A stretch of 64,000 bases of DNA, taken from positions 51,467-115,466 of IMG/VR virus record IMGVR_UViG_3300021957_003133. The stretch is one strand, 5' to 3'. Made by a program: the position numbers and the translations under genes. Origin of the DNA: a virus. The notes below the pieces were generated by a model. It worked only from the letters and a program-made list of their open reading frames with translations. It made no database searches and had not been told where the DNA came from. How positions within the stretch are numbered: the stretch's first letter is position 1; each line of letters begins with the position of its first letter. This document shows, piece after piece, positions 1-64,000 of this stretch.

Positions 1-1
1 C

Positions 2-1174
2 GGCACTACACAACCAGCAAGCCCAATTACTGGTGACTTATGGTATGACTCAGCTAATGCACAGTTAAAGGTGTGGAGCGGAAGTACTTTTATAACAGTT
101 GGACCTAGCTATACAACATCATCAGGTACATCAGGTGCAGTTGTTGAAACAATATTAGACAGCGGATCAGCAAGTCATGTAGTTGTTAAGTTTTTTATTA
201 GTAACACAGTCACAGCGATATTAAGTAAAGATGCAACATTTACTCCAGCTGTTGGAATTTCAGGATTTACTACAGTAGTTCCGGGCTTTAATTTAAGCTC
301 ATCAATATCGGGAGCGGTATTTACTGGTACAGTAACTAATGCATCAAGTTTGTCGGGTATTACAGCTAGTCAGTTTTTACGTAGCGATCAAGCGGCAAGT
401 ACTTCATATGCATTAACTGTTGGACAGTTGTTGGTCGGAAGTGATTTAACAATCTCTTCAAGCAGTGGCGATATTAACGCCGTTAACGGTACAAGTAATA
501 AAGATTTAAATTTATATGTTAATAAAGGTGGTGTAAGTACCAAAGCACTCGGTATTACAGGATCAACAGCTAAAGTTACAACATCAAATGATTTCCAAGT
601 TACAGGAGCAACCACATTAAGTGGTGCGACTACATGTAGTTCAACACTACAATTAAATGGAGTAACAACGATAGCGGCACAGGCTATCCCAACAGCTGGT
701 AACACTATTGAACTTGGCTCTAGTACTAACAATTTTGCCAACGTGTTTGCAACAACATTCCGTGGTACTGCTATTACTGCAGAATATGCGGATTTGGCTG
801 AGCGTTTTGAAGCAGATGATTCTTACTCACCAGGAACAGTTGTTGAACTTGGCGGAGTAAAAGAAATAACAGCGGCTATGAAAGATTTAAGTGATAAAGT
901 ATTTGGTGTAATTAGTACACGTGCTGGATTCTTAATGAATGGGGCAGCCGGTAATGATCAAACACATCCACCGATAGCAATGGGCGGACGAGTACCTGTC
1001 AGAGTAATTGGTACAGTAGAAAAAGGTGATAGATTAGTTTCAGCTGGTAACGGCTTAGCTAGATCAGCCACTAGAGATGAAGTTACAGCATTCAATGTTA
1101 TTGGTAGAGCACTAGGCAATAAAGACACAGAAGCAGAAGGTACAGTAGAAGCTATCGTTAAGATAAGCAGTTAA
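2..1174 (+). CDS. Tail fibre/baseplate-associated structural protein with C-terminal intramolecular-chaperone (peptidase G2-like) domain; 5'-truncated by window edge
   Basis: Frame is open from position 2 (GTTQPASPITGDLWYD...). Ser/Thr/Gly-rich beta region; C-terminal YADLAERFEAD..PGTVV..GG..E and GRVPVRVIG..KGDRLV motifs typical of phage fibre chaperone domains. Confidence 0.75.
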   Translation, partial: GTTQPASPITGDLWYDSANAQLKVWSGSTFITVGPSYTTSSGTSGAVVETILDSGSASHVVVKFFISNTVTAILSKDATFTPAVGISGFTTVVPGFNLSSSISGAVFTGTVTNASSLSGITASQFLRSDQAASTSYALTVGQLLVGSDLTISSSSGDINAVNGTSNKDLNLYVNKGGVSTKALGITGSTAKVTTSNDFQVTGATTLSGATTCSSTLQLNGVTTIAAQAIPTAGNTIELGSSTNNFANVFATTFRGTAITAEYADLAERFEADDSYSPGTVVELGGVKEITAAMKDLSDKVFGVISTRAGFLMNGAAGNDQTHPPIAMGGRVPVRVIGTVEKGDRLVSAGNGLARSATRDEVTAFNVIGRALGNKDTEAEGTVEAIVKISS

Positions 1175-1200
1175 TTAAATTCATTTAGGAATATAGAAAC

Positions 1201-2151
1201 ATGGCATACACATCCGGAGGAACTATACAGGCCCAGGACTACAACTGGCTGACATGGGGAGGTAACACCAGTGGTACTTACACTGAATCAGTTAATAACC
1301 TCGCTATAATTTGGGGTCAGGGTACAGGCCAAAAAGGATACGGGCAGGATGTTAGTGCATTCAGTACAGTTTCAGCAACCAATGAAGTAACAGCGGCACA
1401 GTGGAGTGGCTTTATCTATCACCTAAATAAATCATTAGGACACCAGTCCCAGACACAATTAGCAAATGGATCAAACATTGGTATCGTTGCTGGAGCAACT
1501 GTTGAAGCGTTTGCTAACGTACAAACAGCAGTTAACCAAATTAACAGTACTTATTTGACACATCACGCTGTGGGTACAAAAACAACAGGTAGTAACTTAG
1601 ACGAAACACTAAGTTCAACTACTGGACTAAGTATCGGAACAAACTATGACGTAACAGTGACATTTTCTTCAACAGACGCGGCCAGATACTTCTTTAACGC
1701 AGGTGGAGAACTACAATATAGATGTAGTACATACAATAGTGGCGGTAGTGGTAGTGAAAACTCAGTGACACGTATAGTTAACGGCATTGGTGGTGTTAAC
1801 TTTAGAACTACAGACAACGGTGGACGTACTGGTTCAGGTATTACACTAAACACCAATACTACATCGATTGGTTATTACGATCTTACTACCAGTGAACAAA
1901 CGTTAATTAAAGTAACTGATACTACTGCGGCATACACTGCCAGCAATGCTAATTTGAATGTATACTACGTAGGAGCCACAACCAGAGGTGCTAAAGGAAA
2001 TGTAGTTAGATTTAGATTAAATCTAGCAGTTTCCAACAAAACTTGGAACGACACTATCTCAATGGGCTTACGTCACAGAGTGGATATACAGTATCCTTCA
2101 ACAACTTATTTGGCTAATGCCGCAGGCACACCGACACCTGCGTTAGCATAA
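1201..2151 (+). CDS. Virion structural protein (tail/fibre-associated)
   Basis: Thr/Ser/Gly/Asn-rich 316 aa; GYGQ and ARYFFNAGG motifs; follows the fibre gene. Confidence 0.6.
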   Translation: MAYTSGGTIQAQDYNWLTWGGNTSGTYTESVNNLAIIWGQGTGQKGYGQDVSAFSTVSATNEVTAAQWSGFIYHLNKSLGHQSQTQLANGSNIGIVAGATVEAFANVQTAVNQINSTYLTHHAVGTKTTGSNLDETLSSTTGLSIGTNYDVTVTFSSTDAARYFFNAGGELQYRCSTYNSGGSGSENSVTRIVNGIGGVNFRTTDNGGRTGSGITLNTNTTSIGYYDLTTSEQTLIKVTDTTAAYTASNANLNVYYVGATTRGAKGNVVRFRLNLAVSNKTWNDTISMGLRHRVDIQYPSTTYLANAAGTPTPALA

Positions 2152-2164
2152 TAAAACGTATACT

Positions 2165-2192
2165 AAAAGCACCTTAAGGGGTGCTTTTTTTT
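2165..2192 (+). terminator. Rho-independent terminator
   Basis: AAAAGCACC-ttaagg-GGTGCTTTT followed by a T-run, just after the stop at 2151. Confidence 0.85.
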
Positions 2193-2210
2193 GACTCAAA
2201 CTAATGGCCG

Positions 2211-2217
2211 ATAAATA
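2211..2217 (+). promoter_or_regulatory. T4-like late promoter motif (ATAAATA), 5 nt before ATG
   Basis: ATAAATA-gtagt-ATG(2223); no Shine-Dalgarno; the motif recurs before other genes. Confidence 0.6.
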
Positions 2218-2222
2218 GTAGT

Positions 2223-2537
2223 ATGAGCGAAATCAATGAACTAGTAGAACAAATCAAGCAGGCAACAGATTTTCAGACTAATAAACAAATTTTACGTGAA
2301 AAGATTAAGACAGACTTACACGTAGCACACAACGGTGGTTTATTTTTAGTTTCTGTTGAACTGATAGCATTCCTTTCAACATGGAATGACGAAGAACTAT
2401 TTGTAGAAGATACATACAACAATCCAATCCCCGTCAATAGACAAGAGTTTCTAACTAAATGCCAAGAACATTATCACTCAGTGATGAATACGTGGCATAT
2501 TGAGTATGCAGAACTTAAACGACAACGCAAAGTCTAG
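2223..2537 (+). CDS. Hypothetical protein (possible tail-fibre assembly-like)
   Basis: 104 aa ORF, first gene of a tightly overlapping operon. Confidence 0.5.
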   Translation: MSEINELVEQIKQATDFQTNKQILREKIKTDLHVAHNGGLFLVSVELIAFLSTWNDEELFVEDTYNNPIPVNRQEFLTKCQEHYHSVMNTWHIEYAELKRQRKV

Positions 2538-3273
2538 AGGCGTTTTATTATTTGCCTACAACACTGACAGTGTTGACTACGTTAAAATCGCAGAACGTGC
2601 CGCACGATTGATTGAACACAATTTAAAATTACCTGTTACCATTATAACTGATATGCAGAGTCCTCAAACCAATGAGAGGATAGGGTATAAAAACGGTAGC
2701 CAATGGTTTAATGGTGATAGATATCGTGCTTATGAACTCAGTCCTTATGATGAAACTTTATTGTTAGACAGTGACTATTTGATATTTGATAACAGCTTGA
2801 TTAAGATCTTAGACACAGTTGACGATTATAAAATAATGTCAAACAACCAATCACCAACACATAGCCAAGACGGAGATATGGGTGCATTGAGTTTAGCATT
2901 TGTCTGGGCAACTGCGGTAGTATTTAAAAAAACTCAAAAAGCCAAACAGTTATTTGATTTAGTTGGTAGGATACAAAGGAACTACGAATACTACGTAAAG
3001 TTATACCACTTAAGAGAAAATAACTTCCGTAATGATTATGCTTTTGCTATAGCCGATAACATTCTTTCAGGATATCACGCCAGTTCAGGCATACCTTGGT
3101 GTATGTTAACCATCGACCATGCAGTTAAAAAGATTGAAACACAAAACAACAAACTGATAGTGAGAGAAGATAGCAAGGCATACATAATAACAAGACAGAA
3201 TTTACACATCATGGATAAAGATTATCTATTAGGCGATAGCCATCAAAAACTGTTGGATGAAATATGTCTATAG
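2500..3273 (+). CDS. Glycosyltransferase-like protein (GT-A fold)
   Basis: RGVLLFAYN...DYVKIA start; SPYDETLLLDSD (DxD) motif. Confidence 0.6.
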   Translation: MSMQNLNDNAKSRGVLLFAYNTDSVDYVKIAERAARLIEHNLKLPVTIITDMQSPQTNERIGYKNGSQWFNGDRYRAYELSPYDETLLLDSDYLIFDNSLIKILDTVDDYKIMSNNQSPTHSQDGDMGALSLAFVWATAVVFKKTQKAKQLFDLVGRIQRNYEYYVKLYHLRENNFRNDYAFAIADNILSGYHASSGIPWCMLTIDHAVKKIETQNNKLIVREDSKAYIITRQNLHIMDKDYLLGDSHQKLLDEICL

Positions 3274-4115
3274 ATAGGGGATTTTTAACTATAGCACAGA
3301 ACACAGACGGAGTAGACTATCTACGACTAGCATACGCACAGGCCATGAGTATTAAGTTAACTATGCCTGGTAGTCAATATTGTGTTATTGTTGATCAAGA
3401 CACTAACAAACAAATCACAGACGAGCAAAGACTAGTGTTTGATCATGTTCGAGTTCTAGACAAGGACTATGCCAAACAAGATCAGTGGAAGTTAGCTAAC
3501 GAATGGCAAGTGTTTAATCTAAGTCCTTACAAAGAAACAATAAAAGTAGAAAGCGATATCTTGTTTACACGCAGTATAGAACATTGGTGGCACGCATTTA
3601 GGCTACGCGACATAGTGTTAAGTCTAGGTACACGAAATTTTAAAGGCAAACAAGCCAAGTCGAGAGTGTATAGAAAAATATTTGATGCCAATCAATTGCC
3701 GGACGTTTACAACGGATTGATGTACTTTCGTTATAGCGAAACTGCTAGTGAATTTTTTGAGATAGCAGAACAAGTATTTAAACAATGGGAAACAGTTAAA
3801 GGAAATATATTAAAAGGGTTTAGTTATGAAGAAGCATCAACCGACGTAGTTTATGCCATCGCGGCAAAGACACTAGGAGTTGAACTATGTACATTGCCTG
3901 ATTGTGATTTTATCAACTTTACTCATATGAAAAATGCAATCAATGACTGGCCTGATGATAAATCTTGGACTGAAATGATAATGACAGAAGTAGATCTTCC
4001 AATGATACGTATTAACAATGTTAATCAATATCATCCTGTACACTATCAAGATAAAAACTGGCTCACCGATGAAATAATTGAAAGGTATAAAGAATGTTTA
4101 CACAACAAGAATTAG
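3264..4115 (+). CDS. Glycosyltransferase-like protein, paralog of 2500..3273
   Basis: RGFLTIAQN..DYLRLA and SPYKETIKVESD mirror the upstream paralog; FTHMK and HY motifs near the C-terminus. Confidence 0.6.
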   Translation: MSIDRGFLTIAQNTDGVDYLRLAYAQAMSIKLTMPGSQYCVIVDQDTNKQITDEQRLVFDHVRVLDKDYAKQDQWKLANEWQVFNLSPYKETIKVESDILFTRSIEHWWHAFRLRDIVLSLGTRNFKGKQAKSRVYRKIFDANQLPDVYNGLMYFRYSETASEFFEIAEQVFKQWETVKGNILKGFSYEEASTDVVYAIAAKTLGVELCTLPDCDFINFTHMKNAINDWPDDKSWTEMIMTEVDLPMIRINNVNQYHPVHYQDKNWLTDEIIERYKECLHNKN

Positions 4116-4441
4116 ATCAAGCTATGAAACAATGGCCAGAGATCAATGAAGAGACCGTTGAATATAGATTACACTATGACCATACTGGTTTTATCTACAT
4201 GCAGACGCTACAAAATCATCCAGAGAATACCCAGTATATTGTAGTAGACGAAACTGTTTATTTTGATACCCGAGACTATAAAATAGTTGACGGTAAGCCC
4301 AAAATCATTGACTTACCAACCGGATATCGTGTACAATTAAAGAGTAGCAATAAAGGATATCAAGTGGTCAAAAATCATGCAGGTATCTTGTTGGAAAAAG
4401 AAACATACAACAATGTGGAATACTATGAAGAAAATAGTTGA
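4094..4441 (+). CDS. Hypothetical protein
   Basis: 115 aa ORF overlapping both neighbours in the operon. Confidence 0.55.
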   Translation: MFTQQELDQAMKQWPEINEETVEYRLHYDHTGFIYMQTLQNHPENTQYIVVDETVYFDTRDYKIVDGKPKIIDLPTGYRVQLKSSNKGYQVVKNHAGILLEKETYNNVEYYEENS

Positions 4442-5318
4442 TATAGCTGATTTAGATTGTGTTTACCTCAGCTACGACGAACCTAAAAAAGAAGAGTTTT
4501 GGATTAAAATTTCCAATATGGTTCCTTGGGCAACTCGTGTCGACGGAGTTAAAGGCAGTGATGCCGCACATAAAGCCGCGGCTGATTCTAGCACTACAGA
4601 TAGATTTATTCTAATAGACGGTGATAACTTACCCGACACAGAGTTCTTTAATCAACAGTTGGTATTAGATGACAACAATCAAGATTGTGTATTCCGTTGG
4701 AAAGCCAAGAATAACATAAACGGATTACAGTACGGCAACGGTGGATTAAGTTGTTGGACAAAAGAGTTTATTTACAATATGAAAACTCACGAGAATACAG
4801 ATGGTGATGAAGCCAATGATATAGAGTTTTGCTTTTATGAAAACTATTGGGCAATGCACGACTGCTATTCAACTACATATCCAAATGCTACACCTTTTCA
4901 GGCTTGGCGAGCAGGATTCCGTGAAGGTGTTAAGATGTGTTTAGATAGAGGAACAAAACCTAGTCCAGCAGACTTTAAACAAAAAGCACATGACAGAAAT
5001 TTGGATCACCTCAGCGTATGGCATAATGTAGGTCGAGATGTTGAAAATGGTATATGGGCTATGGCAGGTGCAAGACAAGGCACAGTAATGACTATGTTGT
5101 CAGACTGGGATCATCGAGAAGTACAATGGTTTGACAACTTAGAAAAGATATGGAATGAAGTAGAGTCACAGGATGCTGAAACTATAGCACATGAGAACGG
5201 TACAGAACTCAGAAAATTAGAGTTACCTGCACTTAAATATGATAGCGAACAAAGTAAGTTTTTCAAACATCATTACAAAAGCGGATTTAACAATAAAGGA
5301 ATAATGGAACGTGAGTAA
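4425..5318 (+). CDS. Glycosyltransferase-like protein (GT-A, DGD motif)
   Basis: YLSYDEP, RVDGVKGSDAAHKAAA, FILIDGD, NGLQYGNGG, AWRAGFRE; start re-assigned to ATG 4425. Confidence 0.55.
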   Translation: MKKIVDIADLDCVYLSYDEPKKEEFWIKISNMVPWATRVDGVKGSDAAHKAAADSSTTDRFILIDGDNLPDTEFFNQQLVLDDNNQDCVFRWKAKNNINGLQYGNGGLSCWTKEFIYNMKTHENTDGDEANDIEFCFYENYWAMHDCYSTTYPNATPFQAWRAGFREGVKMCLDRGTKPSPADFKQKAHDRNLDHLSVWHNVGRDVENGIWAMAGARQGTVMTMLSDWDHREVQWFDNLEKIWNEVESQDAETIAHENGTELRKLELPALKYDSEQSKFFKHHYKSGFNNKGIMERE

Positions 5319-6705
5319 AAGTAAATTTATGAGCTCTGCAGAAGAGATGAAGGAAAAATTAGGGCCTAGTCTCTGCCTGGCAAAATGGCAACAGGTTAGT
5401 TTACATTTACCTACTGGACTCAATAATAGCTGTTATCATCCACCGTTGCATGAAATTGATGTAAAACCGCTAGAGTTCCATCCCAGTGCTTTGCATAATA
5501 CTGTTCATAAGAAAGAGCAACGGAAAAAAATGCTAGAGGGTGAGAAACCTAAAGAGTGTAACTACTGTTGGACTATGGAAGATGCTGGACATCTGAGCGA
5601 TAGACACTATCGTAGTGGTGAGCCCTGGGCCGCAGAACATTATGATAATATTGTTAACCAACCATGGGACAAAGATGTTACTCCAAGTTACGTGGAAGTA
5701 AATTTTAGTCACGGATGCAACCTTGCTTGTAGTTATTGTAGTCCACAGTTTTCAACTGAATGGAATAAAGACATAGAACGCTGGGGTGCTTACCCGACAA
5801 AAAGTCCACATAATGACCCTATGCATTTTAAAGGACGTCGACAACCTATACCAGTTAGAGAAAACAATCCTTATGTAGAAGCATTTTGGCAGTGGTGGCC
5901 CGAGCTATACCCTGAACTTAAACACTTCCGCATGACAGGTGGTGAGCCTCTCATGGACAAAAACACACATAGAGTATTTGACTACATATTAAGTAGTCCT
6001 AAACCAGACTTACACGTTGATGTTACTAGTAATTTTTCAGTAGAGCCAAAACTATTTAATCGCTATATTGACAAGGTGCAACAACTTTGTACTGGAGAAC
6101 GAATAGAACATTTTATGCAATATGTAAGTGTTGACACTGGAATAGCTGAACACGCTGAATATATAAGACATGGGTTAAACTTTAAAAGATTAGAAAACAA
6201 TGTGTATAGATATCTTGAAGAAGTGCCACATAGAAATAGTTTAACATTTATCTTAACCATGAACAATCTTAGCTTATTAGGACTACAAAGACAACTAGAA
6301 TGGATCCTAGAACTAAGACGAGTATATAATACAGACGGTTATCAAAAAATATGGTTTGATACACCGGTGTTAAGAACTCCGAGTTGGCAAAGTCTACAGA
6401 TACTTCCAGAAAGCTATGTAGGTATATTAGAGAATGTTATCAAATGGATGAAACTGCACAAGCTAGATGAAAACAGTGATAGATTTGACGGGTTCAAAGA
6501 TTACGAAATACAGAGAATGGAACGTGATTGTGCTTGGATGAAGAAAGGTAAAAAACTAAATGAAAAATATTTACACGAAACCCGTGCAGACTTTTATAAT
6601 TTTTTCAATGAATATGATAAGCGTAGGAAGATTGACTTTTTGACAGTGTTTCCACAGATGAAAGAGTTCTGGCAGGAGTGCAAATGGCATGCCGAAAATA
6701 GCTAA
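5311..6705 (+). CDS. Radical SAM protein with N-terminal twitch/SPASM-like domain (paralog 1)
   Basis: CNLACSYC motif; TGGEP; N-terminal CLAKW..SCYH..CNYCW. Confidence 0.9.
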   Translation: MSKSKFMSSAEEMKEKLGPSLCLAKWQQVSLHLPTGLNNSCYHPPLHEIDVKPLEFHPSALHNTVHKKEQRKKMLEGEKPKECNYCWTMEDAGHLSDRHYRSGEPWAAEHYDNIVNQPWDKDVTPSYVEVNFSHGCNLACSYCSPQFSTEWNKDIERWGAYPTKSPHNDPMHFKGRRQPIPVRENNPYVEAFWQWWPELYPELKHFRMTGGEPLMDKNTHRVFDYILSSPKPDLHVDVTSNFSVEPKLFNRYIDKVQQLCTGERIEHFMQYVSVDTGIAEHAEYIRHGLNFKRLENNVYRYLEEVPHRNSLTFILTMNNLSLLGLQRQLEWILELRRVYNTDGYQKIWFDTPVLRTPSWQSLQILPESYVGILENVIKWMKLHKLDENSDRFDGFKDYEIQRMERDCAWMKKGKKLNEKYLHETRADFYNFFNEYDKRRKIDFLTVFPQMKEFWQECKWHAENS

Positions 6706-8044
6706 GGAAACAGACTTAGAGTATAAGCATAGAGTAATTGACATTAAAAGTGAAAGTTTCTGTGCGGCTAAATGGTATAACGCTACTATATGGTTGGGAA
6801 GTGGTATGACTACTAGTTGCCATCATCCGTTGCCACACCCTATTGACATAGAAGCTATTAAAACTAATCCAAGTGCTTTACATAACACTGACAAGAAAAA
6901 ACAAGAACGAGAACAGATGCAGAAAGGTGAACGCCCTAGTGGATGTGAGTACTGCTGGAAAGTAGAAGACATGGGAACTGATGCTATATCAGATAGGGTT
7001 TATAAAACAGTTATATATGAGGACAAAGAAAATGATGAAGCTTTTAACACACCTTGTCAAGAAGATGTTAATCTTAAAACATTAGAGATTGCTTTTGATA
7101 GAACTTGTCAACTTGCTTGTAGTTATTGTAACCCTGCGTTTAGTAGTACTTGGGTTAAAGATGTTAAACGTAACGGAGCATATATTGATTTAGTTTCAGA
7201 TGGTAGGAATCATTTTACTCACACGCACGACAGTAGTCAGTTGTATACTTTTAGTGAAACTAATCCTTACATTGAAGCATTCTTCAAGTGGTGGGAAACA
7301 GACTTACACAAAACATTAAATGAATTACGTATCACTGGTGGCGAACCTCTTATGAGTGGACACACGTGGAAGTTGATTGAATGGTTTAAAACTAATCAAG
7401 GGAGATCAAAAACTAAATTAGCGATTAACAGTAACTTGGCTATCTCTCAAGAAAAGCTCGCAGAGTTTATAGACAGTATACAATCACTTCCACACTTAGA
7501 AGTGTATACCAGTAATGAAAGTGTTGGAGCACAGTCAGAGTATATAAGAGATGGTATAAATTATCTCGAATGGTGTCAAAATATCGAAACCTTAATGGAT
7601 TGTAGTTCTGTAAAAATACTACATGTGATGTTCACTATTAACAGTCTTTGTTTAGACAGCATAACTGATCTATTAGACTATCTTATGAAACTAAAACACC
7701 GGCATGGTAAGTTCAGTCTGAGTTTTAGCTTAAATATATTAAGATTCCCTAGTTTTCAAAGTGCTACAGTACTACCTGATGACATTAGAAATCAGTATAA
7801 AGAAAAATTACAGTCTTGGTTAGATCTAAATAAAGATGATCTAACATTACACGAGTACGAAGTAAATCATGTAGAAAGATTAGTTGATTATTTAGACATA
7901 GTTAAAACTCCGCATGCAGGTGCTGATGAAATAACAACTCTACAGAACGATTTTAAACAGTTTTACAAACAATATGATGAACGTAGAGGAAAGAACTTTA
8001 CAGAAACATTTCCTAGATTAACAGAATGGTATAATACATTATGA
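6689..8044 (+). CDS. Radical SAM protein with N-terminal twitch domain (paralog 2)
   Basis: CQLACSYC; TGGEP; N-terminal CAAKW..SCHH..CEYCW. Confidence 0.9.
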   Translation: MPKIAKETDLEYKHRVIDIKSESFCAAKWYNATIWLGSGMTTSCHHPLPHPIDIEAIKTNPSALHNTDKKKQEREQMQKGERPSGCEYCWKVEDMGTDAISDRVYKTVIYEDKENDEAFNTPCQEDVNLKTLEIAFDRTCQLACSYCNPAFSSTWVKDVKRNGAYIDLVSDGRNHFTHTHDSSQLYTFSETNPYIEAFFKWWETDLHKTLNELRITGGEPLMSGHTWKLIEWFKTNQGRSKTKLAINSNLAISQEKLAEFIDSIQSLPHLEVYTSNESVGAQSEYIRDGINYLEWCQNIETLMDCSSVKILHVMFTINSLCLDSITDLLDYLMKLKHRHGKFSLSFSLNILRFPSFQSATVLPDDIRNQYKEKLQSWLDLNKDDLTLHEYEVNHVERLVDYLDIVKTPHAGADEITTLQNDFKQFYKQYDERRGKNFTETFPRLTEWYNTL

Positions 8045-8208
8045 GTGAAGAAATAAGCACACAACGTATTGCAATAAGTACAGACGGCGTTGAAATAGAC
8101 AGCAGTCAAGGTGACTTATTGTCAGAAGCAGTCCTACTTGGCACCATTGTTATAGTAGTAGCTGTATTATACATAGGTAAGAAATGGATAGACAGGAAGT
8201 TTAAATGA
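8041..8208 (+). CDS. Small membrane protein, 55 aa (not in ORF track)
   Basis: MSEEISTQRIAISTDGVEIDSSQGDLLSEAVLLGTIVIVVAVLYIGKKWIDRKFK; ATGA overlaps at both ends; one hydrophobic helix. Confidence 0.7.
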   Translation: MSEEISTQRIAISTDGVEIDSSQGDLLSEAVLLGTIVIVVAVLYIGKKWIDRKFK

Positions 8209-9524
8209 GTGACAAAGAAACAGACGACTACTATAAAAATCACGAGTATCACGATCGTAAACCTGTGTACATTGATGAAAAAGATTTAAGGACAGATCAA
8301 TTAGATAGACTTACAAAGAGTGAAACATTCTGTATGATCCCTTGGATACACATGCATGCATTCCCCAATGGGCAAGCATTTCCTTGCTGTCTTGCTGACA
8401 GTGATCATCCTATAGGCGACTTACATAAGAATACTATTCGAGAAGTATGGAATGACACAGCATACAAAACAATGCGTAAGAATATGCTTGAAGAAAAGAG
8501 CTGTAAAGAATGTACTAAATGTTATGAACAAGAAGATATGGGTTTTGTTAGTATGCGTAATTCATCAAACAAATCTTTTGGACATAATATTGGAATAGTG
8601 GATGACACCAAACCAGATGGTACCTTTGATGATTTCAAACTACGTTACTATGATATTAGATTTAGTAACTTATGCAATATGAGTTGTCGTACCTGTGGTG
8701 GTTGGTTTTCTAGTTCGTGGCATGACGAAGAAACAGCATTATATGGTAAGCGTGAGTATCCTAAATTTATGTTTGCTGGCAAAGACAAAGAAGATATGTG
8801 GAATCAATTACAAGAACACATTCCTTATCTAGAACAAGTATACTTTGCTGGTGGTGAACCTTTGATAATGGAAGAACACTATCGCTTGTTAGATGAACTA
8901 GAAAGACAAGAGTTATTCAATGTTAGACTACAGTATAATACTAACTTTAGTAAGCTAAAACTAAAAACAAAACATGTGTTTGACTATTGGCAGAGATTTA
9001 AAAATGTGTCAGTGGGTGCTAGTTTAGATGCCATGGGAGCTAGAGCAGAATACATGCGTAAAGGCACAGTGTGGGCAGAAACTGTTAGTAATAGAGAACG
9101 GATGTTACAAGAATGTCCTAACACAGACTTTTATGTTAGTAGTACCGTTAGCATTTACAACGCACTACATGTCATGGACTTCCATCGTGACTGGGTTGAA
9201 CGTGGATTAATCAAAGCACAAGACTGGAACATCAATATATTACAGGGTCCTAACAGAGACAGGATTGATGTGCTACCAAAGATTTATAAAGAACAAGTAA
9301 AAGAAAAGATACTAGAACATATTGAATGGTTACGCCCACAGGATCATTTAAATCGTGCTGTTGTTGGTTATGAAAGCATATTGACATTTATGGAAAATCA
9401 AGACCAACAAAACTTGTTACAAGAGTTCTTAGAAGTAAATGATAGACACGACGACTATAGAAAAGAACAGTTTGAAACGGTGTTTCCTGAATACAAGGAG
9501 TTAAGAACATATGTCTCTACCTAA
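8205..9524 (+). CDS. Radical SAM protein with N-terminal twitch domain (paralog 3)
   Basis: CNMSCRTC; AGGEP; N-terminal CMIPW..PCC..CTKCY. Confidence 0.9.
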   Translation: MSDKETDDYYKNHEYHDRKPVYIDEKDLRTDQLDRLTKSETFCMIPWIHMHAFPNGQAFPCCLADSDHPIGDLHKNTIREVWNDTAYKTMRKNMLEEKSCKECTKCYEQEDMGFVSMRNSSNKSFGHNIGIVDDTKPDGTFDDFKLRYYDIRFSNLCNMSCRTCGGWFSSSWHDEETALYGKREYPKFMFAGKDKEDMWNQLQEHIPYLEQVYFAGGEPLIMEEHYRLLDELERQELFNVRLQYNTNFSKLKLKTKHVFDYWQRFKNVSVGASLDAMGARAEYMRKGTVWAETVSNRERMLQECPNTDFYVSSTVSIYNALHVMDFHRDWVERGLIKAQDWNINILQGPNRDRIDVLPKIYKEQVKEKILEHIEWLRPQDHLNRAVVGYESILTFMENQDQQNLLQEFLEVNDRHDDYRKEQFETVFPEYKELRTYVST

Positions 9525-10728
9525 GAAAATATGTATGCTACCCTGGATCAGTATCGAAACATCACCTACTGGTACAGCACGTCCTTGCTGTCTGGCTAAG
9601 GATGAAATAACAAAACCTAACGGTGAAAAATATAAGTTAAAAGAAAATACATTAGAAGAAATTTATCATTCAGACTATATGCAAAATCTAAGACAGGAGT
9701 TTTTAGATGGAAATAAACCAGAGACTTGTCAACGCTGTTGGGATGAAGAAGCCGCAGGGCGTACCAGCAAACGTGTTAACAGTCAACTACGTCTAGGACA
9801 ACACTACAAGAAGATTGATTTTCATAATACTGATCCTGATCAACTTTGGTTTTTAGATCTTAAACTAGGAAACATATGTAATTTAAAATGTCGTATATGC
9901 GGAAGTTGGTCAAGTTCAAAGTGGGCAAAAGAAGAAGTAGCATACGTTGACAAGATATGGAAAGGCGATCCTAACTATAGAAGGAAAGAACACCTAGCAT
10001 TTACATATCTCAAAGACGGTGCTTGGCCTCGCGAAAGTATTGACTTTTGGGACAACTTAAAAACACTACTACCTAATATCAAATACTTTGAATTTACTGG
10101 CGGAGAACCTTTCTTGATCAAACAACATTTTGATCTACTAGAATATGCTGTTGAAAAAGGCTATAGTAAAAACATTGAAATACATTACAATACCAATGGC
10201 ACACAGTTTCCTGAGTCTGCAGAGTTGTGGGACAATTTCAAACATGTAGAAATAGCATTCAGTATTGATAATACAAATGAACGTTTTGAGTATGAACGTT
10301 ATGGTGCCAATTGGCTAGAAGTACAAGAGAATATTAAAAAGTTTACAGCTATGCGTAGTAGTAAGATATCAACACAGCTCTGTACTACAATGAATATACA
10401 GAACGTCTACTATCTGCCAGAGCTGTGTGAATGGATCAATACACAGCAATTTGATTTCTTGTTCTTTAATATGTTGCACGATCCTTGGCACATGTGCGTC
10501 AGTAAGATGACCCCGCAAGCACAGAAATTAGTTATAGATAGATTGACTAATCATAACTTTGATCCTAGACACAAGATAGAAGTTATGCGTATAGTTAAGT
10601 TCATTGAACAAGGTGAAGGCAGTGACGGTATAGAGTTTTTAAGACAGATGCAGAGGACCGATGATTATAGAGAACAAAGTTTCATTGACACACATCAAGA
10701 GATAGCTAAGGCAATGGGCTATGAGTAA
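9511..10728 (+). CDS. Radical SAM protein with N-terminal twitch domain (paralog 4)
   Basis: CNLKCRIC; TGGEP; N-terminal CMLPW..PCC..CQRCW. Confidence 0.9.
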   Translation: MSLPKKICMLPWISIETSPTGTARPCCLAKDEITKPNGEKYKLKENTLEEIYHSDYMQNLRQEFLDGNKPETCQRCWDEEAAGRTSKRVNSQLRLGQHYKKIDFHNTDPDQLWFLDLKLGNICNLKCRICGSWSSSKWAKEEVAYVDKIWKGDPNYRRKEHLAFTYLKDGAWPRESIDFWDNLKTLLPNIKYFEFTGGEPFLIKQHFDLLEYAVEKGYSKNIEIHYNTNGTQFPESAELWDNFKHVEIAFSIDNTNERFEYERYGANWLEVQENIKKFTAMRSSKISTQLCTTMNIQNVYYLPELCEWINTQQFDFLFFNMLHDPWHMCVSKMTPQAQKLVIDRLTNHNFDPRHKIEVMRIVKFIEQGEGSDGIEFLRQMQRTDDYREQSFIDTHQEIAKAMGYE

Positions 10729-11212
10729 TATAGCATTAGGATGTAGCCATACCTACGGTGTAGGAGTAGAAAAAGATGAAGCTTGGCCTAATCTACTTGG
10801 GCTAGTAAATTATGGAGTTCCTGGGTGTAGTACTGATTTAATTTGTCGCACCCTGCCTAAGATTTTAGAGAAAGAACAACCAGACATTGTGTATATACTT
10901 TGGCCTGATTGGACAAGATTTGAATATCGTAAAGATGGAGAATGGATTCAATCACATCCAACAGACAGAAACAGAATTGAATTTATGGAAAGCCACCCAG
11001 AAGAATGGCTACGAGAAAATTTTAAACAGCAGGTAGCACGAGTAAACGAATTGTGTAAAGGTATAAAAGTTAACGCAATGACATTAGATGATTTGATCCC
11101 TTTCATTGACAATGCTGATATGTGGCCGCTCAGTAAATTAGGGCACCACTATGCTCCTGAATGGCACCATTGGGTGGCAGAGATATTTGAGAAACTGAAT
11201 GAAGCAACCTAA
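10721..11212 (+). CDS. SGNH/GDSL-like hydrolase or acyltransferase
   Basis: GCSHTYG block I, GVPGCS block II, C-terminal GHHY. Confidence 0.6.
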   Translation: MSNIALGCSHTYGVGVEKDEAWPNLLGLVNYGVPGCSTDLICRTLPKILEKEQPDIVYILWPDWTRFEYRKDGEWIQSHPTDRNRIEFMESHPEEWLRENFKQQVARVNELCKGIKVNAMTLDDLIPFIDNADMWPLSKLGHHYAPEWHHWVAEIFEKLNEAT

Positions 11213-12503
11213 GAATAGACCAGAAACGCTGTGTATGGCTCCGTGGACTCATACTTACCTATCGCCACAGACTGAACGTAGAATGTGCTGTGCTAGTCGT
11301 GAGGATGCACAATCATTTGAGCAGTATATAGATACCAAAGCTGGCACAGGCAAATACCAACCAATCACTTTAGAAAAACACTGGAATTCAGACCATATGA
11401 AATCAGTGCGTAAACGCATGATGGCTGGAGAAACCTTAAAGGAATGTGCCGTATGTAACGATAAGCTGTTGAATACTGATGTTTACCGTAGTTATTTCAA
11501 CCGAATGTTTAGCGATAAGTATGATAGTATATGGGACACTACAGATGATACGGGCTACACCACAACAAAGCCTGTAAGCTGGGATTATAGATTCAGCAAT
11601 CTCTGTAACTTTAAGTGTCGCACGTGCGGTGACATGTTGTCAAGTGCATGGGAGTCAGAGCAAAGACAGCATAACACTATCAATTGGGATAATCCTAGAA
11701 ACAATTGGATGAAACCCGACATTAGGAAACAGATATCTGAGTTTCAGGACAATCAAATTGAGAAAGAGTTCGCAGATGCTGTAGAATCTCATCAAATTGA
11801 GGAAGTATATTGGGTTGGTGGTGAGCCATTGATGTACGATCAACACTGGAGATACATGAAACGTATCGTTGATTTAGGAGATGGGAAAAATGTTTACGCT
11901 AGATACAACACAAATCTTAGTCGCATCAATTATCGCGGTATCAACCTCTATACTGATATTCTATCTAGGCTACAGGATTGGCAAATATGTGCAAGCCTTG
12001 ATGGTACAGGAAGAATTGGAGAATATATCAGGACAGGTCTCAACTATCAAACGTGGGTTGAAAACTTTAAGGAAGGTCTTAAGGGAGTTACTAACGATCG
12101 TCAAATGAGAATAGACTTTACACTTACCTTACCGGGTATGTTTGAGGTTAAAGAGATGGACAAGCTAGCTTATAATTTAGATAGTGAGATATTGGCCAAA
12201 GTAATATTCAGTTTCACACCAGACATCATTATGAGTCCGTTAGCACTGCCAAGGAAACTATTAGAAGAGTGGATTGATGATATATTAGAATCCAAGCTAT
12301 GTAAACCTGTACTGATAGATATGCTTACCCAACTAAAAACAAGACCTACGTTCGAAGAACAATGGCCTGATACCTATCAAGAAAGTCTTGCAAAAGGCAA
12401 GCGTCGTGTGTTACAATTAGAGAGTATACGTAAAGATGAATTTACTTTAGCGGATATTTTAAAATCAAGGAAAGAAGTATATGAGTGGTATCAATCAATC
12501 TAA
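11199..12503 (+). CDS. Radical SAM protein with N-terminal twitch domain (paralog 5)
   Basis: CNFKCRTC; VGGEP; N-terminal CMAPW..MCC..CAVC. Confidence 0.9.
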   Translation: MKQPKNRPETLCMAPWTHTYLSPQTERRMCCASREDAQSFEQYIDTKAGTGKYQPITLEKHWNSDHMKSVRKRMMAGETLKECAVCNDKLLNTDVYRSYFNRMFSDKYDSIWDTTDDTGYTTTKPVSWDYRFSNLCNFKCRTCGDMLSSAWESEQRQHNTINWDNPRNNWMKPDIRKQISEFQDNQIEKEFADAVESHQIEEVYWVGGEPLMYDQHWRYMKRIVDLGDGKNVYARYNTNLSRINYRGINLYTDILSRLQDWQICASLDGTGRIGEYIRTGLNYQTWVENFKEGLKGVTNDRQMRIDFTLTLPGMFEVKEMDKLAYNLDSEILAKVIFSFTPDIIMSPLALPRKLLEEWIDDILESKLCKPVLIDMLTQLKTRPTFEEQWPDTYQESLAKGKRRVLQLESIRKDEFTLADILKSRKEVYEWYQSI

Positions 12504-13563
12504 GGTTTCAGTAACACTAAGAAATCCTTTAGTTCGCGATGATCAAATAACATATGACATCATCCTGAATGATACCCAATTGGCTAAAGACTGGGTTGAT
12601 GCTCTTAAACAGATATTACAAAACAACAATCTATTAGAAAAGAACTTTTGTTTCTTAGGGTTTCCAGATACACAACGTAATATTAAATATCTCAGTAATG
12701 AACTTAAACAAGCTGTCGACACTATCAATCAATACTTCGACGATTACGAGATTACAGAAACGTACACACCTGAAACACTACGCAACGGCTTAGATCCTAA
12801 TCAAGATCTTATGAATCAATTACATAATCATTTTGAAGTACTGCAAGGAACTGTAGAGAATCTTAGTGATTACTATAGACGTGCTGACCACGAAACAAAG
12901 TATGCCATAAGACAGTTAAACATTATCTGTCACGAGTTAGAAAGTTTGATGTTAAGCTTACGTAAAAAAGTTAACGCTCCTGATTGGGTACGTAGCAGTC
13001 AAATAACTACATTTTTACAGTGTGAAAGATTCGAGTTAACACATGAACATAGACAAGGATTCTTAACCAACGGATATGATAGACAGTTTGGCGGTGTTTA
13101 TATGCACTGGACACAGATAGGTAAAACACTGTTTGAAGTATTCAATGATGAAGGCGCTCCAGAACTAACAGATGCAGTATGTGACGCTATAACACACCTA
13201 CAATACTATTCAGGTGAGTTTGATGTTGAATGGGGTAACACTGTTAACAGAGGAGACAGCACAGTGCCTTGGCATAATCAGGCACAAGATAAATTTGAAC
13301 AATGGTTACGAGATAATCAGTTGGATCCTACGAATACTCAATTGAGTTTAGGATATTTGCCGTTGGGCAATATTGATCTTACTACGTTTGGCACAGACGA
13401 TCCCAATGAGATAAGAGAAATACTAGGACGTTACCTTGATATCTATAAAATTAAAGTTGACGGAGTGTCGAATACTTTCGAATACTGCTGGACTGATGAT
13501 GATTACAAGCAACAACAAATTAATAGGATGATTCCAGGATATGATTTTAGTAGCAGGGGGTGA
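12481..13563 (+). CDS. Hypothetical protein with His/Glu-rich helical motifs
   Basis: 360 aa ORF in the operon; NQLHNHFE and LNIICHELE motifs. Confidence 0.55.
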   Translation: MSGINQSKVSVTLRNPLVRDDQITYDIILNDTQLAKDWVDALKQILQNNNLLEKNFCFLGFPDTQRNIKYLSNELKQAVDTINQYFDDYEITETYTPETLRNGLDPNQDLMNQLHNHFEVLQGTVENLSDYYRRADHETKYAIRQLNIICHELESLMLSLRKKVNAPDWVRSSQITTFLQCERFELTHEHRQGFLTNGYDRQFGGVYMHWTQIGKTLFEVFNDEGAPELTDAVCDAITHLQYYSGEFDVEWGNTVNRGDSTVPWHNQAQDKFEQWLRDNQLDPTNTQLSLGYLPLGNIDLTTFGTDDPNEIREILGRYLDIYKIKVDGVSNTFEYCWTDDDYKQQQINRMIPGYDFSSRG

Positions 13564-14359
13564 TAGTTTTGTTTGGGGCAGTGAGTTAGGAGACTGCAAC
13601 CATGATCATGTTGAGACTCTTGGTAGTTCTAGTGGACATAGTAGTCTTACATTTCCAGCTATTTTAGGACAAGACTACGAATACCAATGTTGTGCTTATC
13701 CAGGAAACGGTAATGATACTATTGCTAGAAATGTTATTATAGCATGCGAAAAAAATAAAGAACAAAATCAAGCACAAGTAGTTTCAGTAACATGGACTTT
13801 CCCAGGGAGATACGAATTTCATGTAGAAACTAGTCAAGGTGCTAAATGGGAAACTATTAATTCATGGACAGTAGGTAAGAAATATACTGAAGAATCTGAT
13901 CAACATTTAAATGAATTTGTCGAACAATTTAACGAACATGCTGAAAGTCTGGGTATAGTAAAATTTGCTAAATCTTATTTTGCTAATGTTGGACATTTAG
14001 AGTATTGGGAAACTTATACTGCTATTAAAGAAATAGTATATTTGCAAAATTATCTCAAAGCAAATAATATTCAGTATCTATTTACATGTGCAGATGTTGG
14101 GTTTCTTAATAATCACACAATAAAAGTCGCAGATGATACTATACGTTCGCTGTATAATCAAATTGATTTTGACCGTTGGTACTTGTTTCCTAAAGGTAGC
14201 AGAGCAAACGAAACCACAGTACCAAGAGGTTTTTACCAATGGGCATTGGAAAATAAGTATAGTATAGGCCCGATGAATCACCCGCTAGAGAAAGCACATC
14301 GAGATGCCGCTCTATTAATAAAGGATAAATTTAATGAATTGGTTCAAAAAAATAATTAA
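13541..14359 (+). CDS. SGNH/GDSL-like hydrolase or acyltransferase
   Basis: GGDSFVWG, YPGNGN, C-terminal NHP. Confidence 0.65.
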   Translation: MILVAGGDSFVWGSELGDCNHDHVETLGSSSGHSSLTFPAILGQDYEYQCCAYPGNGNDTIARNVIIACEKNKEQNQAQVVSVTWTFPGRYEFHVETSQGAKWETINSWTVGKKYTEESDQHLNEFVEQFNEHAESLGIVKFAKSYFANVGHLEYWETYTAIKEIVYLQNYLKANNIQYLFTCADVGFLNNHTIKVADDTIRSLYNQIDFDRWYLFPKGSRANETTVPRGFYQWALENKYSIGPMNHPLEKAHRDAALLIKDKFNELVQKNN

Positions 14360-14435
14360 TCGAATAAAGATGGAACTTCGATATCGTAAAAAGTTAAAAG
14401 AACTTAAAAAACGAGATCCGTTTATCTATAAATGA
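14334..14435 (+). CDS. 33-aa basic peptide ending RDPFIYK (not in ORF track)
   Basis: MNWFKKIINRIKMELRYRKKLKELKKRDPFIYK; fills the gap and its TGA overlaps the next ATG. Confidence 0.65.
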   Translation: MNWFKKIINRIKMELRYRKKLKELKKRDPFIYK

Positions 14436-15067
14436 AATTACTAACAGTAGGAGATAGTTTTACTTACGGTGAAGAGCTTGTAGATATAAACAATGCTTGG
14501 CCTTACCTACTAGGTAAACAGATAGACTACGAAGTTACTAATCTAGGAAGTCCAGGATGTAGTAATGCCCGTATGATTCGCAATGTTATAGAAAATGCAG
14601 ACAAGCATGATTTAATTATCATTGCCTGGAGTCATTTTGCTAGATTAGAAGTATCAGATGAGAATGGTACTTATGATCTTTGGCCAGGTGGGTCGGGAGT
14701 ATTCTTTACTGGAGAGTTGAAGTATAGGAAAGAACTAATAAACTATGTAAACAGACACCACAATGATGAATATTTGTATAATCAATACACAACTAATATT
14801 GTGCTAGTACAAAAATATTTAGAATCTAAAGGCAAGCGTTACATCATGATGGATACGTTTGGAAATCATCAAGACAAACAAAGACAGTCTAATGGTTTAA
14901 TCAGTCAAGTAAACGATCAGTATTATATTGGGTGGCCAACAGAAAGCATGATGGAATGGACCTATAAAACACCACAAGGTCCAGCAGGACATTTTTTAGA
15001 AGAAGGACATCAAAAAGTAGCAGAAAAAATCAATGAATATATTAGGAATATCGGCTGGGTTTCATGA
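14432..15067 (+). CDS. SGNH/GDSL-like hydrolase or acyltransferase
   Basis: VGDSFTYG, NLGSPGCSN, C-terminal GHFLEEGH. Confidence 0.7.
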   Translation: MKLLTVGDSFTYGEELVDINNAWPYLLGKQIDYEVTNLGSPGCSNARMIRNVIENADKHDLIIIAWSHFARLEVSDENGTYDLWPGGSGVFFTGELKYRKELINYVNRHHNDEYLYNQYTTNIVLVQKYLESKGKRYIMMDTFGNHQDKQRQSNGLISQVNDQYYIGWPTESMMEWTYKTPQGPAGHFLEEGHQKVAEKINEYIRNIGWVS

Positions 15068-16523
15068 TGCTGGCATGAGTTGTGTGAGTGATGGTGAAAT
15101 TTTATTTGCCGCACACAGCGAACGTTACAGTAGACAAAAACATGATAGCAAACTGTGCAGTGAAATGCTGTTTGATTGTTTGTCACGAACCGGCTTACCT
15201 GATGTTATTGCCTATTACGAAAGACCCTGGGTTAAAAAAACTAGACAACTGTATGCAGGGCAATGGAACTCTTTATGGTCAGATTGGTCAGTGCGTAGCA
15301 TGATCAATGAGATTGATATAGAAGGGGCTTTAAAACATGTACCCATAAAAACTTATAATCATCACCTGTCACATGCGGCCGCTGGCTTTCAAACATCACC
15401 ATACAAAGACAGCACAGTTGTAGTCATTGATGCCATTGGGGAATGGGACACTATTAGTATATGGGACGCAAGATACGATAGTCAAGGGCAAGCAACATAT
15501 AAAAAATTATGGGGCCAAAAGTATCCACATTCAATTGGGTTAATGTATTCAGCGTTTACTAAAGAAGTTGGACTACGTCCTTTAGATGAAGAATACATTT
15601 TAATGGGAATGGCCGCATACGGGCAAAGTCATTTTAAAGACGCATTTAAAACAGTGTTGTTAGATGAACCCACCAGTTTAACATTTAGACATAATCTACA
15701 TCTTGGGTTACCAGATGGTGGTGAAGGTGGCTATGGAGAAAACTTTGATGTAGCCGCTGGGGCACAAGAACTGGTAGAAGAACTTATCAATGAAGTAATA
15801 CGCATATCTAAAAAATTAGGTATAAGCAAGAACTTAACTTATATGGGTGGTGTGGCTCTAAATTGTTCAGCCAATAGAGACCTAGGACAGTATTATAATA
15901 ATATATGGATTATGCCTAATCCAGGAGATGCTGGCTCAAGTTTAGGTGCCGCGGCATTAACATACGGAAAACAATTAAATTGGAAAGATGCTTATTTAGG
16001 ATATGATATCAAAGGTGAATACCCAGTTAAAGATTTGTTAACAGAATTATTAGAAAACAAGATAGTAGGTGTTGCTAACGGACCTGCAGAGTTTGGTCCT
16101 AGAGCTTTAGGCAACAGAAGTTTACTAGCAGATCCAAGAGGGCCAGAAATAAAAGATCAAGTAAACGAAATTAAACGTAGACAAAAGTTTAGACCATTTG
16201 CTCCTGTTATCTTAGAAGAATACGCCAACGAGTATTTTCAAATGCCTTCGGGTTTTCCTACTAGCGATTATATGCAGGTAACAGCCTTATGCAATTTTCC
16301 TAAACAATTCCCAGCAATTATCCATCACGACGGAACTAGTCGTGTACAAACAGTACCTAAAAATTCACGCAGTGGTATAAGACAATTACTAGAAGCTTGG
16401 CATGTATGGACAGGATGTCCTATGTTACTTAATACTAGCCTTAATATTAGAGGAGAACCAATGGTAAACAGTCGCAGTGACGCAGAAAGATTCCAAGAAC
16501 ATTATGGGATTCGTGTGTTATGA
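15033..16523 (+). CDS. Carbamoyltransferase (NodU/CmcH family)
   Basis: GISAGFHDA, ERYSRQKH, HHLSHAA, DAIGE, GGVALN, EFGPRALGNRS, RPFAP, LLNTSLN. Confidence 0.95.
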   Translation: MNILGISAGFHDAGMSCVSDGEILFAAHSERYSRQKHDSKLCSEMLFDCLSRTGLPDVIAYYERPWVKKTRQLYAGQWNSLWSDWSVRSMINEIDIEGALKHVPIKTYNHHLSHAAAGFQTSPYKDSTVVVIDAIGEWDTISIWDARYDSQGQATYKKLWGQKYPHSIGLMYSAFTKEVGLRPLDEEYILMGMAAYGQSHFKDAFKTVLLDEPTSLTFRHNLHLGLPDGGEGGYGENFDVAAGAQELVEELINEVIRISKKLGISKNLTYMGGVALNCSANRDLGQYYNNIWIMPNPGDAGSSLGAAALTYGKQLNWKDAYLGYDIKGEYPVKDLLTELLENKIVGVANGPAEFGPRALGNRSLLADPRGPEIKDQVNEIKRRQKFRPFAPVILEEYANEYFQMPSGFPTSDYMQVTALCNFPKQFPAIIHHDGTSRVQTVPKNSRSGIRQLLEAWHVWTGCPMLLNTSLNIRGEPMVNSRSDAERFQEHYGIRVL

Positions 16524-16942
16524 AAATATTAATATGCGGATTACCAGGAAGTGGTAAAACAACTTTAGCAAAACCATTTGCGGAACTGTTAGGTGGTGTC
16601 TGGATAAATGCTGATAGTATTAGAAAACAATATGATGATTGGGACTTCAGTGATGAGGGCAGATTACGTCAAGCTGAACGAATGCGTTTACTAGCAGACG
16701 GTGTTGAACTAGCAGGTAAAGTTGCTGTGTGTGATTTTGTTTGCCCTACAGAACAAACACGACAAGCACTTGATGCTGATTATGTAGTATGGATGGATAC
16801 TATTAAGGAAGGACGTTTTAATGATACTAATTTAATATTTAAAAATCCTGATGTTGTCGACTATCGTGTAAGTGCTTGGTTTGACGACACTGATAAGGAA
16901 TTAGTTAAAGTAGTATCAAACTATATAGAGAAAAGTAAATAA
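16520..16942 (+). CDS. cysC: Adenylyl-sulfate kinase-like P-loop kinase
   Basis: GLPGSGKTT, NADSIR, DFSDEGRLRQA, DFVCP. Confidence 0.75.
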   Translation: MKILICGLPGSGKTTLAKPFAELLGGVWINADSIRKQYDDWDFSDEGRLRQAERMRLLADGVELAGKVAVCDFVCPTEQTRQALDADYVVWMDTIKEGRFNDTNLIFKNPDVVDYRVSAWFDDTDKELVKVVSNYIEKSK

Positions 16943-18234
16943 TGTACGACATATTCATCATGGATATGGGCGGTCACGACGACAACGTTAAGAGTCTTGT
17001 ACAACGTTTCCCTCACGCTAAGGTGGTAAGATACTACGATAATCATTTAGACACTGTAAAACGCTGTATTTCGCGTTGTAGGACCACATATGCTTGGGTA
17101 ATTTCAAGTTGTTGCGACTATGCTAACTTTGATTTTGACTATCGACCTATACATCATCAAGCCTATCAAATACACTGTTGGGCTAGTGGCAATCAACAGT
17201 TCGGCGACACATTTCTAATACCAAAAGATGAATTCTTAAAGCAACAAGATATAGAACTGTTAGAATGGTATAAAGACATCAATTGGCACCAAGATGGTGT
17301 TCCAAGACTAGCTTGGCCTGTGTTAGAGTGTGAAACAGAAGATATCACCCAGCATTTAAAAGACTGCGAGTTCGATAGCAGTTATGTATGGGTCAACCAA
17401 CGCACAGACTATGATCCTTCACTGTGGAAAGATAGATGTTTTTACAGTTTTAACAAATCCGGTGATGTATCGTTAGCACCGCGTGAAATTCAGACACATT
17501 TAAGCACACAAATCTATGATTATCCATACATTATCAAGCAAAAAGAAGCGTTTTTACCTTCTAAAACGTTGGATATTATCTACATCAGCAATGGCGAGAT
17601 TGAAAGTGATCGTTGGTATGATCATGCAGTATCAACATCGGGTAAAACAATCAAAAGAGTGCAAGATGTTAACGGAAGAGATCTTGCGATCAAACAGGCG
17701 GCCTATTTGAGTACAACACCATGGTTCTTTACTGTGTGGGCTAAGTTAGAAGTCGACACAGATTTTGATTGGCAATGGCAACCAGATTGTCTACAACAAC
17801 CAAAACATTATATATTCCATGCACGTAATCCTGTTAACGGATTACAGTATGGGCACATGGCAATGGTAGCCTATAATCGTGAGTTAGTACTAGAAACACG
17901 TAAGTGGGGATTAGATTTTACCATGAGTAAATTACACGGTGTTGTTCCTATTGTAAGCGGAACTGCTCACTATAATCGTGATCCATTGATGACTTGGCGT
18001 ACAGCATTTCGTGAAGTAGTTAAATTAAAACAAGACAGTGAAACAGGCAACATTGAAAGTCTACATAGACTACAGGTTTGGTTAACTAAAGCTGTTGGTG
18101 AAAATGCAGAATGGAGTCTACGTGGAGCAAAAGATGCTGTTGAATATTATGAAAGCGTTAACGGTATTTTTAATAAGTTAATGTTATCGTTTGATTGGGA
18201 TTGGTTAAAAAGTTATTACGACAAGCGTTACTAA
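16942..18234 (+). CDS. Glycosyltransferase-like protein; C-terminal half paralogous to 4425..5318
   Basis: DIIYISNGE, RVQDVNG, NPVNGLQYG and TWRTAFRE mirror motifs of 4425..5318. Confidence 0.5.
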   Translation: MYDIFIMDMGGHDDNVKSLVQRFPHAKVVRYYDNHLDTVKRCISRCRTTYAWVISSCCDYANFDFDYRPIHHQAYQIHCWASGNQQFGDTFLIPKDEFLKQQDIELLEWYKDINWHQDGVPRLAWPVLECETEDITQHLKDCEFDSSYVWVNQRTDYDPSLWKDRCFYSFNKSGDVSLAPREIQTHLSTQIYDYPYIIKQKEAFLPSKTLDIIYISNGEIESDRWYDHAVSTSGKTIKRVQDVNGRDLAIKQAAYLSTTPWFFTVWAKLEVDTDFDWQWQPDCLQQPKHYIFHARNPVNGLQYGHMAMVAYNRELVLETRKWGLDFTMSKLHGVVPIVSGTAHYNRDPLMTWRTAFREVVKLKQDSETGNIESLHRLQVWLTKAVGENAEWSLRGAKDAVEYYESVNGIFNKLMLSFDWDWLKSYYDKRY

Positions 18235-18238
18235 ATCG

Positions 18239-19207
18239 CTACTTCCATTCGTGTTCTTTCCACAGTGAAGGATGTTGTTGATACCATTCATAATACTTTA
18301 CTAGACCCTGTTCAAAATTAACTTGGGGATTGTAACCTAATTCTTTCTTAGCTAGTTCTGAACTAAGTCTACCACGTTTAGGAAATGCTAGGTCACGTTG
18401 ATTTATTTTAATAGTTCCTTTACCTGCGATAGAGATAGCAAGTTCGGCGGCCATTTTCAGTGTCCATAGTTTATCGCTTGAACGTGTTATGTTGTATATT
18501 TTATTTCGAGCTTGTTCACTGGTACTAGCTAGTGCGATTCCTTTTGCTGTGTCTTCTACATAGGTAAAGTCTAAGACTTCATCAGCACCATTTACCTGTA
18601 AGCATTCTCCACGCATTGCTTGAGTTATAAATTTACCAACCACACGATCCTCAACGTCCCATTCACCGTAGACAGCACTTGGACGTACAATGGTATAATC
18701 AAAATGCTTGCTATAATCTTCTACTAACTTTTCTCCAGCATACTTTAAGATAGCATAACTGCCACGAGGGTCGCAGACTGCTGTTTCTGTTACATCATTG
18801 TCGAAGTCACCATAGACCATTGAGCTTGATATATAAACAAATTTTTTAATTGTATATCTCTTACTGGCTTCTAGTAAATTCATTAGGCCCGATGACATCA
18901 CATCACTTGCTAGTACAGGATTTTGATTTGCTATCTTTTGTCTTGGAAAACTTGCTAGGTGTATGACTACATCTGGATTGAATTTCTTAAACACAGTATT
19001 AACAGCAGGGTCTCTGATATCTCCGATGTTTTGTTCACAGTCAACTCGTTTAAGTCTGTGATTGGCAAGATAAACTATTTCCTGCTCTGGAATAATTCCA
19101 TACCCAGTCAAGCTGTCTAAGATCGAACATTGATGTCCTTGTTGTTCAAGTTCTCGGACTACATTGTGTCCTATAAACCCAGCACCACCTGTTAACAGTA
19201 TTCTCAA
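18239..19207 (-). CDS. NAD-dependent epimerase/dehydratase (extended SDR)
   Basis: TGGAGFIG, ISSSMVYG, YAILK (YxxxK), DFTYVED. Confidence 0.92.
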   Translation of the reverse strand: MRILLTGGAGFIGHNVVRELEQQGHQCSILDSLTGYGIIPEQEIVYLANHRLKRVDCEQNIGDIRDPAVNTVFKKFNPDVVIHLASFPRQKIANQNPVLASDVMSSGLMNLLEASKRYTIKKFVYISSSMVYGDFDNDVTETAVCDPRGSYAILKYAGEKLVEDYSKHFDYTIVRPSAVYGEWDVEDRVVGKFITQAMRGECLQVNGADEVLDFTYVEDTAKGIALASTSEQARNKIYNITRSSDKLWTLKMAAELAISIAGKGTIKINQRDLAFPKRGRLSSELAKKELGYNPQVNFEQGLVKYYEWYQQHPSLWKEHEWK

Positions 19208-19569
19208 TCTTGTGTTTTTATGAAAGGTTTAAGATTAGGCCCAACCCATCCTTCAGGTTTAAGAACTTTGCCATCTTCACGTTTTGTAACTTTGCCTGTA
19301 TTGGGATCGATCTTAGCAAAGTTTGTGTCCATTACTTCTTTCCAGGCACCTTGTCCATCAAAGCCGCCTGCTCTGATAGCACCCATAGTAACAACTAAGA
19401 TATCTACTAGTGCATCTAACTGCTCTACTTTATCTTGTGCCATCAATGCTTCAGCAAGTTCTCCAATTTCTTCATTAATGAGACCTAAATACATTTGATA
19501 GTTTTGATCGTTTGCTGGTTGATCGCATGCTTCAGCGAATCGATTAATGTCATTAAATACATCAGTCAT
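19204..19569 (-). CDS. MazG-like/PRA-PH nucleotide pyrophosphohydrolase
   Basis: LINEEIGEL, LDALVDILVV, NFAK, REDGKVLKP; start re-assigned to ATG 19569. Confidence 0.85.
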   Translation of the reverse strand: MTDVFNDINRFAEACDQPANDQNYQMYLGLINEEIGELAEALMAQDKVEQLDALVDILVVTMGAIRAGGFDGQGAWKEVMDTNFAKIDPNTGKVTKREDGKVLKPEGWVGPNLKPFIKTQD

Positions 19570-19693
19570 TGTTTGGGTCCTCTTTACAATTTGAAAAGTC
19601 ACTTATAAGTTGTAGTAAACGTTTACGTGTAGCTTCGTCATCGATACTGTAAATTGCTGTACGTAAGTTTACAAGAAATGATTGTAGTTTCAT
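19562..19693 (-). CDS. Small hypothetical protein, 43 aa (not in ORF track)
   Basis: MKLQSFLVNLRTAIYSIDDEATRKRLLQLISDFSNCKEDPNND with AGGAG RBS. Confidence 0.5.
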   Translation of the reverse strand: MKLQSFLVNLRTAIYSIDDEATRKRLLQLISDFSNCKEDPNND

Positions 19694-19705
19694 TGATAAT
19701 ATCTC

Positions 19706-20530
19706 CTATACCGCCATAGGGGCTTTTATTGAATCCATTGGATTGTAGTTGTCTAATTTAAAGTCGGTCATAGTAAATTCGTTAATATTTTTAATCTTAG
19801 TATTCATAATTAATGTCGGAGCAGGTAATGGTTCACGTTGGAGTTGTTCTTTTACCTGCCCTAAATGGTTCAAATATATGTGAGCGTCTCCTAACACGTG
19901 AACGAGCTCGCCTACCCGAAGGTCACACACCTGTGCAATCATGTGTGTGAATAAGGCATAAGATGCTATGTTAAAAGGTACTCCTAAAAACATATCACAG
20001 GATCGCTGATATATTTGACACGACAACTTTTGATCACTGCTAACATAAAATTGTGCAAAGCAATGACATGGCGGCAAAGCCATTTGATCTAATTCGCCTG
20101 GATTCCACGCAGTTAAGATATGTCTGCGGCTTTCAGGATTTGTTTTTATTGATTCTATTAGTTCTTGTAGTTGATCTATAACCAAACGATCAGTTTCCCA
20201 CTCTCTCCATTGCTTGCCATACACAGGACCTAGGTCATTGCTACCAAAGTCTTTGGCATTAGCTGTCCATATAGTTTTCTTTTCTTCGTCTCTTGTACCA
20301 TGTAGTATTTCTGCTAGTCTACGTTCGTCTGTTGATCCTTCTATAAACCATAACAGTTCACTTAAACAACTTTTGAATGCTAATTTTTTTGTAGTTACTG
20401 CTGGGAATGATTTAGATAGATCATAGCGTTGTTGCATGCCAAATACTGACAATGTACCCACACCCGTTCTATCAGTACGAGTTTCACCGTTGTCTAAGAT
20501 ATGTTGTAAAGAATCGAGGTAGGTTTTCAT
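19706..20530 (-). CDS. thyA: Thymidylate synthase
   Basis: DRTGVGT, ELLWF, MALPPCH, QRSCDMFLGVPFNIASY, GDAHIY. Confidence 0.97.
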   Translation of the reverse strand: MKTYLDSLQHILDNGETRTDRTGVGTLSVFGMQQRYDLSKSFPAVTTKKLAFKSCLSELLWFIEGSTDERRLAEILHGTRDEEKKTIWTANAKDFGSNDLGPVYGKQWREWETDRLVIDQLQELIESIKTNPESRRHILTAWNPGELDQMALPPCHCFAQFYVSSDQKLSCQIYQRSCDMFLGVPFNIASYALFTHMIAQVCDLRVGELVHVLGDAHIYLNHLGQVKEQLQREPLPAPTLIMNTKIKNINEFTMTDFKLDNYNPMDSIKAPMAV

Positions 20531-20536
20531 AGTATT

Positions 20537-20565
20537 AGTATACTAAAGATCTGTCATCCTGTCAA
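20537..20565 (-). promoter_or_regulatory. Sigma70-type promoter of thyA (apparently leaderless)
   Basis: TTGACA-N17-TATACT-aatact-ATG. Confidence 0.75.
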
Positions 20566-21053
20566 TTAAAAGATATTCGATTCCATGTTTCGTAGGTACA
20601 GTTATGTCCAGGACGTACTGAATAAAGTCTAAAATCTAATAGATATTGCTCTAGATCAATCCGTGTATCACTGAACCAAGCACCTTTTATTCTAGTCAAG
20701 TAAACACGCTCAACTATGTTTTGTGTAGCTTCGTATATTGATTTACCGCCAATAACAAATACTTTCTTGTCTGGAAATCTTTCTTTTATCTCTGTTACTT
20801 CTTGACTGATGTCACCATTGATAGTACGTGCCTGTATAACATTAAGTTTACGATTAGTAACTACAAAATTAGCCCTATTAGGTAATGGATTCGGCATCAT
20901 TGGGTCGTCCCAAGTGTTACGACCCATGACTACAATTTGATTTTCTGTGTGTTTTTTAAACTGATATAAATCTTCGCTGTTCTTAGGCCACGGCAGTGTT
21001 CCGTTATTACCAATACCGCCTTGACTCGTTGATGCTAATATACTACAGATCAT
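20562..21053 (-). CDS. folA: Dihydrofolate reductase
   Basis: GIGNNGTLPW, VVMGRNTW, PLPNR, VIGGKSIY. Confidence 0.93.
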   Translation of the reverse strand: MICSILASTSQGGIGNNGTLPWPKNSEDLYQFKKHTENQIVVMGRNTWDDPMMPNPLPNRANFVVTNRKLNVIQARTINGDISQEVTEIKERFPDKKVFVIGGKSIYEATQNIVERVYLTRIKGAWFSDTRIDLEQYLLDFRLYSVRPGHNCTYETWNRISFN

Positions 21054-21403
21054 AATCCTTTAAGTGCCTTGTCTGTAGCAGGTTGTACTTCATGTTGTAC
21101 CTTGTCGATATCAACAAAAAAGTCAACATTCTTAATGTAAATATCAAGTTCGTTGAACTTTTCGTCGAGCATTGACTCGATATCATCTGGATCTTGCCCA
21201 TCAGATATCAAATCTTTAACATTAATAGTAATTTGAGTTCCATCAACCAATGATACCAATATTTTTTGTAGTATACTTATTGGTACTTCTTTCTTGTCAA
21301 CTCCGTTAACTATGTCCTGCCAGCTCTTTCTTTTATTGATATTGAGCTTTTTAGCTTTACTGCGTTTACGCGGTTGCTTTGGTTTTTTTGGATTTTCCGA
21401 CAT
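21050..21403 (-). CDS. Hypothetical protein
   Basis: 117 aa; basic N-terminus, acidic core. Confidence 0.55.
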   Translation of the reverse strand: MSENPKKPKQPRKRSKAKKLNINKRKSWQDIVNGVDKKEVPISILQKILVSLVDGTQITINVKDLISDGQDPDDIESMLDEKFNELDIYIKNVDFFVDIDKVQHEVQPATDKALKGL

Positions 21404-22055
21404 TTTTAGCCTTTTTTGCTTTTGGTTTTAAAGATTTCGCCTCACTTTTTAAACGTGTTGCTTCTGCTAACAATGTCTTAGCCTGAGCCTCCATCTGTTT
21501 AGCTTGTGATAGGCTCATTTCAGCTAAGTCAGAATCTGATAATGCTTTATCTCGACCAGCAGGTTGATTACCACCAACACTACTATTTACCGGCGGAGGA
21601 GTTTGTCTATACGCTTCACCCACCTCACGACCTTGATTTTTATCTGGGTCTGCCATTCCACGACCTGCATCAATCTCAGCCATCTTTTTAATAGCTTCAT
21701 CACCACCTGCCATCTGATCTAAGATTTTATTTAATTCGTCTAAACGAACGCTAGATTTAGCATTAGGTGTTAATATAACTTGTTTAGTCTGTACTTTTTT
21801 AAAAAATCCACCACCGTGTATTGATCCAAGAAGATTTTGACCATCTGGCATAATATGTCTAAATAAGGCATCAGCTAGTTGTTGTGCTTGCTGTCCTTCT
21901 TGACCTTCTACAACTTTCATTACTTCGTCATGTATCATTGAAGGTAGCATGTCGCTATACATAACCAACGCCATGTGATCTTCTCCTGGTACTTTATTAT
22001 ATGCCACGATAACTTTTTTCTCTCCGTGTCTTCCAATATGTTTTAATATAGCCAT
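21366..22055 (-). CDS. Hypothetical protein with C-terminal coiled coil and basic tail
   Basis: 229 aa ORF in the operon. Confidence 0.6.
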   Translation of the reverse strand: MAILKHIGRHGEKKVIVAYNKVPGEDHMALVMYSDMLPSMIHDEVMKVVEGQEGQQAQQLADALFRHIMPDGQNLLGSIHGGGFFKKVQTKQVILTPNAKSSVRLDELNKILDQMAGGDEAIKKMAEIDAGRGMADPDKNQGREVGEAYRQTPPPVNSSVGGNQPAGRDKALSDSDLAEMSLSQAKQMEAQAKTLLAEATRLKSEAKSLKPKAKKAKNVGKSKKTKATA

Positions 22056-22357
22056 TACTTTTTCTCCGTAGTTTTTGCTTGTTCGGGTGCTGTTTGATTT
22101 GGTGTTATAGCACCAACACTTGTTAAAAATTTAATTAATTTATTATATAATTCACCAACCTGTGCCAGCTCGTCTGCTTGGAATGCACCTCTTTGTGACG
22201 TTAAGTTTATTATCTGAGCAACTGTAACTAAGTCTGTTAGTGTTAGTCCTATTGCATTTTCTGGTGTTACATTCTGTTGAGTAGTACTTGGTTTAGCCTT
22301 AGGCTTACTTTTTGTAGTAACCTTTGCTTTTGATTTTACTTCTTTCTTTGTAGCCAT
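22055..22357 (-). CDS. Hypothetical protein
   Basis: AAGGAG RBS; QRGAFQADEL motif. Confidence 0.6.
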   Translation of the reverse strand: MATKKEVKSKAKVTTKSKPKAKPSTTQQNVTPENAIGLTLTDLVTVAQIINLTSQRGAFQADELAQVGELYNKLIKFLTSVGAITPNQTAPEQAKTTEKK

Positions 22358-22420
22358 TGTTATAATTCTCCTTAAGGAACAATTATATTTAACAGCATAG
22401 CGATGGATGGAAAAATTTTC

Positions 22421-22711
22421 TTATGACGGTAAATTTTTATCTAGTGAAGGAAGTACAAGACTAAAGTAAGTAGCTTCGCCATGCAACTCAAAGCCTACTA
22501 TTTGCTTTCGATCAACTTTACCAGAGTCTGCAACTACATCAATGTTTCCTACATAAAAACGCCCTCGGAGATTCTCGTAAAGCCAATCTGATATTTGCTT
22601 ATTTGTTACTCCAGATAAGTTAATTATAACTTGTTCGAAGTGTGGAGGTAGGTGGGCTAATTCTCTAAGCTGATGTACATTGAGTGGATTTGGAGTACCA
22701 TCTTTAAGCAC
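22421..22711 (-). CDS. Hypothetical protein
   Basis: 96 aa, overlaps the VWA gene stop. Confidence 0.55.
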   Translation of the reverse strand: MLKDGTPNPLNVHQLRELAHLPPHFEQVIINLSGVTNKQISDWLYENLRGRFYVGNIDVVADSGKVDRKQIVGFELHGEATYFSLVLPSLDKNLPS

Positions 22712-23996
22712 TATCTTTTCCTAAATCATAATATGTAGTAATACCAAACGGTGCTTCGATTGTAGTTGATCCGTGTATCACAAACAGTGTATCACAGTAG
22801 TTAGGATCTCCCCATGAATCCCATGGATAACCATCTGTAAACATCACAAACTTTTTAGGTTCGAGACCTTCGGATTTCATGTATTCCCAATTACTGTCAA
22901 AGTCAGTACCACCACCACCGATACATTCATAATCTAACAGTTCGTCGATGTTATCTTCTGTGAATATTTGTGGATTATGTACGGCTGTATCGAAGCACCA
23001 TATATGTAAATTAAAACTACCAAATGCCTCCATGATGCCTTTAACTTCGCTTTTAATGTTATGCAGTGTTTCATCACTCATCGAACCAGATGTATCAATT
23101 GAAAGTGCGATGTCAATCTTTTGTTCTAAATCGTTGCCCGGCAGTATAGCATCCATGTGCCATCCTCTACGACTAGGACGGGCAAATGTATAGTCTGCTT
23201 TGATAGTACTTAATAACTGCTGTTGTAGCAACTCGTTCCAATTTAATTGTGGTGCAGTTAAATCTTTAATCATTTTCCTTACACCACTAGGTAGATTATC
23301 AGCACCCGAGCTTTGTGCGGCTGTCATCACAGCTTCTTTCATTTCGTCTCTGATCTCTTTTCTCTCAGCCGCTGATATTTTCGGCTTAGCACTGCTTTTA
23401 TCTTTGCCATCTCCATCCCCGTCTTTACCTTTACCGGAATCACCTTCGCCATTTTCTTCTCCATCCAAATGTTCATCTATTAATTGATCTAATAGATCAT
23501 CTACATTAATTTTCTCAGCATTTTCGTATAAGTCATCATACACTTCCTCAGCACTCATATTACGATACTTTGTATCAAACAAACCAATTGGAATCTTTTC
23601 ACCAATACGTTGATCTACTAGGTCTTGATTTACACAATAGTCGTCAGCTATGTTCCATAACCTAGGATCTCTGTCTCCACGTCTTCCCATATGATCATAG
23701 ACGCAGTGTAACACTTCGTGACCAATAAGAAACTCTAATTGTTTACTTGGTAATGTTTTAATAAATTCTGAATTGTAGTAAAACTTACGACCGTCTGTTG
23801 CGGCTGTTCCACACCATGCATCAGCGTTAACGATTTCTAAACGTGTAGCTAGATTACCAAAGAAAGGTGCTTTTAGTAATAGTGCGATACGAGCACCAAT
23901 GATTTTCTCACGTGCATCAGCATCAGTTTTTGGATTTGTTTTACAACCTACGAAGTTTTTAAATTCTTCTTTGTTTGCTGTGGTGTCTTTACTCAT
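22704..23996 (-). CDS. Metallopeptidase-like + VWA domain protein (DUF2201-type), MoxR partner
   Basis: TAATDG, HEVLH (HExxH), WNIADD; MIDAS DTSGS, GGGTDF, FTDG. Confidence 0.88.
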   Translation of the reverse strand: MSKDTTANKEEFKNFVGCKTNPKTDADAREKIIGARIALLLKAPFFGNLATRLEIVNADAWCGTAATDGRKFYYNSEFIKTLPSKQLEFLIGHEVLHCVYDHMGRRGDRDPRLWNIADDYCVNQDLVDQRIGEKIPIGLFDTKYRNMSAEEVYDDLYENAEKINVDDLLDQLIDEHLDGEENGEGDSGKGKDGDGDGKDKSSAKPKISAAERKEIRDEMKEAVMTAAQSSGADNLPSGVRKMIKDLTAPQLNWNELLQQQLLSTIKADYTFARPSRRGWHMDAILPGNDLEQKIDIALSIDTSGSMSDETLHNIKSEVKGIMEAFGSFNLHIWCFDTAVHNPQIFTEDNIDELLDYECIGGGGTDFDSNWEYMKSEGLEPKKFVMFTDGYPWDSWGDPNYCDTLFVIHGSTTIEAPFGITTYYDLGKDSA

Positions 23997-24026
23997 TGTC
24001 GGCTCATTCCTTTATTGTATATATGT

Positions 24027-24055
24027 ATTATACTGTCAATCTAACCAAAAGTCAA
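24027..24055 (-). promoter_or_regulatory. Sigma70-type promoter
   Basis: TTGACT-N17-TATAAT; shares TTGACTTTTGGTTA with the promoter at 26632-26660. Confidence 0.8.
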
Positions 24056-24056
24056 C

Positions 24057-24129
24057 TAAAAAGGAGGAAGGATGCTCTAGGTCCAGCTTGTAAGTTAGGA
24101 GCAGTTGGACCGATTGAAACACCCTTCCT
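24057..24129 (-). ncRNA. Long imperfect hairpin/terminator in the MoxR 3'-UTR with an anti-Shine-Dalgarno loop (candidate regulatory RNA)
   Basis: AGGAAGGGUGUUU/GAGCAUCCUUCCU outer stem (G-U pairs only on the minus strand), GGUCCA/UGGACC inner stem, apical region containing UGCUCCUAACU, then CCUUUUU. Confidence 0.6.
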
Positions 24130-24134
24130 GTGAA

Positions 24135-25226
24135 CTATGCTACTGCTTGAACGATATACTTACCAAAGCGTTTATGAAACTCATCAAATGATTTTACTTT
24201 GTTTGGAATAAATGGCAAGTTGTAAACAGTTAGAGCTACTCTCACTCCCATAACAGTAAGCTCTGTTGTAAAGTTGTCCATCATAAATCTAAAGAAATTA
24301 TCTACCATGGTATGCCATACTTCATCTTTCTTATCGGTTTTCTTATTATAGGCCTTGAGCTCATAGCACATCGACACAGTCAGAGAATACATAGCTGATA
24401 CTTCTTTTACTTCTAAAGTCTTTACTTTTCCCTCTAAGATCTCAGTGGGATTAGGCATCTTACCTGCAATCTTTCTATGAGCCATAAACTTAATAGCAGT
24501 ACCATCTCCAACAGTACCACTTACTAGATCAGTTTCGACATCAGTAGGAAGATCGTCCCCTAATAGATCACTAACAAATGTCCATGAACGAGGCGTAGCA
24601 AAAGCACGTGAGCTTGATTTAGGATCAAAGTCAAATAAATCTTGTTTAGCAAACGACACGTACCCTACAACATCTTTATGTATGCCATTACTAACTGCCC
24701 ACTTCTGCCACGACTCAAAATCTACTCTCATTTCTAAATGCACAAAACGATTACTTAGTGGTGCTGGCATTTTATAAGTAACACCTTTATCACCTTCTCT
24801 GTTACCAGCGGCAACAATAACAACGTTATCTGGAAGTTCGTACTTACCAATACGTCTGTTTAACACTAGCTGATAAGCCGCGGCCTGTACACTAGGAGCC
24901 GCTGAGTTCATCTCATCAAAGAATAATACTACGATAGGATATTTTGCGGCTAACTCTTTGCTTGGAAGATCAATTGGAGGTGCCCAATCCATTAGACCGT
25001 TGTCTTTGTTATAAAATGGAATACCTCTGATATCTGTTGGATCCATCTGACCTAAACGTAGATCAATCATATGACCTTTCATTTCGTCAGTAATACTTTG
25101 CACTAATTCTGATTTACCTATACCTGGAGGCCCCCAAAGAAAGATTGGACGCTTACGATCAAAACATCTACTTATTGCTACTTGTGCTTCTTCACTTGTG
25201 ACTGTTCTATTCTCTGTTGCTGACAT
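24135..25226 (-). CDS. MoxR-family AAA+ ATPase
   Basis: Walker A GPPGIGKS, Walker B LFFDE, AAGNR, PLSNRF, TPRSW. Confidence 0.9.
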   Translation of the reverse strand: MSATENRTVTSEEAQVAISRCFDRKRPIFLWGPPGIGKSELVQSITDEMKGHMIDLRLGQMDPTDIRGIPFYNKDNGLMDWAPPIDLPSKELAAKYPIVVLFFDEMNSAAPSVQAAAYQLVLNRRIGKYELPDNVVIVAAGNREGDKGVTYKMPAPLSNRFVHLEMRVDFESWQKWAVSNGIHKDVVGYVSFAKQDLFDFDPKSSSRAFATPRSWTFVSDLLGDDLPTDVETDLVSGTVGDGTAIKFMAHRKIAGKMPNPTEILEGKVKTLEVKEVSAMYSLTVSMCYELKAYNKKTDKKDEVWHTMVDNFFRFMMDNFTTELTVMGVRVALTVYNLPFIPNKVKSFDEFHKRFGKYIVQAVA

Positions 25227-25271
25227 ATTTTGCTCCTAACTAAATTTGTCTAAATTTTAACTTACAAAAAC

Positions 25272-25300
25272 AGTATAGCACCAAATTGACTATTTGTCAA
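25272..25300 (-). promoter_or_regulatory. Sigma70-type promoter
   Basis: TTGACA-N17-TATACT upstream of MoxR. Confidence 0.8.
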
Positions 25301-25307
25301 TCACTCT

Positions 25308-25511
25308 TTAATGTAACCCGATCGGTGCATCATACACCACAGTCAATCCTTGATCTGACTTTCTCCTCATATATTCAGCCATCATTATTACGCCATTGAC
25401 AATATGTTCGACTTCTTCCTGGGTTTCTATTGGTTCTCGATCTCCCCAAATAGCTTTTACGATACGTTCTTGTTCTTCAGTCATATTAATCCTCTTTTTC
25501 AAATAATTCAA
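25308..25511 (-). CDS. Small hypothetical protein
   Basis: ORF track; the real start may be the internal MTEEQ. Confidence 0.5.
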   Translation of the reverse strand: MNYLKKRINMTEEQERIVKAIWGDREPIETQEEVEHIVNGVIMMAEYMRRKSDQGLTVVYDAPIGLH

Positions 25512-25734
25512 ACTGTTCAGGTAAACTATATACTTTTACCATCTCAACCAATGGATCGTTAAAGTCTGTTTCAATTAATTCTGGGTCGTCATAGTAGTCA
25601 TAAAAGTCACCAGTGTCACTGTCCTCAATATCACCACTGTTAACTTTTTCCCAAGCTTCTTTCTCAGAGTCTGCCTTGACATATTCGTATTCAGTATAAA
25701 TTACTCTACGTTCAAATGTATAATTATTAGCCAT
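25486..25734 (-). CDS. Small acidic hypothetical protein
   Basis: MANNYTFERR...VKADSEKEAWEKV; start re-assigned to 25734. Confidence 0.55.
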   Translation of the reverse strand: MANNYTFERRVIYTEYEYVKADSEKEAWEKVNSGDIEDSDTGDFYDYYDDPELIETDFNDPLVEMVKVYSLPEQFELFEKED

Positions 25735-25880
25735 TAAAAAATAATAATTCCTTTTAAACTTAAATATACTGCGGACAAATACCATAATAACACAGTTCCA
25801 GATCCTACGAATACTATTATAAATCCCAAACTACATTGAGTATCTAAGGCGTCTTCTTTATCTTGTTTACAGTCTCTCAT
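25734..25880 (-). CDS. Small membrane protein, 48 aa (not in ORF track)
   Basis: MRDCKQDKEDALDTQCSLGFIIVFVGSGTVLLWYLSAVYLSLKGIIIF; ATGA and TAATG overlaps with neighbours. Confidence 0.5.
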   Translation of the reverse strand: MRDCKQDKEDALDTQCSLGFIIVFVGSGTVLLWYLSAVYLSLKGIIIF

Positions 25881-26146
25881 TTTTTAAACAATCTGGTAAC
25901 CAGATCGATAGCCTCTTGTTTAGTTGTAGTTTCTGAAGAATTAAGTTCATCTAGTTCCTTTAATAGTTTTTTTCTTTCTTCACTGCTTAACTCCTTCAAC
26001 CTTGGCAGTATCACCTGATCATAGAATTCGCGTCGTTCATTTTCTTTTTTAAGTGTTGTATGTTTTTCAGTTCCAATAAGATCCCAAACGACAAAAGCCA
26101 AAATACATAAACCAAGCCACTCGTACCAAGTAAAGTTAAATTCCAT
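25877..26146 (-). CDS. Hypothetical membrane-anchored protein
   Basis: N-terminal hydrophobic helix. Confidence 0.55.
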   Translation of the reverse strand: MEFNFTWYEWLGLCILAFVVWDLIGTEKHTTLKKENERREFYDQVILPRLKELSSEERKKLLKELDELNSSETTTKQEAIDLVTRLFKK

Positions 26147-26580
26147 TATGATATCACCTTGCCAGTGAAAACATCAACAACTTCTTCATCACCAAACTCA
26201 GCACGCATTTCCATTTGCTCTTCTTCTGAGTAACCATGTTTCTCACGCATAGCTTGATAACGTCCAAGAAACTCTTGAGTTTCAATTGAGTTTTGTTTAG
26301 TTGAACGCTCAAACATTTCCCAAGTAATTGTACCGTCAACCACAGCCATTTCTAAGATGTCTGTTGGAGGAATGTTATTTGATGATATCCAACGAACTTC
26401 ACCTTGTTTACCAAGTTTCCATTCCTTGTTACCTAACACAGCAACACCGTCACGGTGCCATTCACCTTCTGTTACAGAACCACCTCTGATTGCTTCGCCT
26501 TTGTAGTTTAATTTTAGTGCAGTAGAGTTGTATTTTTCTTGTAGTATTTCTAGTGTTGGATTTTCAGTTGTGTGTGTCAT
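26146..26580 (-). CDS. Hypothetical early protein
   Basis: TTAGGAG RBS; upstream sigma70 promoter; C-terminal EMRAEFG..VVDVFTG. Confidence 0.65.
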   Translation of the reverse strand: MTHTTENPTLEILQEKYNSTALKLNYKGEAIRGGSVTEGEWHRDGVAVLGNKEWKLGKQGEVRWISSNNIPPTDILEMAVVDGTITWEMFERSTKQNSIETQEFLGRYQAMREKHGYSEEEQMEMRAEFGDEEVVDVFTGKVIS

Positions 26581-26631
26581 TTTGTCTGCTCCTAAGTAAT
26601 AAAAAATGTCTTTTCCTTATTTCTTACTTAC

Positions 26632-26660
26632 AGTATATGACAAATTTAACCAAAAGTCAA
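26632..26660 (-). promoter_or_regulatory. Sigma70-type promoter
   Basis: TTGACT-N17-TATACT with AT-rich upstream region. Confidence 0.8.
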
Positions 26661-26767
26661 CCAAAATATTGATTTATTTTAAAAGAATAAGTACCAAGCT
26701 AGGACAAGGACAGCTATTTGTGCAGATATTAGTAATACACCAAAAATCCAATGTAAGAATTTCTCCA

Positions 26768-27016
26768 TTAGCCGAACAGATGTCTTGCAACACCGAAGCC
26801 GTATATGACAGTCATTAAGATATTAATAGTTATGAGACTCCATTCTTTCCATTTCCAGGCTACCCAAGTCCACCCAAAACCAGCAAGCCAACCAAACCAT
26901 ACGTTTAACGGATATATATCCATAGCACTCATAGCGGCACATCCTACTGCTAGTGCAGTAGATATCCATTTGGTCCACCATATCAGTCTTTCTTCGTAGT
27001 CTATAATTTCATTCAT
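26768..27016 (-). CDS. Small multi-pass membrane protein (DUF6552-like)
   Basis: KWIST..DIYPLNVW..GWTWVAWKWKEWSL; three hydrophobic segments; TTGACA-N17-TATACT at 27025-27053 ends 8 nt before the ATG. Confidence 0.6.
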   Translation of the reverse strand: MNEIIDYEERLIWWTKWISTALAVGCAAMSAMDIYPLNVWFGWLAGFGWTWVAWKWKEWSLITINILMTVIYGFGVARHLFG

Positions 27017-27033
27017 AGTGTTTTAGTATATTA

Positions 27034-27429
27034 TCATTTTTCCTGATTGTCAAGATACTGCTGTAGGTTGTTTCCATGTAGTGCCATCATCATTGCTTCA
27101 CTTTCACCAAACAATACTATAGTTTGTGCATTCAGCAAGTAGTACGGACTAGTGACAAATCTTTCAAGTTGAACAAATGTTTTAGGTCTATACTTTTCTG
27201 TTGTTTTAAATTTAAACACAGGCACTTTAGCTTGAATCAACATTCGATATGCCATTTTAGTCAATCGAAGACTGTCTGGATTTACTGGATTAAACCACCA
27301 AGTTTTCGGCTCATCCAAGCTGTTGTAGTGCAACTTATCACGTCCTAAGGACTGAAATGGATTTAGTATATAATCTTTTTGGAATTTAGTTTGCCAAATA
27401 ACCTGCAATGACTCGCTAGTTCGTGCCAT
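27034..27429 (-). CDS. Hypothetical protein
   Basis: WWFNP..SLRLT..SPYY motifs; 131 aa. Confidence 0.6.
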   Translation of the reverse strand: MARTSESLQVIWQTKFQKDYILNPFQSLGRDKLHYNSLDEPKTWWFNPVNPDSLRLTKMAYRMLIQAKVPVFKFKTTEKYRPKTFVQLERFVTSPYYLLNAQTIVLFGESEAMMMALHGNNLQQYLDNQEK

Positions 27430-27717
27430 TTAGGCGACCACTACAGTCCCGCTATTTAATAGCACCACAGTGAATAAGTCACATTTAAATAATGCGTTTA
27501 ATTTTTTAGCTAGGTTGTGTGCATGCCCAGGATTACTGAATGAAACTTTTTTATATTTTGGTCCAGGATACTGCACTAGGATATTCTGAGTCTTAAGATT
27601 GATAGGTTTGCCGTCATAGAAAACTGCCCAAATACCATCTGAGCTTAAAATTTGATCACTCTTATAGGTTGTTTTGTTTACGTGTTCTAAAAGTACATTG
27701 GGTTTAGGTCTTGACAT
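27430..27717 (-). CDS. Hypothetical protein
   Basis: MSRPKP..WAVFY..GPKYKKVSFSNPGHA; ATAAATA motif upstream at 27745-27751. Confidence 0.65.
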   Translation of the reverse strand: MSRPKPNVLLEHVNKTTYKSDQILSSDGIWAVFYDGKPINLKTQNILVQYPGPKYKKVSFSNPGHAHNLAKKLNALFKCDLFTVVLLNSGTVVVA

Positions 27718-27772
27718 TACTTACTCTCTAATATTAACTACTATTATTTATGCCTATTATCAGAGTATTTAA

Positions 27773-27988
27773 TTAGAAATCGCCACCATCAAAATCCACA
27801 TTTACTGCTTGATTATCTTCTTTTTGTATGTTGGTAAGGTCGTTGATTTTAGTAAGTAATGCAAAAAGATCACTATGTATGTTACGTGCATCCGTTGGAG
27901 TTAACACTAATTCTTTAGCGTTAGTCTGATTCATAGCCTTAATTTTCTCGTTAAACTTCTTCAGATGCAGACTTAATTGTTGTTCCAT
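27773..27988 (-). CDS. Hypothetical protein
   Basis: Start re-assigned to MEQQLSLH; ends DGGDF. Confidence 0.55.
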   Translation of the reverse strand: MEQQLSLHLKKFNEKIKAMNQTNAKELVLTPTDARNIHSDLFALLTKINDLTNIQKEDNQAVNVDFDGGDF

Positions 27989-28454
27989 GTAGGGCTCCGT
28001 TAGCAATACGCAAATTTTCTTGCATTTCTTCCAATGACTGATATGGACCAGCATAAGCGTATCGATTTAATGTAATTAGTTTTGGGCAGTAACTTTTAAC
28101 CCACCCATTGTTAAATTTAAGTATATAATATCCAGCACAGAAAAAACTTTTACTTTTTTTTCCTTTAGTAAATACTGGCAATTTTCTAGGAACGTCCCAA
28201 AGAATATTTTGTGCTTTGTAGTCACACGGAAATCCGTAGATACCATGCGATTCTTTTGGTTTGTTTTTGATCGTTGTTTCTACAACAATGTTGTATCTGT
28301 CACTGAGACGTTTTAAACTAGTAAACTGTTCCCTTTCGTCATCGTGCGTGTAAACAACACCTTTTTGGTTAGCTAATATAGTCCCTATTTTATTGCCGTT
28401 ATCTTCAACTACCCAACATTTATTTTTAACTATTGCTTTTGCTAGTAAGCTCAT
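27951..28454 (-). CDS. Hypothetical protein
   Basis: Start re-assigned to MSLLAKA (GGAGG RBS); SKSFFCAGYY..CPKLITL motif. Confidence 0.6.
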   Translation of the reverse strand: MSLLAKAIVKNKCWVVEDNGNKIGTILANQKGVVYTHDDEREQFTSLKRLSDRYNIVVETTIKNKPKESHGIYGFPCDYKAQNILWDVPRKLPVFTKGKKSKSFFCAGYYILKFNNGWVKSYCPKLITLNRYAYAGPYQSLEEMQENLRIANGALHGTTIKSASEEV

Positions 28455-28455
28455 C

Positions 28456-28908
28456 TTACCCTCCTTGATATATCGCTGAGTTAGCACCATGCTCTGCACA
28501 CTCTACTGAATGTACCCAGCAACGATCGTTTGTTTGTTCTCTAATTAATTTGTCTGCAAACACAAATGCGTGTTCTGCAAACTTCTCTGCACCAACTCCG
28601 TCCATTACTACAATCTCTGCTAGGTCAAACAGTTCAAGTTCTTTAAATTTTTCTAAGAAAGGGTCATTCTTATCAATCGCTGTCTTATGATCAAAGTGAT
28701 CTTCTAACCATTTCTTAACCTGTTTAAGTCCACCAAAGTCTACTGCCCAGTTTTTATTATCTAGTTCACTACAAGCAAACGTAAATTTAAATTGTAAACT
28801 GTAGCCATGTAATAAATGACAGTGTGAATGATCAGCATTAGGTTGCCTAAAGCAGGCTGATAAACCAATGTTGTGTCCGTACGTTTTAGTTGAATAATAT
28901 GTTGCCAT
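28456..28908 (-). CDS. queD: 6-carboxy-5,6,7,8-tetrahydropterin synthase
   Basis: CHLLHGY, VDFGGLK, FDH, GAEKFA, ECAEHGANSA. Confidence 0.88.
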   Translation of the reverse strand: MATYYSTKTYGHNIGLSACFRQPNADHSHCHLLHGYSLQFKFTFACSELDNKNWAVDFGGLKQVKKWLEDHFDHKTAIDKNDPFLEKFKELELFDLAEIVVMDGVGAEKFAEHAFVFADKLIREQTNDRCWVHSVECAEHGANSAIYQGG

Positions 28909-28929
28909 CGCTTTCTCCTAGTCTAATAA

Positions 28930-28973
28930 GCGGCAGAGTATTTAAAGAGGGTTGACACTGATAAGTCCTCTGT
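28930..28973 (-). promoter_or_regulatory. Candidate preQ1-I-like riboswitch variant in the queD leader
   Basis: AGAGG-ACUUAUCAGUGUCAAC-CCUCU-UUAAAUACUCUG directly after a TTGACT-N17-TATAAT promoter (28980-29008). Confidence 0.45.
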
Positions 28974-29004
28974 AGTAATATTATATTGTCATTTGTGGCC
29001 GAAG

Positions 29005-29568
29005 TCAAAATAAATTTTCAACTATCTGATTTTGTTTTTTCATCATACTAAAATAAAACTTTAATGTATTAAAAGCATCTTGATCTGCTCTGTGTTGCTC
29101 ACCATCAAAAGGTATGCTAAACTTTGCCATTGCTTCTGACAATCCACCTTTAGGATCTGAATTACTACTGAACATCATAAAGTTAAAGATAGTTTTAAGA
29201 TCAATGATACGACCACCTAGATGTTCAAATGCTACATTACGTTCCTGGAACTCTTTGCGTAGTACTGAAACATCATCAAACCCCCATACCACACAGTTTA
29301 ACCAAGGTCTATGTTCTTTTATTAAAGCTTCAAGTTCTTGTGCTATGTATTCGTGACTATAACTTTCAGTACGAATATCGTGATCAGTGATACCTGTTAA
29401 TCTTGTTATGTAAGGGTCAATGGGTTCTTTTGGATCTACATACCATTTGGTTGTTACATAGTTTTCAGGTTTTTGACAAGCATTGCCGATAGCAACACCT
29501 ACTTGTATAATCTTATTGCTGGGTTGATTTAATTCTAAATCGATTGATATAAAGTTTTGTTTATTCAC
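29005..29568 (-). CDS. DEDDh 3'-5' exonuclease
   Basis: IDLE, ITRLTGI, WGFDD, HRADQDA. Confidence 0.85.
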   Translation of the reverse strand: MNKQNFISIDLELNQPSNKIIQVGVAIGNACQKPENYVTTKWYVDPKEPIDPYITRLTGITDHDIRTESYSHEYIAQELEALIKEHRPWLNCVVWGFDDVSVLRKEFQERNVAFEHLGGRIIDLKTIFNFMMFSSNSDPKGGLSEAMAKFSIPFDGEQHRADQDAFNTLKFYFSMMKKQNQIVENLF

Positions 29569-30566
29569 ACCATTTCTAAATCTGGATAACTAGCACTCAT
29601 CCAGTGAGCCATAGCGGCCGCATTATCTCCCAATTTAACTAAATTATATTTTCCACAGAATTTAAGAAACTGTGCTCCAATCATTTGTTTTTGCTTGACA
29701 TTCATCCCTACAGCTATAGTTTCGGCTATCTGTACTTTAACATCTTCAGGCTGTGCTGTAAGATCTACTAGAGTGCAATTACGGTTGTAGTCATCTAGCA
29801 CACGGTGTTCAACTTCGTTATGATCTACCCATCGCTGTAACATTAAGTTGTTCCAATTAAACCCTTTTTTCTTCTTATCTGCAAATGCTTCTAATAGTCC
29901 AACTTTATTTTTACTTCCTTTCTCTCTAACACCTGGATAAGCTGAAAACACATTATCACTTGAGTCTCCTCTCATACATTTTTTAAACAAGAGATACTCT
30001 GGATCTGGTACTACCTTGGGCTCTTTAGTTTTCTTATCTATCACACGCTCACCTTTTTTATTAAAAATACCTTCAATGGTGTGTAGTTCATCTGATATAC
30101 CGTTGTACTGTTTAACATTGCCTGCCAGTAACTGATAAAAGTCAGAGTCTGAACTTACAATAACGTGTTCATCCTTAGGATGACTCTGTATCCATCCTGC
30201 TATCAAATCATCAGCTTCTAGATTAGGATGTTGTAAAGTAGTACAATTAGTTTTTTCTCTAATAAACTCGTTTATATTATCAAAGGCTTCCCAAAACAGT
30301 TTATCTTCTTCAGCTTCTGTTTCTGTTAGTGCTTGTCTAGCCACTGATCTATTCTTTTTGTAAGGCTCATAAAAGTCTTTACGCCATGAGCGGCCTTCTA
30401 AACAAAATATAACATGATTGGCCTGTTGATCTCTCCAAGCTTTGTTTATGCTAGCTAGTGTAACATGCATCGCAAAGGCTACTTTTTCTTCTGGACTAGC
30501 GGCTCTATAGGCAGAGTGTCTAGCTCTAAAGAATGTGTTTGCAGTGTCTATTAATAAATATTTCAA
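29565..30566 (-). CDS. rnh: T4 RNase H-like 5'-3' exonuclease
   Basis: LIDTAN, WRKDFYEPYKKNR, EADDLIA, SSDSDFYQL, GDSSDNV. Confidence 0.88.
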   Translation of the reverse strand: MKYLLIDTANTFFRARHSAYRAASPEEKVAFAMHVTLASINKAWRDQQANHVIFCLEGRSWRKDFYEPYKKNRSVARQALTETEAEEDKLFWEAFDNINEFIREKTNCTTLQHPNLEADDLIAGWIQSHPKDEHVIVSSDSDFYQLLAGNVKQYNGISDELHTIEGIFNKKGERVIDKKTKEPKVVPDPEYLLFKKCMRGDSSDNVFSAYPGVREKGSKNKVGLLEAFADKKKKGFNWNNLMLQRWVDHNEVEHRVLDDYNRNCTLVDLTAQPEDVKVQIAETIAVGMNVKQKQMIGAQFLKFCGKYNLVKLGDNAAAMAHWMSASYPDLEMV

Positions 30567-30931
30567 CTAATCTCCGATCTACCATTGCCAAGATCACGTT
30601 TGTTTGTCTGTGCTTGACGTATTTCTGGATCTGCTTGCTCTTGTTCAAAATTCTCCATTACTACATTACGACATACTGATTGGAACCAGTTGTCGACAAT
30701 GTCGTTGTCAGTTTTACCTTGATACCCAGCTTTCATTAATCTAGCTACAAAGATATCGTTCCAGTCTAGTTCAAATGCTCCGTCACTAGGATTATCTGGG
30801 TCAATTTCCATACTAAGAACAGTAATATAAGGCTCTTTATTTTTGTCTGCTAGTTCCTTATCTGACAGTTTCTTTTTATTTTTCTTAGGCTCTTCTTTCT
30901 TACCTATTAGTTTCTTAAGTTTATCTAACAT
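30563..30931 (-). CDS. Hypothetical protein
   Basis: FELDWN..F...L..AGY.G..D..IVD.WF motif. Confidence 0.6.
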   Translation of the reverse strand: MLDKLKKLIGKKEEPKKNKKKLSDKELADKNKEPYITVLSMEIDPDNPSDGAFELDWNDIFVARLMKAGYQGKTDNDIVDNWFQSVCRNVVMENFEQEQADPEIRQAQTNKRDLGNGRSEIS

Positions 30932-30932
30932 A

Positions 30933-32015
30933 TTATTCCCATCCTATTTTCTCCCAGGGTACGTTTTTATTACCAAAGTGTCCGTAAACACAGTTCTCAC
31001 TATAGTTATTATACTTGAATAAATCAAATCTGTCAATGATTCCTAACGGTGTTAAATCAACATTGGATCTAATAAACTTTTCTATAGAACGATTATGCCC
31101 ATTTGATTCTATGTATATTGATGTAGGTTCTTTAACACCAATAGCATAACTTAACTGTATTTGACACCAGTCAGCCATTTCACTAGCTACTACATTTTTT
31201 GCTAGCCAACGAGACATATAAGCCGCCGAACGATCTACTTTAGTTGGATCCTTACCGCTAAATGCGCCTCCACCGTGTGGTGCCCAACCTCCATAAGTAT
31301 CTACGATAATTTTTCTACCTGTTAATCCCGAATCTCCATCTGGACCACCTACTACAAAGTTACCAGTAGGATTGAGATGCCATACAGTATCATCATCTAC
31401 CAGATGCCCTAACACTGATTGTGCAATCAGTTTTGTTTCTTTTCTAGCCTCTTCACAATCGCCTTCAGTGTGTTGAGTGCTTATTACCACTTGGTCGATA
31501 CGCTGTATTTGATCACCTCTATATTCAACACTGACTTGACTTTTAGCATCTGGCAAGAATATATCATTGTTTTGTCTTGCTTGCTTTAGTCGTTTAAGTA
31601 TCTCATGGCTGTAATAGATAGGTGCAGGCAAGTATGCTTCATTATCTCTATTAGCATATCCAAACATAATACCTTGATCACCTGCCCCAAAATCGTCTGT
31701 ACCTAAGGCAATGTCAGCTGATTGGCTATGTATATGATTGTCTATTTCTAATGTATTCCAATGGAATCCTTCTTGTTCATAACCAATCTTTTTTACTGTA
31801 TCTCTAACTATTTGATTAACATCAACAACATTAAAGTTTTTAACTTCACCAGCTAGTGTTACGTGATTTGTTGCTACTAATGTTTCAATCGCTACTCTTG
31901 TTGTGCGATCACCTTCTGTTAACCCAGCATCTACTAAGGCATCGGATATCTGATCTGCTACTTTATCTGGATGTCCGTCTGATACTGATTCACTTGTAAA
32001 TATATATTTGTCCAA
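30933..32015 (-). CDS. metK: S-adenosylmethionine synthetase
   Basis: FTSESVSDGHPDK, GAGDQG, GLTGRKIIVDTYGG, GGGAFSGKDPTKVDRS. Confidence 0.97.
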   Translation of the reverse strand: MDKYIFTSESVSDGHPDKVADQISDALVDAGLTEGDRTTRVAIETLVATNHVTLAGEVKNFNVVDVNQIVRDTVKKIGYEQEGFHWNTLEIDNHIHSQSADIALGTDDFGAGDQGIMFGYANRDNEAYLPAPIYYSHEILKRLKQARQNNDIFLPDAKSQVSVEYRGDQIQRIDQVVISTQHTEGDCEEARKETKLIAQSVLGHLVDDDTVWHLNPTGNFVVGGPDGDSGLTGRKIIVDTYGGWAPHGGGAFSGKDPTKVDRSAAYMSRWLAKNVVASEMADWCQIQLSYAIGVKEPTSIYIESNGHNRSIEKFIRSNVDLTPLGIIDRFDLFKYNNYSENCVYGHFGNKNVPWEKIGWE

Positions 32016-32879
32016 TTATTTTCCCCAACTGTTTCCCCAAAGATCAACGTGTAATCTTGGGCTATAATTGTAGCCACGTTTCATACACTCGTCTGCTACA
32101 TTAAATTTATTATTTTCATATACTGATACAACACCACCTACAGGCATAATATATACTACACCTTTAAGTCCGGCTTCTCTATATGCTTTGACAGCACGAT
32201 CAACTTCGTCAAAGTCCTTAGGATTTTCAACTACAAACTTGAGATAGGTTGTGCCATACTGCTCATAGTCAGCAACAATCTCAGGCTTAACAGCATCTTC
32301 CCACTTCTCGCCACTAGCACTTAACTTAGCACTAACTGAAAATGTTATATCGCTGTGATAACTATCACCTCGTGCCTTACTCCAAGATTTCATATACTCA
32401 CCAAACTCTGGATGTATCTTTTGTGTGCCGTTAGTTTCAAATGTTATATTAATCAAATCTTTCATCTTGTCATTTTCTAATAACTCAGGAAAAGCACGTT
32501 GCCAGCCTAGTAAAGGTTCGCCGCCTGTAATTACTAAGTGTACATCATTACCGTTAGATTGTACCCATTTATTGTTTGGTGTTAGTTGTGTTAATCTATC
32601 TGCTACTGCTTCTGTCTGTAACATAGGTGACAAATGTTTGAATCTTGGATCCCATGATGCATAACTATCGCACCCTGTATCTACTAAAGGTAATCCTTCG
32701 TATTGATTAAATAGTTCTACTTTAACTTCGTCACGCTCTGTTGACAGTTCGCCTCTATTCATACCAAAGCCGCCACATGTGAAGTTACAACCAAATGTAC
32801 GCAAGAATATACTAGGAACGCCTACAAAACGTCCTTCGCCTTGTGCTGAATAAAATATTTCACTAATTTTAAGTTTCAT
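32016..32879 (-). CDS. queE: 7-carboxy-7-deazaguanine synthase (radical SAM)
   Basis: EIFYSAQGEG, FLRTFGCNFTC..CDS, ITGGEP, ETNGT, SPRLH. Confidence 0.9.
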   Translation of the reverse strand: MKLKISEIFYSAQGEGRFVGVPSIFLRTFGCNFTCGGFGMNRGELSTERDEVKVELFNQYEGLPLVDTGCDSYASWDPRFKHLSPMLQTEAVADRLTQLTPNNKWVQSNGNDVHLVITGGEPLLGWQRAFPELLENDKMKDLINITFETNGTQKIHPEFGEYMKSWSKARGDSYHSDITFSVSAKLSASGEKWEDAVKPEIVADYEQYGTTYLKFVVENPKDFDEVDRAVKAYREAGLKGVVYIMPVGGVVSVYENNKFNVADECMKRGYNYSPRLHVDLWGNSWGK

Positions 32880-32901
32880 TTACGCCTTTCGTTAATAGTT
32901 T

Positions 32902-32930
32902 ATTATACACTTATTTAGGTCGTATGTCAA
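32902..32930 (-). promoter_or_regulatory. Composite sigma70 + late-type promoter of queE
   Basis: TTGACA-N17-TATAAT with CCTAAATAA inside the spacer. Confidence 0.65.
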
Positions 32931-33388
32931 TGTTCCCATGGAAAAACTATCCATTCATCTTTTTCTGATTTGTCTATTTCAGTAGCACAATAGTCTACTT
33001 CCTGACAGAAACCACTGGACAAGTTGTCAAATAATACAGCAAACTTAACATTATGTTGCGGAGTTTGATTTAACTTCCAATCATTGACGATCCAGTTAAG
33101 TGTTGCTCCAGTATCATTAATGTCATCTAACACTAATATTTTTTTGCCTTCACGTGCATCATCTTGCATCCATAGATTATCATCTGTGTCTATGTGATCT
33201 CTAAGACTAACCTTTAGTGCGTGCATCGGTATATCCAATCTATGACTCATATATACTGCTGGCATTAATCCTCCGCGAGTCAACCCAACTATATAATCGG
33301 GTCTAAAGTTATCTTTATACATTTCAAAGCTCACTCGATTGACATAGTCATCAATAGTGGGCCATCCTACGTAACGTTTATTATCCAC
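32927..33388 (-). CDS. Purine phosphoribosyltransferase (xanthine-guanine PRT-like)
   Basis: VGLTRGG, PRPP loop VLDDINDTGATL, WIVFPWE. Confidence 0.88.
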   Translation of the reverse strand: MDNKRYVGWPTIDDYVNRVSFEMYKDNFRPDYIVGLTRGGLMPAVYMSHRLDIPMHALKVSLRDHIDTDDNLWMQDDAREGKKILVLDDINDTGATLNWIVNDWKLNQTPQHNVKFAVLFDNLSSGFCQEVDYCATEIDKSEKDEWIVFPWEH

Positions 33389-33707
33389 GGTATGCCCTTA
33401 TGTTTGATATTTTACCATCAACAAATGTAATTACATCAACCACTAACAGTGTATCTGTGTCGTCTATTAAAACACTGAGTTCAGCAGTTATAGTATCCAT
33501 TTCTTGGTATATTGCCAATGGAGTTACTTCGATAGTTTCTACTGCATCAAATATTGTTTGATTGGCCGCTAGTACATCTGTACGACCTTCTGCACTTGTT
33601 TCCCAATCACGTAAGACAACATCGTCTGTAAACATTGCATCAAGCCCATTGATATCTTTACTACTGAATGTAGTAAAATACTGTGTTGCTAACTCTTTTA
33701 ATTCCAT
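33381..33707 (-). CDS. SnoaL/NTF2-like protein
   Basis: YFTTFSSKD..MFTDDVVLRDW..VVDVITF.DGKISNIRAY. Confidence 0.8.
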   Translation of the reverse strand: MELKELATQYFTTFSSKDINGLDAMFTDDVVLRDWETSAEGRTDVLAANQTIFDAVETIEVTPLAIYQEMDTITAELSVLIDDTDTLLVVDVITFVDGKISNIRAYRG

Positions 33708-33708
33708 A

Positions 33709-36700
33709 TTAAAAACTCCATTGTAAAGAAACTCCGACGATGTTATTAGTTTCGCCTTCTTGATTTAAGTAATTCAATTGATGTTCCCCATAAGTTACTA
33801 GTTCTAAATCACTATCATCACTTTTAAATTTATAATACATACCTACATTATATGCATTTACATCTGGTGACATATCAACTGAACTTCTATCATATGCTAT
33901 GCTACCATCTCTATAGTACCCAACTGGTACACTAACATCAACAGTACCTTCGTGTATAGTAACGGGCTGACTAAATGTAGTACCAATACTGTGTTCATCC
34001 ACAGTGTAGTCTAATCCTACATTCCAGCTGTATGATTGTGTGTCACTGACGTCAGTTACTAGTCCTGTTTTATTCATACCACTTTGTGTGTATCCATACC
34101 ACACACCCCCAAACATGCTTAGTCTCTTATTTAACTTCTGGGTACCAGTTATGTTAGTGTATGTGGTATAACTGTCTTCCATTTCACCTAAGGCACCATT
34201 AATTTCGTTACCCATCCAAGCTTGATCTTCGTTTAGCATACCAAAACCAACTCTTACTGATAAATCATTGGTATACTTTGTGGTGTGCCCAAATTCAAAG
34301 TTACCGACACCAGTGTCTTGATTCATTTTCATAGTCATATCAATAAATGATGTACCATCTTGATCTGTTGCTAAACTAACCTTGCTACTTGAAGTATAAT
34401 AATTTAGATTATCATATGGATTATGGTCTGTAAAGAACTGGCCTTTGCTTATTGGATTAAATGGTGTAGCTTTCTTTTTCTTAGTGTTACTTCCGTAACT
34501 CATGTCAACATAATAATCACGACCAAACTCATCAGTAACCATAACACTGCTTAACGCACCTACATCTGATAATCCGTCTGAACCACTTGCTAAAAATGAT
34601 CCACTTATAGGAATAGTTTTTCCATATCTACCATCTACAGGAATACCAACAACACCATATGGTCTGGTAGCCGCTTCTAAATCTAGCAGTCCAGCACCCA
34701 TTATGTCCTTATCATACCCTGGTAAATCTTTATTAGCAGTAGCAGTTAATAATTTAACGATATTACTACCGGTCATTAACGGCCATTGTTGATGTATAAT
34801 AGCAACAGCACCCGAAACAACTGCGGCCGCTTCTGATGTTCCTGTACCTATTACATACCCATCTCCACTGGTATGTCCTGGACTGTACATGTTGCCTGGT
34901 GCTAGTATATAAAAATCACTCATTCTATATGTGTCATTACAATTACCATCACTGGTAACATTGAACCCTTGGCATATATGTCCGGCCTTGTTACTGTAAC
35001 TAGCAACAGTACCTGCGTCAATATCATATGCACCAACTACTAGCATTTGTCCGTTCATATACAGTGAACCGTCTTCTCGGGTAGCATAGGCCATTGGAGC
35101 TGGATTTTCAGGAAATGCTAGCCCCGAGTTACCAGCCGAGACAACAACAACCATTTCACTATTGCCTAAAGCTGAAGACCATCTTTTAGGATCCTCGTTA
35201 TTATAAAATCCTGTGCTTCTTCTTCCGGTATGGTAATATTCTATGTATTTAGGATCACTGTTGCTCCAACTTCCATCTTTTAGTTGTACCCACTTACTTT
35301 GATAGTTATTAGAGTATCCTGCGTTGGCACTTATATTTGCTACAGTAGCATCTATACTAGCACCCCAAGCAATAGCATCTCTGGCTTGACTGAATCCGAT
35401 CCTACTACTATTAGTTACTTTGGCTATAGCTAGATCAGCGTCAGGGGCAACACCAACCATGCCAACACCATCTCTACTTGCTCCTGCGATACCAGCCATT
35501 TTAGTACCATGGCCGACATTGTCGATGATGTCCGTTTCCCCTCTAAGGAAGTTCTTTTTATCTGTTATCCTTCCTTTGAATTCATTATGTTCTTCATTGA
35601 TACCACTGTCAATGATAAGAATTTTACTGCCCTTACCTGTATACCCTCTATCCCAAGCGGATTGAGCTTTAATTGCACTTAAAAAGTTGTCATTTGTTTT
35701 ACCAGGAGCAAGATCATCAGCAATATATTCTCGTTCAAAATCTGTCCTAGTATCTACAACCTCTTCTTCAACAGGCTCTTCTACTGTAGTTTCTTCTTCA
35801 ACAAGCTCTTCTGTATCACCGTATACTGAAGCTAATAATCGAGCCTCCTCAGCTAACCTTGCATCTTCTTCTGCTTTTAATTCGGCTTCTCTGGCCGCTT
35901 TAGCATCTGCAACTTCTTTGGCCGCAATTTCTTCTGCTGTACGTACAGATTCTAATTCATCAGCAATACGTTTAGCCTCGGCTTCATCAGCAATACGTTT
36001 AGCTTCTAATTCATCAGCTATTCTTTTAGCTTCAGCGGCATCGGCTATTCTTTTTGCTTCTAGTTCGTCAGCAATACGTTTAGCTTCTAATCTATCGGAT
36101 TCTTCTTTAGCGATTCGAATTGCTTCGGCTTCGTCAGCTAGTCTTTTAGCTTCGGCTTCGTCAGCTAGTCTTTTAGCTTCTAATTCATCAGCTAGTCTTT
36201 TAGCTTCAACGGCATCAGCTAACCTTTTTGCTTCTAATTCATCAGCTATTCTTTTTGCTTCTTCTGCTAATCTAGCAACTTCTGCCAACCTTGCTATTTC
36301 TGCAAGTGCTAGTTCATCAGCTATTCTTTTAGCTTCAGCTTCTTCTGCTAATCTTTTAGCTTCGGCTTCTAACCTGGCAACTTCAGCTAATCTAGCCTCT
36401 TCAGCTATTCTTGCAAGCTCAGCTAATCTAGCCACTTCTGCTAAACGTGCTTCTTCAGCTACCCTTGCGATTTCAGCTAATCTAGCAACTTCAGCTAATC
36501 TAGCAATTTCATCTAAACGAGCAACCTCGGCCAATCTAGCAACCTCTGCTAACCGTGCTTCTTCAGCTAATCTGGCTTCTTCAGCTACCCTTGCAACTTC
36601 TGCTAACCGTGCTTCTTCAGCTACCCTTGCGATTTCAGCTAATCTAGCAACTTCTGCTAAACGTGTTTCCTCAGCTTTCAATCGGGCAATTTCAGCTAAT

Positions 36701-37056
36701 CTGGCTTCTTCTGCTAATCTAGCAACTTCGGCTTTTTCTAGTTCTTGTGCTATTTTTTCTGCTTTGGCTATGTCAGCTAGACGTTTGGCTTCAATGGCTT
36801 CTGAAGAGCGTAATATGCCTGGACTACTATAAGGATTGGGTATACCGTAGACTCTTTCAAGTTCTGCAGATTGATCATATTTAATTTGATCATCTTGTGC
36901 TTTTATTCTGGCTCGATACGCCTCTTTAGCGTCAATGACTTCCTGTTTGGCTTTGGCTATACGTTCAGCTTTAGTTAAAGCCTCTGCCTGTGACGGAAAG
37001 CTAGTTACGATACCAGCGGCTACTAAAACTGCTATTATCTGCTTGATTTTCATCAA
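33709..37056 (-). CDS. Secreted S8 (subtilisin) protease with Ala/Glu/Arg-rich helical stalk and autotransporter-like beta-barrel C-terminus
   Basis: Signal peptide; catalytic IIDSG / HGTKMAG / GTSEAA; oxyanion SAGN; C-terminal amphipathic strands ending QWSF. Confidence 0.85.
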   Translation of the reverse strand: MMKIKQIIAVLVAAGIVTSFPSQAEALTKAERIAKAKQEVIDAKEAYRARIKAQDDQIKYDQSAELERVYGIPNPYSSPGILRSSEAIEAKRLADIAKAEKIAQELEKAEVARLAEEARLAEIARLKAEETRLAEVARLAEIARVAEEARLAEVARVAEEARLAEEARLAEVARLAEVARLDEIARLAEVARLAEIARVAEEARLAEVARLAELARIAEEARLAEVARLEAEAKRLAEEAEAKRIADELALAEIARLAEVARLAEEAKRIADELEAKRLADAVEAKRLADELEAKRLADEAEAKRLADEAEAIRIAKEESDRLEAKRIADELEAKRIADAAEAKRIADELEAKRIADEAEAKRIADELESVRTAEEIAAKEVADAKAAREAELKAEEDARLAEEARLLASVYGDTEELVEEETTVEEPVEEEVVDTRTDFEREYIADDLAPGKTNDNFLSAIKAQSAWDRGYTGKGSKILIIDSGINEEHNEFKGRITDKKNFLRGETDIIDNVGHGTKMAGIAGASRDGVGMVGVAPDADLAIAKVTNSSRIGFSQARDAIAWGASIDATVANISANAGYSNNYQSKWVQLKDGSWSNSDPKYIEYYHTGRRSTGFYNNEDPKRWSSALGNSEMVVVVSAGNSGLAFPENPAPMAYATREDGSLYMNGQMLVVGAYDIDAGTVASYSNKAGHICQGFNVTSDGNCNDTYRMSDFYILAPGNMYSPGHTSGDGYVIGTGTSEAAAVVSGAVAIIHQQWPLMTGSNIVKLLTATANKDLPGYDKDIMGAGLLDLEAATRPYGVVGIPVDGRYGKTIPISGSFLASGSDGLSDVGALSSVMVTDEFGRDYYVDMSYGSNTKKKKATPFNPISKGQFFTDHNPYDNLNYYTSSSKVSLATDQDGTSFIDMTMKMNQDTGVGNFEFGHTTKYTNDLSVRVGFGMLNEDQAWMGNEINGALGEMEDSYTTYTNITGTQKLNKRLSMFGGVWYGYTQSGMNKTGLVTDVSDTQSYSWNVGLDYTVDEHSIGTTFSQPVTIHEGTVDVSVPVGYYRDGSIAYDRSSVDMSPDVNAYNVGMYYKFKSDDSDLELVTYGEHQLNYLNQEGETNNIVGVSLQWSF
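35850..36790 (-). repeat. Degenerate coding tandem repeats (AEVARL/AEEARL 6-mers, then EAKRIADEL 9-mers)
   Basis: Repeats visible in protein and DNA (tcagctaatctagcaact, tcagcaatacgtttagc). Boundaries approximate. Confidence 0.85.
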
Positions 37057-37120
37057 ATACCCTTTGATTAATTAAGATACTAGTATATTATAACACCAAA
37101 CTGTTATAAAATCAAGTATT

Positions 37121-37855
37121 TTATCTAGGAGCAAATTCTTGTTGTAGTTTAATATTATCCATAAACTCTTTCTTAGTAGCTGGATCGTCTTTGAATGCAC
37201 CTTTGAGTACAGTAGTCTGTGTTAGACTTGAATGTGCCATAACACCTCTATTTTCAACACAACCGTGTGTTGCTTGTACATAAACACCTAGGTGTTCTGC
37301 ACCTGTTGCTTTCTGTATCTCACGTACAATATCGTTTGCAAGTTCTTCTTGTAGTGTACCTCTGCTAGCACACCATTGTGCTATTCTTGTGTACTTTGAT
37401 AAGCCAATAAGTTTATCACTAGCAATAATACCAATGTACGCAGTACCTTTTACAGTCTGATGATGATGTGAACACATGCTTGTGAGTTCACTTCTGACTA
37501 CCAACATACCCTCATAACGATCATCGCTATCATTAGGAAATGCAGTTGCGTCTGGCATAGGTTCATATCTACCTGACATTATTTCATTGATATACATTTT
37601 AGCTAAACGTTTAGCTGTACCTTTTGAGTTTGGATCGTTGTGTCTATCAATCAATAATGAATCAAGTACACCTTCAAACTTGTTTGCGAGTTCATCTATT
37701 AGTATTTCTTTCTCACCATGATGAATGTGTTTTGAAATATTGTCACCTGCCCAATATCTGTCACCTGCTTTTTTAATTCTTTCTCTAATATCTTTACTGA
37801 CTGGTTGAGTACGTTGCTCAAGCTCTGACCAATCTATTCTGTTTTCTACTGACAT
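37121..37855 (-). CDS. folE: GTP cyclohydrolase I
   Basis: TAKRLAKMY, SMCSHHH, IGLSKYTR, LQEEL, HGCVENRGV. Confidence 0.95.
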   Translation of the reverse strand: MSVENRIDWSELEQRTQPVSKDIRERIKKAGDRYWAGDNISKHIHHGEKEILIDELANKFEGVLDSLLIDRHNDPNSKGTAKRLAKMYINEIMSGRYEPMPDATAFPNDSDDRYEGMLVVRSELTSMCSHHHQTVKGTAYIGIIASDKLIGLSKYTRIAQWCASRGTLQEELANDIVREIQKATGAEHLGVYVQATHGCVENRGVMAHSSLTQTTVLKGAFKDDPATKKEFMDNIKLQQEFAPR

Positions 37856-37863
37856 GTTTCTTT

Positions 37864-37894
37864 CTCCGAGTTATTGACGACGAGGATGTCGTTG
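37864..37894 (-). promoter_or_regulatory. Candidate SD-sequestering pseudoknot in the folE leader
   Basis: ACGAC-AUCCUC-GUCGU-CAAUAACUC-GGAG; promoter TTGACT-N17-TATAAT at 37911-37939. Confidence 0.4.
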
Positions 37895-37961
37895 TTTATT
37901 ATTACATACTATTATATAGGCCTAGTATAGTAAAGTCAAATCTTTTTGGTAGTATTACTTA

Positions 37962-39842
37962 TTAGTTGGTGATTTCGATTGAAAGTTTTTCTAATTTAGA
38001 TCTAGCTGTAGGTATTTCTGTAAATGTGTTTACTAACTCATGTCGTTCGTGTAAGAGGGAAAATGATCCACTACCTTTCCAATATTTCTTAATAAATTCT
38101 TTTTTAGCTAGTTTCTGAGTAATTTGATACTTTACCTCTTTCTGAACAAATGTAACTATATCAAATTGACTAGTAAATTCAATACTACTATTTAAAGAGA
38201 CATCAAATATATAGTTTTTTTGTAACTCTTGCACAGCATCTGCAGTTTGATTATTGCATTTTGTAAGTTTTCTAAAGGCTTCTATAGCCAATTGCATAAT
38301 CTTATTTTTTAGTTTAAAGAAAGGCTGGTAACTAAGGTAATCAAGTCTTCCGGTATCCCTATACTTAGGATCTTTTATCCTACCAGTATTAAATACCTCA
38401 TATAACAACGACTTAATAAGATTCAGTTGTACACTTGCATCAGGATCAGCATACATAAGTCTTTCCATCTCTAAATAGAAATCTAGCATAGATACTTTGA
38501 ACTGTTTATTTGCAATTTGGCTAATAATATAGCTGTATCCGGTACTGTGTATATGATTTATTATTTGACTGAACAAATAACAATCAATTATTTCATCTGA
38601 TGACATCGTTGATGTTCCGGTTACAATTTCACTATTTTCTAATATTTGAAAGTCACTTTCAGAGGACGGAGCAACGGAATTAAGATCCGGAGTCAGCACC
38701 GATGTAATTTTATATTTTTCTCTGTAAACAACATTGGCCATCTCAGTATTTGGTAGTATGCTACACATAAATACATCAAATATTTTATGCTTGCCTTCGT
38801 CTAATCTGCCGGTCATTGCCTCATACCAAGACTCTTTAGTTTCCAATGGTAGGCCAACGATGTATTCCTGCTCATGAGATATATTATTTTCATCAGCAAA
38901 TTTGATTAAATTTGCAATATCTTTTTCTGGAAGATTTTTTCTCTTGATAGCTTTAAGTGTATCCACATTATCTGATTGTAGGCTTATATTAAATCCTGTG
39001 TCTTGATTCAAGAGCAGAACTATGTCGTCCATCTCTTTGTTATATTTTTTAGCATATGACACCCAAATTGATTCTACATACCCATGATCAATTCCTTCTC
39101 TAATAATCTTTGCGGCGGCGAGGTCTCTTTGTTTGAAGATACCAAAATTAGCATCAGCAACATTAACATGTATTAATGTCTTTTTATTTTTGGTCCAATC
39201 AATATCATCCTGTAGTCGGTCTAATCCCATGTTATACACTTTACTAGCTGTTAGACTGCCCCAATCACAGAAAGAACAAGAGTACGGACAACCACGATTG
39301 GTTTCTATCGTCGCGGCCCAATAAAGTTCGGGGTTGTCATCTAGTAGTTGATTAAATACTCCACTGCCATATGGACTAGGTAATATAGTAAGATCATTGA
39401 TTCGTTCTCTTTGGTATATTTTCTGCAGATTTTTATTTATGAAATCTTCAAGTAATTGCTTAAAATTAATTTCACCTTCTGCAATGATTATTGAATCAAT
39501 ATGCGTGTGTTGGTCTATGGTTTGTTTATTGATATGCGGACCACCAAATACTATCTTACAATTAGGGTATCTTAGTTTAATTTTTTTGCTTAGTGCTATA
39601 TTATAATTAAAATTCCAAACGTAACAACTAAAACCGACCATATCAGGGTCGTCTAATCTATCAGTTAGTTCGTCGATTGGCTCTTTGACCGCTAGTATTT
39701 CTTTAAGATTAATGTGATTAGTTATTTCTTTAAATTGAATTACATATGCCCACAAACATCCAATACTATAGGGTAGCCAGGCAAGAAGTCTGCCGTCAAC
39801 ACCTTCAAGATTGCTAGGCTGGATAAGATATATATTCTTCAT
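37962..39842 (-). CDS. Cobalamin-binding radical SAM protein
   Basis: LPYSIG, GFSCYVWN, VFGGP, ETNRGCPYSCSFCDWG, DANFG, GLPLET. Confidence 0.9.
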   Translation of the reverse strand: MKNIYLIQPSNLEGVDGRLLAWLPYSIGCLWAYVIQFKEITNHINLKEILAVKEPIDELTDRLDDPDMVGFSCYVWNFNYNIALSKKIKLRYPNCKIVFGGPHINKQTIDQHTHIDSIIIAEGEINFKQLLEDFINKNLQKIYQRERINDLTILPSPYGSGVFNQLLDDNPELYWAATIETNRGCPYSCSFCDWGSLTASKVYNMGLDRLQDDIDWTKNKKTLIHVNVADANFGIFKQRDLAAAKIIREGIDHGYVESIWVSYAKKYNKEMDDIVLLLNQDTGFNISLQSDNVDTLKAIKRKNLPEKDIANLIKFADENNISHEQEYIVGLPLETKESWYEAMTGRLDEGKHKIFDVFMCSILPNTEMANVVYREKYKITSVLTPDLNSVAPSSESDFQILENSEIVTGTSTMSSDEIIDCYLFSQIINHIHSTGYSYIISQIANKQFKVSMLDFYLEMERLMYADPDASVQLNLIKSLLYEVFNTGRIKDPKYRDTGRLDYLSYQPFFKLKNKIMQLAIEAFRKLTKCNNQTADAVQELQKNYIFDVSLNSSIEFTSQFDIVTFVQKEVKYQITQKLAKKEFIKKYWKGSGSFSLLHERHELVNTFTEIPTARSKLEKLSIEITN

Positions 39843-39866
39843 GATATAGTATTTATTGGTTAGTGA

Positions 39867-40442
39867 TTAACCTAAAATAATAGGTTCGTGCTGATCTAAG
39901 AAAGCAGATACTTCCTTATAACTGCGGCGAAACTTAAATTGTAGTGCTTCTCTCGAACCGTTACATTGAATCTCATGAGGTAAGCTTGGGTCTATTAACC
40001 AAGCAGTGTTTACTATAGACGGGTATGAGTAAGGAACATCATTGTCCCAGCTGGTAGTAACAGCATCGGGGTCTTCACAGCTAATAACGAAATTTATATT
40101 GCATACGTCCGATGAGTCTTTGTAATCCGTATGTTTTTTTACATTTTGTAAAGATTTATGATAAAGTATAATAGGATCAAAGTCTGCAAAAAGATCTATT
40201 GCTTGTTTGGCCCACGGAAGTTTAGAAAGCAATAGATCACCACTTAAAAATCCCCAATTTTTTGAATGGATGCCGGTATGATCAACAGCTAAGGTAGTGT
40301 TCCCAAAAAGATATCGTTTTGCATAATCAGTATCATAATCAACATCGGGCGTACAATGTTTACTTTTTTCATATATGATATCATGTATTTTTCTTACATC
40401 AGCCCAATCTTGATGTATGGTTATGTCTACTGATCTTATCAT
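39867..40442 (-). CDS. Cupin/2OG-Fe(II) oxygenase-like protein
   Basis: KHTD (HxD), INF, distal PHEI and R.ALQF; start re-assigned to 40442. Confidence 0.5.
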   Translation of the reverse strand: MIRSVDITIHQDWADVRKIHDIIYEKSKHCTPDVDYDTDYAKRYLFGNTTLAVDHTGIHSKNWGFLSGDLLLSKLPWAKQAIDLFADFDPIILYHKSLQNVKKHTDYKDSSDVCNINFVISCEDPDAVTTSWDNDVPYSYPSIVNTAWLIDPSLPHEIQCNGSREALQFKFRRSYKEVSAFLDQHEPIILG

Positions 40443-40573
40443 ATTAGTACAAATATCACTAGGAATACTGCGACTACATACAAAGCCCATTTCTCAGGTC
40501 CTTCTATGTTACCGCGTTTTTTAGATTCGTTACGTGCTTGTCTCCAAACGTCTTTCCAATCGATCTTCTTCAT
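40439..40573 (-). CDS. Small membrane protein, 44 aa (not in ORF track)
   Basis: MKKIDWKDVWRQARNESKKRGNIEGPEKWALYVVAVFLVIFVLI; ATAAATA 7 nt upstream. Confidence 0.6.
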   Translation of the reverse strand: MKKIDWKDVWRQARNESKKRGNIEGPEKWALYVVAVFLVIFVLI

Positions 40574-40591
40574 AGTAAAGTATTTATGAAC

Positions 40592-41179
40592 TTACCAGAT
40601 ACTAAGTTTTCTTAAATCAGGATATTGTTTGAATTTATATTGTTCTTGATGAGAGCCTAGTAGTTCTAGCCCTCTTTTAGCTTCTTCAGGTGTAGGACGA
40701 TAATGATATCCCATTTGGAATGTTTTTTGTTTGGACCAAGGAGTTATTGATAAGTCTCTACCATCGTAACACATAAGCTTTAATTTTTTGTGAAGCTCTT
40801 GATCATCTAGTAGGATAGCACCACCACGCCCAATAGTCATTGGTTTATCATAACCAAAACTCAAACACATTATCTGCCCAGCTTTGTACATATTTTCATA
40901 TAAAGCTCTAGCACTATCCCATATGTTTGTATGCCAAAAGTAATACATACCATTCCAGTTGATGTTATCGTTAAACTCATATTCAACATCAATCTTTTTA
41001 AGCATCATTGGTATTGAAATATAAGTGTGGGGAGTAAGCTGAGTTCTTTTGTAACCTGTTGCTAGAAATGATAGCTCAAGTGCGTGTGTACAACAATCAG
41101 TCATTACTGCGTACTTGGCACCCGTGTATTCTGCTAGTGCTTGTTCAAATTCTGTTATGAGATCAAATGGATTACTCAA
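40592..41179 (-). CDS. Short DegT/DnrJ/EryC1-like PLP-dependent aminotransferase
   Basis: FEQALAEYTGAKYAV..CCTHAL, DSA, CLSFGYDKP..GRGGAIL; only 195 aa. Confidence 0.8.
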   Translation of the reverse strand: MSNPFDLITEFEQALAEYTGAKYAVMTDCCTHALELSFLATGYKRTQLTPHTYISIPMMLKKIDVEYEFNDNINWNGMYYFWHTNIWDSARALYENMYKAGQIMCLSFGYDKPMTIGRGGAILLDDQELHKKLKLMCYDGRDLSITPWSKQKTFQMGYHYRPTPEEAKRGLELLGSHQEQYKFKQYPDLRKLSIW

Positions 41180-42260
41180 TGTTGTCTAGCAATTCTTGTG
41201 CTGAAAAGAATTTTTCAGTAAGACTGTGTGCCTGTGCTTTAACTAGATGTATATTAGTATCATAGTTTTCTACAAACCAACGAACAGTTTCTACGATAAA
41301 CGTTTTGTTCTTTTGATAGCTGTCCCAACTTTCAGTCCATTCGCTTGGATACTTAAACTTATTAGTATACATTTCACTATAACTTAATCTATCAGGAACA
41401 AATGGTACACTATCGACTACTGCTCCTTCGTAACAGCTGATACCTAGTGTTTCCTGCAAGTTAGCACTAAAAACCATTTTACTTTCGCCAAGTAATTTAT
41501 GATATTCATCTTTACTCAATGACTGCTCTTGACATATTACCCAGTCAAATTGTGGCAAACTTTTAGCTAAGTCTTTAAATATATCTACCTGTTTCTCTGG
41601 TGCTATACGATGTGGAAATAATACAAGATCTCGTTTAGCAAGACCTTTGTATTCGTTGAGTGTATCACTCATATACTCCATAGGCCAACCTGTACGCACA
41701 ATCTTTTTCTGATACTTCCATATAGCTAGTTGCCCATCTCTTTCTTTAGCAAGATCCATACCTAACAAGTTCTCGCAGAACATATCAATATGAAAGTCTG
41801 TGGCAAAGTAGTTATGATCAATTGATTCAAAGAAAGCGTGCTCAGTGTGTCTTACCCAATTAGCATCACCTATCAGTCTACCTAAGAAGTCCTGCGGGTC
41901 ATATGATCCAGCGTGCCATAGTGCATGTATAGTTACTTTTATTCCAAGTAACTCACTCATATACTTTAGGTTAATGATACCAGGATGCCAAGCGTCAGTA
42001 AAGATAACGTGATCCCCACTGTGTACTTTACCACTAGTGAACAAGCGACTGAGTTCCTCAACTTGTCTAGCCTTGTATATGTTAGTACCACCAAAGTTAA
42101 GAAAAGCGCCAGGAGTAGTGGCATTGGGAATATCACTAGGTCCTTCAATAATTGTAACATTGTGTCCGTTGTCCTTTAATAGTTTAGGTACGTGAGTTTT
42201 CCATTGTCCAGTGTATCTGGATTCAACTGCTTCTAGATCAACTAAGAACACATTGCTCAC
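41172..42260 (-). CDS. Glycosyltransferase (GT-B, GT4-like)
   Basis: FPHRIAPEKQ, ETLGISCYEG, PDRLSYSE. Confidence 0.75.
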   Translation of the reverse strand: MSNVFLVDLEAVESRYTGQWKTHVPKLLKDNGHNVTIIEGPSDIPNATTPGAFLNFGGTNIYKARQVEELSRLFTSGKVHSGDHVIFTDAWHPGIINLKYMSELLGIKVTIHALWHAGSYDPQDFLGRLIGDANWVRHTEHAFFESIDHNYFATDFHIDMFCENLLGMDLAKERDGQLAIWKYQKKIVRTGWPMEYMSDTLNEYKGLAKRDLVLFPHRIAPEKQVDIFKDLAKSLPQFDWVICQEQSLSKDEYHKLLGESKMVFSANLQETLGISCYEGAVVDSVPFVPDRLSYSEMYTNKFKYPSEWTESWDSYQKNKTFIVETVRWFVENYDTNIHLVKAQAHSLTEKFFSAQELLDNIE

Positions 42261-42688
42261 AGTGTTATTCTCTGTGAAGGTCTTGTAGTATTGTATTCAG
42301 TTTCACTACCATTTTCGTTATCTTCTGCAACTGAAATTTTAACATCTCTAGCTGGATACTTTTCAGCAATCTTCAAGTAAAGTGCATCTGATATCATTTC
42401 ACAGCTTTGATAGTCAAGTTCTAATTCACCACCTGTTTGATATAAACTTTCACACCAGCGTTTGAACTGTATAAACTCTAGATCTCTGTCATCGTGGAAT
42501 ACTTGTATCCAAACACGGAAATGGAATATGTGTCTGTGAGGATGACCTAAGAAACTAACGTCTGCTAGTTTAGGATCATCAAGTGCGGCTGGATAATAGT
42601 GAATACCTTCACGCTGGAAAGTAACCCATATCATCTTTCTAGCATCAGCCATGATTTTGTCTACACGTTCTCTTTGTTCTTGGTTCAT
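42257..42688 (-). CDS. QueD-like T-fold protein, DpdL-like (candidate CDG decarboxylase)
   Basis: EGIH..P, LGHPHRHIF (LxxxHRHxF), RDLEFI, SCEM, VAEDNENG. Confidence 0.65.
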   Translation of the reverse strand: MNQEQRERVDKIMADARKMIWVTFQREGIHYYPAALDDPKLADVSFLGHPHRHIFHFRVWIQVFHDDRDLEFIQFKRWCESLYQTGGELELDYQSCEMISDALYLKIAEKYPARDVKISVAEDNENGSETEYNTTRPSQRITL

Positions 42689-42882
42689 AGTTCGTCTAAT
42701 GCCTCTAACATGTCATGTGCATGTGCAATTTTTTCTAATTCTTTCTCTACTGTTTCTGAATAATCAATATGCTCTGCAACACCTTGTGGATTATTTATAA
42801 ACAGTGTGATATTAGTTTTGCTAATTTCAATTTGATTCTCATACTTTGCTCTAAGATTATTAAGTATCACTGATGTTGCCAT
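42685..42882 (-). CDS. Small hypothetical protein
   Basis: NPQGVAEH motif; GGAGG RBS. Confidence 0.6.
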   Translation of the reverse strand: MATSVILNNLRAKYENQIEISKTNITLFINNPQGVAEHIDYSETVEKELEKIAHAHDMLEALDEL

Positions 42883-43406
42883 TATTCTTCCTCCTTAATG
42901 ATTTCGTCTTTTCCATATTCTGACCATATAGTCATTCGATCGTAACTTTTTAATTTGTCTAATGAATGACACCACACACCGTCATTGGTTGCATTAAAGT
43001 CTATGTCATCTATCTTAATAGTAGTGTTATCGTTATACTGCTCAATGTTAGGTAGTTTAACTGATATCTGTGTTATGAAACCTTCAAACTCATTGAGTTG
43101 TTCTAACCATTTACACTTCTTTTGAACGTGCTTAATGTCTAAGTCCAATGTTACTTTATAACCTAAACGTAAGACATGTTCAATTTGACGTACCCACTCA
43201 CCAATGTTCTCTCCATCAAATGATTGGTTGGCTCCGAAGTATACATGATCGCATTCATGTTTTGTGGCGATATCGGTAATTTGCTCCGGAGCCATAACTC
43301 CAACAACAAACAGTGTGCGTAAATTAAATGCAGGCGTAACTTCTACTTCATCACCCACAAAATATTTTACGTCTGTTGCACTACCTGTTGCGTAATCTCT
43401 TTTCAT
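42882..43406 (-). CDS. Hypothetical protein within the deazaguanine locus
   Basis: Start re-assigned to MKRDY, 6 nt after TTGACT-N17-TATAAT (43413-43441); HVYFGANQSF, KIDDIDFNATNDGVWCH. Confidence 0.6.
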   Translation of the reverse strand: MKRDYATGSATDVKYFVGDEVEVTPAFNLRTLFVVGVMAPEQITDIATKHECDHVYFGANQSFDGENIGEWVRQIEHVLRLGYKVTLDLDIKHVQKKCKWLEQLNEFEGFITQISVKLPNIEQYNDNTTIKIDDIDFNATNDGVWCHSLDKLKSYDRMTIWSEYGKDEIIKEEE

Positions 43407-43437
43407 AATAGTATTATACAGTATATTATGTTCAAAG

Positions 43438-43785
43438 TCAATACTTCTGTTTCTCAGCAATAACACCACGTACACCGCCTCTAGGATCTGCACAATCGCC
43501 GTCTGTGCGTGGAATCATGTGTATATGAGGATACATAACAGTCTGTCCTGCTGACTCGCCTATGTTTTGTCCTATGTTAAATCCAGTGCAATATTCTTTT
43601 TGAAATAGATCTATACCCCATTCGTATGCGGCCAAGTATGTGATCATAAAACAGTTAGGAGTATCTTGCTTAGGAACAAACAGCAAGTGTCCTTTGGTTA
43701 CAGGATACTTGTCTTCAAACACTAGATAATCTTTATTCTCTACTAAAGGTGTTGATTCGTACCAGGGAGTGTCTTCTAGTTTCAT
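43438..43785 (-). CDS. HIT-family nucleotide hydrolase
   Basis: DKYPVTKGHLLFVP, GFNIGQN.G..AGQTV.YPHIHMIPR. Confidence 0.92.
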   Translation of the reverse strand: MKLEDTPWYESTPLVENKDYLVFEDKYPVTKGHLLFVPKQDTPNCFMITYLAAYEWGIDLFQKEYCTGFNIGQNIGESAGQTVMYPHIHMIPRTDGDCADPRGGVRGVIAEKQKY

Positions 43786-43904
43786 ATCTTTTTGTTAATC
43801 CATCTAATGATTGCGTAAACAACGAGACCAAGTATTATATACATAATCCCATCGAACCAACTAATGTCGTTTAATAAATCTGCTGTAATAAATGATAAGT
43901 CCAT
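43782..43904 (-). CDS. Small membrane protein, 40 aa (not in ORF track)
   Basis: MDLSFITADLLNDISWFDGIMYIILGLVVYAIIRWINKKI; ATGA overlap with the HIT gene. Confidence 0.6.
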   Translation of the reverse strand: MDLSFITADLLNDISWFDGIMYIILGLVVYAIIRWINKKI

Positions 43905-43905
43905 T

Positions 43906-44088
43906 TTATACTATTCCTTTTTCGAGGTCTTGTTCTATCTTTTGTATGTGTGCTTTGACCTGTGCTTTTTCCATCTTCATCTTATTAAGACTAACATCAT
44001 CTAGGTAATCAGTGTACCCTTGTGAGCACTTTTGGTCAAGTTCTCGGTGTTTAATTTTAAGTGCTTCTAAATGATCTAAATTGCTCAT
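43906..44088 (-). CDS. DUF465/YdcH-like small coiled-coil protein
   Basis: LEALKIKHRELD...KMKMEKAQVK pattern. Confidence 0.55.
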   Translation of the reverse strand: MSNLDHLEALKIKHRELDQKCSQGYTDYLDDVSLNKMKMEKAQVKAHIQKIEQDLEKGIV

Positions 44089-45656
44089 GTTTCCTCCATT
44101 TCGAGTTTGTCTAATTTATCTTCATCTAATTCAACTTCTTGGTCTGTGGTTTCCTCCTCTGCTTCTTGTTCAAACAAATTACTAAACATAGCACTAGCGT
44201 TAACAGTTTTCTTGCCAATGGCACCTCTGGTACCTATAATCGACATCCAAAACTTACTGAATTCTTCAATGATTGCCAATGCTTCACTTTTGTCTGCTGT
44301 AGCAAATATTGCGTCAACAATGTCTTTAAAGTATAAACGATCAAAACTTTCTTGAACTAACATCTTAGGAACTATACCGTTATCATACTTGATGTTTGCT
44401 TGTTGCACGGCATTCAAATGACTCCAAACATTATGCCCCATCTGTAATGCGTAGCTAAATGAGTCCCATGATGTTTTACCTTCTTTACCTATTTTATTTA
44501 GGTCACCTGGAGCATAGTGACAAATATCATTTATCTGCAATCTAGCACTTATAGGAGATTCAGTAAAGTTTTCAAATATTTTATCTTGTAGTACAGCATC
44601 TCTCAAACGTCTAGTATCTGTTGCATATTTCTTATCATCAACACTAGGCACCATTCTGTAAGTCCATTTTGCTCTGTCTTCAGTTTCTGTTTGTATATAC
44701 ACCTGCCCGTTGGCACTAGCTAAGAAAGGTGACGCACAATCAAATGATATAGTAAAGTTAGGATTAACGTATTTCCTAACTGCACGTTGTACATCAGTTA
44801 ATAAACATGCCCACTCTAGTTTCGATGTTCCTAAAAAGTGCATCCAATCATGTAAGCCTTCTTGTAACAGATTATCATGCCTTAGTTCAACTAGTCTGCG
44901 TAAGACTAAATGTATATCACACATATTCTGTCCACCCATTGCCCAACCATTGAATGGTTTTTCATATTGCGTAGGATCACAGTATTTTTTCATCCTATCA
45001 TACCAATCATCTGCTTCTGCGTGATTCTCACCTTGTAATACATTTAAGAACTTACACGCACCAGTACGGTTAGCCATAAAGTAGTCGTTGTTTATATAAG
45101 TTCCTTCAACGGCCTCAATATATGAAGTTATGCCTGTTTTCTCACGTCCATTAGGACTACGACATACCCATGCTGGAATATCTAATATCATACCATAGTC
45201 CATATAAGCATCCATCCACGCTAGCACTTGCTCACGTTTCTTTTGTGCTTTAGGACACGCAGGGTTTTTCCAATCACCTTCCCATACACCTTTACCTATC
45301 TGGAACCCGCCACTGTCACCTAATACAAAACTATTAGCTCGATCTCTATTACGTATCATATCTTCTTTTGGTGCATGCTTGTTAATATCTAATTCAGCAT
45401 GTCCTGCTGAGTACAAAGCCCATTTATAAGGGAAGTATGCTTCATCTTTATTAAGCCAATTTAATCCTTCTACGCCATTTTCGAAATCTTTAGGAACACG
45501 TCCCATTGGAACATAATTACCATTGTCGTACTTTTTGTTGTCAGGTTCTTTATGCCTTTGCTTACCTATATACGTAGCATAAAATCCACTAAGTGCTGGT
45601 AAGAATACTGCATAGTCCTTTTGTTTTGCTGTTAAGTTGTCTATTTCAAATGTCAT
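44085..45656 (-). CDS. tRNA-guanine transglycosylase-fold protein, divergent DpdA-like (DpdA3-type)
   Basis: DSGGFQ, MILDIP, LNVLQG, GWAMGG, HFLG and SFDCAS follow the TGT/DpdA motif order; FolE/QueD/QueE are nearby. Confidence 0.75.
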   Translation of the reverse strand: MTFEIDNLTAKQKDYAVFLPALSGFYATYIGKQRHKEPDNKKYDNGNYVPMGRVPKDFENGVEGLNWLNKDEAYFPYKWALYSAGHAELDINKHAPKEDMIRNRDRANSFVLGDSGGFQIGKGVWEGDWKNPACPKAQKKREQVLAWMDAYMDYGMILDIPAWVCRSPNGREKTGITSYIEAVEGTYINNDYFMANRTGACKFLNVLQGENHAEADDWYDRMKKYCDPTQYEKPFNGWAMGGQNMCDIHLVLRRLVELRHDNLLQEGLHDWMHFLGTSKLEWACLLTDVQRAVRKYVNPNFTISFDCASPFLASANGQVYIQTETEDRAKWTYRMVPSVDDKKYATDTRRLRDAVLQDKIFENFTESPISARLQINDICHYAPGDLNKIGKEGKTSWDSFSYALQMGHNVWSHLNAVQQANIKYDNGIVPKMLVQESFDRLYFKDIVDAIFATADKSEALAIIEEFSKFWMSIIGTRGAIGKKTVNASAMFSNLFEQEAEEETTDQEVELDEDKLDKLEMEET

Positions 45657-46387
45657 TATTTGCTTTGTGCTGGTAATATATAATTGTAAGTTGCTAATCC
45701 ACTGTTTACAGTAATCTGTGCCGCTCCTTCATCTGATATACTAAATGTTTTATCGCCCGATAAACCTAAGATTGCTATCACAGCATTTACTGGCCATGCC
45801 CATGCTTTTGTCAATGTCCCAGTAATATCACCTTGGAACACAAAGTTGCCTGCATGACTTGAATGATCACCAAAGAATAATTTAAGATCTGTTCCTTCAG
45901 TTTTAGCTGTAAAGTTAAGTTCCTCAGCATTAGCCTGAGCCATGAACTTTAATCTTTGTATGTTTGCAACACTAGGTTCAAACTCTACATTCCACGATAC
46001 CTGTCTCATTTTTACAGTTTTAAGTTTATCATTGACAATTTCTTGACTCATAAAACGATAGTTATTTTTAAAGTCTCCGTTTGCATTTTCAAAATTAAGT
46101 CCAACTGCTACATTTTCACCGTTGCGTTCTTGTGTAGCAAGTTCTATTTTAGCATTATCTTTATATTCTGAAATACCTAAAATAGTGCTTAGTTTACCAA
46201 GATTGGGCATACCAAATGTACCTTTAAATTCTGGCACTGCGTTGTTTAATTTTGCTTGTACAATAACACTACGATCTTCTGCTAATGCTTCGATCGCTGT
46301 TTCTGTATCTGTTCCTGTAATTTTAACTAGGTCAATTATACCTAGTCCATATGTGTTCTTAACAATGTCTAATAGATGATCTTTCAT
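45656..46387 (-). CDS. Probable DNA polymerase sliding clamp (gp45-like)
   Basis: 243 aa alpha/beta pattern ending YNYILPAQ; near the DNA polymerase; composite promoter at 46409-46437. Confidence 0.6.
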   Translation of the reverse strand: MKDHLLDIVKNTYGLGIIDLVKITGTDTETAIEALAEDRSVIVQAKLNNAVPEFKGTFGMPNLGKLSTILGISEYKDNAKIELATQERNGENVAVGLNFENANGDFKNNYRFMSQEIVNDKLKTVKMRQVSWNVEFEPSVANIQRLKFMAQANAEELNFTAKTEGTDLKLFFGDHSSHAGNFVFQGDITGTLTKAWAWPVNAVIAILGLSGDKTFSISDEGAAQITVNSGLATYNYILPAQSK

Positions 46388-46451
46388 TTAGTTCTCCTTT
46401 GATATATTATTATATACATATTATTTAGGTTTTGCAAGTAGTTTGATAAAT

Positions 46452-47387
46452 TTAATTTGGCGACTTTAATACTACCTTTCCTAGAGCTTGATGTAACTTT
46501 GATGTAGTTAGTTTACCAGGTTTTTTAATCTCTGCAAAACTACCAAATTCATCATAATCTGTTAACGCCACAATCTCGTATCCTATTTTTTCAACTAGTT
46601 GTTTAAGTTTGTTTGCGTTATAGTAACTAATTTTTTGATCTTCGCAGTGATCTATTAGATTACTAGTTATGCAGTCGTTAAACCCAAACATCAAAACTCC
46701 TCCTGGTCTTAACAAATCAAATATCCTAGTAATTGCAAGTTCTACATAATCACTATGCAAATATTTAAATGCCCACAAACAAAACACTAGACTAAATTGT
46801 CCTTGCGGAAAACTTCGGAAATTTAAATTTCTAAGTTCATACGATCTTAATCTATTCTGGTATCCACGTGGGTACTCTTCTACGATATCATTCAATGCAC
46901 TTAAAGAAGTTCCTGTAATATACAACGGATCCATGGTTGTCATCGGTTTAATCCATTCAGCATCATTGGGGAATATTTGCAATCCTGGATACCGCCAGTT
47001 ACTACCGTAGAGTCTGACTTTATTTTTTATGTCTTCTTTAACTTTATCTGGTATTTGTAATTTCAATAAATGTTGATATACGATATCAACCGTAAAGATT
47101 TCTTTATATTCTTCAAACATTTCGTCTGACCATTTGTTAATATCATTATCAACTTCGACAATGAGCTCTTGTAATTGATCAGTAACTTTATCGTATTCTT
47201 TTGCTAATGTTTCACACTGCTGATGCATTGATAATAAGCTGTCTGAGTATTGGTTGAAGGTTTCTCTTGTAGTTACTAGTGTTCTATCTAGTAATCCGAT
47301 GTTATCAGATAGAGGAGTACGAGTTAATCTACTGTTGATTAAATCTAGTAAAAGTTTTCGATAGAGACATAAGTCTCTCAGTTTCAT
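46452..47387 (-). CDS. Coiled-coil + degenerate class I SAM-methyltransferase-like protein
   Basis: FPQGQFSLVF and LLRPGGVLMF motifs; glycine-rich motif I degenerate; start re-assigned to MKLRDL. Confidence 0.55.
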   Translation of the reverse strand: MKLRDLCLYRKLLLDLINSRLTRTPLSDNIGLLDRTLVTTRETFNQYSDSLLSMHQQCETLAKEYDKVTDQLQELIVEVDNDINKWSDEMFEEYKEIFTVDIVYQHLLKLQIPDKVKEDIKNKVRLYGSNWRYPGLQIFPNDAEWIKPMTTMDPLYITGTSLSALNDIVEEYPRGYQNRLRSYELRNLNFRSFPQGQFSLVFCLWAFKYLHSDYVELAITRIFDLLRPGGVLMFGFNDCITSNLIDHCEDQKISYYNANKLKQLVEKIGYEIVALTDYDEFGSFAEIKKPGKLTTSKLHQALGKVVLKSPN

Positions 47388-47400
47388 AGTCGGGTTCGTA

Positions 47401-50067
47401 TTATTCAAATGTAAACAGGTCGTCAAATGTTGTTGAAATCTGTGTATTTTCACTTATCTTCCAGTTCAATACACCTAATAAGTTTTCTACTTTTTGATCT
47501 ACGATACCAGTCTCCATGGCGGCATCATCAAATGGAAGTTCTTTAAACCAATCGGGTATATGTGTTTCATCAATTGGATATCCAACACTGGTATATCCTA
47601 AAGGATTGTCTTTGAGTTTACACACAATAGTTTTCATTCCATCAACTATGCTCATTGAATAGTTGTCACTGTGCATACGTCTTAGATTATTCCAGTTCAT
47701 TGCGGCTCTAACGTGTCCAGGCATATTTGCTTTACCTAGTCGTTCTTCTTCTTTACTATATTTTGTTAGGTTGTTGACACGCTTAGGAGTTCCTTTTTCC
47801 CAAGCTGGGCGTTCTGTAAACAGTAGCTTAAACTCTCTTACTTTGGCAATTAGCCGTTCTCTATCAGCACCAGTCAGTGTTTCTAACAGTACTTCACTCA
47901 AGAAGTCCTGTACTACCTTAGGTGTATCTGAACGCTTTAAGTCCAAGCCCATAGCTTTTACTTTGCCAGGTGAACCGTGACTGTCTAATCTGTTACCTTC
48001 CATATCATAGATAAGCACAGCATAACGTTTCTTCTTGATAAACAGTCCTTTCAATGCTACTAGTTCTCTACCACCTCTAATTAGCTCGCCCTGTTTGCGT
48101 GTAACGTGGAATGCTTTTTCACAGAATGCTGGAAAGCTGGCATTGACTTGATCTGAAATTGAATCATATAGTTGAACTGCGATGTCTTTGTTCCATTCCA
48201 TCTTGCCTGCTTCAACATCATCTTTGACAGCGGGCCACGCAGTAAAATAACAACTATCAGTATCACCATACACTATACTTTCTCCAACGTGATCATATTC
48301 GCCCATGATACATTCATTAATATAAGCATCCATATGGCGTGCAATAACACGTCCAGTCAGTGTTGTTGATTGACCAATACGATGATCAAAGAATCTACAA
48401 CCTGGATTAAGCAGTGCACCATACAAACTATTTAGGTTAATCTTCTTAACTAGCTGTCGCTTATCCCAGAATGCTGTGTCTTCTTTGTTTTCAGTTTTGA
48501 TGCTTTCACGCATCTTACTTTGCATTTCCTTACGTTCTGCGTACCATCGTTCCAATAGTCCTGGAATGATACCTTTTGTTTCGTTGTTAAAGATGGTTCC
48601 GTTAGCACTCAGTATCCAAGGTTTGTTACTATCAAATATTAGCCTCCATACATCCGCGGCACTTAATACATCACTTTCACCGTTCTTCCAGTCGATAGTT
48701 ATTTCAGTGCCTGGCTCACCATTCATAACAGCAGTGTATTCCATACTACCAAACACATTCTCCCAAGCATCAGCAAATGACTTGCCTTCTTGTTGTTTAG
48801 TTTTAATATGATGTTCAGTCATAGTAGGTCTTAGCTGTCCTATAATAGTTTCTGGACCCATATTCAAAGCACGAATAGCCGACGGATAAAGTGAATTAAT
48901 ATCAATAGCACCTATGTAGTCATGCATACCTTTCTTAGGAAACGCCACATAAGCACCTGCGGCCTGTGTAGTGCCTTCATCGCCAAATTTTCTATTAGGA
49001 ACTATCATACCTAACTGATGTGCTTCGTTGATAATAGCTTGTTCAGTAACAGCAACAGCACCCATTGTTGTTTGTAGTAGTACTGTGTTGTCATGTGCTA
49101 ATTCATTAGCAAGATCAATAAATCTTAATTTCTTGTCTAATTTATCTAATAGAGCAGTATCTTGTCTATTATACTCAATGAACTTTTCAAAATCTTTATT
49201 ATATAGTTGATCTAGGGTACCTTCATATGGAGTTTTTGTTTCTGCTAGTTCAAACTCAGCAATAGCATCCAACGAGTAACTATGTCTTTCTTCGTATGTA
49301 TATTTTCTATACAGTTGCATATAATCTAAATGCACACGACCAATCAAATCAAATGTTAAGTTGCTGGCTCCAAAGCGTTCAAACTCACGTTTCTTAGGAA
49401 ATTGATTCCATAAACAAAAACGTCTGGTATCATCTTTTGACAGCACACGATTAGTTCTCATTACCATGTAGGGAATATCAAATCCTTCTGAGTTCCACCC
49501 ACTCAATATATCAGCATCTTCAATTATATCTAAGAAAGTTTTTATAAGATCTTCTTCACGTTCCATTAAAAAGCAATTATCATACTTGCTAGCAATTTCT
49601 TCGGCAGTTTCCCAACTCATTGACTTAGGTGGGATCACCATAGTAACTAGTTTTTCCATCCAATCAAGATATACTGATACTGCTGTAATTGGATTAAAAG
49701 GATCATCGGGCTTACTAAATCCTCTTACTGGATCAAAGTCAACCTCAATATCAAAAAATGCTGTTTGTAGTTTAGGTGACGGCTTGCCTAGATAATTATT
49801 CTCTAAGCAACGGAATACAGGATTAATATCACTTTCCCAAGTCTGCTTGCCTGAGTTTACTTTTAATTCTCTGTGAAACTCTTTTGAATTTTTAGTTTGG
49901 AATCGATCTACAGGAGTACCATATATGGTACGGTGTTTACCCTTAGGAGCATCATAATAAAATACATACTCTGCTGGGTATTCTACATATTCTCTTTGGC
50001 CATTGTTGCGTTCAACAATGTATATACGATCTTTTTGCCTGTCAAACAGGGCATCTACGTAACTCAT
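47401..50067 (-). CDS. Family B DNA polymerase (T4 gp43-like)
   Basis: Exo DIE, GWNSEGFD; Pol DINSLYPS, KINLNSLYG, YGDTDS, KKRY. Confidence 0.97.
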   Translation of the reverse strand: MSYVDALFDRQKDRIYIVERNNGQREYVEYPAEYVFYYDAPKGKHRTIYGTPVDRFQTKNSKEFHRELKVNSGKQTWESDINPVFRCLENNYLGKPSPKLQTAFFDIEVDFDPVRGFSKPDDPFNPITAVSVYLDWMEKLVTMVIPPKSMSWETAEEIASKYDNCFLMEREEDLIKTFLDIIEDADILSGWNSEGFDIPYMVMRTNRVLSKDDTRRFCLWNQFPKKREFERFGASNLTFDLIGRVHLDYMQLYRKYTYEERHSYSLDAIAEFELAETKTPYEGTLDQLYNKDFEKFIEYNRQDTALLDKLDKKLRFIDLANELAHDNTVLLQTTMGAVAVTEQAIINEAHQLGMIVPNRKFGDEGTTQAAGAYVAFPKKGMHDYIGAIDINSLYPSAIRALNMGPETIIGQLRPTMTEHHIKTKQQEGKSFADAWENVFGSMEYTAVMNGEPGTEITIDWKNGESDVLSAADVWRLIFDSNKPWILSANGTIFNNETKGIIPGLLERWYAERKEMQSKMRESIKTENKEDTAFWDKRQLVKKINLNSLYGALLNPGCRFFDHRIGQSTTLTGRVIARHMDAYINECIMGEYDHVGESIVYGDTDSCYFTAWPAVKDDVEAGKMEWNKDIAVQLYDSISDQVNASFPAFCEKAFHVTRKQGELIRGGRELVALKGLFIKKKRYAVLIYDMEGNRLDSHGSPGKVKAMGLDLKRSDTPKVVQDFLSEVLLETLTGADRERLIAKVREFKLLFTERPAWEKGTPKRVNNLTKYSKEEERLGKANMPGHVRAAMNWNNLRRMHSDNYSMSIVDGMKTIVCKLKDNPLGYTSVGYPIDETHIPDWFKELPFDDAAMETGIVDQKVENLLGVLNWKISENTQISTTFDDLFTFE

Positions 50068-50140
50068 TTATACTCCTTTTTGTGCGACTTCTAGCTCACA
50101 CACACTCTTCATGCCCACTGTGGGCGTAACTCTTACTATT

Positions 50141-50169
50141 ATTATACTTTACTTCAACAACTAAGTCAA
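50141..50169 (-). promoter_or_regulatory. Sigma70-type promoter of the DNA polymerase, followed by a structured leader
   Basis: TTGACT-N17-TATAAT; leader has a GCCCA/UGGGC hairpin before AAGGAG. Confidence 0.75.
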
Positions 50170-50427
50170 CTATAAAGTTCGACCAGCAGTTTCTAACACA
50201 GTTGTTAGTGTTTCGTGATCTGTGTTTGTGTCTGTAAATGAGGATTTTTGTGCAATTTTAATTGCTTTTTTAAGAATACTTGGTTTAACTTGTAGTTCTT
50301 CAGCTACAGCTTTTACAGTATCACTAAGCCCAGCATTCAAATCTTCTACTTCTGAAAGTACTTGAATCCCTTCGTTAATTAACTGAACCAGCTTTGCTTT
50401 TTGTTCTGAATTGAATACTTCTGACAT
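50170..50427 (-). CDS. Small dsDNA-binding protein (T4 DsbA/GapR-like)
   Basis: EVEDLNAGLSDTVKAVAEELQVKPSILKKAIKIA pattern; AGGAGG RBS. Confidence 0.55.
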   Translation of the reverse strand: MSEVFNSEQKAKLVQLINEGIQVLSEVEDLNAGLSDTVKAVAEELQVKPSILKKAIKIAQKSSFTDTNTDHETLTTVLETAGRTL

Positions 50428-50475
50428 ATTAATGCCTCCTTGATTTATAGTTATAAAATATTATACTATAATTAC

Positions 50476-50895
50476 TTATTGTTTGCAACAACTTTGTAGA
50501 ATTTTTGATACAGTAGTGAACTCAACAGCTAATTCATCATACAATGTTTCAGGTGGGCGTCTTAGGAATGCTCTAGTAACATAGGCTGTTTGCCCCATTT
50601 CTTGATAATAACTTTCTGTGGGCCATTTTGACTTACCCCAACCCAATGAATGTACCAGAAGACATTCATCCCCTACTTCTTTTAGAATCGGTATTCGTTC
50701 TCTAATTGGTTTGTGTGTGCTTTCTAGTAATTTAATACAGACGGGTTCTGTATTAATCTGTGGCTTGTCCATGTAGTTAGCAAACAGGTGTACAAGGTAC
50801 GCTTCGAGATCGTCTTCGAGGTCGATTAACAACATGTCTTCTGCTCTTTTAACAGCATCATAGCTGTGTTTCAGATAATGCTCGTAGTTTGTCAT
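50476..50895 (-). CDS. Hypothetical protein
   Basis: Start re-assigned to MTNYEH; EAYLVHLF..LKEVGDECL..YYQEMGQTAY. Confidence 0.55.
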   Translation of the reverse strand: MTNYEHYLKHSYDAVKRAEDMLLIDLEDDLEAYLVHLFANYMDKPQINTEPVCIKLLESTHKPIRERIPILKEVGDECLLVHSLGWGKSKWPTESYYQEMGQTAYVTRAFLRRPPETLYDELAVEFTTVSKILQSCCKQ

Positions 50896-50896
50896 T

Positions 50897-51322
50897 TTAC
50901 CACTTACGACATGACCAATATCTTGCTTTAGTTTTTGGCCCAGGACTATCGCAATTATGTCTAGCACGGAAACTTTTACGTGCCGCAGGGTTATTTTTTC
51001 TAATACGCATTGTTTTGCCTTTTACACTTGACCCACCGTGTCCAAAATTTACTTTTTTAATGTTACCTGTTTTAGGATCCTTAACATAAACTTTAAACTT
51101 CTTAACATCACCTTGCATAGGTTTGTTTAGTTGGACTTTACGTCCTTGATATTCTGCTTCTTCAAGAGTTTCTTCTACGTCTCCGTAAGCTTCAAAGAAT
51201 TTGTCATCATCTTCGTAAGTTTCTTCTGATTCAGCATGCATTGCCGCCATATGTTTTTTGTACTTTTCGGTACCTTTCTTATGTGGGCTCTTGCCTTCGT
51301 TTAAGATTTCATTAATTTTCAT
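50897..51322 (-). CDS. Tagged putative internal head protein (basic module + DUF6321-like domain)
   Basis: N-terminus MKINEILNE; KKFKVYV..VNFG..RKSFRARHNC..ARYWSC. Confidence 0.6.
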   Translation of the reverse strand: MKINEILNEGKSPHKKGTEKYKKHMAAMHAESEETYEDDDKFFEAYGDVEETLEEAEYQGRKVQLNKPMQGDVKKFKVYVKDPKTGNIKKVNFGHGGSSVKGKTMRIRKNNPAARKSFRARHNCDSPGPKTKARYWSCRKW

Positions 51323-51326
51323 GATA

Positions 51327-51569
51327 TTAGCCTTCTATTGTTTCTAATGTTATTGTTTCTGATATCGGTTCTTTTTCAGGAACTGCATGTGGTGTAGCTT
51401 TGTTTTTTGCTCCGCAATCAAGTTTTAAAAGTAGTATAGCACATAGTAAAGGATTTGGTTTCTTTTTATCTTGTGTTTGCACTTGTTCAGTGTCAACAGT
51501 GTCTTGTACAGTTGTACACCCAGATTGAAGCATTAATATTACTACTAATACAAAAAATAATATTTTCAT
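51327..51569 (-). CDS. Putative lipoprotein
   Basis: Hydrophobic signal peptide with LQSGC lipobox. Confidence 0.6.
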   Translation of the reverse strand: MKILFFVLVVILMLQSGCTTVQDTVDTEQVQTQDKKKPNPLLCAILLLKLDCGAKNKATPHAVPEKEPISETITLETIEG

Positions 51570-51712
51570 CTATTTGGCTCCACATGTAAGGTGCATATAG
51601 TACCTGGCTCTGTACATTTTAGTATTGTGTCATAGTCTATTAGATAACCATTAGCTATATGACTAAGTCCTAGTATTACAGACGCAATAATAATTGCCTT
51701 ACTTGTTGTCAT
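51566..51712 (-). CDS. Small hypothetical protein, 48 aa (not in ORF track)
   Basis: MTTSKAIIIASVILGLSHIANGYLIDYDTILKCTEPGTICTLHVEPNR; ATGA overlaps on both sides. Confidence 0.5.
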   Translation of the reverse strand: MTTSKAIIIASVILGLSHIANGYLIDYDTILKCTEPGTICTLHVEPNR

Positions 51713-52284
51713 TTCTTCTTACCACTTTTCATATTAGCACACCAGTGATACATTTTTGCTTTTTCACCAGATGCTTTTTTTGCCTTTGCTCTTAAGTCTG
51801 TTACTGAACCTTTACAACTAGCACCAGCCTTTTTTACTCTACCTGGACGACTTTTACCTTTTTTTTTACCGTCGGCGAAGTTTTCGTTCATACTAGCACG
51901 TTTGCCCCAATCTAAACTTATTTTGTCATCTGTGATTGGACCACCTGCGGCCCATGTTTCACATGTACGTGCTGAATGACATTTAAAATGATGCATCCAA
52001 CAGTACCCAAGTTTACCGTAGTCATCGGATGTTTTACCAGGCATACATTTTTCCATCCTTGGTGATACATCAAACGCTACACAGTTACCACATAGGCTTT
52101 CTTTAGCTGATTCTTCTGTAGTGTCCCAAAGTTTAGCGGCCTTCTTCCAATAGTCAGCTGGGTTTTTAAAGTTCAATGGTCCATACATATAATTCTTGAT
52201 TGTTGAATTTCTATTGTCTGTATTAATAGCTATGTCCTGTGTAGCTGGCGGACATTTTGCTTCAAGTATTTCCTGGACTTTCAC
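51709..52284 (-). CDS. Tagged Cys-rich protein with basic C-terminal module
   Basis: GTG start (MKVQEILE) with GGAG RBS; CGNC..GYC..FKCHSARTC; C-terminal ENFADGKK...HWCANMKSG. Confidence 0.6.
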   Translation of the reverse strand: MKVQEILEAKCPPATQDIAINTDNRNSTIKNYMYGPLNFKNPADYWKKAAKLWDTTEESAKESLCGNCVAFDVSPRMEKCMPGKTSDDYGKLGYCWMHHFKCHSARTCETWAAGGPITDDKISLDWGKRASMNENFADGKKKGKSRPGRVKKAGASCKGSVTDLRAKAKKASGEKAKMYHWCANMKSGKKK

Positions 52285-52793
52285 TGATTTTCTCCAATTA
52301 TTGGTTTTACTTCCATAAACTCTGGACACTGTTTGTTGAACAATCGCATAATAATACCAGCTTCACTGTTAGCTTCGTTTTCAGCATCGCTACCAGTCAT
52401 CCAACTATCGTCGACAAGTTTGCTATCACAGTCTTGTTTATAGTGTACCATTTCGTGTGCGAGTGTTCTAAGAATATCAACAGGATGTCTGTCAGAAATA
52501 CTTAGATGTATATTCTTGTTGTTTGGATCATAGCCGCCAAAGCTGGCTTGATGTGTACCTGTTTGTTTTTTGCAAAGATGTATTTTAGGAAGTTTTGTTA
52601 TATTTAGATGCTTACAAGCGATAGGCAGTAGTTGTCGAAATCCTTCCATGAGATCTAGATCGTGTTTTTGTTCTTCGTTTGTTTTTTTCTTACCGTCGCA
52701 ATGAGCTTGCTGACTAAACCCTTTTGGGTTTGAACAGTCGATTGAACGCTTATATTTCTCCGTCCATTTTTCAAATAAGTCTAAAGCTAGCAT
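52281..52793 (-). CDS. Tagged protein: small Cys module + zincin-like metallopeptidase domain
   Basis: MLALDLFE; IDCSNPKGFSQQAHC; TLAHEMVH..ENEAN; ATAAATA at 52801-52807. Confidence 0.7.
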   Translation of the reverse strand: MLALDLFEKWTEKYKRSIDCSNPKGFSQQAHCDGKKKTNEEQKHDLDLMEGFRQLLPIACKHLNITKLPKIHLCKKQTGTHQASFGGYDPNNKNIHLSISDRHPVDILRTLAHEMVHYKQDCDSKLVDDSWMTGSDAENEANSEAGIIMRLFNKQCPEFMEVKPIIGENQ

Positions 52794-52803
52794 GATATAG
52801 TAT

Positions 52804-53370
52804 TTATTTCAGACCAATCTTCATAAAACGATTGTATTGGGTACCTTCCACACATTCTAAAGGCATTTGTTTAAGGCAGTAAGTTTCAACTAACGGATAA
52901 GCTTCATCAAATACTGTCAGTGTTTGATATAAATTTTCTTTGTTCCCCCGTTGTTGGTCTCTACCTTGTAATGCTACTATGGTTCCATTAGGGATATTGT
53001 CAAACCATTCTTGACCTTCGATATCATTGGTGCTGGTATTAATTACTAACGAATCGTTGTCTTTGAATTTGGTATTATTGCAGTCCTGCGTAACTGGCAC
53101 GACTTTTTCGCAACAAGCGTTTTGTTTGGCATATTCGGTATTTTTAGGGTCAATATCTATCAAAAATAGCTTATTACATACAATATTTCGGTCTAATATG
53201 TACTGTGCTATACTTCCGTACCAACTACCTAAAGCATATACATTGTCAAATTTATCATGCCCTAATCGTTTAAGAGTCCGACATAACCATAGCTTACCTA
53301 GATTGAGATCTTGACTCATGCTACCGGCTGGGGTGTTCGGAGAACTTTCAAAGAGTTCAATAGCTATCAT
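52804..53370 (-). CDS. Tagged SAM-dependent methyltransferase-like protein
   Basis: MIAIELFE; GKLWL, ALGSWYG, IDID, VINTS, RFMKIG. Confidence 0.6.
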   Translation of the reverse strand: MIAIELFESSPNTPAGSMSQDLNLGKLWLCRTLKRLGHDKFDNVYALGSWYGSIAQYILDRNIVCNKLFLIDIDPKNTEYAKQNACCEKVVPVTQDCNNTKFKDNDSLVINTSTNDIEGQEWFDNIPNGTIVALQGRDQQRGNKENLYQTLTVFDEAYPLVETYCLKQMPLECVEGTQYNRFMKIGLK

Positions 53371-53744
53371 TTGGTTCCCTTTGTTTTTATCTGTCGTATC
53401 CTTCCTGGAGTACGTACTCTTACTGGTTTAGTTACTTTCCTTTTAAATCTTTTAGGAGTTTCGCCTCTCCATTTATTTAATTTTTTAACTGTTCTACTAG
53501 CACGTGATCTTGTTTTAGTACGATTACTTTTAAAAGCCTGCATTTTGTGTGTTCTAGCTCTAACTTTCTTAAATCTATTTGACTTTGCTACATCTAATGC
53601 TTGGTTACAGTTACTGACATCCGGTACCGTTCTTCCTTTACGTTGCCCAGTTTCACATCTCCAAAAGAGGTTGATATGCCCTGTGTTAGGATTACGCCTA
53701 AACACAGCTCTATGCTCTTTAACTATAAACTCTTTTGCTCTCAT
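53367..53744 (-). CDS. Tagged, highly basic protein
   Basis: MRAKEFIVKE; Arg/Lys-rich; RCETGQRKGR..C. Confidence 0.6.
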   Translation of the reverse strand: MRAKEFIVKEHRAVFRRNPNTGHINLFWRCETGQRKGRTVPDVSNCNQALDVAKSNRFKKVRARTHKMQAFKSNRTKTRSRASRTVKKLNKWRGETPKRFKRKVTKPVRVRTPGRIRQIKTKGTK

Positions 53745-54415
53745 AATTTAAAGTAATCAATGAATAACCTAGCTATTCTTTTATGTCCTAGTTCATTTGG
53801 ATGTGTTCTGCATCCTTCAAAATACTGTCCTTGGAAGTCTTCCTCGGCTGGTCCGTCCCACAGATCAGCATTGTATGTTTGGAACAACCTTAAAAACTTA
53901 TTTCTTTCGGTTAGTATTTCTGTTAAGCTTTTACTATCTAAAAACTTTTTTCTATCAATGGCTAATCCGAATTCATGTATTTTATCAATCTGACCGTAGT
54001 TATGTATCATACTATACCGACACCCTTGATCATTTAATATCTTTTGTATGGTATAAACAAACACAGCGTGGTGATATTCAAACCACCTCAAACTTTTATT
54101 ACCTAAGAACTCTTTATACCGTTTAGTTAAGTTGCCGGTCCCTTCCATACTATACATATTATGGAATCCGTCTTCTTCACTTTCATCATACCATCTTACA
54201 TCTGGCGGAATAATTACAGTAACTATGTCATCGTTTTCTATTTGCTTAACATTTGCTACAATAGTTTGTAACACATTGCCAAGACTAAATCCTTCTACTC
54301 CATAATTACTATATTCTACACCTAACTGCTGAGCCATCCAGTGCGGATACGGTTTTTCACCTTCATTTAATTCAGCTCCGTATGCCCAACTATCTCCAAA
54401 TGCTATTATTTTCAT
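53741..54415 (-). CDS. SGNH/GDSL-like hydrolase
   Basis: FGDSWAYG, NYGVEGFS, THPNELGH. Confidence 0.7.
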   Translation of the reverse strand: MKIIAFGDSWAYGAELNEGEKPYPHWMAQQLGVEYSNYGVEGFSLGNVLQTIVANVKQIENDDIVTVIIPPDVRWYDESEEDGFHNMYSMEGTGNLTKRYKEFLGNKSLRWFEYHHAVFVYTIQKILNDQGCRYSMIHNYGQIDKIHEFGLAIDRKKFLDSKSLTEILTERNKFLRLFQTYNADLWDGPAEEDFQGQYFEGCRTHPNELGHKRIARLFIDYFKL

Positions 54416-54421
54416 ATTATT

Positions 54422-54490
54422 GTATGCCCACTTCGGTGTTTTAATCCTAGGCAGGAGCCTCCTAACATAACGGTCCTATGGCTATGTTCT
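54422..54490 (-). ncRNA. Candidate structured RNA downstream of a late-promoter motif
   Basis: AACAUAGC-CAUAGGACC-GUUAUGUU hairpin, GGC-UCCU-GCC, CAC-CGAA-GUG; ATAAATA at 54497-54503. Confidence 0.35.
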
Positions 54491-54499
54491 TTTATATAT

Positions 54500-55717
54500 T
54501 TATTGCTCTTTAGGTGGCGGAACGTACTCTACAGTTATTTTACCGTCTTTGAGTGTTACCTGTATCTGTCTGTATATTGTAGTTGGTAATCCATCTTGTC
54601 TATCTATTGCGTTTTCTACACTAATACTAAACACATTTTCTAAATCGCCTATGTATTGATTACGTCCGTCATCTTCCTCAATTTGTCTAGCTAGTTCACG
54701 CACTTCATCTACAGTTATATCAAGGGCACCGTAAACATTACCATAATATGCACTAGCAGAATCATTGTATTCTGTGTATGAAGGATAATCATCTTTGTAT
54801 TCACCTTCTTCATCAACGTAACCCTCGTCTCGAAGATACTCATAATACCCGTCATCGCTCATTTCCCAATCCATCATAACTTCATTTAAGAATTCTAAAC
54901 TCATCTGTTTAATTTCTTCACAGGCTTTCCTAAGTTCATCTTCATTAGGGAAAAATATTATACGTCCACCCAAGTCTGGGTCAACAGTTAGCCACCACTC
55001 TCTAAAGTCTTCACCGAAGCGTTCTATTAAATCTCCTGCGTCTACGTCACGATCCTGTTCGTCCATGTACTGTCCAGACTCTGGATGTACCTGATACTTT
55101 TCACCTTCGTATTGGGCTTTGGTAGGAAGTAAGATGTACATTGGGCCATCTCGATTGTATCTATCAAACATATTGTTACTGTCTGCGGCTGTACACCAGC
55201 GTGTGCCTTGTCCATAGTAGCAAGCGGCACTGGTATCTTCAGGCTGTATGACACGCACACCTGCGTCTTTATAAATTTCTTTTGCTTGACCTTTATCTCG
55301 CTGTTCCTTGCCTTCAGGTTCTTCATATTGATCAACTGCATCATAGAATGATTTTAAATCTTTAAATCTATTAAAGTCTGAGTGTTCAGGTTTAAGTAAT
55401 TTTTTAACTGCTAGAGTAGCAAACTTGGTTAGATAGTCACGCATTGTACTACCTATGTCTTCCCATTTGAGTAAACCGTTGGCATACATACGAGCAAGTG
55501 CCTGTGTATACTTTTTCTGTTTAGTAGGATCGCCCACTTCAATTTGATTTTTAAGTATCATCTCAGCGGCTTCTACAGGAGTTAAGTTGTCCTGTATATT
55601 TTTTCTAACAGCACCCGGAACAGTGTTATCAGCCATAGCAGTATTAACTAGCTTGGCGGCAAATGCCTGTGCTGTTTTTGATCTATCGTATTCTATTATA
55701 AAGTGTCTTGCTCTCAT
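54500..55717 (-). CDS. Tagged protein with PcfJ-like core and acidic C-terminus (paralog A)
   Basis: MRARHFIIE; GDPTK, AACYYGQGTRWCTAA, EKYQ.H..SGQYMDEQD. Confidence 0.6.
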   Translation of the reverse strand: MRARHFIIEYDRSKTAQAFAAKLVNTAMADNTVPGAVRKNIQDNLTPVEAAEMILKNQIEVGDPTKQKKYTQALARMYANGLLKWEDIGSTMRDYLTKFATLAVKKLLKPEHSDFNRFKDLKSFYDAVDQYEEPEGKEQRDKGQAKEIYKDAGVRVIQPEDTSAACYYGQGTRWCTAADSNNMFDRYNRDGPMYILLPTKAQYEGEKYQVHPESGQYMDEQDRDVDAGDLIERFGEDFREWWLTVDPDLGGRIIFFPNEDELRKACEEIKQMSLEFLNEVMMDWEMSDDGYYEYLRDEGYVDEEGEYKDDYPSYTEYNDSASAYYGNVYGALDITVDEVRELARQIEEDDGRNQYIGDLENVFSISVENAIDRQDGLPTTIYRQIQVTLKDGKITVEYVPPPKEQ

Positions 55718-55718
55718 T

Positions 55719-56573
55719 TTACTTCCTAAATATTGATACTACGATTGGGTATTCACCGTCACCCGCTATTAATTGTTCGTATGCTTTCTTACCTTGACGT
55801 TGTTCGTGATCACGCCATACTTCATCAATCACTGCATCTGGATCCTCACAGTAATCTTCGTCTGATTGACAATCATCAGTAAAGCCTTCAACGTGTACTA
55901 CCCAAGTGTTGCCTTTACTATCTTTAATCTCATCAACTGAAACGTCTTCTGGTGATCTTCCTTCAATCCACCTTTCTACTTCAGGTGGCAACGGCTTTTC
56001 TTCATCTTCATTTACTTGTTCATCCCAAGGTGTAACTAGTCCCCAACTGTCTGGATTTCTTTGTAGCGTATCTATGTTAATAAGACCATAGGGCTTAAAA
56101 TCTAAATCTATTAGATGACGTTCAAACCATAGTACTTCATCACCATAGCCTTCTGCGTTTTGTTCATCATTAGTAACATTAATAACTGCTGTTCCTTCGA
56201 CTTCTTTCTGTAGTTCCCATGCTTCTTCATCATCAATACCTAAGTAATCCATTACTTCATTGTCCATTGGTATTGGAACAGCACTAGGCTTAGGTAATCC
56301 ACCTCGTCTAATGTTATCAGCTTCTTGTTTACTAATGCCACGATACCAGCCAGCATCGTCCTCACCTTCTGCAACTACTTTTTTTAAATCGTGTTCAACA
56401 CCCTTAGATAAATCTTTTGTGTGATGCTTGTGTGGCAACGCAAATGTTTCACCGGTATCATCATTCTTATATACTTCGTGACTACCGTGTGCTCTTTCTT
56501 TATGAAAGTTATTCTTTTTTAATATCTTTTCTGCCTCACGATGTGACATTTCTTTAAATTCTTGATATCTCAT
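55719..56573 (-). CDS. Tagged multi-domain protein: HicA-like + ART-like (WYRG) + acidic domain
   Basis: MRYQEFKE; AEKILKKNNF..RAHGSHEVY..ALPH..KDLSKG (HicA pattern); WYRGIS. Confidence 0.6.
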   Translation of the reverse strand: MRYQEFKEMSHREAEKILKKNNFHKERAHGSHEVYKNDDTGETFALPHKHHTKDLSKGVEHDLKKVVAEGEDDAGWYRGISKQEADNIRRGGLPKPSAVPIPMDNEVMDYLGIDDEEAWELQKEVEGTAVINVTNDEQNAEGYGDEVLWFERHLIDLDFKPYGLINIDTLQRNPDSWGLVTPWDEQVNEDEEKPLPPEVERWIEGRSPEDVSVDEIKDSKGNTWVVHVEGFTDDCQSDEDYCEDPDAVIDEVWRDHEQRQGKKAYEQLIAGDGEYPIVVSIFRK

Positions 56574-57895
56574 TATGCTCTCTCCGGCTCCCCACCTACG
56601 TATCCTGTTACTGACATTGGATAACCATAACTATCTAACAGTTGGTTAATCGCTTTCTCATACTGTTCTTCAGCTAAACTACTCGTTTGAGCTTCATCTT
56701 CTATTCGTACCATACCTTTTAAGAATTTTTCTAATTTCTCAACTTCAGGCTCATTACTTAATTCCTCAGCCTTTTCAAAATCAACACTACTAACTGTAAG
56801 AACTGCTGATTCTGGTTCTTCGCCTAGTTCAGCATATGTTAAACCTAAACAATCATCACTTGTTGCGTCAAACCAACCGTAGGCTATGTATTCTGTACCT
56901 GCTAGATTTGCCCAACTGTTGCCTTTCATCATGTTCTTTTCAACTAACATGTCAATGGTACTACGACTAATCTCCCAGGTGTCTAATGAAGTTCCAGGTT
57001 GATTTAGACTTAGAGTATACATATCACCGTGCATTACACGATTATTAATTATCTTTGCATCAGTCTCTTTTTTCCACTCAGCATAATCTTCATCAGTCAT
57101 TAGTGCTGGTATAGTTTTACGTTTAGCCCAATCAGTTATTGTTTTAATATTACGTATTGAAGGATACTGTTCTAGTACCTTGTACATATCTACTTCACGA
57201 TCTTGCTCGTCCATAAACTGTCCACTTTGGAAATGGAACTGATACTTTTCACCCTCATACTTGGGTTTAGTAGGCATTATGATATACATGTCGCCCATCT
57301 TGTGATACTGATCAAACATATTGTTACTACGTGCCGCAGTACACCATTTAGTACCTTGCCCATAATAACAAGCCGCCGCTTTGTCTTTAGGCACTATAAC
57401 TCTAATCTCACTGTCACGATATATTTCACGACTGCTACCTCTGTCTGTAACAGGTGCTTCTAAGTCTTCTTCACTGTAATCTGCCATTGCTGTTAATAGA
57501 TTAACAGGCTGTTTCATTTGATTAATGTCTTTGTGTTCAGGCTTTAGTTTCTTTCTTAACTTGAGAGTCACATACTTTTCTAGTGCATCTCTCATTTTAC
57601 TCTTAATGTCTTCTAATGGAATAATTTCTTTTGAATACATACGGGCCAACCATTGACTGTATTCTTTATTTTTTGTAGGATCTCCCATTTCAATCTGAGT
57701 AAACACTTTGTTTAATAAATCTTGTTTGTCGTTAGGATGTAGTTCTTTCCAACTACCGCTACGTGAGTGTAAGTTCCATATATCTAAATCGGCACGAGGT
57801 TGCTTATCTCTCTGTAGTGCTTGTATGATTTTTTCACCATGCACCTGCTGAGTTTTTTCTCTGGAGTACTCTAAGATAAATTGTTTTGCTCTCAT
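56573..57895 (-). CDS. Tagged protein with PcfJ-like core (paralog B)
   Basis: MRAKQFILE; GDPTK, AACYYGQGTKWCTAA, EKYQFHFQSGQFMDEQD. Confidence 0.6.
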   Translation of the reverse strand: MRAKQFILEYSREKTQQVHGEKIIQALQRDKQPRADLDIWNLHSRSGSWKELHPNDKQDLLNKVFTQIEMGDPTKNKEYSQWLARMYSKEIIPLEDIKSKMRDALEKYVTLKLRKKLKPEHKDINQMKQPVNLLTAMADYSEEDLEAPVTDRGSSREIYRDSEIRVIVPKDKAAACYYGQGTKWCTAARSNNMFDQYHKMGDMYIIMPTKPKYEGEKYQFHFQSGQFMDEQDREVDMYKVLEQYPSIRNIKTITDWAKRKTIPALMTDEDYAEWKKETDAKIINNRVMHGDMYTLSLNQPGTSLDTWEISRSTIDMLVEKNMMKGNSWANLAGTEYIAYGWFDATSDDCLGLTYAELGEEPESAVLTVSSVDFEKAEELSNEPEVEKLEKFLKGMVRIEDEAQTSSLAEEQYEKAINQLLDSYGYPMSVTGYVGGEPERA

Positions 57896-58626
57896 TTTTT
57901 AAATATATTTCCTTTTGTATCTTCGGCTATAACATGTACTTTGCCGTCGTATTTAAATTTTATATATGGATCCTGTGATATAGATATCTTAGTATCTGCT
58001 TGCATAATAATATATTCTTCTTCGTCAACCCAAGTAATAGTTTTAATAATCCATTCTGGTATATAACCGCCTGACTCTAAATCTTTCTGTAGTCCACTAA
58101 ACATTGGATGTTTAATTCTAGTTGTTTTATAACCTTCTTTATCTTTAAACAATATCTTACCTAGGTCTTTTGTCAATGCCGGATCATGTACATCCATGTA
58201 ACCTGAACAACCACCACTAGCTCTAATACCAGTTTTGTGTGTAAACAAGTCACCCATAGCTGTTTCTCCAACTATACGAACATAACTATCTGTTTCCATT
58301 CTAACACGTGTTGATATTTCAGTGTTTTGTGTTCTGTCTGTTAATTTAAATGTTGCTACATGTTGTACTGGATTAGCATCAATGACCAAGTAAAGTTTAA
58401 CAAAACGATCAGTATTAACAGTAATAGTTACAGGTACCTGAGCACCACTGGCCGCTCTTTTAGGACCCGATATTGTTAACTCATCATTTTTATCTAGTTC
58501 AACTGCTGTTCTAACACCAAACATTCTTTCTTGTATGTAAGGCCATAGATCAGGATTAAAATGTTTGTCGTCATACGCAAACACCTGACTTGTAAACAAC
58601 ATTAACGCTATTAGTAATAGTTTCAT
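57892..58626 (-). CDS. SoxY-SoxZ-like fusion (quinoprotein dehydrogenase-associated SoxYZ-like carrier)
   Basis: Signal peptide; GAQVPV, IDANP, TRVRM, ASGGCS, then SoxZ-like IKHPMFSGLQ, SISQDP. Confidence 0.8.
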   Translation of the reverse strand: MKLLLIALMLFTSQVFAYDDKHFNPDLWPYIQERMFGVRTAVELDKNDELTISGPKRAASGAQVPVTITVNTDRFVKLYLVIDANPVQHVATFKLTDRTQNTEISTRVRMETDSYVRIVGETAMGDLFTHKTGIRASGGCSGYMDVHDPALTKDLGKILFKDKEGYKTTRIKHPMFSGLQKDLESGGYIPEWIIKTITWVDEEEYIIMQADTKISISQDPYIKFKYDGKVHVIAEDTKGNIFKK

Positions 58627-58627
58627 A

Positions 58628-58963
58628 TTATGACTTTGCCTTATCAAATAGCATGGCTAATATCATAGCACCAATACCTGTGACTAATGCTTCTGTCCAC
58701 CACGCACCAAAGTGACTAGATACAAAGATTAAATCAGCGCCTGCTGTTGCAACTCCTGTAAGCCAAACTATAGTCCATTTGTTATCCAATTTTGGTATAA
58801 AACTTGCTAATAGGACAACTAGTCCTGCTATTGCTCCTGTCTTAGAAGCAACTCCAGCATGATATAAACTTAGTACACTCAAGTCACCTTGAACCATACA
58901 AACCATACAAGCTGTCCAAGCTTCACTAAACTTTTGAAACCATAGCTTAAATTTAATTTTCAT
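58628..58963 (-). CDS. Hypothetical membrane protein
   Basis: Hydrophobic; AWTACMVCMVQGD. Confidence 0.6.
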   Translation of the reverse strand: MKIKFKLWFQKFSEAWTACMVCMVQGDLSVLSLYHAGVASKTGAIAGLVVLLASFIPKLDNKWTIVWLTGVATAGADLIFVSSHFGAWWTEALVTGIGAMILAMLFDKAKS

Positions 58964-58966
58964 ATG

Positions 58967-59338
58967 TTACTCCTTAACAGGATAGTATGCTGGTATTTGT
59001 TGCATACCTAACTGTTTTGCTTTAAAAGCACGGTGGTTCCCATCTATTATAACACCATTATGGTCAATTACAATAGGTCTTGCTAGTATTTCTTCTTTAC
59101 TGATTCTATCAATTGTGTCATCATCAAAGTCTTGTATACGATTATATGGATCCGATGTTTCATCATCATCATAGTCTTTTACTTTGACCATTGACATAGG
59201 TACTCGATCCATGTCCCAATCTGGATGATCAGTTACTGCGTGATCTAAATGATCTGACCAATCGTGATGTTGTTGCTTAACGTATTTTAAAACATCAGTA
59301 TTCAGATAACTTTCAATTATGAACTCAGTTGCTCGCAT
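58967..59338 (-). CDS. Tagged ParB/sulfiredoxin-like domain protein
   Basis: MRATEFIIE; PIVID..IIDGNHR..A..LG...IPA. Confidence 0.75.
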   Translation of the reverse strand: MRATEFIIESYLNTDVLKYVKQQHHDWSDHLDHAVTDHPDWDMDRVPMSMVKVKDYDDDETSDPYNRIQDFDDDTIDRISKEEILARPIVIDHNGVIIDGNHRAFKAKQLGMQQIPAYYPVKE

Positions 59339-59676
59339 TATATCGTTTTATCCTTGAGCATATCTTTTACTATTGGGTACGTCTTACTCTGATTTGGCAT
59401 ACCTTGTAAAAATCTTAATATATTATTAAACTCCACTCTTGCTTCTTCTTTCATTCCTGCACTGCTTAATTCTTTGATATTTTTTATTGCTCGAAATATG
59501 CTTAAAGCTATACCACCAGCTTTTTTAGCTTGCTCTTGAGATTGTGGTTCAGATTTTTGCATTGGATTATCTGTCATCGATGCCATAGCTGGATCGTACG
59601 TCAATGCGGCTAACAAAGCGGCTATTGCCGCATTAGTTCTTATACCTTCGTTTACTATGATTTCTTCAGCTTTCAT
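59338..59676 (-). CDS. Tagged hypothetical protein
   Basis: Start re-assigned to MKAEEIIVNE; hydrophobic AAIAALLAAL segment follows. Confidence 0.55.
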   Translation of the reverse strand: MKAEEIIVNEGIRTNAAIAALLAALTYDPAMASMTDNPMQKSEPQSQEQAKKAGGIALSIFRAIKNIKELSSAGMKEEARVEFNNILRFLQGMPNQSKTYPIVKDMLKDKTI

Positions 59677-59683
59677 AACTTTA

Positions 59684-60418
59684 TTATACACTCTTTGTTA
59701 ATATTTGTCTAAACCATTCACCAGTACCAGGCAAACATGCTCGATCCTCTGGAAGTACCAGTTGTGCTTTTTCAAATGATTCTTTAGCATCCTTAACTAA
59801 TTGTTCATAGTTAGGATCGTTTTTAATTTTCCTAATAATACTTTCAACTGATTGCATATCTTTCACAGTACCACCTAAAAGTTTATCTGCTATTTCTTGA
59901 GGGTCTTTAGTAATTACCTCATTACTGGCACGGCTTATTAAGCCATACTTTTGACTCCATTTTAATCCGTAGAACTTAGCAATACTTGATAATAAAATAT
60001 GTCTATGCAATCCCTTATAAGGCGACCCTTCCGGAGAACCTGTTAGACTAAATTTCTGCCATTCTGGATCACCAAACATAAAGTCTACTTGTACGTAACC
60101 ATTAGCTTCATCGCCTAAGATAGGTGCTTTATAATGTACTGAGTCTCCACTCTTACGTAGGTCTTCTGCTTTAACTTTCTTACCTAGCAATTGATTAATT
60201 AGTGTTTGCTTATCTATTTTGGTTTCATCAACACCTAGATCCAAATCACCTGATGTTTCCTTGCGTCCAGTTGATCCTAACATGTTGTCTACAAGATTGA
60301 GTCCTGTTAATCGTTCTAACCACTGTACTGTAGGAACAACATTATCACGTGTAATACGTTGTGTTAAAGGTTCACCCTTTTCATTTTTAAAAACATTACC
60401 GCCTTCTAGTAATATCAT
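59684..60418 (-). CDS. Tagged Pol-beta-superfamily nucleotidyltransferase
   Basis: MILLEGGNVF; LGSTG..SGDLDL (GS..DxD); VQVDFM. Confidence 0.7.
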   Translation of the reverse strand: MILLEGGNVFKNEKGEPLTQRITRDNVVPTVQWLERLTGLNLVDNMLGSTGRKETSGDLDLGVDETKIDKQTLINQLLGKKVKAEDLRKSGDSVHYKAPILGDEANGYVQVDFMFGDPEWQKFSLTGSPEGSPYKGLHRHILLSSIAKFYGLKWSQKYGLISRASNEVITKDPQEIADKLLGGTVKDMQSVESIIRKIKNDPNYEQLVKDAKESFEKAQLVLPEDRACLPGTGEWFRQILTKSV

Positions 60419-61386
60419 TTTTTCGTCCTTTTACTAACGTATTTTGCATGCGGAACTTTAAGATTCTTTTTACCGTACACTTTACCAATTTTATGTCTAT
60501 AACTTAGATTGTTTGGATCTAATCCATAAAAATGATCCATTGATTCATCCATTTCTTTAATCACATACTGCTCGTCCCACATTTTGTTCAATGTTCTTTC
60601 AGGATACTTAGTTTCCGCATTAGGATCGAATTGACTAGCACTTGGATCCAGCACAGTTGTTCCCATCTTAACTACATAGTGTTTCCAATATTTTTTAGGT
60701 ATTTCTTTCCATCGCTCATCTGCTTTACTGTCATCACCTTGATAACCTGCTACCTGTATCAGTTTAGCATCTAGTCCTTTTTGTTTAGCACGAGTGTATA
60801 ATTGTTCAGCATAGTCGTAGCACTTGTTGAACTCATCTTCTTTTAATGCAACTGTGCTATATGCTTGATCTAACTGATCTTTAACTATTTGTAGACTGTC
60901 CTCATCAGCTTGATATTTAATTCCAATACCACCAGCTTTCCTCCAGGCATCTATGTTTGTTCCTTTGTCATCTATTAGTATGTTAGGTGTCTGCCCATTG
61001 GTTGCAAATTGTGCCTTATTGCTAGTAATCTGTATTGTTTGAGGTTGAGGGTTAAGATGTTCTTTGATCCAAATCTTTTTCCATTTTTCACTGTTAGCAT
61101 AGTCGTTACGCAATGGAGAACTACAAATACTGTAACTGCCGGCATAACTGATTGCAAGATTTACTAATTGGTCTGCTGTAGGGAATTTAGGTAGTCTAGC
61201 AAAGAAGTCCGTTCCTATTAGGCTATCTAATATCGGATCAACTTTGGCCGCTGGTATGTCTCTATATGATTCTACATCTGCTAGTTTAGCGTACTCAGCA
61301 AAAAAGTTCGCAAGAACACCATCCATATCTAGATAGATTATAGTGTCCTTAGTTGCTTTAATTTTTACTAGTTCACTTGCTCTCAT
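60415..61386 (-). CDS. Tagged HAD 5'(3')-deoxyribonucleotidase-like domain + Cys-His-Asp (papain/transglutaminase-like) domain
   Basis: MRASEL; YLDMDGVLA, ICSSP, LIDDK..N...W...GG; then NKCYDY..HYVV..VLDPSASQF; ATAAATA at 61393-61399. Confidence 0.75.
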   Translation of the reverse strand: MRASELVKIKATKDTIIYLDMDGVLANFFAEYAKLADVESYRDIPAAKVDPILDSLIGTDFFARLPKFPTADQLVNLAISYAGSYSICSSPLRNDYANSEKWKKIWIKEHLNPQPQTIQITSNKAQFATNGQTPNILIDDKGTNIDAWRKAGGIGIKYQADEDSLQIVKDQLDQAYSTVALKEDEFNKCYDYAEQLYTRAKQKGLDAKLIQVAGYQGDDSKADERWKEIPKKYWKHYVVKMGTTVLDPSASQFDPNAETKYPERTLNKMWDEQYVIKEMDESMDHFYGLDPNNLSYRHKIGKVYGKKNLKVPHAKYVSKRTKK

Positions 61387-61410
61387 AACTAGTATTTATC
61401 GTGGTTTGAA

Positions 61411-61779
61411 CTATCCGGCTTGTCTAGTGAGATAGTTAATTCTGGTTTTTGTTGGTCTGAAAAACTCATCAACAGTATCATTCACAGTCTCAACATCAAA
61501 CTGTTTACACGAAAATACGTCTAGATATAGGTCACCAGTCGAATCAATAAAGTGAGCTACGATAGTTGATGTAACAATAATCTGTACAGCAGTTAGTCCA
61601 GCTTTATCTGGAAATTCTGCCGCGGTGTATTCTATGTGTGTATCGCCGATAGGTTTCATATCAATACGTACCAATAACGCATCAATAAAGTCTTTAACTA
61701 CTGTAGCATCTTTGATATTATCTCGATTGCAATCGTGGCAATCTAAAGTGAGGTGATACCCCCAATACAATGAACTCAT
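61411..61779 (-). CDS. speD: S-adenosylmethionine decarboxylase proenzyme-like
   Basis: GYHLTLDC, GLTAVQIIVTSTIVAH, YLDVFSCKQFD. Confidence 0.8.
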   Translation of the reverse strand: MSSLYWGYHLTLDCHDCNRDNIKDATVVKDFIDALLVRIDMKPIGDTHIEYTAAEFPDKAGLTAVQIIVTSTIVAHFIDSTGDLYLDVFSCKQFDVETVNDTVDEFFRPTKTRINYLTRQAG

Positions 61780-61805
61780 TGAACTCTCCTAATTGAAATA
61801 TTATA

Positions 61806-62261
61806 TTACTTACCTTCCATTAGTTTAACAGCTTTGTTATACGCTGTCAAGTTAATGGCGCCTTCACGCAAAAGTTTTTCTCTATTAACTAAATGTTTTG
61901 CTTCAACTTCATCTTTTGATCCACCAAAGTATGCTACACAATGTCCTGATTCAATCATTACATCTGTTGCCATTTTGCCGTCATTGGTTATAAAGTCACC
62001 TAATATACGTCCAAACTTACCTTTGGCATCATACTTCTTACATTTTAGAACTGATTTTTTACCTAGCAATGATTTAAGTTTATCCTTTGCGGCTAACCCA
62101 AATACTTTTTCTACTTTGTCTCTTGTGCGACTTTCTGGTGTGTCAATGCCCATTATGCGAACACGTTCTTTAACTAATACTACGCCAAAGCCTAGGTCAA
62201 TGTCTACATCGACAGTGTCGCCATCTACTACTCTTTTAATTGTTACTGCATATTCGTACAT
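61806..62261 (-). CDS. Thermonuclease (SNase-like)
   Basis: RVVDGDTVD, RIMGIDTPESR, KFGRILG. Confidence 0.9.
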   Translation of the reverse strand: MYEYAVTIKRVVDGDTVDVDIDLGFGVVLVKERVRIMGIDTPESRTRDKVEKVFGLAAKDKLKSLLGKKSVLKCKKYDAKGKFGRILGDFITNDGKMATDVMIESGHCVAYFGGSKDEVEAKHLVNREKLLREGAINLTAYNKAVKLMEGK

Positions 62262-62297
62262 GTTTAATCATCCCCAGTTTAACTGTTAATGATATAT

Positions 62298-62906
62298 TTA
62301 TATCACAGGAATCCAAGTATTAAGGAGGTAAGGAGTAGATTGTATGTAGTGCATAGGAACGAAATCCATTGAAACACCTATCCTTGGTTCGTCTTGTTGC
62401 CATTCATTGACCATATGTGTATCACCTTCATCTTCGTATATGCTGAATGTATTATTTTCAGCGTGGTGATCAAATATTTTTCCATCTGCCCACTTGTATC
62501 TGGTAACAGAGGGTTCAGTATTAATGTAGTATGAAGCAACATAAGTTTCGTCTAAGTCACTGAGTGCTTTCCAATGATTATGCCAAGGTATGCTTTCACC
62601 TTTTTGTTGATAGTTTAACCAAGCGTGTACATAATATTTGTTGTCGTAGGTATTAATCTTATTAAATTCACTACAGACTTTTCGATACAGTTCGTTGATA
62701 CTGGTGTAAGGGAACGTAAACACATTATAGAAATCGTGTAGTCGTGAACTGGTAGGTGCCTGTTCTAACTGTTTGCTCAGTGCGTTCTCATACTTTTTAG
62801 CGTGGGGGACTTCTTGTTTGCCGTATGCTTTTGTGACTTTGTTGTTTATTCTACGACAATCTTTTGTTAGTTGTTTGAGGTCTAGATCAAATTCTATGAT
62901 CTTCAT
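62298..62906 (-). CDS. 2OG-Fe(II) oxygenase-like protein
   Basis: AWLNY..PWHNH..YY..THMV..PRIGVSMD. Confidence 0.6.
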   Translation of the reverse strand: MKIIEFDLDLKQLTKDCRRINNKVTKAYGKQEVPHAKKYENALSKQLEQAPTSSRLHDFYNVFTFPYTSINELYRKVCSEFNKINTYDNKYYVHAWLNYQQKGESIPWHNHWKALSDLDETYVASYYINTEPSVTRYKWADGKIFDHHAENNTFSIYEDEGDTHMVNEWQQDEPRIGVSMDFVPMHYIQSTPYLLNTWIPVI

Positions 62907-63652
62907 TTACTTAATATCCTAGTTATTTCGTATGTTATATCACGTTCACCAGAATCGCTGTGAATGTCTAAGCTTGGATTATCGTGATGATTTTTATGCC
63001 ACGTTTCTCCAAAGCTGAACCACATATAGTTTTTAGTATTGCTTGGCCCTAGGCTATCGTGTTGTAGTAATAACACCAAAGCCACAGCCCATAAAGTTAA
63101 GCTGGCTGGTATAGCCCAAGCAAATAAAAATAATTCCCAACTGATTAGATACATTATAAAAGCATTACCAAATACAAATAGCCAATAGTATTCGTGTACC
63201 CAATGATACTGTCTCATTAATCCAATTAAGTTTTTACTAAACACGATGTCATTGCCGTGTATAAATTTGTGATAGCAAAAGAAAACACTACGCCATCCTC
63301 TAGTTCTACCGTGTGGATCGTTTGCTTGATCTGAATGCCTATGATGTATATTGTGTACAGCAACAAAACTCAATGGTGAACCTAGTCCAGGCATAAAAGC
63401 ACACCAAGCCACGAACCATTCAACAGGTTTACGCATTTCAAAGTACCTATGACTAAAGTACCTGTGCATTCCTATGTTGTTGCCTATACAGAGATATAAG
63501 AAATAAAATACAAAACTAACTAACCACCAATACCAATCTGCTCCTACACCTAGTACGAGGAATACAGGTAACAATAACTGTATCATTGTCATCCATACAT
63601 AGTTAGGTTTTAATAGATACTTAATCACGGTTAGGTTGCCCTTGCCAATCAA
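62903..63652 (-). CDS. Membrane fatty-acid desaturase (delta-9-like)
   Basis: His boxes HRYFSH, HNIHHRHSD..DPH, GETWHKNHH. Confidence 0.9.
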   Translation of the reverse strand: MIGKGNLTVIKYLLKPNYVWMTMIQLLLPVFLVLGVGADWYWWLVSFVFYFLYLCIGNNIGMHRYFSHRYFEMRKPVEWFVAWCAFMPGLGSPLSFVAVHNIHHRHSDQANDPHGRTRGWRSVFFCYHKFIHGNDIVFSKNLIGLMRQYHWVHEYYWLFVFGNAFIMYLISWELFLFAWAIPASLTLWAVALVLLLQHDSLGPSNTKNYMWFSFGETWHKNHHDNPSLDIHSDSGERDITYEITRILSK

Positions 63653-64000
63653 ATTCAGGTTTAAATAATTTACTAGTTTGATATGTCCAATCTATTTCGC
63701 CTGGATTAATTGCTGTGTCAGGAGCCGCTGGGTGTAAATGATGATTCAAATGTAATCCTTCGTATAGGTAGTCCCAACGATGTAACGGTGAGTTGTTAGC
63801 TTCTAAGTGCCAATGCTGTCTCCATACTGCCCAACCTATTCCCCAACAGGCCGCACTAGCAGGAATCAACCATACAAATAAAAATAACTTGTAATCAATC
63901 CACCACAATATACCTGCGTTGATTAAAAGAAATGGTATGTAAAATTTATGTAGTAGAGCATATTTTCTGCCTAGTCTAGCGATATGTTTACTAAACACAG
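63621..64000 (-). CDS. Second fatty-acid desaturase, 5'-truncated by window edge
   Basis: EGLHLNHH box, FVWLIP, GEIDW; frame runs off the window. Confidence 0.75.
   Translation of the reverse strand, partial: VFSKHIARLGRKYALLHKFYIPFLLINAGILWWIDYKLFLFVWLIPASAACWGIGWAVWRQHWHLEANNSPLHRWDYLYEGLHLNHHLHPAAPDTAINPGEIDWTYQTSKLFKPEFDWQGQPNRD

What the first reader, a model, noticed from the sequence alone, without database searches (positions are those of the whole stretch)
2211..19207. 16-kb operon with five twitch-radical SAM paralogs, GTs, SGNH proteins, carbamoyltransferase and APS kinase next to tail-fibre genes
Seen: one run of overlapping genes begins at an ATAAATA motif right after the fibre genes. 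It encodes 4 GT-like proteins, 5 radical SAM paralogs with an N-terminal Cys-rich twitch domain, 3 SGNH-like proteins, a NodU carbamoyltransferase and an APS kinase; an NDP-sugar epimerase converges on it. Known: twitch-domain radical SAMs such as BtrN and NeoN oxidise or epimerise sugars; NodU carbamoylates and SGNH proteins acylate or deacylate glycans; APS kinase makes PAPS. Inference: a phage-encoded pathway building an elaborately modified glycan, most simply on the virion or fibres, as in giant-virus glycosylation. Alternative targets are DNA or the host surface. Phage MetK (30933) could supply SAM.
Basis: partly seen in the sequence, partly recalled or inferred. Interest (0 to 1): 0.85.

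Follow-up and report, generated by a model that had tools for sequence, protein, structure and literature searches.

The report
Phage radical-SAM sugar-tailoring cassette behind fibres
An uncultured marine giant phage carries, directly behind its tail-fibre genes, a tightly packed block of soluble sugar-handling enzymes built around five ancient copies of a never-tested iron-sulfur "radical SAM" enzyme; the same block sits in hundreds of related phages and most likely makes a heavily edited sugar decoration, but what it makes and what it decorates are still unknown.

Summary
Window 2223-18234 is one co-directional run of 18 mostly overlapping genes, met by a convergent NDP-sugar epimerase.

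- **Radical SAM genes:** five genes pass NCBIfam NF033640 (N-terminal twitch radical SAM), and all seven cluster cysteines are invariant.
- **Other enzymes:** the carbamoyltransferase, three SGNH-like proteins and a phage MetK are confirmed.
- **Transferase-like proteins:** "GT-like" is supported for e by fold and an invariant D-G-D, and for j by homology to e. For b and c it is only a lead.
- **Kinase:** "APS kinase" is a short APS-kinase-like P-loop kinase. No sulfotransferase is in view.
- **Linkage to the fibre genes:** it is obligate in the samples. The order F1-F2-a-b-c-e-R1..R5-g-CT held in nearly all 80 loci found through R1, and in 64 of 64 informative loci found through F2.
- **Other carriers:** a cultured phage, Ralstonia RsoM2USA, carries a reduced, split version. 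Bdellovibrionota genomes hold arrays of up to nine paralogs.
- **Membrane steps:** none of the 19 cassette proteins scored looks membrane-bound.

Best reading: a late, cytoplasmic sugar-building and radical sugar-editing pathway, probably decorating virion proteins. The sugar link is circumstantial and the target is untested. No paper describes it. This scan has met the same cassette several times on other DNA and read it the same way.

The parts
2..1174 (+). F1: fibre-like protein (starts upstream of the window) with a C-terminal Peptidase_G2/intramolecular-chaperone domain
   Evidence: Pfam PF11962 26.6 bits and tail-fibre PHROGs. Upstream of the cassette in 74 of 80 relatives.
1201..2151 (+). 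F2: Gly/Thr/Ser/Asn-rich protein of unknown fold, always the last gene before the cassette; candidate acceptor
   Evidence: No family hit. Used as an independent entry point: 64 of 64 informative loci have the cassette directly downstream.
2165..2192 (+). Intrinsic terminator-like hairpin plus T-run after F2
   Evidence: 10 pairs. An equivalent hairpin is present in most relatives.
2191..2219 (+). Promoter region: TTGACT-N17-AATAGT overlapping GATAAATA (2210-2217), ending 5 nt before the ATG of gene a (leaderless start inferred)
   Evidence: Relatives have TTGACA/TTTACT-N17-TATAAT at the same place.
2223..2537 (+). a: 104-aa protein, unknown function, first gene of the cassette in all relatives
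2500..3273 (+). b: paralog of c with an LDADY (DxD-like) motif and a C-terminal H..K; GT-A/GT8-like lead only
   Evidence: hhalign b against c 99.4%. No Pfam or PDB hit.
3264..4115 (+). c: paralog of b (LEADM motif); GT-A/GT8-like lead only
   Evidence: Atlas nearest named clusters are Nucleotid_trans/Glyco_transf_8 at 0.96. Profile tests negative.
4094..4441 (+). d: 115-aa protein, unknown; found only in the closer relatives
4377..5318 (+). e: GT-A-like (nucleotide-diphospho-sugar transferase fold) protein with invariant D81-G82-D83 and a helical C-domain; the most conserved non-rSAM gene; adjoins N-twitch rSAMs in bacteria too
   Evidence: AF2 pLDDT 81.5. VIA Z up to 7.8, with the listed top-50 matches almost all GT-A transferases or NTP-transferases. 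Alignment A2. Bacterial adjacency. Fused forms include GT2.
5311..6705 (+). R1: N-twitch radical SAM, subtype R1/R2
   Evidence: NF033640 308 bits. Seven Cys invariant in 80 sequences.
6689..8044 (+). R2: N-twitch radical SAM, subtype R1/R2
   Evidence: NF033640 305 bits
8042..8207 (+). 55-aa ORF with a C-terminal hydrophobic helix, between R2 and R3; not present in the closest relative
   Evidence: Read; compared
8205..9524 (+). R3: N-twitch radical SAM, closest to the family model
   Evidence: NF033640 405 bits; SPASM 44.6 bits at residues 43-106
9511..10728 (+). R4: N-twitch radical SAM
   Evidence: NF033640 340 bits
10721..11212 (+). f: short SGNH-like protein (GCS in place of GDS)
11199..12503 (+). 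R5: N-twitch radical SAM
   Evidence: NF033640 292 bits
12481..13563 (+). g: orphan enzyme-like protein, a cyclophilin-like beta-barrel with an inserted four-helix bundle; invariant C150-H151-E152-x-E154
   Evidence: AF2 pLDDT 88.6. VIA Z 7-9 to cyclophilins. No Foldseek, PDB-profile or Atlas match.
13541..14359 (+). h: SGNH-like protein (N-terminal GGDSFVWGSE)
14432..15067 (+). i: SGNH-like protein, Pfam DUF6071
   Evidence: PF19547 32 bits
15033..16523 (+). CT: NodU/CmcH-type carbamoyltransferase
   Evidence: Pfam Carbam_trans_N 130 bits and _C 169 bits; phrog_1601 311 bits
16520..16942 (+). K: 140-aa P-loop kinase, APS-kinase-like over residues 3-83
   Evidence: Pfam APS_kinase 30.2 bits; phrog_10255 117 bits; PDB 2yvu 2.8e-6. 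Seen in only 6 of 80 relatives.
16942..18234 (+). j: two-domain protein whose C-half (208-398) is homologous to e; conserved (41-47%) in all five long relatives, fused there into larger proteins
   Evidence: hhalign 97%
18239..19207 (-). EPI: extended-SDR NDP-sugar 4-epimerase-like enzyme, convergent on the run; ortholog (53%) kept in complete relatives next to a DegT aminotransferase
   Evidence: Pfam Epimerase 147 bits
30948..31352 (-). MetK (SAM synthetase; the coordinates give the C-terminal domain match), a possible SAM supply
   Evidence: PF02773 195 bits. Also in G001, but not found in G002-G004.

Best explanation
This is a late-expressed, entirely cytoplasmic sugar-building and sugar-editing cassette.

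**Proposed roles (all inferred)**
- GT-A-type transferases (e and j, and probably b and c) transfer sugars from nucleotide sugars onto an acceptor.
- The five N-twitch radical SAM enzymes each perform one distinct, oxygen-independent radical edit, of the dehydrogenation, epimerisation or dehydration type. The substrate would be either the nucleotide-sugar precursors or the attached sugars.
- The four-Cys N-terminal cluster would serve as an electron conduit, as in BtrN.
- Finishing steps: O-carbamoylation (CT), acyl addition or removal (f, h, i), phosphorylation (K) and an unknown step (g).
- The convergent epimerase feeds the pathway. In relatives a DegT aminotransferase does so too.
- The most likely acceptor is a virion protein made at the same time, with the fibre-module protein F2 or its neighbours as first candidates.

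**Shown**
- Gene content and family membership.
- Conservation of the cluster ligands.
- Strict synteny with the fibre genes.
- No hydrophobic segment in any of the 19 cassette proteins scored.
- Co-occurrence of the same enzyme types in bacteria.

**Inferred:** the sugar substrate, the reaction types, late timing and the virion target.
For: **Enzyme integrity**
- All five paralogs pass NF033640.
- Four N-terminal Cys plus CX3CX2C are 100% conserved in 54-80 orthologs of each group, and 98-181 columns per group are at least 95% identical.
- Each group is an old, separate clade.

**Sugar context**
- e has a GT-A/NTP-transferase-like fold. The listed top-50 VIA matches are almost all of that superfamily, and D-G-D is invariant.
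- e-like domains are fused to GT2 in some proteins.
- The carbamoyltransferase, SGNH proteins and GalE-like epimerase are confirmed.
- A DegT/EryC1 aminotransferase sits beside the epimerase ortholog in G001.
- The radical SAM core is closest in sequence to the nucleotide-acting viperins.

**Bacterial counterparts**
- N-twitch arrays adjoin e-like genes and carbamoyltransferases.
- In L143 the array adjoins AsnB-like, GT2, UDP-sugar dehydrogenase and PMT_2 genes.

**Virion link**
- The order F1-F2-a-b-c-e-R1..R5-g-CT holds in nearly all 80 loci, and in 64 of 64 loci reached through F2.
- The link extends to cultured RsoM2USA. There the a-b-c-e-rSAM block follows the giant virion protein and virion proteins detected by mass spectrometry (PMC8504454).

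**Timing**
- The ATAAATA motif lacks a -35 element before the virion genes, and it precedes gene a.

**Cytoplasmic pathway**
- No hydrophobic 19-mer above KD 1.6 in any of the 19 cassette proteins scored.

**Transcription in nature**
- Metatranscriptome contigs cover the whole run. This is weak evidence, because DNA carry-over is not excluded.
Against: - No member of NF033640 has been assayed, so 'acts on sugars' rests on neighbours only.
- SPASM/twitch radical SAM enzymes very often modify peptides.
- b and c failed every profile test for glycosyltransferases.
- The match of e to GT-A folds is of middling strength (Z under 8; Foldseek E above 0.07).
- In Paenibacillus the single family member lies in an ACP/ketosynthase/acyl-ligase cluster, so the family is not tied to glycans everywhere.
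- Most relatives have a sigma-70-like promoter before gene a. Its timing is unknown and could be early.
- F2 does not co-vary with a/b/c.
- No glycan, glycoprotein or expression time course exists for any carrier.
Confidence: 0.45

Rival explanations
1. The cassette makes a free small molecule, such as an aminoglycoside-like, nucleoside-like or nucleotide-sugar-derived metabolite. The product acts on the host or on competitors and is not attached to the virion.
For: - The enzyme set resembles aminoglycoside and nucleoside antibiotic pathways: a BtrN-type twitch radical SAM, a TobZ/NodU-type carbamoyltransferase, a kinase, an aminotransferase and transferases.
- The radical SAM core is nearest to viperin, which makes a free nucleotide analogue.
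- All scored proteins look soluble.
- No acceptor protein has been identified.
Against: - Obligate position behind the fibre genes across hundreds of phages.
- A late-type motif is shared with the virion genes.
- Three to four transferase-like proteins suggest assembly on an acceptor.
- No exporter or self-resistance gene was seen.
Confidence: 0.2
2. The radical SAM enzymes are protein or peptide maturases. They would modify residues of a virion protein such as F2 or the fibres (cross-links, epimerisation, oxidation), and the sugar-type genes would be a separate add-on.
For: - SPASM/twitch enzymes are classically peptide maturases. NCBIfam side-hits to PapB, StsB, SkfB and others appear for R4, and SkfB appears in the PDB search.
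- The cassette lies next to structural genes.
- An earlier scan note (e1-1958775) proposed this for a different phage cassette.
Against: - No short, leader-bearing or Cys/Ser-rich precursor is conserved. Protein a has few conserved residues and no conserved Cys.
- The N-twitch genes co-occur with e-like transferases and carbamoyltransferases in bacteria where no phage fibre is present.
- The side-hits to maturases lie far below their cut-offs.
- According to the index, part of that earlier claim fell when it was checked on other DNA.
Confidence: 0.12
3. The cassette remodels a host surface glycan (LPS, capsule or S-layer glycan) during infection, for example to block superinfection or to aid release.
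For: - In Bdellovibrionales the arrays lie beside LPS/O-antigen-type genes: AsnB-like, GT2, UDP-sugar dehydrogenase and PMT_2.
- Carbamoyl and acyl tailoring is typical of surface polysaccharides.
Against: - No membrane protein, flippase, polymerase or polyprenyl-phosphate transferase is present in the cassette.
- The phage is a large lytic-type myovirus relative, and the linkage is to fibre genes rather than to lysogeny genes.
Confidence: 0.1
4. The cassette hypermodifies phage DNA by building a sugar or carbamoyl adduct on a base.
For: - Phage DNA hypermodification pathways use kinases, radical SAM enzymes and transferases (established knowledge).
- MetK is present.
Against: - The 7-deazaguanine genes lie about 10-25 kb away on the other strand, not in this run.
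- No base-exchange, hydroxymethylase or DNA-binding enzyme is present in the cassette.
- Position and motif tie it to virion genes.
- Bacterial counterparts are not next to DNA-modification genes.
Confidence: 0.08

Closest known systems
NCBIfam NF033640, N_Twi_rSAM (twitch domain-containing radical SAM protein)
   Same: All five paralogs, plus a sixth elsewhere in the genome, score 292-405 bits against a cut-off of 170. They show full-length matches, the N-terminal four-Cys domain and CX3CX2C.
   Different: The family is only catalogued. The library holds no paper naming NF033640, and the papers found for 'twitch domain-containing radical SAM' concern other enzymes. Membership therefore says nothing about the reaction.
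BtrN (butirosin 2-deoxy-scyllo-inosamine dehydrogenase) and related twitch radical SAM sugar enzymes (NeoN, DesII-type chemistry)
   Same: A radical SAM core plus one auxiliary four-Cys cluster domain of twitch type. There is a weak sequence match of the N-domain to the BtrN twitch (E 0.05). The neighbourhood holds amino-sugar enzymes: an epimerase, and DegT in relatives.
   Different: The twitch domain is N-terminal here, not C-terminal. There is no significant sequence relationship. The substrate is unknown, and there are five to ten paralogs per locus instead of one.
Viperin / prokaryotic viperins (RSAD2, NF038283)
   Same: These are the best solved-structure match to the radical SAM core (7.8e-6) and the best NCBIfam side-hit (R4, 6.4e-8). 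They act on nucleotides, which fits nucleotide-linked substrates.
   Different: The scores are far below the family cut-off (32 against 180). Viperins have no auxiliary cluster domain.
Virus-encoded virion glycosylation: mycobacteriophage capsid/tail glycosylation (Freeman et al. 2023, PMC10527164, seen only in the reference list read; content from own knowledge) and chlorovirus/mimivirus glycan machinery (PBCV-1 A64R, PDB 2p6w, among the matches)
   Same: Virus-encoded cytoplasmic GT-A-type transferases lie next to structural genes. e resembles viral GT-A enzymes: STIV A197 at Z 7.5 and PBCV-1 A64R at Foldseek probability 0.8.
   Different: None of those systems contains radical SAM enzymes. 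No glycan has been demonstrated here.
NodU/CmcH/TobZ O-carbamoyltransferases
   Same: Both Pfam domains are well above their cut-offs, and there is a full-length PHROG match.
   Different: It is not an equivalog of NodU (140 bits against a cut-off of 1000). The acceptor is unknown.

Membership tests
NF033640 N_Twi_rSAM | Whole-protein HMM score above the curated cut-off (170 bits) | tested here: met
   308, 305, 405, 340 and 292 bits for R1-R5. A sixth copy at G000:C1:20560-22092 scores 379 bits.
NF033640 N_Twi_rSAM | Auxiliary Fe-S (twitch/SPASM-like) domain placed N-terminal to the radical SAM core | tested here: met
   Pfam SPASM lies at residues 43-106, 8-77 and 12-87, ahead of Radical_SAM, in R3, R4 and R5. 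Four Cys are invariant across all five paralogs and across 54-80 orthologs of each.
Radical SAM superfamily | CX3CX2C cluster motif and GGE SAM-binding motif | tested here: met
   C136/C140/C143 and G210-G211-E212-P213 (R1 numbering) are invariant.
Radical SAM superfamily | Reductive cleavage of SAM and turnover of a substrate | not testable with these tools
   Needs anaerobic enzymology.
BtrN-type twitch sugar dehydrogenases | Significant sequence or architecture match to BtrN (C-terminal twitch) | tested here: not met
   The twitch is N-terminal. The profile match to BtrN has E 0.05. The single-domain query found nothing.
GT-A glycosyltransferases (protein e, and j by homology) | GT-A Rossmann-like fold | tested here: inconclusive
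   The listed top-50 VIA matches are almost all GT-A or NTP-transferases, but Z is at most 7.8. Foldseek E is at least 0.07. There was no Pfam hit.
GT-A glycosyltransferases (protein e) | DXD metal/nucleotide-sugar motif after a beta-strand | tested here: met
   D81-G82-D83 is invariant in 31 orthologs and follows strand 76-81 of the model.
GT8 / Nucleotid_trans (proteins b and c) | Match to PF01501 or PF03407, or to a solved GT-A | tested here: inconclusive
   No hit even at E of 1 or less per genome. No hit in Pfam for 31 orthologs of b or in PDB profiles. hhalign against phage GT8 proteins was insignificant. The only support is an Atlas embedding lead at 0.96 and DxD-like motifs.
SGNH/GDSL hydrolases (f, h, i) | Block I Ser near the N-terminus, a C-terminal catalytic His, and a profile match to solved SGNH proteins | tested here: met
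   Ser9 and His187 are invariant in 30 sequences. The profile hits 4rsh at 3.2e-6 and TesA at about 0.005. i passes DUF6071. The block V Asp is not evident, and f has GCS instead of GDS.
NodU/CmcH carbamoyltransferases | Carbam_trans_N and Carbam_trans_C domains above the Pfam cut-offs | tested here: met
   130 bits and 169 bits.
APS kinase (CysC) | Full-length match above the curated equivalog cut-off (TIGR00455, 138.7 bits) | tested here: not met
   24.4 bits, with only residues 3-84 matched. The protein is 140 aa. Pfam APS_kinase gives 30.2 bits against a cut-off of 21.1, and PDB 2yvu gives 2.8e-6. The result is 'APS-kinase-like'. No sulfotransferase was found in the held third of the genome.
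Extended SDR NDP-sugar epimerases | Epimerase domain, GxxGxxG and S...YxxxK, without the dehydratase D-E pair | tested here: met
   PF01370 146.8 bits. GGAGFIG, SSSMVYGD and Y-A-I-L-K were read. The best structures are UDP-Glc and UDP-GlcA 4-epimerases.
Phage virion glycosylation systems | Glycan shown on virion proteins and dependent on the phage genes | not testable with these tools
   Only synteny and the shared late-type motif are available.

The most novel reading that the evidence does not exclude
The five N-twitch radical SAM enzymes form an obligate assembly line that carries out successive radical rearrangements on one sugar or nucleotide-sugar scaffold. The product would be a monosaccharide type not yet known in biology, which the phage then installs on its fibres. 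That would be a new class of oxygen-independent glycan chemistry, shared with predatory Bdellovibrionota.
Probability: 0.2. Interest if true: 0.9.

Novelty: new variant of a known kind. Interest (0 to 1): 0.72.

Why it matters
If the reading is right, a very common group of aquatic giant phages spends about 5% of its genome on making an unusual sugar decoration. R3 alone has thousands of near-orthologs in metagenomes, and near-identical DNA occurs in at least 14 estuary and marine runs dated 2014-2023. The pathway would use five or more radical enzymes whose reactions nobody has measured.

It would add radical SAM chemistry to virus-encoded glycosylation. It would also give a function to a catalogued but untested enzyme family that forms arrays of up to nine copies in Bdellovibrionota, and it bears on how phage fibres meet host surfaces.

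Tried and rejected
**Searches that found nothing**
- Megablast of the whole run against cultured phages: no match.
- PDB profile searches for e, c, b and g: nothing meaningful.
- Pfam on 31 orthologs of b: nothing.
- PF01501 and PF03407 searched per genome at E of 1 or less: no hit on b or c.
- hhalign of b and c against two phage GT8 proteins: insignificant. The short aligned pieces did fall on the DxD and N-terminal motifs.
- Foldseek and Atlas for g: no usable match.
- The N-terminal domain of R3 alone against the PDB: nothing.
- Sulfotransferase families: no match in G000, only sub-threshold matches in relatives.
- Literature searches for NF033640, for N-terminal twitch enzymes in phages, and for radical SAM together with virion glycosylation: no paper on this cassette.

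**Tool failures and limits**
- The first genome-contig scans failed or found nothing. A three-paralog alignment then worked.
Several genes in relatives and in bacterial loci therefore stay unannotated.

**Uninformative results**
- The sigma-70 and terminator scan inside the run is at chance level, apart from the terminator after F2.
- The RNA contigs cannot give timing or strand.

**Corrected along the way**
- My early impression that j and the epimerase are not conserved was an artefact of flank length.

**Rejected ideas**
- Protein a as a carrier or precursor protein: it has no conserved Ser/Cys motif.
- A classical Wzx/Wzy-type pathway: no membrane proteins.

Full report
**Setting**

The window is bases 51467-115466 of a 115,466-bp IMG/VR virus record that CheckV rates 33% complete. 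Complete relatives are 337-347 kb with terminal repeats, so this is a fragment of a giant phage. Near-identical DNA occurs in at least 14 estuary and marine metagenome runs from many studies.

Upstream of the window lie a 4525-aa virion protein and several fibre-like genes. The window opens inside F1, the last of these. F1 has a Peptidase_G2/intramolecular-chaperone C-terminus and tail-fibre PHROG matches. F2 (1201-2151) follows it.

**Check of the observation**

Gene a starts at 2223. From there to 18234 there are 18 + strand ORFs that overlap or abut. A convergent SDR gene ends 4 nt from the last one.

The five radical SAM paralogs all pass NCBIfam NF033640 (292-405 bits, cut-off 170). Pfam places the SPASM-type domain in front of the radical SAM core in three of them. 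Four N-terminal Cys, CX3CX2C and GGEP are invariant among the paralogs. All seven Cys are kept in every one of 54-80 orthologs of each paralog.

The other assignments fared as follows.
- The carbamoyltransferase is unambiguous.
- f, h and i are one family with an N-terminal G-D/C-S motif and an invariant Ser and His. Their joint profile hits solved GDSL/SGNH proteins.
- The convergent gene is a GalE-like NDP-sugar epimerase, not a 4,6-dehydratase.
- MetK is present at window 30948-31352 on the minus strand.
- The kinase is the weakest call. At 140 aa it resembles APS kinase only over its first 83 residues and falls far below the curated equivalog cut-off. No sulfotransferase is visible.

**The proteins without family hits**

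- *e (4377-5318).* It is the best conserved non-rSAM protein, at 53-77% identity. A confident model (pLDDT 81.5) has a GT-A/NTP-transferase-like N-domain. The listed top-50 structural matches are almost all of that superfamily, but Z is at most 7.8. A strand is followed by an invariant D-G-D.
- *j.* Its C-terminal half is homologous to e.
- *b and c.* They are paralogs of each other, with DxD-like LDADY and LEADM motifs. A language-model search places c nearest GT8/Nucleotid_trans clusters. Every profile test failed, so 'glycosyltransferase' is a lead for these two.
- *g.* It models confidently (pLDDT 88.6) as a cyclophilin-like barrel with an inserted helical bundle. It has many invariant charged residues and matches nothing known.

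None of the 19 cassette proteins scored has a hydrophobic segment. The only hydrophobic segment in the run lies in the unconserved 55-aa ORF at 8042-8207, which was not scored.

**Conservation and linkage**

At least 561 IMG/VR stretches encode relatives of the paralogs. In the best 80 loci the order F1-F2-a-b-c-(d)-e-R1-R2-R3-R4-R5-g-(h,i)-CT is kept almost without exception.

The reverse test entered through F2 instead and found at least 548 stretches. All 64 loci with enough downstream sequence carried a-b-c-e and the radical SAM genes directly after F2.

In complete relatives the block is longer. It holds extra radical SAM genes, j inside a larger protein, and the epimerase ortholog (53% identity) next to a DegT/EryC1 sugar aminotransferase.

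The genes evolve as modules. e and R1-R5 stay near 60-70% identity, while a and b drop to 24-35%. One contig (L186) has a-d at 92-97% identity but F2, e and R1 at about 80%, which points to exchange of the a-d block.

**Cultured and bacterial counterparts**

Among 50,697 cultured-phage records, only Ralstonia phage RsoM2USA and two Vibrio phages have N-twitch genes. RsoM2USA has a split, reduced cassette.
- ORF355 (weakly F2-like), then a, b, c, e, an R1/R2-like rSAM and an e-like gene. These lie just after the giant virion protein and virion proteins detected by mass spectrometry.
- At a second site, an R2 ortholog, two h-like genes and the carbamoyltransferase (PMC8504454).

In bacterial genomes the family is commonest in Bdellovibrionota, with up to nine paralogs in 21 kb. 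It often sits with e-like genes, carbamoyltransferases, canonical rSAM-SPASM genes, B12-rSAM genes, short SDRs and GDSL proteins.
- One Bdellovibrionales array adjoins AsnB-like, GT2, UDP-sugar dehydrogenase and PMT_2 genes.
- In Paenibacillus a single copy lies in an ACP/ketosynthase/acyl-ligase/GT2 cluster.

A tree shows R1-R5 as five old clades. The deepest split separates R1+R2 from the rest. Bdellovibrionota sequences are the nearest non-phage neighbours of each clade, and those contigs share nothing else with the phage.

**Regulation**

A strong terminator-like hairpin follows F2. Gene a starts 5 nt after GATAAATA. The same motif, without a -35 element, precedes the virion genes, and at seven sites an ATG follows within 5-7 nt. 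This fits T4-type late promoters and leaderless messages, by inference.

Most relatives instead have TTGACA/TTTACT-N17-TATAAT ending 6-8 nt before the ATG, so timing across the clade is not settled.

Metatranscriptome contigs from one study cover the whole run, but they give neither timing nor proof of RNA origin.

**Interpretation**

The most economical reading is a cytoplasmic pathway that assembles and radically edits a sugar unit and attaches it to a protein made at the same time, most likely in the fibre module.

The fully ligated four-Cys auxiliary cluster suggests an electron-transfer role, as in BtrN-type dehydrogenases. This rests on established knowledge, and the BtrN ligand spacing is recalled from memory. 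The nearest solved cores are viperins, which act on nucleotides, and that fits nucleotide-sugar substrates.

None of this is shown. The family is unassayed, and twitch/SPASM enzymes often act on peptides. Small-molecule, protein-residue, host-surface and DNA targets are kept as rivals with stated odds.

**Novelty**

No paper in the library describes the family's function or this cassette.

This scan has met the same cassette repeatedly on other DNA, with the same reading.
- the reverse synteny test through F2;
- the fold-level assignments for e and g;
- profile support for the SGNH trio;
- the downgrading of the APS kinase call and of the b/c glycosyltransferase call;
- the Bdellovibrionota counterparts of all five orthogroups;
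- the cultured handle, RsoM2USA.

Noticed in passing
G000:C1 30012, 49102, 53677 (window 2211) on the + strand; window 61399, 52807, 40587, 39856 on the minus strand: At seven sites ATAAATA is followed by an ATG after only 5-7 nt, with no room for a ribosome-binding site. This suggests a set of leaderless late messages. Other ATAAATA sites have ordinary leaders.
   Followed up: partly
Loci L011-L090, the spacer between F2 and gene a: Most relatives replace the ATAAATA motif with a near-consensus TTGACA/TTTACT-N17-TATAAT. Its -35 overlaps the T-run of the F2 terminator, and its -10 ends 6-8 nt before the ATG of gene a. The window keeps a weaker TTGACT-N17-AATAGT at 2191-2219.
   Followed up: partly
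window 8042-8207 (+): A 55-aa ORF with a C-terminal hydrophobic helix fills the only sizeable gap in the run. It is absent in the closest relative, where R2 and R3 abut.
   Followed up: partly
G000:C1:17069-22092 (minus strand, outside the window; loci L002, L003): There is a sixth N-twitch radical SAM (510 aa, with an extra 115-aa N-terminus) beside a Rad50/SbcC-like ATPase, and nearby a canonical rSAM-SPASM gene with a short SDR. The rSAM-SPASM plus short-SDR pair is also among the commonest neighbours of N-twitch arrays in Bdellovibrionota.
   Followed up: partly
L132, L143, L150-L152, L157 (Bdellovibrionota and Verrucomicrobiales MAGs): These loci hold tandem arrays of six to nine N-twitch radical SAM paralogs within 21 kb of bacterial chromosome, some copies only recently duplicated.
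   Followed up: partly
L186 (IMGVR_UViG_3300025120_006500): This relative is a mosaic. Genes a-d are 92-97% identical to the window, but F2, e and R1 are only 79-83% identical, as if the a-d block had been exchanged between phages.
   Followed up: no
L096, L097, L111 (Haliscomenobacter sp. MAG, contigs of 183 and 148 kb): Two different full cassettes, with F1 and F2, sit on contigs binned into one Bacteroidota MAG. This is either a hint to the host or a binning artefact.
   Followed up: no
Proteins P0122-P0241: The e-like domain occurs fused inside at least 167 proteins of 550-1215 aa at 43-49% identity. A few of these also carry a GT2 domain or PF13852/PF23351.
   Followed up: no
L179:10279-15386 and L180:6937-10141 (relative G001): The complete relative holds about ten radical SAM genes in this region. 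They include a short 287-aa rSAM between e and R1, an N-SPASM rSAM in an opposite-strand block, and a seventh N-twitch gene after the carbamoyltransferase. Seven of the ten neighbouring ORFs scanned have no Pfam hit.
   Followed up: partly
L115:9551-17775 (Paenibacillus sp.): A single N-twitch radical SAM gene sits between an ACP-like gene and FabG-like, two ketosynthase, acyl-AMP ligase, GT2 and PPTase genes. This suggests a glycolipid or polyketide-like context for this branch of the family.
   Followed up: no

Follow-up and report, generated by a model that had tools for sequence, protein, structure and literature searches.

Control from the 3′ ends of messages

To our knowledge, regulation of bacterial or phage messages from their 3′ ends has been described in a handful of cases, mostly for single genes in single species. 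In the P1/P7 c4 system Citron and Schuster, in 1990, reportedly described a phage antisense RNA that is co-transcribed with its targets and has short loops complementary to sequences around a ribosome-binding site (RBS); processing releases c4, which is located upstream of its targets, from the transcript, and the operon that it controls is that of an antirepressor. For T7 gene 1.1/1.2, Saito and Richardson are said to have found, in 1981, that the early mRNA has a 3′-terminal sequence complementary to an RBS within that message, the pairing being modulated by RNase III. Work on hok/sok by Gerdes and co-workers is said to have shown that, in the full-length mRNA, pairing of the 3′ end with the extreme 5′ end renders the message translationally inert.

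The closest known case to the locus described here is the 5′–3′ UTR interaction of icaR. In the icaR mRNA of Staphylococcus aureus, the 3′-UTR carries an anti-Shine-Dalgarno (anti-SD) motif that, by pairing with the message's own SD, blocks the initiation complex and promotes decay (PMC3868564). In Bacillus subtilis, the RBS is paired by anti-SD-like sequences located hundreds of nucleotides downstream, with the result that initiation is inhibited and decay promoted; such sequences are reported to be depleted from genes (PMC12697547). A 5′/3′ UTR interaction in the B. subtilis hbs mRNA is reported to control ribonuclease action on that message (PMC5737220).

The locus lies in a 64,000-nucleotide stretch of DNA (the window), which comes from an uncultured aquatic giant phage and in which the gene for a MoxR-like ATPase (MoxR) is an early gene. 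As with icaR, an antisense sequence located 3′ is complementary to the SD of the same mRNA; here the complementarity is exact over 11 nt, and loop and MoxR RBS lie on one predicted transcript. The phage element differs in that it sits in the apical loop of a terminal hairpin right past the stop codon, whereas the icaR UTR is several hundred nucleotides long; in that the loop has further matches at the mRNA 5′ end and in one more early leader, or two more in relatives; and in that it is phage-encoded, co-varies across a large phage group and forms no duplex of RNase III length. By contrast with the anti-SD-like sequences of B. subtilis, the phage anti-SD is conserved and loop-displayed, implying selection for the interaction. 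As for enterobacterial 3′-UTR-derived small RNAs, a stable 3′ fragment carrying the terminator of the mRNA could act on other messages, and enterobacterial terminator-loop regulation is similar in that terminator loops can carry regulatory information (PMC11979758). The fepA terminator loops are reported to act probably without base pairing (PMC11979758), whereas predicted pairing is the whole argument for the phage hairpin.

The original prediction had likened the element to P1 c4 and to type I toxin mRNAs, a kinship that was not borne out. Rfam 15 covariance models gave nothing relevant at E ≤ 1, and the C4 family no match at that threshold, for the locus itself (L001; window 22550–25640) and seven related loci. 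The likeness to c4 is in co-transcription, in short RBS-complementary loop sequences and in a bipartite character, as in two blocks of the marine clade described below, but there is no sequence or Rfam relationship. Among hok-like features, a toxin-like ORF or conserved antisense promoter was not found at the locus, and only 5′–3′ complementarity is common; the locus differs from hok/sok in having no toxin ORF, overlapping reading frame or antisense gene, MoxR being an ATPase. The T7 case differs in that the complementary end reportedly arises as a side product of alternative cutting by RNase III in mutants, with no conserved loop-presented element.

The hairpin behind MoxR

The MoxR gene (24135–25226, minus strand) encodes a 363-residue AAA+ ATPase (Pfam AAA, AAA_3 and AAA_5), homologues of which number in the hundreds in uncultured phage contigs; a second 363-residue ORF on the contig was considered as a MoxR paralogue and rejected. 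Directly 3′ of the MoxR stop codon, the minus-strand RNA forms a hairpin (24065–24129), the coordinates and letters of which agree with the original prediction. It comprises a 13-bp lower stem (24129–24117 with 24077–24065, letters read on the minus strand), an internal loop, a 6-bp upper stem (GGUCCA/UGGACC, 24111–24106 with 24085–24080) and a 20-nt apical loop, ACUGCUCCUAACUUACAAGC (24086–24105), and is followed by a U5 tract (24058–24062), the terminator tail in this phage. The interrupted 21-bp stem has 18 Watson-Crick and three G-U pairs, and the opposite-strand version is less stable than the minus-strand RNA, which folds at −28.1 kcal/mol (z = −2.96; 2 of 200 shuffled sequences equally stable). 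The apical loop includes the stretch ACUGCUCCUAACUU (24105–24092), and its core, GCUCCUAACUUACA, is the antisense (anti-leader) element; this contains a CUAA of YUNR type, and YUNR loops are reported to give faster antisense pairing.

In the window, the hairpin has the make-up of an intrinsic terminator, i.e. a stable, G+C-containing stem-loop and then a U tract. One alternative reading is that it is an ordinary terminator or 3′ stabilizer, its complementarity to leaders arising by chance or being left over, without function, from an inverted duplication of a promoter-leader cassette. We regard this as rather improbable, in part because a loop of 11–20 nt is unusually large for a terminator (a consensus scan with a loop limit of 3–8 nt passed over the hairpin, with its 20-nt loop) and because it is the sole terminator-like hairpin upstream of the contig's 14 strong promoters; evidence on chance and on a remnant origin is given below. 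Metatranscriptome runs X15–X18 cover 23700–26800 patchily, as assembled contigs that show no RNA ends or levels; one RNA contig ends at 24079, inside the hairpin, and 23908–24011 has no contig cover in these runs. The next promoter (TTGACT-17-TATAAT, 24027–24055, minus strand) abuts the U tract and serves a gene for a DUF2201 metallopeptidase/VWA partner (22704–23996, minus strand), the leader of which, in the window, has no match to the loop (duplex energy −6.8 kcal/mol).

Complementary leaders

Both complements proposed in the original prediction are exact. The MoxR RBS, AGUUAGGAGCA (target 1; 25231–25241, minus strand), is complementary to the loop over 11 nt, and the RBS UUAGGAGCAG (target 3; 26586–26595, minus strand), which precedes a 144-residue gene starting at 26580 (26146–26580, minus strand), over 10 nt. 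The strong promoters claimed for the two genes are likewise present: that of MoxR (TTGACA-17-TATACT with a TG extension; 25272–25300, minus strand) has 11 of 12 consensus positions, and the upstream early transcript has TTGACT-17-TATACT (26632–26660, minus strand; promoter scan). Since no terminator was found between the 26660 promoter and the hairpin, the transcript from this promoter probably also ends at the hairpin.

New here is a further complementarity: the 3′ half of the loop is matched exactly, over 10 nt, by UUGUAAGUUA (target 2; 25258–25267, minus strand), where the MoxR mRNA is predicted to begin. Target 2 sits 5–14 nt past the −10 box, the MoxR start site being a predicted one, and the MoxR message bears both of its targets as well as the loop. 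With this second match, the loop is seen to be the reverse complement of the MoxR leader, collapsed between the leader's AGTTA direct repeat. The two target leaders of the window are alike and not independent of each other.

Duplex energies with the loop are −18.3 kcal/mol for the MoxR RBS, −10.9 kcal/mol for the MoxR mRNA 5′ end and −16.9 kcal/mol for the RBS of the 26580 gene by itself; the 11-bp duplex at the MoxR RBS is shorter than typical RNase III substrates. Bipartite pairing of the loop with the whole MoxR leader reaches −18.7 kcal/mol, against −6.5 ± 2.2 kcal/mol for shuffled loops, none of 500 of which equalled the real loop. A count of RBSs, suggested as a check in the original prediction, found TTAGGAGCA at 2 of the ~26 AGGAG-type RBSs in the 115-kb contig, those of MoxR and the 26580 gene; this favors the two targets, but the "regulon" that had been envisaged shrinks to two genes in the window. 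On both strands of the contig there are seven matches of at least 10 nt to the loop complement (three of them within the two leaders), where ~3 would be expected by chance in 231 kb by our estimate, and it has to be allowed, in favor of a chance origin, that SD and anti-SD cores inflate such matches. The loop–leader match exceeds chance, as the relatives described below indicate.

Conservation in close relatives

In five variants with MoxR proteins 83–100% identical, identity between the hairpin arms is down to 47–91%; each variant nonetheless folds, at between −20 and −33 kcal/mol and with 2–4 G-U pairs, the sense strand being the more stable. The 14-nt loop core is 100% identical in the five despite the diverged arms, as expected of the conserved seed of a 3′-UTR-derived small RNA. 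A MAFFT/RNAalifold alignment of the five hairpins was partly misaligned, and single-sequence folds were relied on. Complementarity to the MoxR RBS is kept over 9–10 nt in the four other variants, UGUAAGUUA at target 2 is invariant in all five, and the 10-mer of target 3 is kept at the homologous gene in L085, in a different surrounding leader. All sense-strand matches of at least 9 nt to the loop complement in the variant loci are in 5′-UTRs, i.e. at the MoxR 5′ end, the MoxR RBS, the RBS of the upstream gene (L085) and that of the downstream gene (L087). The U tract is present in L002 and L083 and absent in L087 and L088. L083 has lost 2 nt of RBS complementarity with its loop unchanged, and in L002 an A to G change gives a G-U pair; on the sequences available, there is little true compensation inside the window's own clade.

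Among viral contigs, the exact 23-mer of the hairpin occurs in the L002 contig only, and 118 matches to the 14-mer GCTCCTAACTTACA were rejected as chance matches because none adjoins a MoxR gene. Closer MoxR relatives (85–96% identical) are known as proteins; a second viral scan (query P0015) gave no closer loci and megablast of the region against GenBank phages no match. L086, of all relatives the one with most to tell, has a MoxR 92% identical to that of the window, yet a leader of marine type, UACAGUUAGAAAA; its contig stops before the 3′ end, and a search with the L086 leader gave no match.

The variants also bear on what else the loop might be. On the plus strand it reads TTAGGAG, which the original prediction had named as a possible RBS of a real gene; TTG codons lie 3 and 12 nt past this AGGAG, and a 25-codon frame runs antisense to the MoxR 3′ end. 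The spacing is poor, however, the frame is below 30 residues and overlaps MoxR in antisense, and the sequence past AGGAGCA differs in L087, L088 and L083. Such a gene is scarcely tenable and is rejected, because no start codon or ORF behind the antisense AGGAG is conserved in the five variants. A conserved apical loop on a variable stem is also typical of protein-recognized hairpins, and in related phages this place behind MoxR is taken by another structured motif, likewise conserved. That the loop is a binding site for a protein, e.g. a phage translational repressor or nuclease, and only incidentally like the leader, is nonetheless very unlikely, as it would leave unexplained two different loops that each match the leader of their own clade.

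The marine clade and wider lineages

The second of these loops is found in a marine clade (MoxR 67–69% identity), where GUUUUCUAACUGUAA matches the clade's own leader, UUACAGUUAGAAAAC, by 12–15 nt. Around a common core, CUAACU/AGUUAG, three consecutive positions have changed on both sides relative to the window's clade, with pairing kept. The check for covariation of loop and RBS put forward in the original prediction turns up covariation of loop and leader between clades, as these three compensatory changes, and hardly any within the window's own. Three early transcripts begin with the marine leader, which is conserved there. Since the marine hairpin is intercistronic and L087 and L088 lack the U tract, the status of terminator or 3′-UTR hairpin with a U tract, accurate for the window, is not a conserved property.

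Whole-region duplex energies were too noisy for comparing own with cross-clade pairs, because the stems contain GGAGG-like runs, and exact-match tests were used instead. Complements of at least 10 nt between loop and own leader were found at 10 of 111 loci, compared with 0.58% of 12,148 cross-clade pairs; for at least 12 nt the figures are 7 of 111 and 0.05%. A loop–leader match is seen in further lineages too (L028, L346, L156 and L123). The core of the original idea, an antisense loop facing early-gene RBSs by fold-back or as a 3′-UTR-derived RNA, is backed by this conservation and covariation.

The position of the targets raises the question of whether pairing, if real, represses. In both the window's clade and the marine clade the loop matches the extreme mRNA 5′ end, and the target in the marine MoxR leader is upstream of the SD, so the loop might cap the 5′ end ("circularization"), shield it from 5′-end-dependent decay or organize the leader, with the hbs 5′/3′ UTR interaction (PMC5737220) as a precedent. 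A protective or activating role of this kind is unlikely, in that the strongest duplex in the window covers the SD rather than the 5′ end (−18.3 versus −10.9 kcal/mol), the loops of L028, L346 and L156 match the SD or start codon, and the target in the short marine leaders abuts the SD, within the ribosome footprint.

The same matches can be viewed at the DNA level, as inverted repeats of 10–15 bp that flank a gene of ~1.1 kb, with the promoter outside, and that might be recombinase (inversion) or operator sites; switches of the fim type work with 9-bp repeats. This is highly improbable: the distal repeat is always at the hairpin apex, and the stems co-vary and prefer the sense strand via G-U pairs; the proximal partner in the window is split over two sites; the two complementary blocks of the marine clade keep their order and are not inverted as a unit; and the arrangement, leaving aside orientation to the flanks, is the same in all ~240 loci.

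In favor of a functionless remnant are the match of the loop to a leader collapsed between its AGTTA repeat and the fact that in L150 the loop antisense runs on into promoter-like TTTTGTGTTA. Conservation of the leader motif (U)GUAAGUUAG / ACAGUUAG extends to clades with a plain terminator after MoxR, so target conservation is independent of the loop, which could have arisen as an inverted copy of the leader and persist as a relic. A neutral remnant, however, would not hold 14/14 identity while the arms, at ~50%, are rebuilt to pair, nor would it change in step with the leader between clades.

Proposed mechanism

With a probability of roughly 60%, we consider the hairpin to be a 3′-end antisense element that represses early mRNAs, via fold-back or a stable 3′ fragment; pairing in vivo, repression and the cis or trans mode are what we infer from the observations above. 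Because relatives keep the loop–leader match with different letters, the message's tail is most likely a control on early protein synthesis, exerted through RNA–RNA pairing. On this view the MoxR message ends in a conserved RNA element with a regulatory role, the hairpin, which in this phage would also be the intrinsic terminator for transcripts from the 25300 and 26660 promoters. Its stem would keep the 20-nt loop open, such that the 3′ half of the loop could pair with the very start of the MoxR mRNA, and the 5′ half and core with the SD region of MoxR and of the 26580 gene. Pairing would most likely block 30S binding, giving less protein per early message, and may speed decay. It could occur by fold-back inside the same mRNA molecule or, once the mRNA has decayed, through the stable 3′ hairpin that is left over, acting in trans as a small RNA. 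Pairing in cis is a long-range pseudoknot, which nested folding cannot score.

A broader and less probable proposal is that the slot behind MoxR is a dedicated site of phage riboregulators, with loops that co-evolve with early 5′ ends and act in trans as a timer. At least three structurally unrelated elements would occupy it in a large group of uncultured aquatic jumbo phages, i.e. the long hairpin of the window type, the marine intercistronic hairpin and a motif of the form GGAGG-C-(GNRA stem or anti-SD loop)-GUAAGU-CCUCC, and the loops of the hairpin type would co-evolve with the conserved 5′-terminal sequence of one class of early transcripts. Early transcription would itself build up the RNA by which the early regulon is later switched off.

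Implications

In one gene family, spread over hundreds of uncultured phages, loops and leaders differ between clades and still match, so the clades offer a natural series of "compensatory mutants" for 5′–3′ pairing or for 3′-derived small RNAs. If the proposal is true, the L086-type leader, UACAGUUAGAAAA, is expected to occur together with a UUUUCUAACUGUA loop. The design, an anti-leader presented by a hairpin behind a gene, is simple and portable, and the findings suggest that RNA-level control may have a share in the timing of early genes in giant phages.

A conserved hairpin behind MoxR

The RNA of the minus strand forms a hairpin that starts directly 3′ of the stop codon of the gene for a MoxR-like AAA+ ATPase (24135..25226, minus strand); the gene for the DUF2201 metallopeptidase/VWA partner of MoxR lies at 22704..23996 on the same strand. 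An internal loop separates a lower stem of 13 bp (24129..24117 with 24077..24065) from an upper stem of 6 bp (24111..24106 with 24085..24080), which carries an apical loop of 20 nt (24105..24086); a U5 tract follows (24062..24058), and the −35 box of the next promoter begins at 24055. The fold energy is −28.1 kcal/mol (z = −2.96). As originally predicted, the stem contains three G-U pairs and is favoured on the minus-strand RNA, the other strand folding more weakly, and the loop is exactly complementary to two ribosome-binding sites (RBSs), i.e. that of MoxR (25241..25231) and that of the gene starting at 26580 (26595..26586). No terminator-like hairpin precedes any of the contig's 13 other strong promoters.

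On the + strand, the hairpin base (24056-24080) reads AAGGAGGAAGGATGCTCTAG, i.e. a strong Shine–Dalgarno (SD) sequence, then ATG, one codon and a stop. It was rejected as a real frame, the frame differing in the related locus L083, and is best regarded as a side effect of the stem being rich in purines.

The 64-kb window forms the right-hand end of a 115-kb IMG/VR virus contig of 33% estimated completeness; contigs of relatives span 250-375 kb, which marks its source as a jumbo phage, from marine or estuarine water. In this part of the window, near-consensus σ70-type promoters occur in series and precede the minus-strand genes. Fragments of 23700-26800 (90-100% alike) are present in assembled marine/seawater metatranscriptome contigs from several studies, which are uninformative on transcript ends, and the same pieces occur in many estuary and marine DNA runs, a recurrence across libraries implying that the phage or close strains recur in such waters.

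Complementarity of the loop to early leaders

A further exact complement, of 10 nt, exists between UUGUAAGUUA at 25267..25258 and the loop's 3′ half (UAACUUACAA), a match overlooked in the original prediction; as this site starts 5 nt past the −10 box, it is predicted to form the first nucleotides of the MoxR mRNA. AGUUA is present twice in the MoxR leader, with 21 nt between the copies; once those 21 nt are looped out, what remains is UUGUAAGUUAGGAGCA, of which the loop is the reverse complement. This same bipartite pairing is what duplex prediction recovers, at −18.7 kcal/mol; values for the MoxR RBS alone, the 26580 RBS and the VWA gene leader are −18.3, −16.9 and only −6.8 kcal/mol, respectively, and 0 of 500 shuffled loops matched the observed duplex energy.

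Genome-wide, AGGAG-type RBSs occur at ~26 starts in the contig, TTAGGAG in 4 and TTAGGAGCA in only 2, precisely the MoxR and 26580 genes for which it was reported. Matches of at least 10 nt to the 21-nt loop complement number 7 in 115 kb on both strands, compared with ~3 expected by chance on our own estimate, and 3 of the 7 fall in the MoxR and 26580 leaders, which constitute well under 1% of the sequence. Because these two leaders resemble each other, the within-genome statistics are suggestive, not decisive.

Conservation and covariation in relatives

Among ~240 loci gathered through MoxR homologues, the same kind of hairpin is present in four distinct relatives (L002/L084/L085, L083, L087 and L088; MoxR 83-93% identical). 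Their hairpin arms share only 47-91% identity with one another, but each still folds (21-23 bp, −20 to −33 kcal/mol, 2-4 G-U pairs), in every case favouring the sense strand by 1.5-7.7 kcal/mol, and all have one and the same 14-nt loop core, GCUCCUAACUUACA. RNAalifold gives changes on both sides for 8 of 22 pairs, in an imperfect alignment. All sense-strand matches of at least 9 nt to the loop complement in these loci lie within 5′ UTRs: the MoxR 5′ end (UGUAAGUUA) matches throughout, the MoxR RBS match is kept at 9-10 nt, L085 keeps the same 10-mer, inside a changed leader, at the RBS of its 26580 homologue, and L087 has a further match at the RBS of the gene that follows the next promoter. 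In L002 the RBS carries G in place of A, giving a G-U pair with the loop; in L083 the RBS has lost 2 nt of complementarity, and the stem is extended, absorbing the corresponding loop bases.

A different hairpin is present 3′ of MoxR in a marine clade (L065, L073, L080, L081, L143, L148, L150, L151 and L154; MoxR 67-69% identical). Its large loop opens with (G/A)UUUUCUAACUGUAA, a complement (12-15 nt) of the leader found in the same clade, (GU)UACAGUUAGAAA(AC). The core CUAACU, common to both loop types, contains a YUNR-type CUAA; such motifs are described in the literature as speeding antisense recognition. Beside the core, three positions in a row are different in the two clades, in loop and leader alike, with pairing kept (UAC:GUA in the window's clade versus GUA:UAC in the marine clade). 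These three are explicit compensatory positions between the two clades; within the window's own clade, true compensation is weak.

What the marine loop matches is the conserved beginning of a promoter cassette, TTGACA-N17-TATACT-GTATGT-ACAGTTAGAA, which fronts a small upstream gene, MoxR and a VWA-like gene downstream of the hairpin (L073:3650-3740, 3900-3990 and 7475-7560; likewise in L148, L065, L151 and L081). As each of the three early genes has its own copy, their first 11-12 transcribed nucleotides are identical; one 38-kb marine contig contains three copies of the 12-mer oriented as in the leaders and a fourth, in the loop, that is inverted. A second loop block, CAUA(A/G)G(G)CUAU, is complementary to the region of the MoxR start codon, and a GGG to AAG change in it is matched by CCC to CUU in the leader (L148 versus L143). 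This block also contains the start codon of the next gene, making the marine hairpin, which has no U tract, intercistronic. That start codon lies inside a mini-hairpin, GCAUA-NNN-UAUGC, of the large loop (L148:4083-4160; also L156:1816-1880), and the 3′ arm of the L148/L156 hairpin is coding (MQALNQITGA...), so the hairpin should also gate translation of that gene.

Anti-leader loops of other sequence are present in L028 (GAAAGGAGUA, 10 nt), L346 (CAAAGGAGUU, 10 nt) and L156 (anti-SD of 6 nt plus anti-start of 9 nt), with a 9-nt match directly after the stop codon in L123. When leaders were compared with the 90 nt past the stop codon (111 distinct loci; 12,148 cross-clade pairs), complements of at least 10 nt were found in 10/111 own loci versus 0.58% of cross-clade pairs, and of at least 12 nt in 7/111 versus 0.05%, the own-locus positives stemming from about five lineages, so not representing ten independent events.

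The leader motif and the slot behind MoxR

The leader motif, (U)GUAAGUUAG / ACAGUUAG, is older than the loop and more widespread. It is present at MoxR in clades where the gene is followed by no hairpin or just by an ordinary GC-rich terminator (L003-L025, L108, L111, L137, L149), e.g. as (T)GTAAGTTAG / TTACAGTTAGAAA at the MoxR start in L020, L021, L025, L108, L111, L137, L149 and L100. In the 83% group it is also found at the VWA gene, and VWA-gene leaders that carry it include L003:5491-5503, L019:5497-5509 and L089:2044-2056. Its conservation in clades without the anti-leader hairpin argues that it is kept for reasons of its own, probably promoter or start-site function, with a binding site as another candidate, and that the loop follows it. 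An inverted leader copy may have been the origin of the loop, whose antisense runs on into promoter-like TTTTGTGTTA in L150. Such a duplication, however, would not explain the later 14/14 conservation on rebuilt stems.

A different conserved RNA occupies the slot directly after the MoxR stop codon in 31 related loci (L038:5119-5148, L050:5126-5153, L029:5100-5137 and 28 further loci). It consists of GGAGG-C, a short stem with a GNRA loop or, alternatively, a bigger loop with CUCCUUU in it, and (G/A)UAAGU-CCUCC, often followed by a U tract; 6 of its 8 predicted pairs have changes on both sides. Its covariance model (R1) gave 31 matches in 742 kb, only at the post-MoxR position, and none in the window; Rfam contains no match to the motif. 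The outer stem itself is an SD:anti-SD helix; with its GNRA hairpin, 6-nt linker and CCUCCUUU, the motif bears a loose resemblance in layout to the 16S rRNA 3′ end. A short element, CCUGCUAG(U/G), directly follows the MoxR stop in several otherwise different clades (L054:5102-5125, L351-L359), in group B as the loop of a small hairpin, CCUG-CUAGUCA-CAGG.

Proposed mode of action

The sequence evidence establishes a strand-specific RNA hairpin that displays a conserved loop. Complementary to this loop are the SD region and 5′ end of the very message that carries the hairpin at its end, along with one or two further early leaders. Where pairing covers the SD, or falls inside the ribosome footprint as in the short marine leaders, it would block initiation and promote message decay. 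Both effects have been shown for 5′-3′ UTR pairing in icaR mRNA (PMC3868564) and for distal anti-SD sequences in B. subtilis (PMC12697547). The opposite direction, in which pairing protects the mRNA 5′ end, is a possible alternative, with a precedent in the proposal made for hbs (PMC5737220).

If pairing blocks initiation, it could do so in cis or in trans. The transcripts starting at 26660 and 25300 have no terminator between them, so both should end at the hairpin, and either target could be reached by cis fold-back. In L087 and the marine clade, where targets also lie downstream of the hairpin, trans action or read-through would be required, which favours, short of proof, a small RNA in the form of a stable 3′ fragment.

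The original prediction likened the element to P1 c4 antisense RNA and to type I toxin mRNA fold-back. As identities neither likeness holds: the element is not a c4 RNA, an Rfam scan giving no family that matches it, and it is not a hok-like system. In its proposed mode it would work like the icaR 5′-3′ UTR interaction and 3′UTR-derived small RNAs. It differs from these in being loop-presented, bipartite (5′ end plus RBS) and phage-encoded, in being aimed at a promoter-class leader, and in its conservation, with covariation, across many uncultured phages.

Follow-up and report, generated by a model that had tools for sequence, protein, structure and literature searches.

Within the deazaguanine DNA-modification module of an uncultured, aquatic giant phage, a tightly coupled operon encodes what homology shows to be a retaining GT4-type, nucleotide-sugar-using glycosyltransferase (GT). 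We put at roughly 0.55 the probability that this enzyme glycosylates a deazapurine, most likely in DNA, and that the cassette of genes behind it, which varies by phage, sets the identity of the sugar. If so, a sugar-bearing purine in DNA would be predicted, of which we found no description in the searchable literature. The window, i.e. the whole stretch of 64,000 nucleotides analysed here, is a piece of a giant-phage fragment that is ~33% complete (CheckV). All cassette genes are encoded on the minus strand, at the positions given in the initial annotation, in the order 174-aa protein, 65-aa protein, DpdL, GT and short DegT, followed by the 207-aa gene, a cobalamin (B12) radical SAM gene and folE (Table 1). 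The coordinates confirm the layout described there, with DpdL overlapping GT, GT overlapping the short DegT and a 174-aa unknown upstream of DpdL, while the intervening 65-aa gene had gone unmentioned; the cobalamin radical SAM gene before folE is borne out by its domains and its match to TokK.

Table 1. Features of the deazaguanine module and the associated cassette in the window.
Feature	Position	Strand	Remarks
NDP-hexose 4,6-dehydratase/epimerase-like SDR	18239..19207	-	best NCBIfam match dTDP-glucose 4,6-dehydratase, 1.9e-38, below cut-off
QueD, PTPS family	28456..28908	-	
QueE-like radical SAM enzyme, CDG synthase	32016..32879	-	
FolE, GTP cyclohydrolase I, first pathway step	37121..37855	-	own sigma-70-like promoter 37911-37939
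Cobalamin-dependent radical SAM, 626 aa	37962..39842	-	B12-binding and Radical_SAM domains; own ATAAATAC motif
207-aa protein, possibly 2OG-Fe(II) oxygenase	39867..40490	-	H120-x-D122...H172
44-aa ORF, putative	40439..40573	-	after ATAAATAC motif; overlaps start of 207-aa gene in another frame
Half-size DegT/DnrJ/EryC1-like protein, 195 aa	40592..41179	-	PF01041, 63.5 bits vs cut-off 19.8
Retaining GT4-type GT-B glycosyltransferase	41172..42260	-	EX7E motif E270...E278
DpdL, QueD-like T-fold protein, proposed 7-carboxy-7-deazaguanine decarboxylase	42257..42688	-	motif and phrog_17812 (1.7e-34)
65-aa protein, phrog_1811	42685..42882	-	clade-limited, 7/83 loci
174-aa protein, first operon gene	42882..43406	-	companion of DpdA3, DpdL and GT
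Sigma-70-like promoter TTGACT-17-TATAAT	43413..43441	-	11/12 consensus matches; consensus match only
HIT-family nucleotide hydrolase/transferase, optional neighbour	43438..43785	-	10/83 loci
DpdA3-like DNA-guanine transglycosylase, 523 aa	44085..45656	-	35% identity to PA5oct gp168

The module lacks QueC. By homology, FolE, QueD and QueE should together yield 7-carboxy-7-deazaguanine, which DpdL is proposed to decarboxylate, and the DpdA3-like transglycosylase should insert the deazaguanine base into DNA by a swap. The DpdL sequence L-GHP-HRH-I-F fits the published DpdL motif LxxxHRHxF (PMC10516641), and the protein is 57-62% identical to those of ACP17, Phosso and RHph_I1_18. The profile of the DpdA3-like family matches TGT structures only, at a marginal E of 0.03, and its catalytic Asp motifs DSGGfQ and FDC align with these structures. 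Neither dpdL and dpdA of Cellulophaga phage phiST nor the corresponding ACP17 pair produced 2'-deoxy-7-deazaguanosine (dDG) in E. coli, and it was suggested that other enzymes may be needed (PMC10516641). The TGT ancestry, being that of tRNA enzymes, also suggests an alternative in which the target is phage or host tRNA and the TGT-like enzyme and GT build a glycosylated queuosine-like base, comparable to the work of animal QTMAN. We consider this highly improbable: none of the 112 GT family members matches the N-terminal Pfam family of QTMAN at E <= 0.01, the DNA of DpdA3 phages is fully substituted (PMC10516641), and PA5oct DNA, whose modified base was not identified in that study, resists restriction enzymes with G-containing sites (PMC12191111).

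In the mechanism that we propose, GT would add a sugar to the deazapurine, most likely once DpdA3 has swapped the base into DNA, in the manner of T4 with hydroxymethylcytosine, and the genes behind GT would form a phage-specific tailoring cassette choosing which sugar is used. Here this cassette would comprise the short DegT-like protein, a cobalamin radical SAM methylase resembling TokK, what is possibly a 2OG oxygenase and, at a distance, a 4,6-dehydratase-like gene that may supply a 4-keto-6-deoxy sugar; from such a set one would expect the sugar to be an amino-, deoxy- or C-methylated hexose. Sugar hypermodification of deazaguanine had been suggested initially, and it finds support in the co-occurrence with dpd genes and in the sugar genes of the neighbouring slot. 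The restriction resistance of PA5oct DNA and the failure of dpdL plus dpdA to give dDG in E. coli also count in its favour. On the other side, 7-deazaguanine offers neither a hydroxyl nor a side-chain amine as sugar acceptor, which counts against glycosylation of the base, and DegT is mostly confined to one clade.

GT overlaps DpdL by 4 nt (GTGA) and is translationally coupled to it. Its AF2 model (pLDDT 96.9) finds its best structural matches in BshA, MshA and sucrose-phosphate synthase (Z 25-26, Foldseek E 1e-10); E140 and E278 are invariant in the family, 71 of whose 112 members match PF00534. In structural comparison, known DNA glucosyltransferases were not nearer to the model than other GT-B enzymes were, and a search for fusions of GT with any dpd or que protein found none. 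Several of its features would suit an enzyme that acts before DNA, on a free 7-deazapurine base, nucleotide or pterin intermediate, leaving the DNA base sugar-free. GT sits between a T-fold (PTPS/QueD-like) gene and folE, its best matches BshA and MshA take small acceptors, and the structural matches also include tetrahydrobiopterin glucosyltransferases (9v0l, Z 21.6; 5zes, Z 21.1); the conserved residues of its N-domain are aromatic and acidic, not basic, and its pI is 5.5. The module, moreover, includes a PRTase in this phage as well as in PA5oct and 11 further loci, so that base-to-nucleotide chemistry does occur there. The product might then be a glycoside, soluble or activated, or a glycosylated pterin like that made by cyanobacterial BGluT. 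However, BGluT ranked below ~30 other GT-B enzymes and is therefore not a specific relative, the catalytic Cys of PTPS/QueD is missing from DpdL (PMC10516641), a sepiapterin-reductase-like gene was not seen, DpdA3 and the polymerase of the same phage are just as acidic as GT, and a pterin glycoside has no obvious use for a phage. Action on a free small molecule is, in our view, improbable.

The association of GT with the deazaguanine pathway is borne out by comparison of 83 GT loci, which contain DpdL in 78 cases, the 174-aa protein in 70 (a further homologue occurs in ACP17), DpdA3 in 67, FolE in 65 and QueE in 59; in four of the five loci lacking DpdL, GT lies near a contig end. Co-occurrence with dpd genes, whose absence had been named in advance as a refutation, thus clearly favours the idea. 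Adjacency of DpdL and GT is kept in GT clades sharing 29% and 38% identity with the window GT (L090-L097) and, among cultured phages, in six groups (ACP17, the PA5oct group, Phosso, BUDD, X1 and BCSR5). It spans GT clades only 23-38% identical, uncultured ones included, and persists at a polymerase identity of just 25% (ACP17) and GT identities of 23-32%. Furthermore, Xanthomonas phage PhiXhv-12, which has FolE and QueD and lacks DpdL, carries a distant GT at a different genome position, in a run of Gat-QueC (QueC 2.3e-49), PIG-L deacetylase, GT and GFO/IDH/MocA oxidoreductase; this run is an independent link of GT to another deazaguanine branch.

Most of the 83 loci, on the other hand, belong to related phages sharing a polymerase 56-92% identical to that of the window, so that much of the synteny is inherited and does not count as independent evidence. 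This bears on a reading in which GT and the sugar cassette do not target deazaguanine at all, but virion proteins, the host envelope or another DNA base, and were inherited together with the replication and nucleotide-metabolism block. Homologues of the short DegT indeed adjoin unrelated GTs in large glycan clusters, both in Flavobacterium phage immuto_2-6A and in cyanophage S-SCSM2R, for which no DNA sugar is reported; for immuto_2-6A, the DNA is described as containing fdPreQ1 alongside normal dA, dC and dT, with no sugar mentioned. The deep adjacency, the operonic link of the distant PhiXhv-12 GT with Gat-QueC and the coupling of GT to DpdL nevertheless speak for the deazaguanine pathway; the GT profile, in turn, matches nothing in the glycan clusters of immuto or S-SCSM2R, and an unrelated target appears unlikely.

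The operon has a single strong promoter, and successive genes overlap by 1, 4, 4 and 8 nt. Since the -10 hexamer ends 7 nt ahead of the ATG of the 174-aa gene, whose true start is an internal ATG according to its homologues, the transcript looks leaderless. The 174-aa protein has invariant residues (E20, E22, K131, D133, D134, N141 and W145) and received no assignment from Pfam, PDB profiles or Atlas. At the other end, the short DegT overlaps GT by 8 nt (TTGAGTAA). It retains the Schiff-base lysine (K112 in SFGYDK) and has lost part (~45 residues) of the large domain and the entire C-terminal domain, and its catalysis is doubtful; it may instead be a partner protein of GT. It is present in 32 of the 83 loci, mainly in one clade, and is 191-199 aa long in all 31 loci measured.

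The slot between GT and folE varies among phages and is rich in nucleotide-sugar genes. Its contents in relatives include NDP-sugar dehydrogenase-like genes (9 loci), 4,6-dehydratase/epimerase genes (L066, L081, L023), a cytidylyltransferase-like gene, radical SAM/SPASM genes and 2OG oxygenases, and because nucleotide-sugar enzymes occupy this adjoining position a tailored sugar is reasonable to suppose. In the window, the 207-aa protein had been labelled a cupin oxygenase; this label is unproven, as Pfam, PHROG and NCBIfam gave no match, and the HxD...H motif and an Atlas language-model feature lead (0.93-0.94) are what suggest that it is possibly a 2OG-Fe(II) oxygenase. The cobalamin radical SAM protein carries the cluster motif CPYSCSFC and matches TokK (7kdx, E 7.6e-59), CysS (E 3.3e-37) and the KedN5 family (2e-52, below the family cut-off); it is probably a methyltransferase with an sp3 carbon as its target.

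Alternatively, only GT might belong to the base pathway, and the short DegT, the 207-aa gene and the B12 radical SAM gene would be independent morons in a permissive slot. The slot is empty in ~12 loci, where GT is directly followed by folE, the DegT-like protein is too short for a canonical aminotransferase, and the 207-aa gene is nearly unique, with two close homologues among 5.8 billion proteins and a partial relative in one of the 83 loci. The promoter-like motifs that had been ascribed to the last two genes also speak for this reading: a ATAAATAC motif lies 9-10 nt ahead of the ATG of the B12 gene, and another copy, at the same distance, precedes the 44-aa ORF overlapping the start of the 207-aa gene. 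Copies of the motif in the window (5) do not exceed the expected number (6.3). The initial suspicion that both genes may be unrelated insertions is half right, in that it suits the 207-aa gene better than the B12 radical SAM gene, which recurs in the slot in three divergent kinds (65-70%, 37% and 23-27% identity), in 8 of 32 DegT-positive and none of 51 DegT-less loci. Amino-sugar pathways are known to pair DegT-type with radical SAM enzymes (DesI/DesII). The 8-nt overlap takes in the GT stop codon, the short DegT directly follows GT in most DegT-positive loci that reach folE, and clear nucleotide-sugar enzymes fill the same slot elsewhere, so that we regard independent acquisition as possible but the less likely course.

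Among known systems, the short DegT resembles the DegT/DnrJ/EryC1 aminotransferases (perosamine synthetase, PseC, DesI) in its Pfam score above cut-off and in its SFxxxK lysine and GxGG motif, but has 195 instead of ~370 residues. Among solved structures, TokK and CysS, sequential C-methyltransferases, come closest to the 626-aa protein and have the B12-binding domain and CxxxCxxC cluster in common with it; their substrates are a carbapenem and a methoxy-benzoate, whereas the 626-aa protein would, in the proposed cassette, act on a sugar. QTMAN/GTDC1, the queuosine-tRNA mannosyltransferase, is likewise GT4-type and glycosylates a 7-deazaguanine nucleoside, but the sugar goes onto the cyclopentenediol side chain that queuosine carries in tRNA, and its N-terminal Pfam family was undetected in the GT family. 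BshA and MshA, retaining GT4 enzymes that serve to make bacillithiol and mycothiol, share the EX7E-type C-domain (Z 25), and the PhiXhv-12 GT adjoins a PIG-L deacetylase as BshA goes with BshB and MshA with MshB; they are, however, only 11-13% identical, accept malate or inositol phosphate and have no link to nucleic acids.

Closest in pathway is phiST, in which FolE, QueD, QueE, DpdL and DpdA3 lead to dDG (PMC10516641). It has the same enzyme set without QueC, the same LxxxHRHxF motif and a TGT-like transglycosylase with the same catalytic Asp motifs, but its DpdL (CGPG_00067) is only 33% identical (E 3e-14), its DpdA3 is shorter (259 vs 523 aa), and it lacks GT, the 174-aa protein and sugar genes. 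Because phiST makes plain dDG with DpdL and without GT, GT is not needed for that pathway. The T4 alpha- and beta-glucosyltransferases show no specific sequence or structural kinship with GT (a cyanophage 'DNA alpha-GT' ranks 25th, TM 0.53), and their acceptor is 5-hydroxymethylcytosine, whereas the one proposed here is a purine analogue that offers no hydroxymethyl handle. Common to both are a phage GT-B enzyme using a nucleotide sugar and encoded among DNA-metabolism genes and, in the proposed logic, a base that is modified first and receives its sugar after replication.

The glycosyltransferase (GT) encoded next to the DpdL gene of the window may attach a sugar to a product of the deazapurine pathway, most likely in DNA, a reading that we place slightly above even odds (roughly 0.55). 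Its gene is part of a five-gene operon with successive overlaps of 1, 4, 4 and 8 nt (junction sequences CTGTGAGC and ATTGAGTAA), located downstream of a sigma-70-type promoter near consensus (TTGACT-17-TATAAT). The end of the -10 hexamer lies 7 nt upstream of the ATG (43406) of the 174-aa gene, and the transcript of the operon may thus lack a leader. The operon is followed by the motif ATAAATAC with a 44-aa ORF and the gene of a 207-aa protein, by a second ATAAATAC with the gene of a 626-aa cobalamin radical SAM protein, and then by folE, which possesses a separate promoter. Upstream of the operon are genes for a HIT protein, a 523-aa DpdA3-like protein, a clamp-like protein, a methyltransferase-like protein and a family-B polymerase, while PRTase, QueE, SAM synthetase (MetK) and QueD genes occur downstream of folE. 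Every gene of the finding is on the minus strand, and the gene content and placement described in the initial annotation were largely right. The window covers the rightmost 64 kb of an IMG/VR virus record of 115,466 bp, whose CheckV completeness is ~33%, and is therefore part of a giant-phage fragment; a megablast search with the region retrieved nothing from the phage collection.

On the minus strand, ATAAATAC occurs four times, each copy 6-10 nt ahead of an ATG, and in this it resembles the late promoter TATAAATA of T4. It was rejected as a promoter signal, the window showing no enrichment (5 found, 6.3 expected). Among the genes beyond folE, the S8 peptidase displays a long charged repeat stalk and a beta-rich C-terminus. 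The arrangement of PRTase beside QueE is also kept in PA5oct (gp163), and a PRTase occurs between GT and folE in 11 other loci; a possible role would be the recycling of guanine, released from DNA by the transglycosylase DpdA3, to GMP and GTP for FolE. The presence of MetK fits a heavy SAM demand by QueE, the B12 radical SAM enzyme and the methyltransferase-like gene.

Location of the features discussed; coordinates preceded by an L-number refer to other loci compared, the remainder to the window
Feature	Location	Strand	Remarks
Promoter	43441-43413	minus	
174-aa protein	42882-43406	minus	operon
65-aa protein	42685-42882	minus	operon
DpdL	42257-42688	minus	operon
GT	41172-42260	minus	operon; 362 aa
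DegT-like protein	40592-41179	minus	operon; 195 aa
44-aa ORF	40439-40573	minus	starts directly after ATAAATAC; overlaps start of 207-aa gene in another frame
ATAAATAC copies	39849-39856, 40580-40587, 52800-52807, 61392-61399	minus	
Methyltransferase-like gene	46452-47453		
S8 peptidase	33709-37056	minus	secreted, 1115 aa; between folE and PRTase/QueE
SnoaL-like protein	33381-33707	minus	108 aa; between folE and PRTase/QueE
PRTase	32927-33388	minus	153 aa; adjoins QueE
SAM synthetase (MetK)	30933-32015	minus	full three-domain; directly downstream of QueE
Thymidylate synthase	19706-20530		canonical-looking
4,6-dehydratase-like SDR	18239-19207	minus	NDP-hexose 4,6-dehydratase/epimerase-like; 22 kb from GT
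GT paralogue pair	L091:2772-3956, L091:8001-9095		
GT paralogue pair	L090:28-639, L090:7986-9095		
Half-size DegT-like proteins (195-214 aa)	L085:10001-10645, L086:7998-8585		directly after unrelated GTs, in immuto_2-6A and S-SCSM2R
PhiXhv-12 run	L098:4669-8755		Xanthomonas phage; PV764601.1 120910-124996; four genes

The assignment of the DpdL gene product to its family draws on motif, homology and gene context. The sequence FLGHPHRHIFHF contains, as L-GHP-HRH-I-F, the signature LxxxHRHxF, which in DpdL replaces the CxxxHGH motif of QueD (Cui, Hutinet et al., PMC10516641), and the protein is 33% identical to the prototype CGPG_00067 of phage phiST (E 3.5e-14; tblastn E 5e-7). FolE, QueD, QueE and DpdA are present in its context; QueC was not found in the 115-kb fragment, a provisional result given the incompleteness of the record. 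The decarboxylase activity on 7-carboxy-7-deazaguanine (CDG) is that proposed for DpdL, which published assays could not show (PMC10516641). For the DpdA3-like protein, all 41 matches of the family profile were TGT structures, with a marginal best E of 0.03, and its DSGGfQ (D114) and FDC (D306) motifs align to D102 and D280 of tRNA-guanine transglycosylase. It has no match to the Pfam TGT family, and it is 35% identical to gp168 of PA5oct and 21% identical, in a multiple alignment, to CGPG_00065 of phiST, which the family HMM did not match at E 1e-3. The 174-aa protein could not be assigned by Pfam (21 members), PDB profile search or Atlas.

The GT itself is predicted to possess two Rossmann-like domains (GT-B fold) of the retaining type, matched over its full length. 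Its AF2 model, built from an alignment of 112 family sequences, reached a pLDDT of 96.9 (single-sequence folding gave only 37), and its residues 1-362 can be superposed on PimA and, with higher scores within the range of Z 21-26, on sucrose-phosphate synthase (Z 26.3), BshA (Z 25) and MshA (Z 24.8); Foldseek gave an E of 1e-10. The C-terminal domain carries an EX7E motif (E270-TLGISCY-E278), of which E278 is invariant and E270 at least 90% conserved among the 112 sequences. Alone, the GT of the window gave no Pfam match (PF00534, Glycos_transf_1, was not matched at E 0.1 or better), but 71 of the 112 family members match PF00534 (best 4.5e-9), and the family profile also matches GT group-1 structures (8xsg, 2e-5). 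The N-terminal domain of QTMAN (PF12038) was matched by none of the 112 at E 0.01 or better, and the known DNA glucosyltransferases are no closer to the GT than other GT-B enzymes are. Searches among longer proteins revealed no fusion of the GT to pathway enzymes or other proteins. Its pI is acidic, but the DNA enzymes of the same phage are equally acidic, and the pI therefore says nothing about DNA binding.

The link of the GT to 7-deazaguanine rests on its companions. The family is abundant (>8000 homologues, 1153 clusters at 50% identity and 464 IMG/VR contigs), and its neighbourhoods were compared in 83 loci, i.e. 80 fetched viral loci and three cultured phages. DpdL was found in 78 of these, the 174-aa protein in 70, DpdA3 in 67, FolE in 65 and QueE in 59, usually in the order polymerase, clamp, DpdA3, 174-aa protein, DpdL, GT, a variable slot and FolE. 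Co-occurrence with dpd genes, on which the initial annotation had staked its proposal in advance, is hence borne out by DpdL and DpdA3 alike. Most loci, however, share a polymerase 56-92% identical to that of the window, so these counts are not independent, and deeply diverged cases carry more weight. Indeed, DpdL still adjoins the GT in clades whose GT is 29% and 38% identical to that of the window, and the two genes lie within 0-3 kb of each other in Acidovorax phage ACP17, the PA5oct group, Sinorhizobium phage Phosso, Xanthomonas phages BUDD and X1 and Burkholderia phage BCSR5 (GT identity 23-50%). Two distant GT queries against viral contigs found nothing. In one of the two clades at 29% and 38% GT identity, which is uncultured, the module has two GT paralogues, one adjoining DpdL and the other FolE, which could point to two different sugars or kinds of linkage.

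A distant GT homologue also occurs in Xanthomonas phage PhiXhv-12, which lacks DpdL and has FolE and QueD elsewhere in its genome. Here the GT follows Gat-QueC (annotated as GlmS, i.e. glutamine-fructose-6-phosphate aminotransferase, but consisting of a GATase plus QueC, E 2.3e-49) and a PIG-L family deacetylase, and precedes a GFO/IDH/MocA oxidoreductase. Genes of two different branches of the 7-deazaguanine pathway are thus associated with the GT family, and the run suggests a GlcNAc-derived decoration in a phage of the dG+/preQ0 type. Conversely, DpdL is present without the GT in phiST, RHph_I1_18, Ahp1 and others, and profiles of the GT and the 174-aa protein gave no match in the DpdL loci of these three phages; the DNA of phiST contains 2'-deoxy-7-deazaguanosine (dDG). 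The GT is therefore an addition to the DpdL pathway and not a requirement.

The content of the slot between GT and folE differs between phages. It is empty in ~12 loci, holds a short DegT-like gene alone in ~22, and in others contains further sets of genes, among whose products are NDP-sugar dehydrogenase-like proteins (in 9 loci), 4,6-dehydratases/epimerases of NDP-hexoses, a cytidylyltransferase-like protein, radical SAM/SPASM enzymes, 2OG-Fe(II) oxygenases, PRTases and cobalamin radical SAM enzymes. In the window, a 4,6-dehydratase-like SDR is encoded at a distance from the GT, where it adjoins a thymidylate synthase gene. Dehydratase, DegT-type enzyme and methylase constitute the usual set of amino-deoxy-sugar pathways (DesI/DesII and perosamine-type routes), and on the basis of these ingredients the slot can be read as a putative sugar-tailoring cassette.

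The short DegT-like protein matches PF01041 with 63.5 bits (cut-off 19.8), and retains both the GxGG motif and the Schiff-base lysine, K112 (SFGYDK). This residue is conserved without exception in 20 sequences and coincides in the alignment with the catalytic lysine of solved enzymes. It departs from the two-domain architecture of DegT/DnrJ/EryC1 proteins (~360-390 aa): only residues 5-53 and 97-177 can be aligned to solved sugar aminotransferases, the large domain being incomplete and the C-terminal domain missing altogether. Since its homologues have a constant 191-199 aa in 31 loci, it represents a stable short form rather than a recent truncation. In cyanophage S-SCSM2R and Flavobacterium phage immuto_2-6A, homologues also adjoin unrelated GTs, here within glycan clusters, and the short DegT may therefore partner phage GTs in general instead of serving the DNA pathway. 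The profiles of the window's GT and of the 174-aa protein had no match in these two clusters. In S-SCSM2R, the gene after the half-size DegT-like gene encodes a radical SAM enzyme; the DNA of immuto_2-6A has been reported to contain fdPreQ1 with normal dA, dC and dT.

For the last two genes before folE, which the initial annotation had regarded as possibly unrelated insertions, the evidence is divided. A search of 5.8 billion proteins yielded just two close homologues of the 207-aa protein, in keeping with an insertion, whereas B12 radical SAM enzymes recur in the slots as three divergent lineages (65-70%, 37% and 23-27% identity to that of the window). All eight of these enzymes occur in DegT-positive loci, compared with none in 51 DegT-negative loci, which speaks for repeated recruitment over chance insertion, even if the number is raised by close duplicates. 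The 207-aa protein, labelled a cupin oxygenase, is a tentative candidate for such a role: it matched no Pfam, PHROG or NCBIfam entry and was not similar to the 2OG oxygenases encoded in the slots of loci L028 and L041, and what points to an oxygenase is an H120-x-D122...H172 pattern and a language-model (Atlas) feature leading to 2OG-Fe(II) oxygenases (0.93-0.94). The 626-aa protein has the features of a cobalamin-dependent (class B) radical SAM methyltransferase, namely an N-terminal B12-binding domain (PF02310, 1.2e-10), a radical SAM domain (PF04055, 4.2e-7) and a CxxxCxxC cluster (CPYSCSFC). Its closest matches are TokK (E 7.6e-59) and CysS, enzymes that act on sp3 carbons by stepwise methylation. 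With 178 bits against the NCBIfam model of KedN5 (cut-off 700), it is a relative and not a member of that subfamily.

Glycosylation, as initially annotated, is hence a well-supported prediction, as yet unproven. More broadly, and with rather less confidence than in sugar attachment as such, we suggest that giant phages of water and soil, a large group abundant worldwide, and cultured phages such as PA5oct, ACP17, Phosso, BUDD and PhiXhv-12 could replace guanine with a glycosylated 7-deazapurine whose sugar is diversified by phage. The sugar would be set by an exchangeable cassette that comprises genes for dehydrogenase, dehydratase, DegT-like protein, radical SAM enzyme, cobalamin methylase and 2OG oxygenase. 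Because 7-deazaguanine has no hydroxyl, the glycosyl chemistry may be unusual, possibly an N- or C-glycoside on the pyrrolopyrimidine.

The DNA of PA5oct resists restriction enzymes with G-containing sites, and its modified base was not identified (PMC12191111); ACP17 has been used solely in a failed heterologous test (PMC10516641). If correct, our reading would account for two published puzzles, namely the identity of the modified base in PA5oct-like phages, which modification-dependent nucleases do see, and the failure to rebuild the DpdL pathway in E. coli. Further consequences would concern the choice of therapy phages, restriction and CRISPR evasion, sequencing artefacts and the supply of DNA-labelling enzymes. 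The GT family is very common, and several of its phages are in culture.

A full-text literature search found no report of glycosylated 7-deazaguanine in DNA. To our knowledge, all sugar-bearing DNA bases, i.e. glucosyl- and arabinosyl-hmC and base J, are pyrimidines, and the eight 7-deazaguanines that we know of from phages carry only small groups. If glycosylated, the deazapurine would be the first purine analogue known to bear a sugar in DNA and would represent a new chemical class of DNA base.
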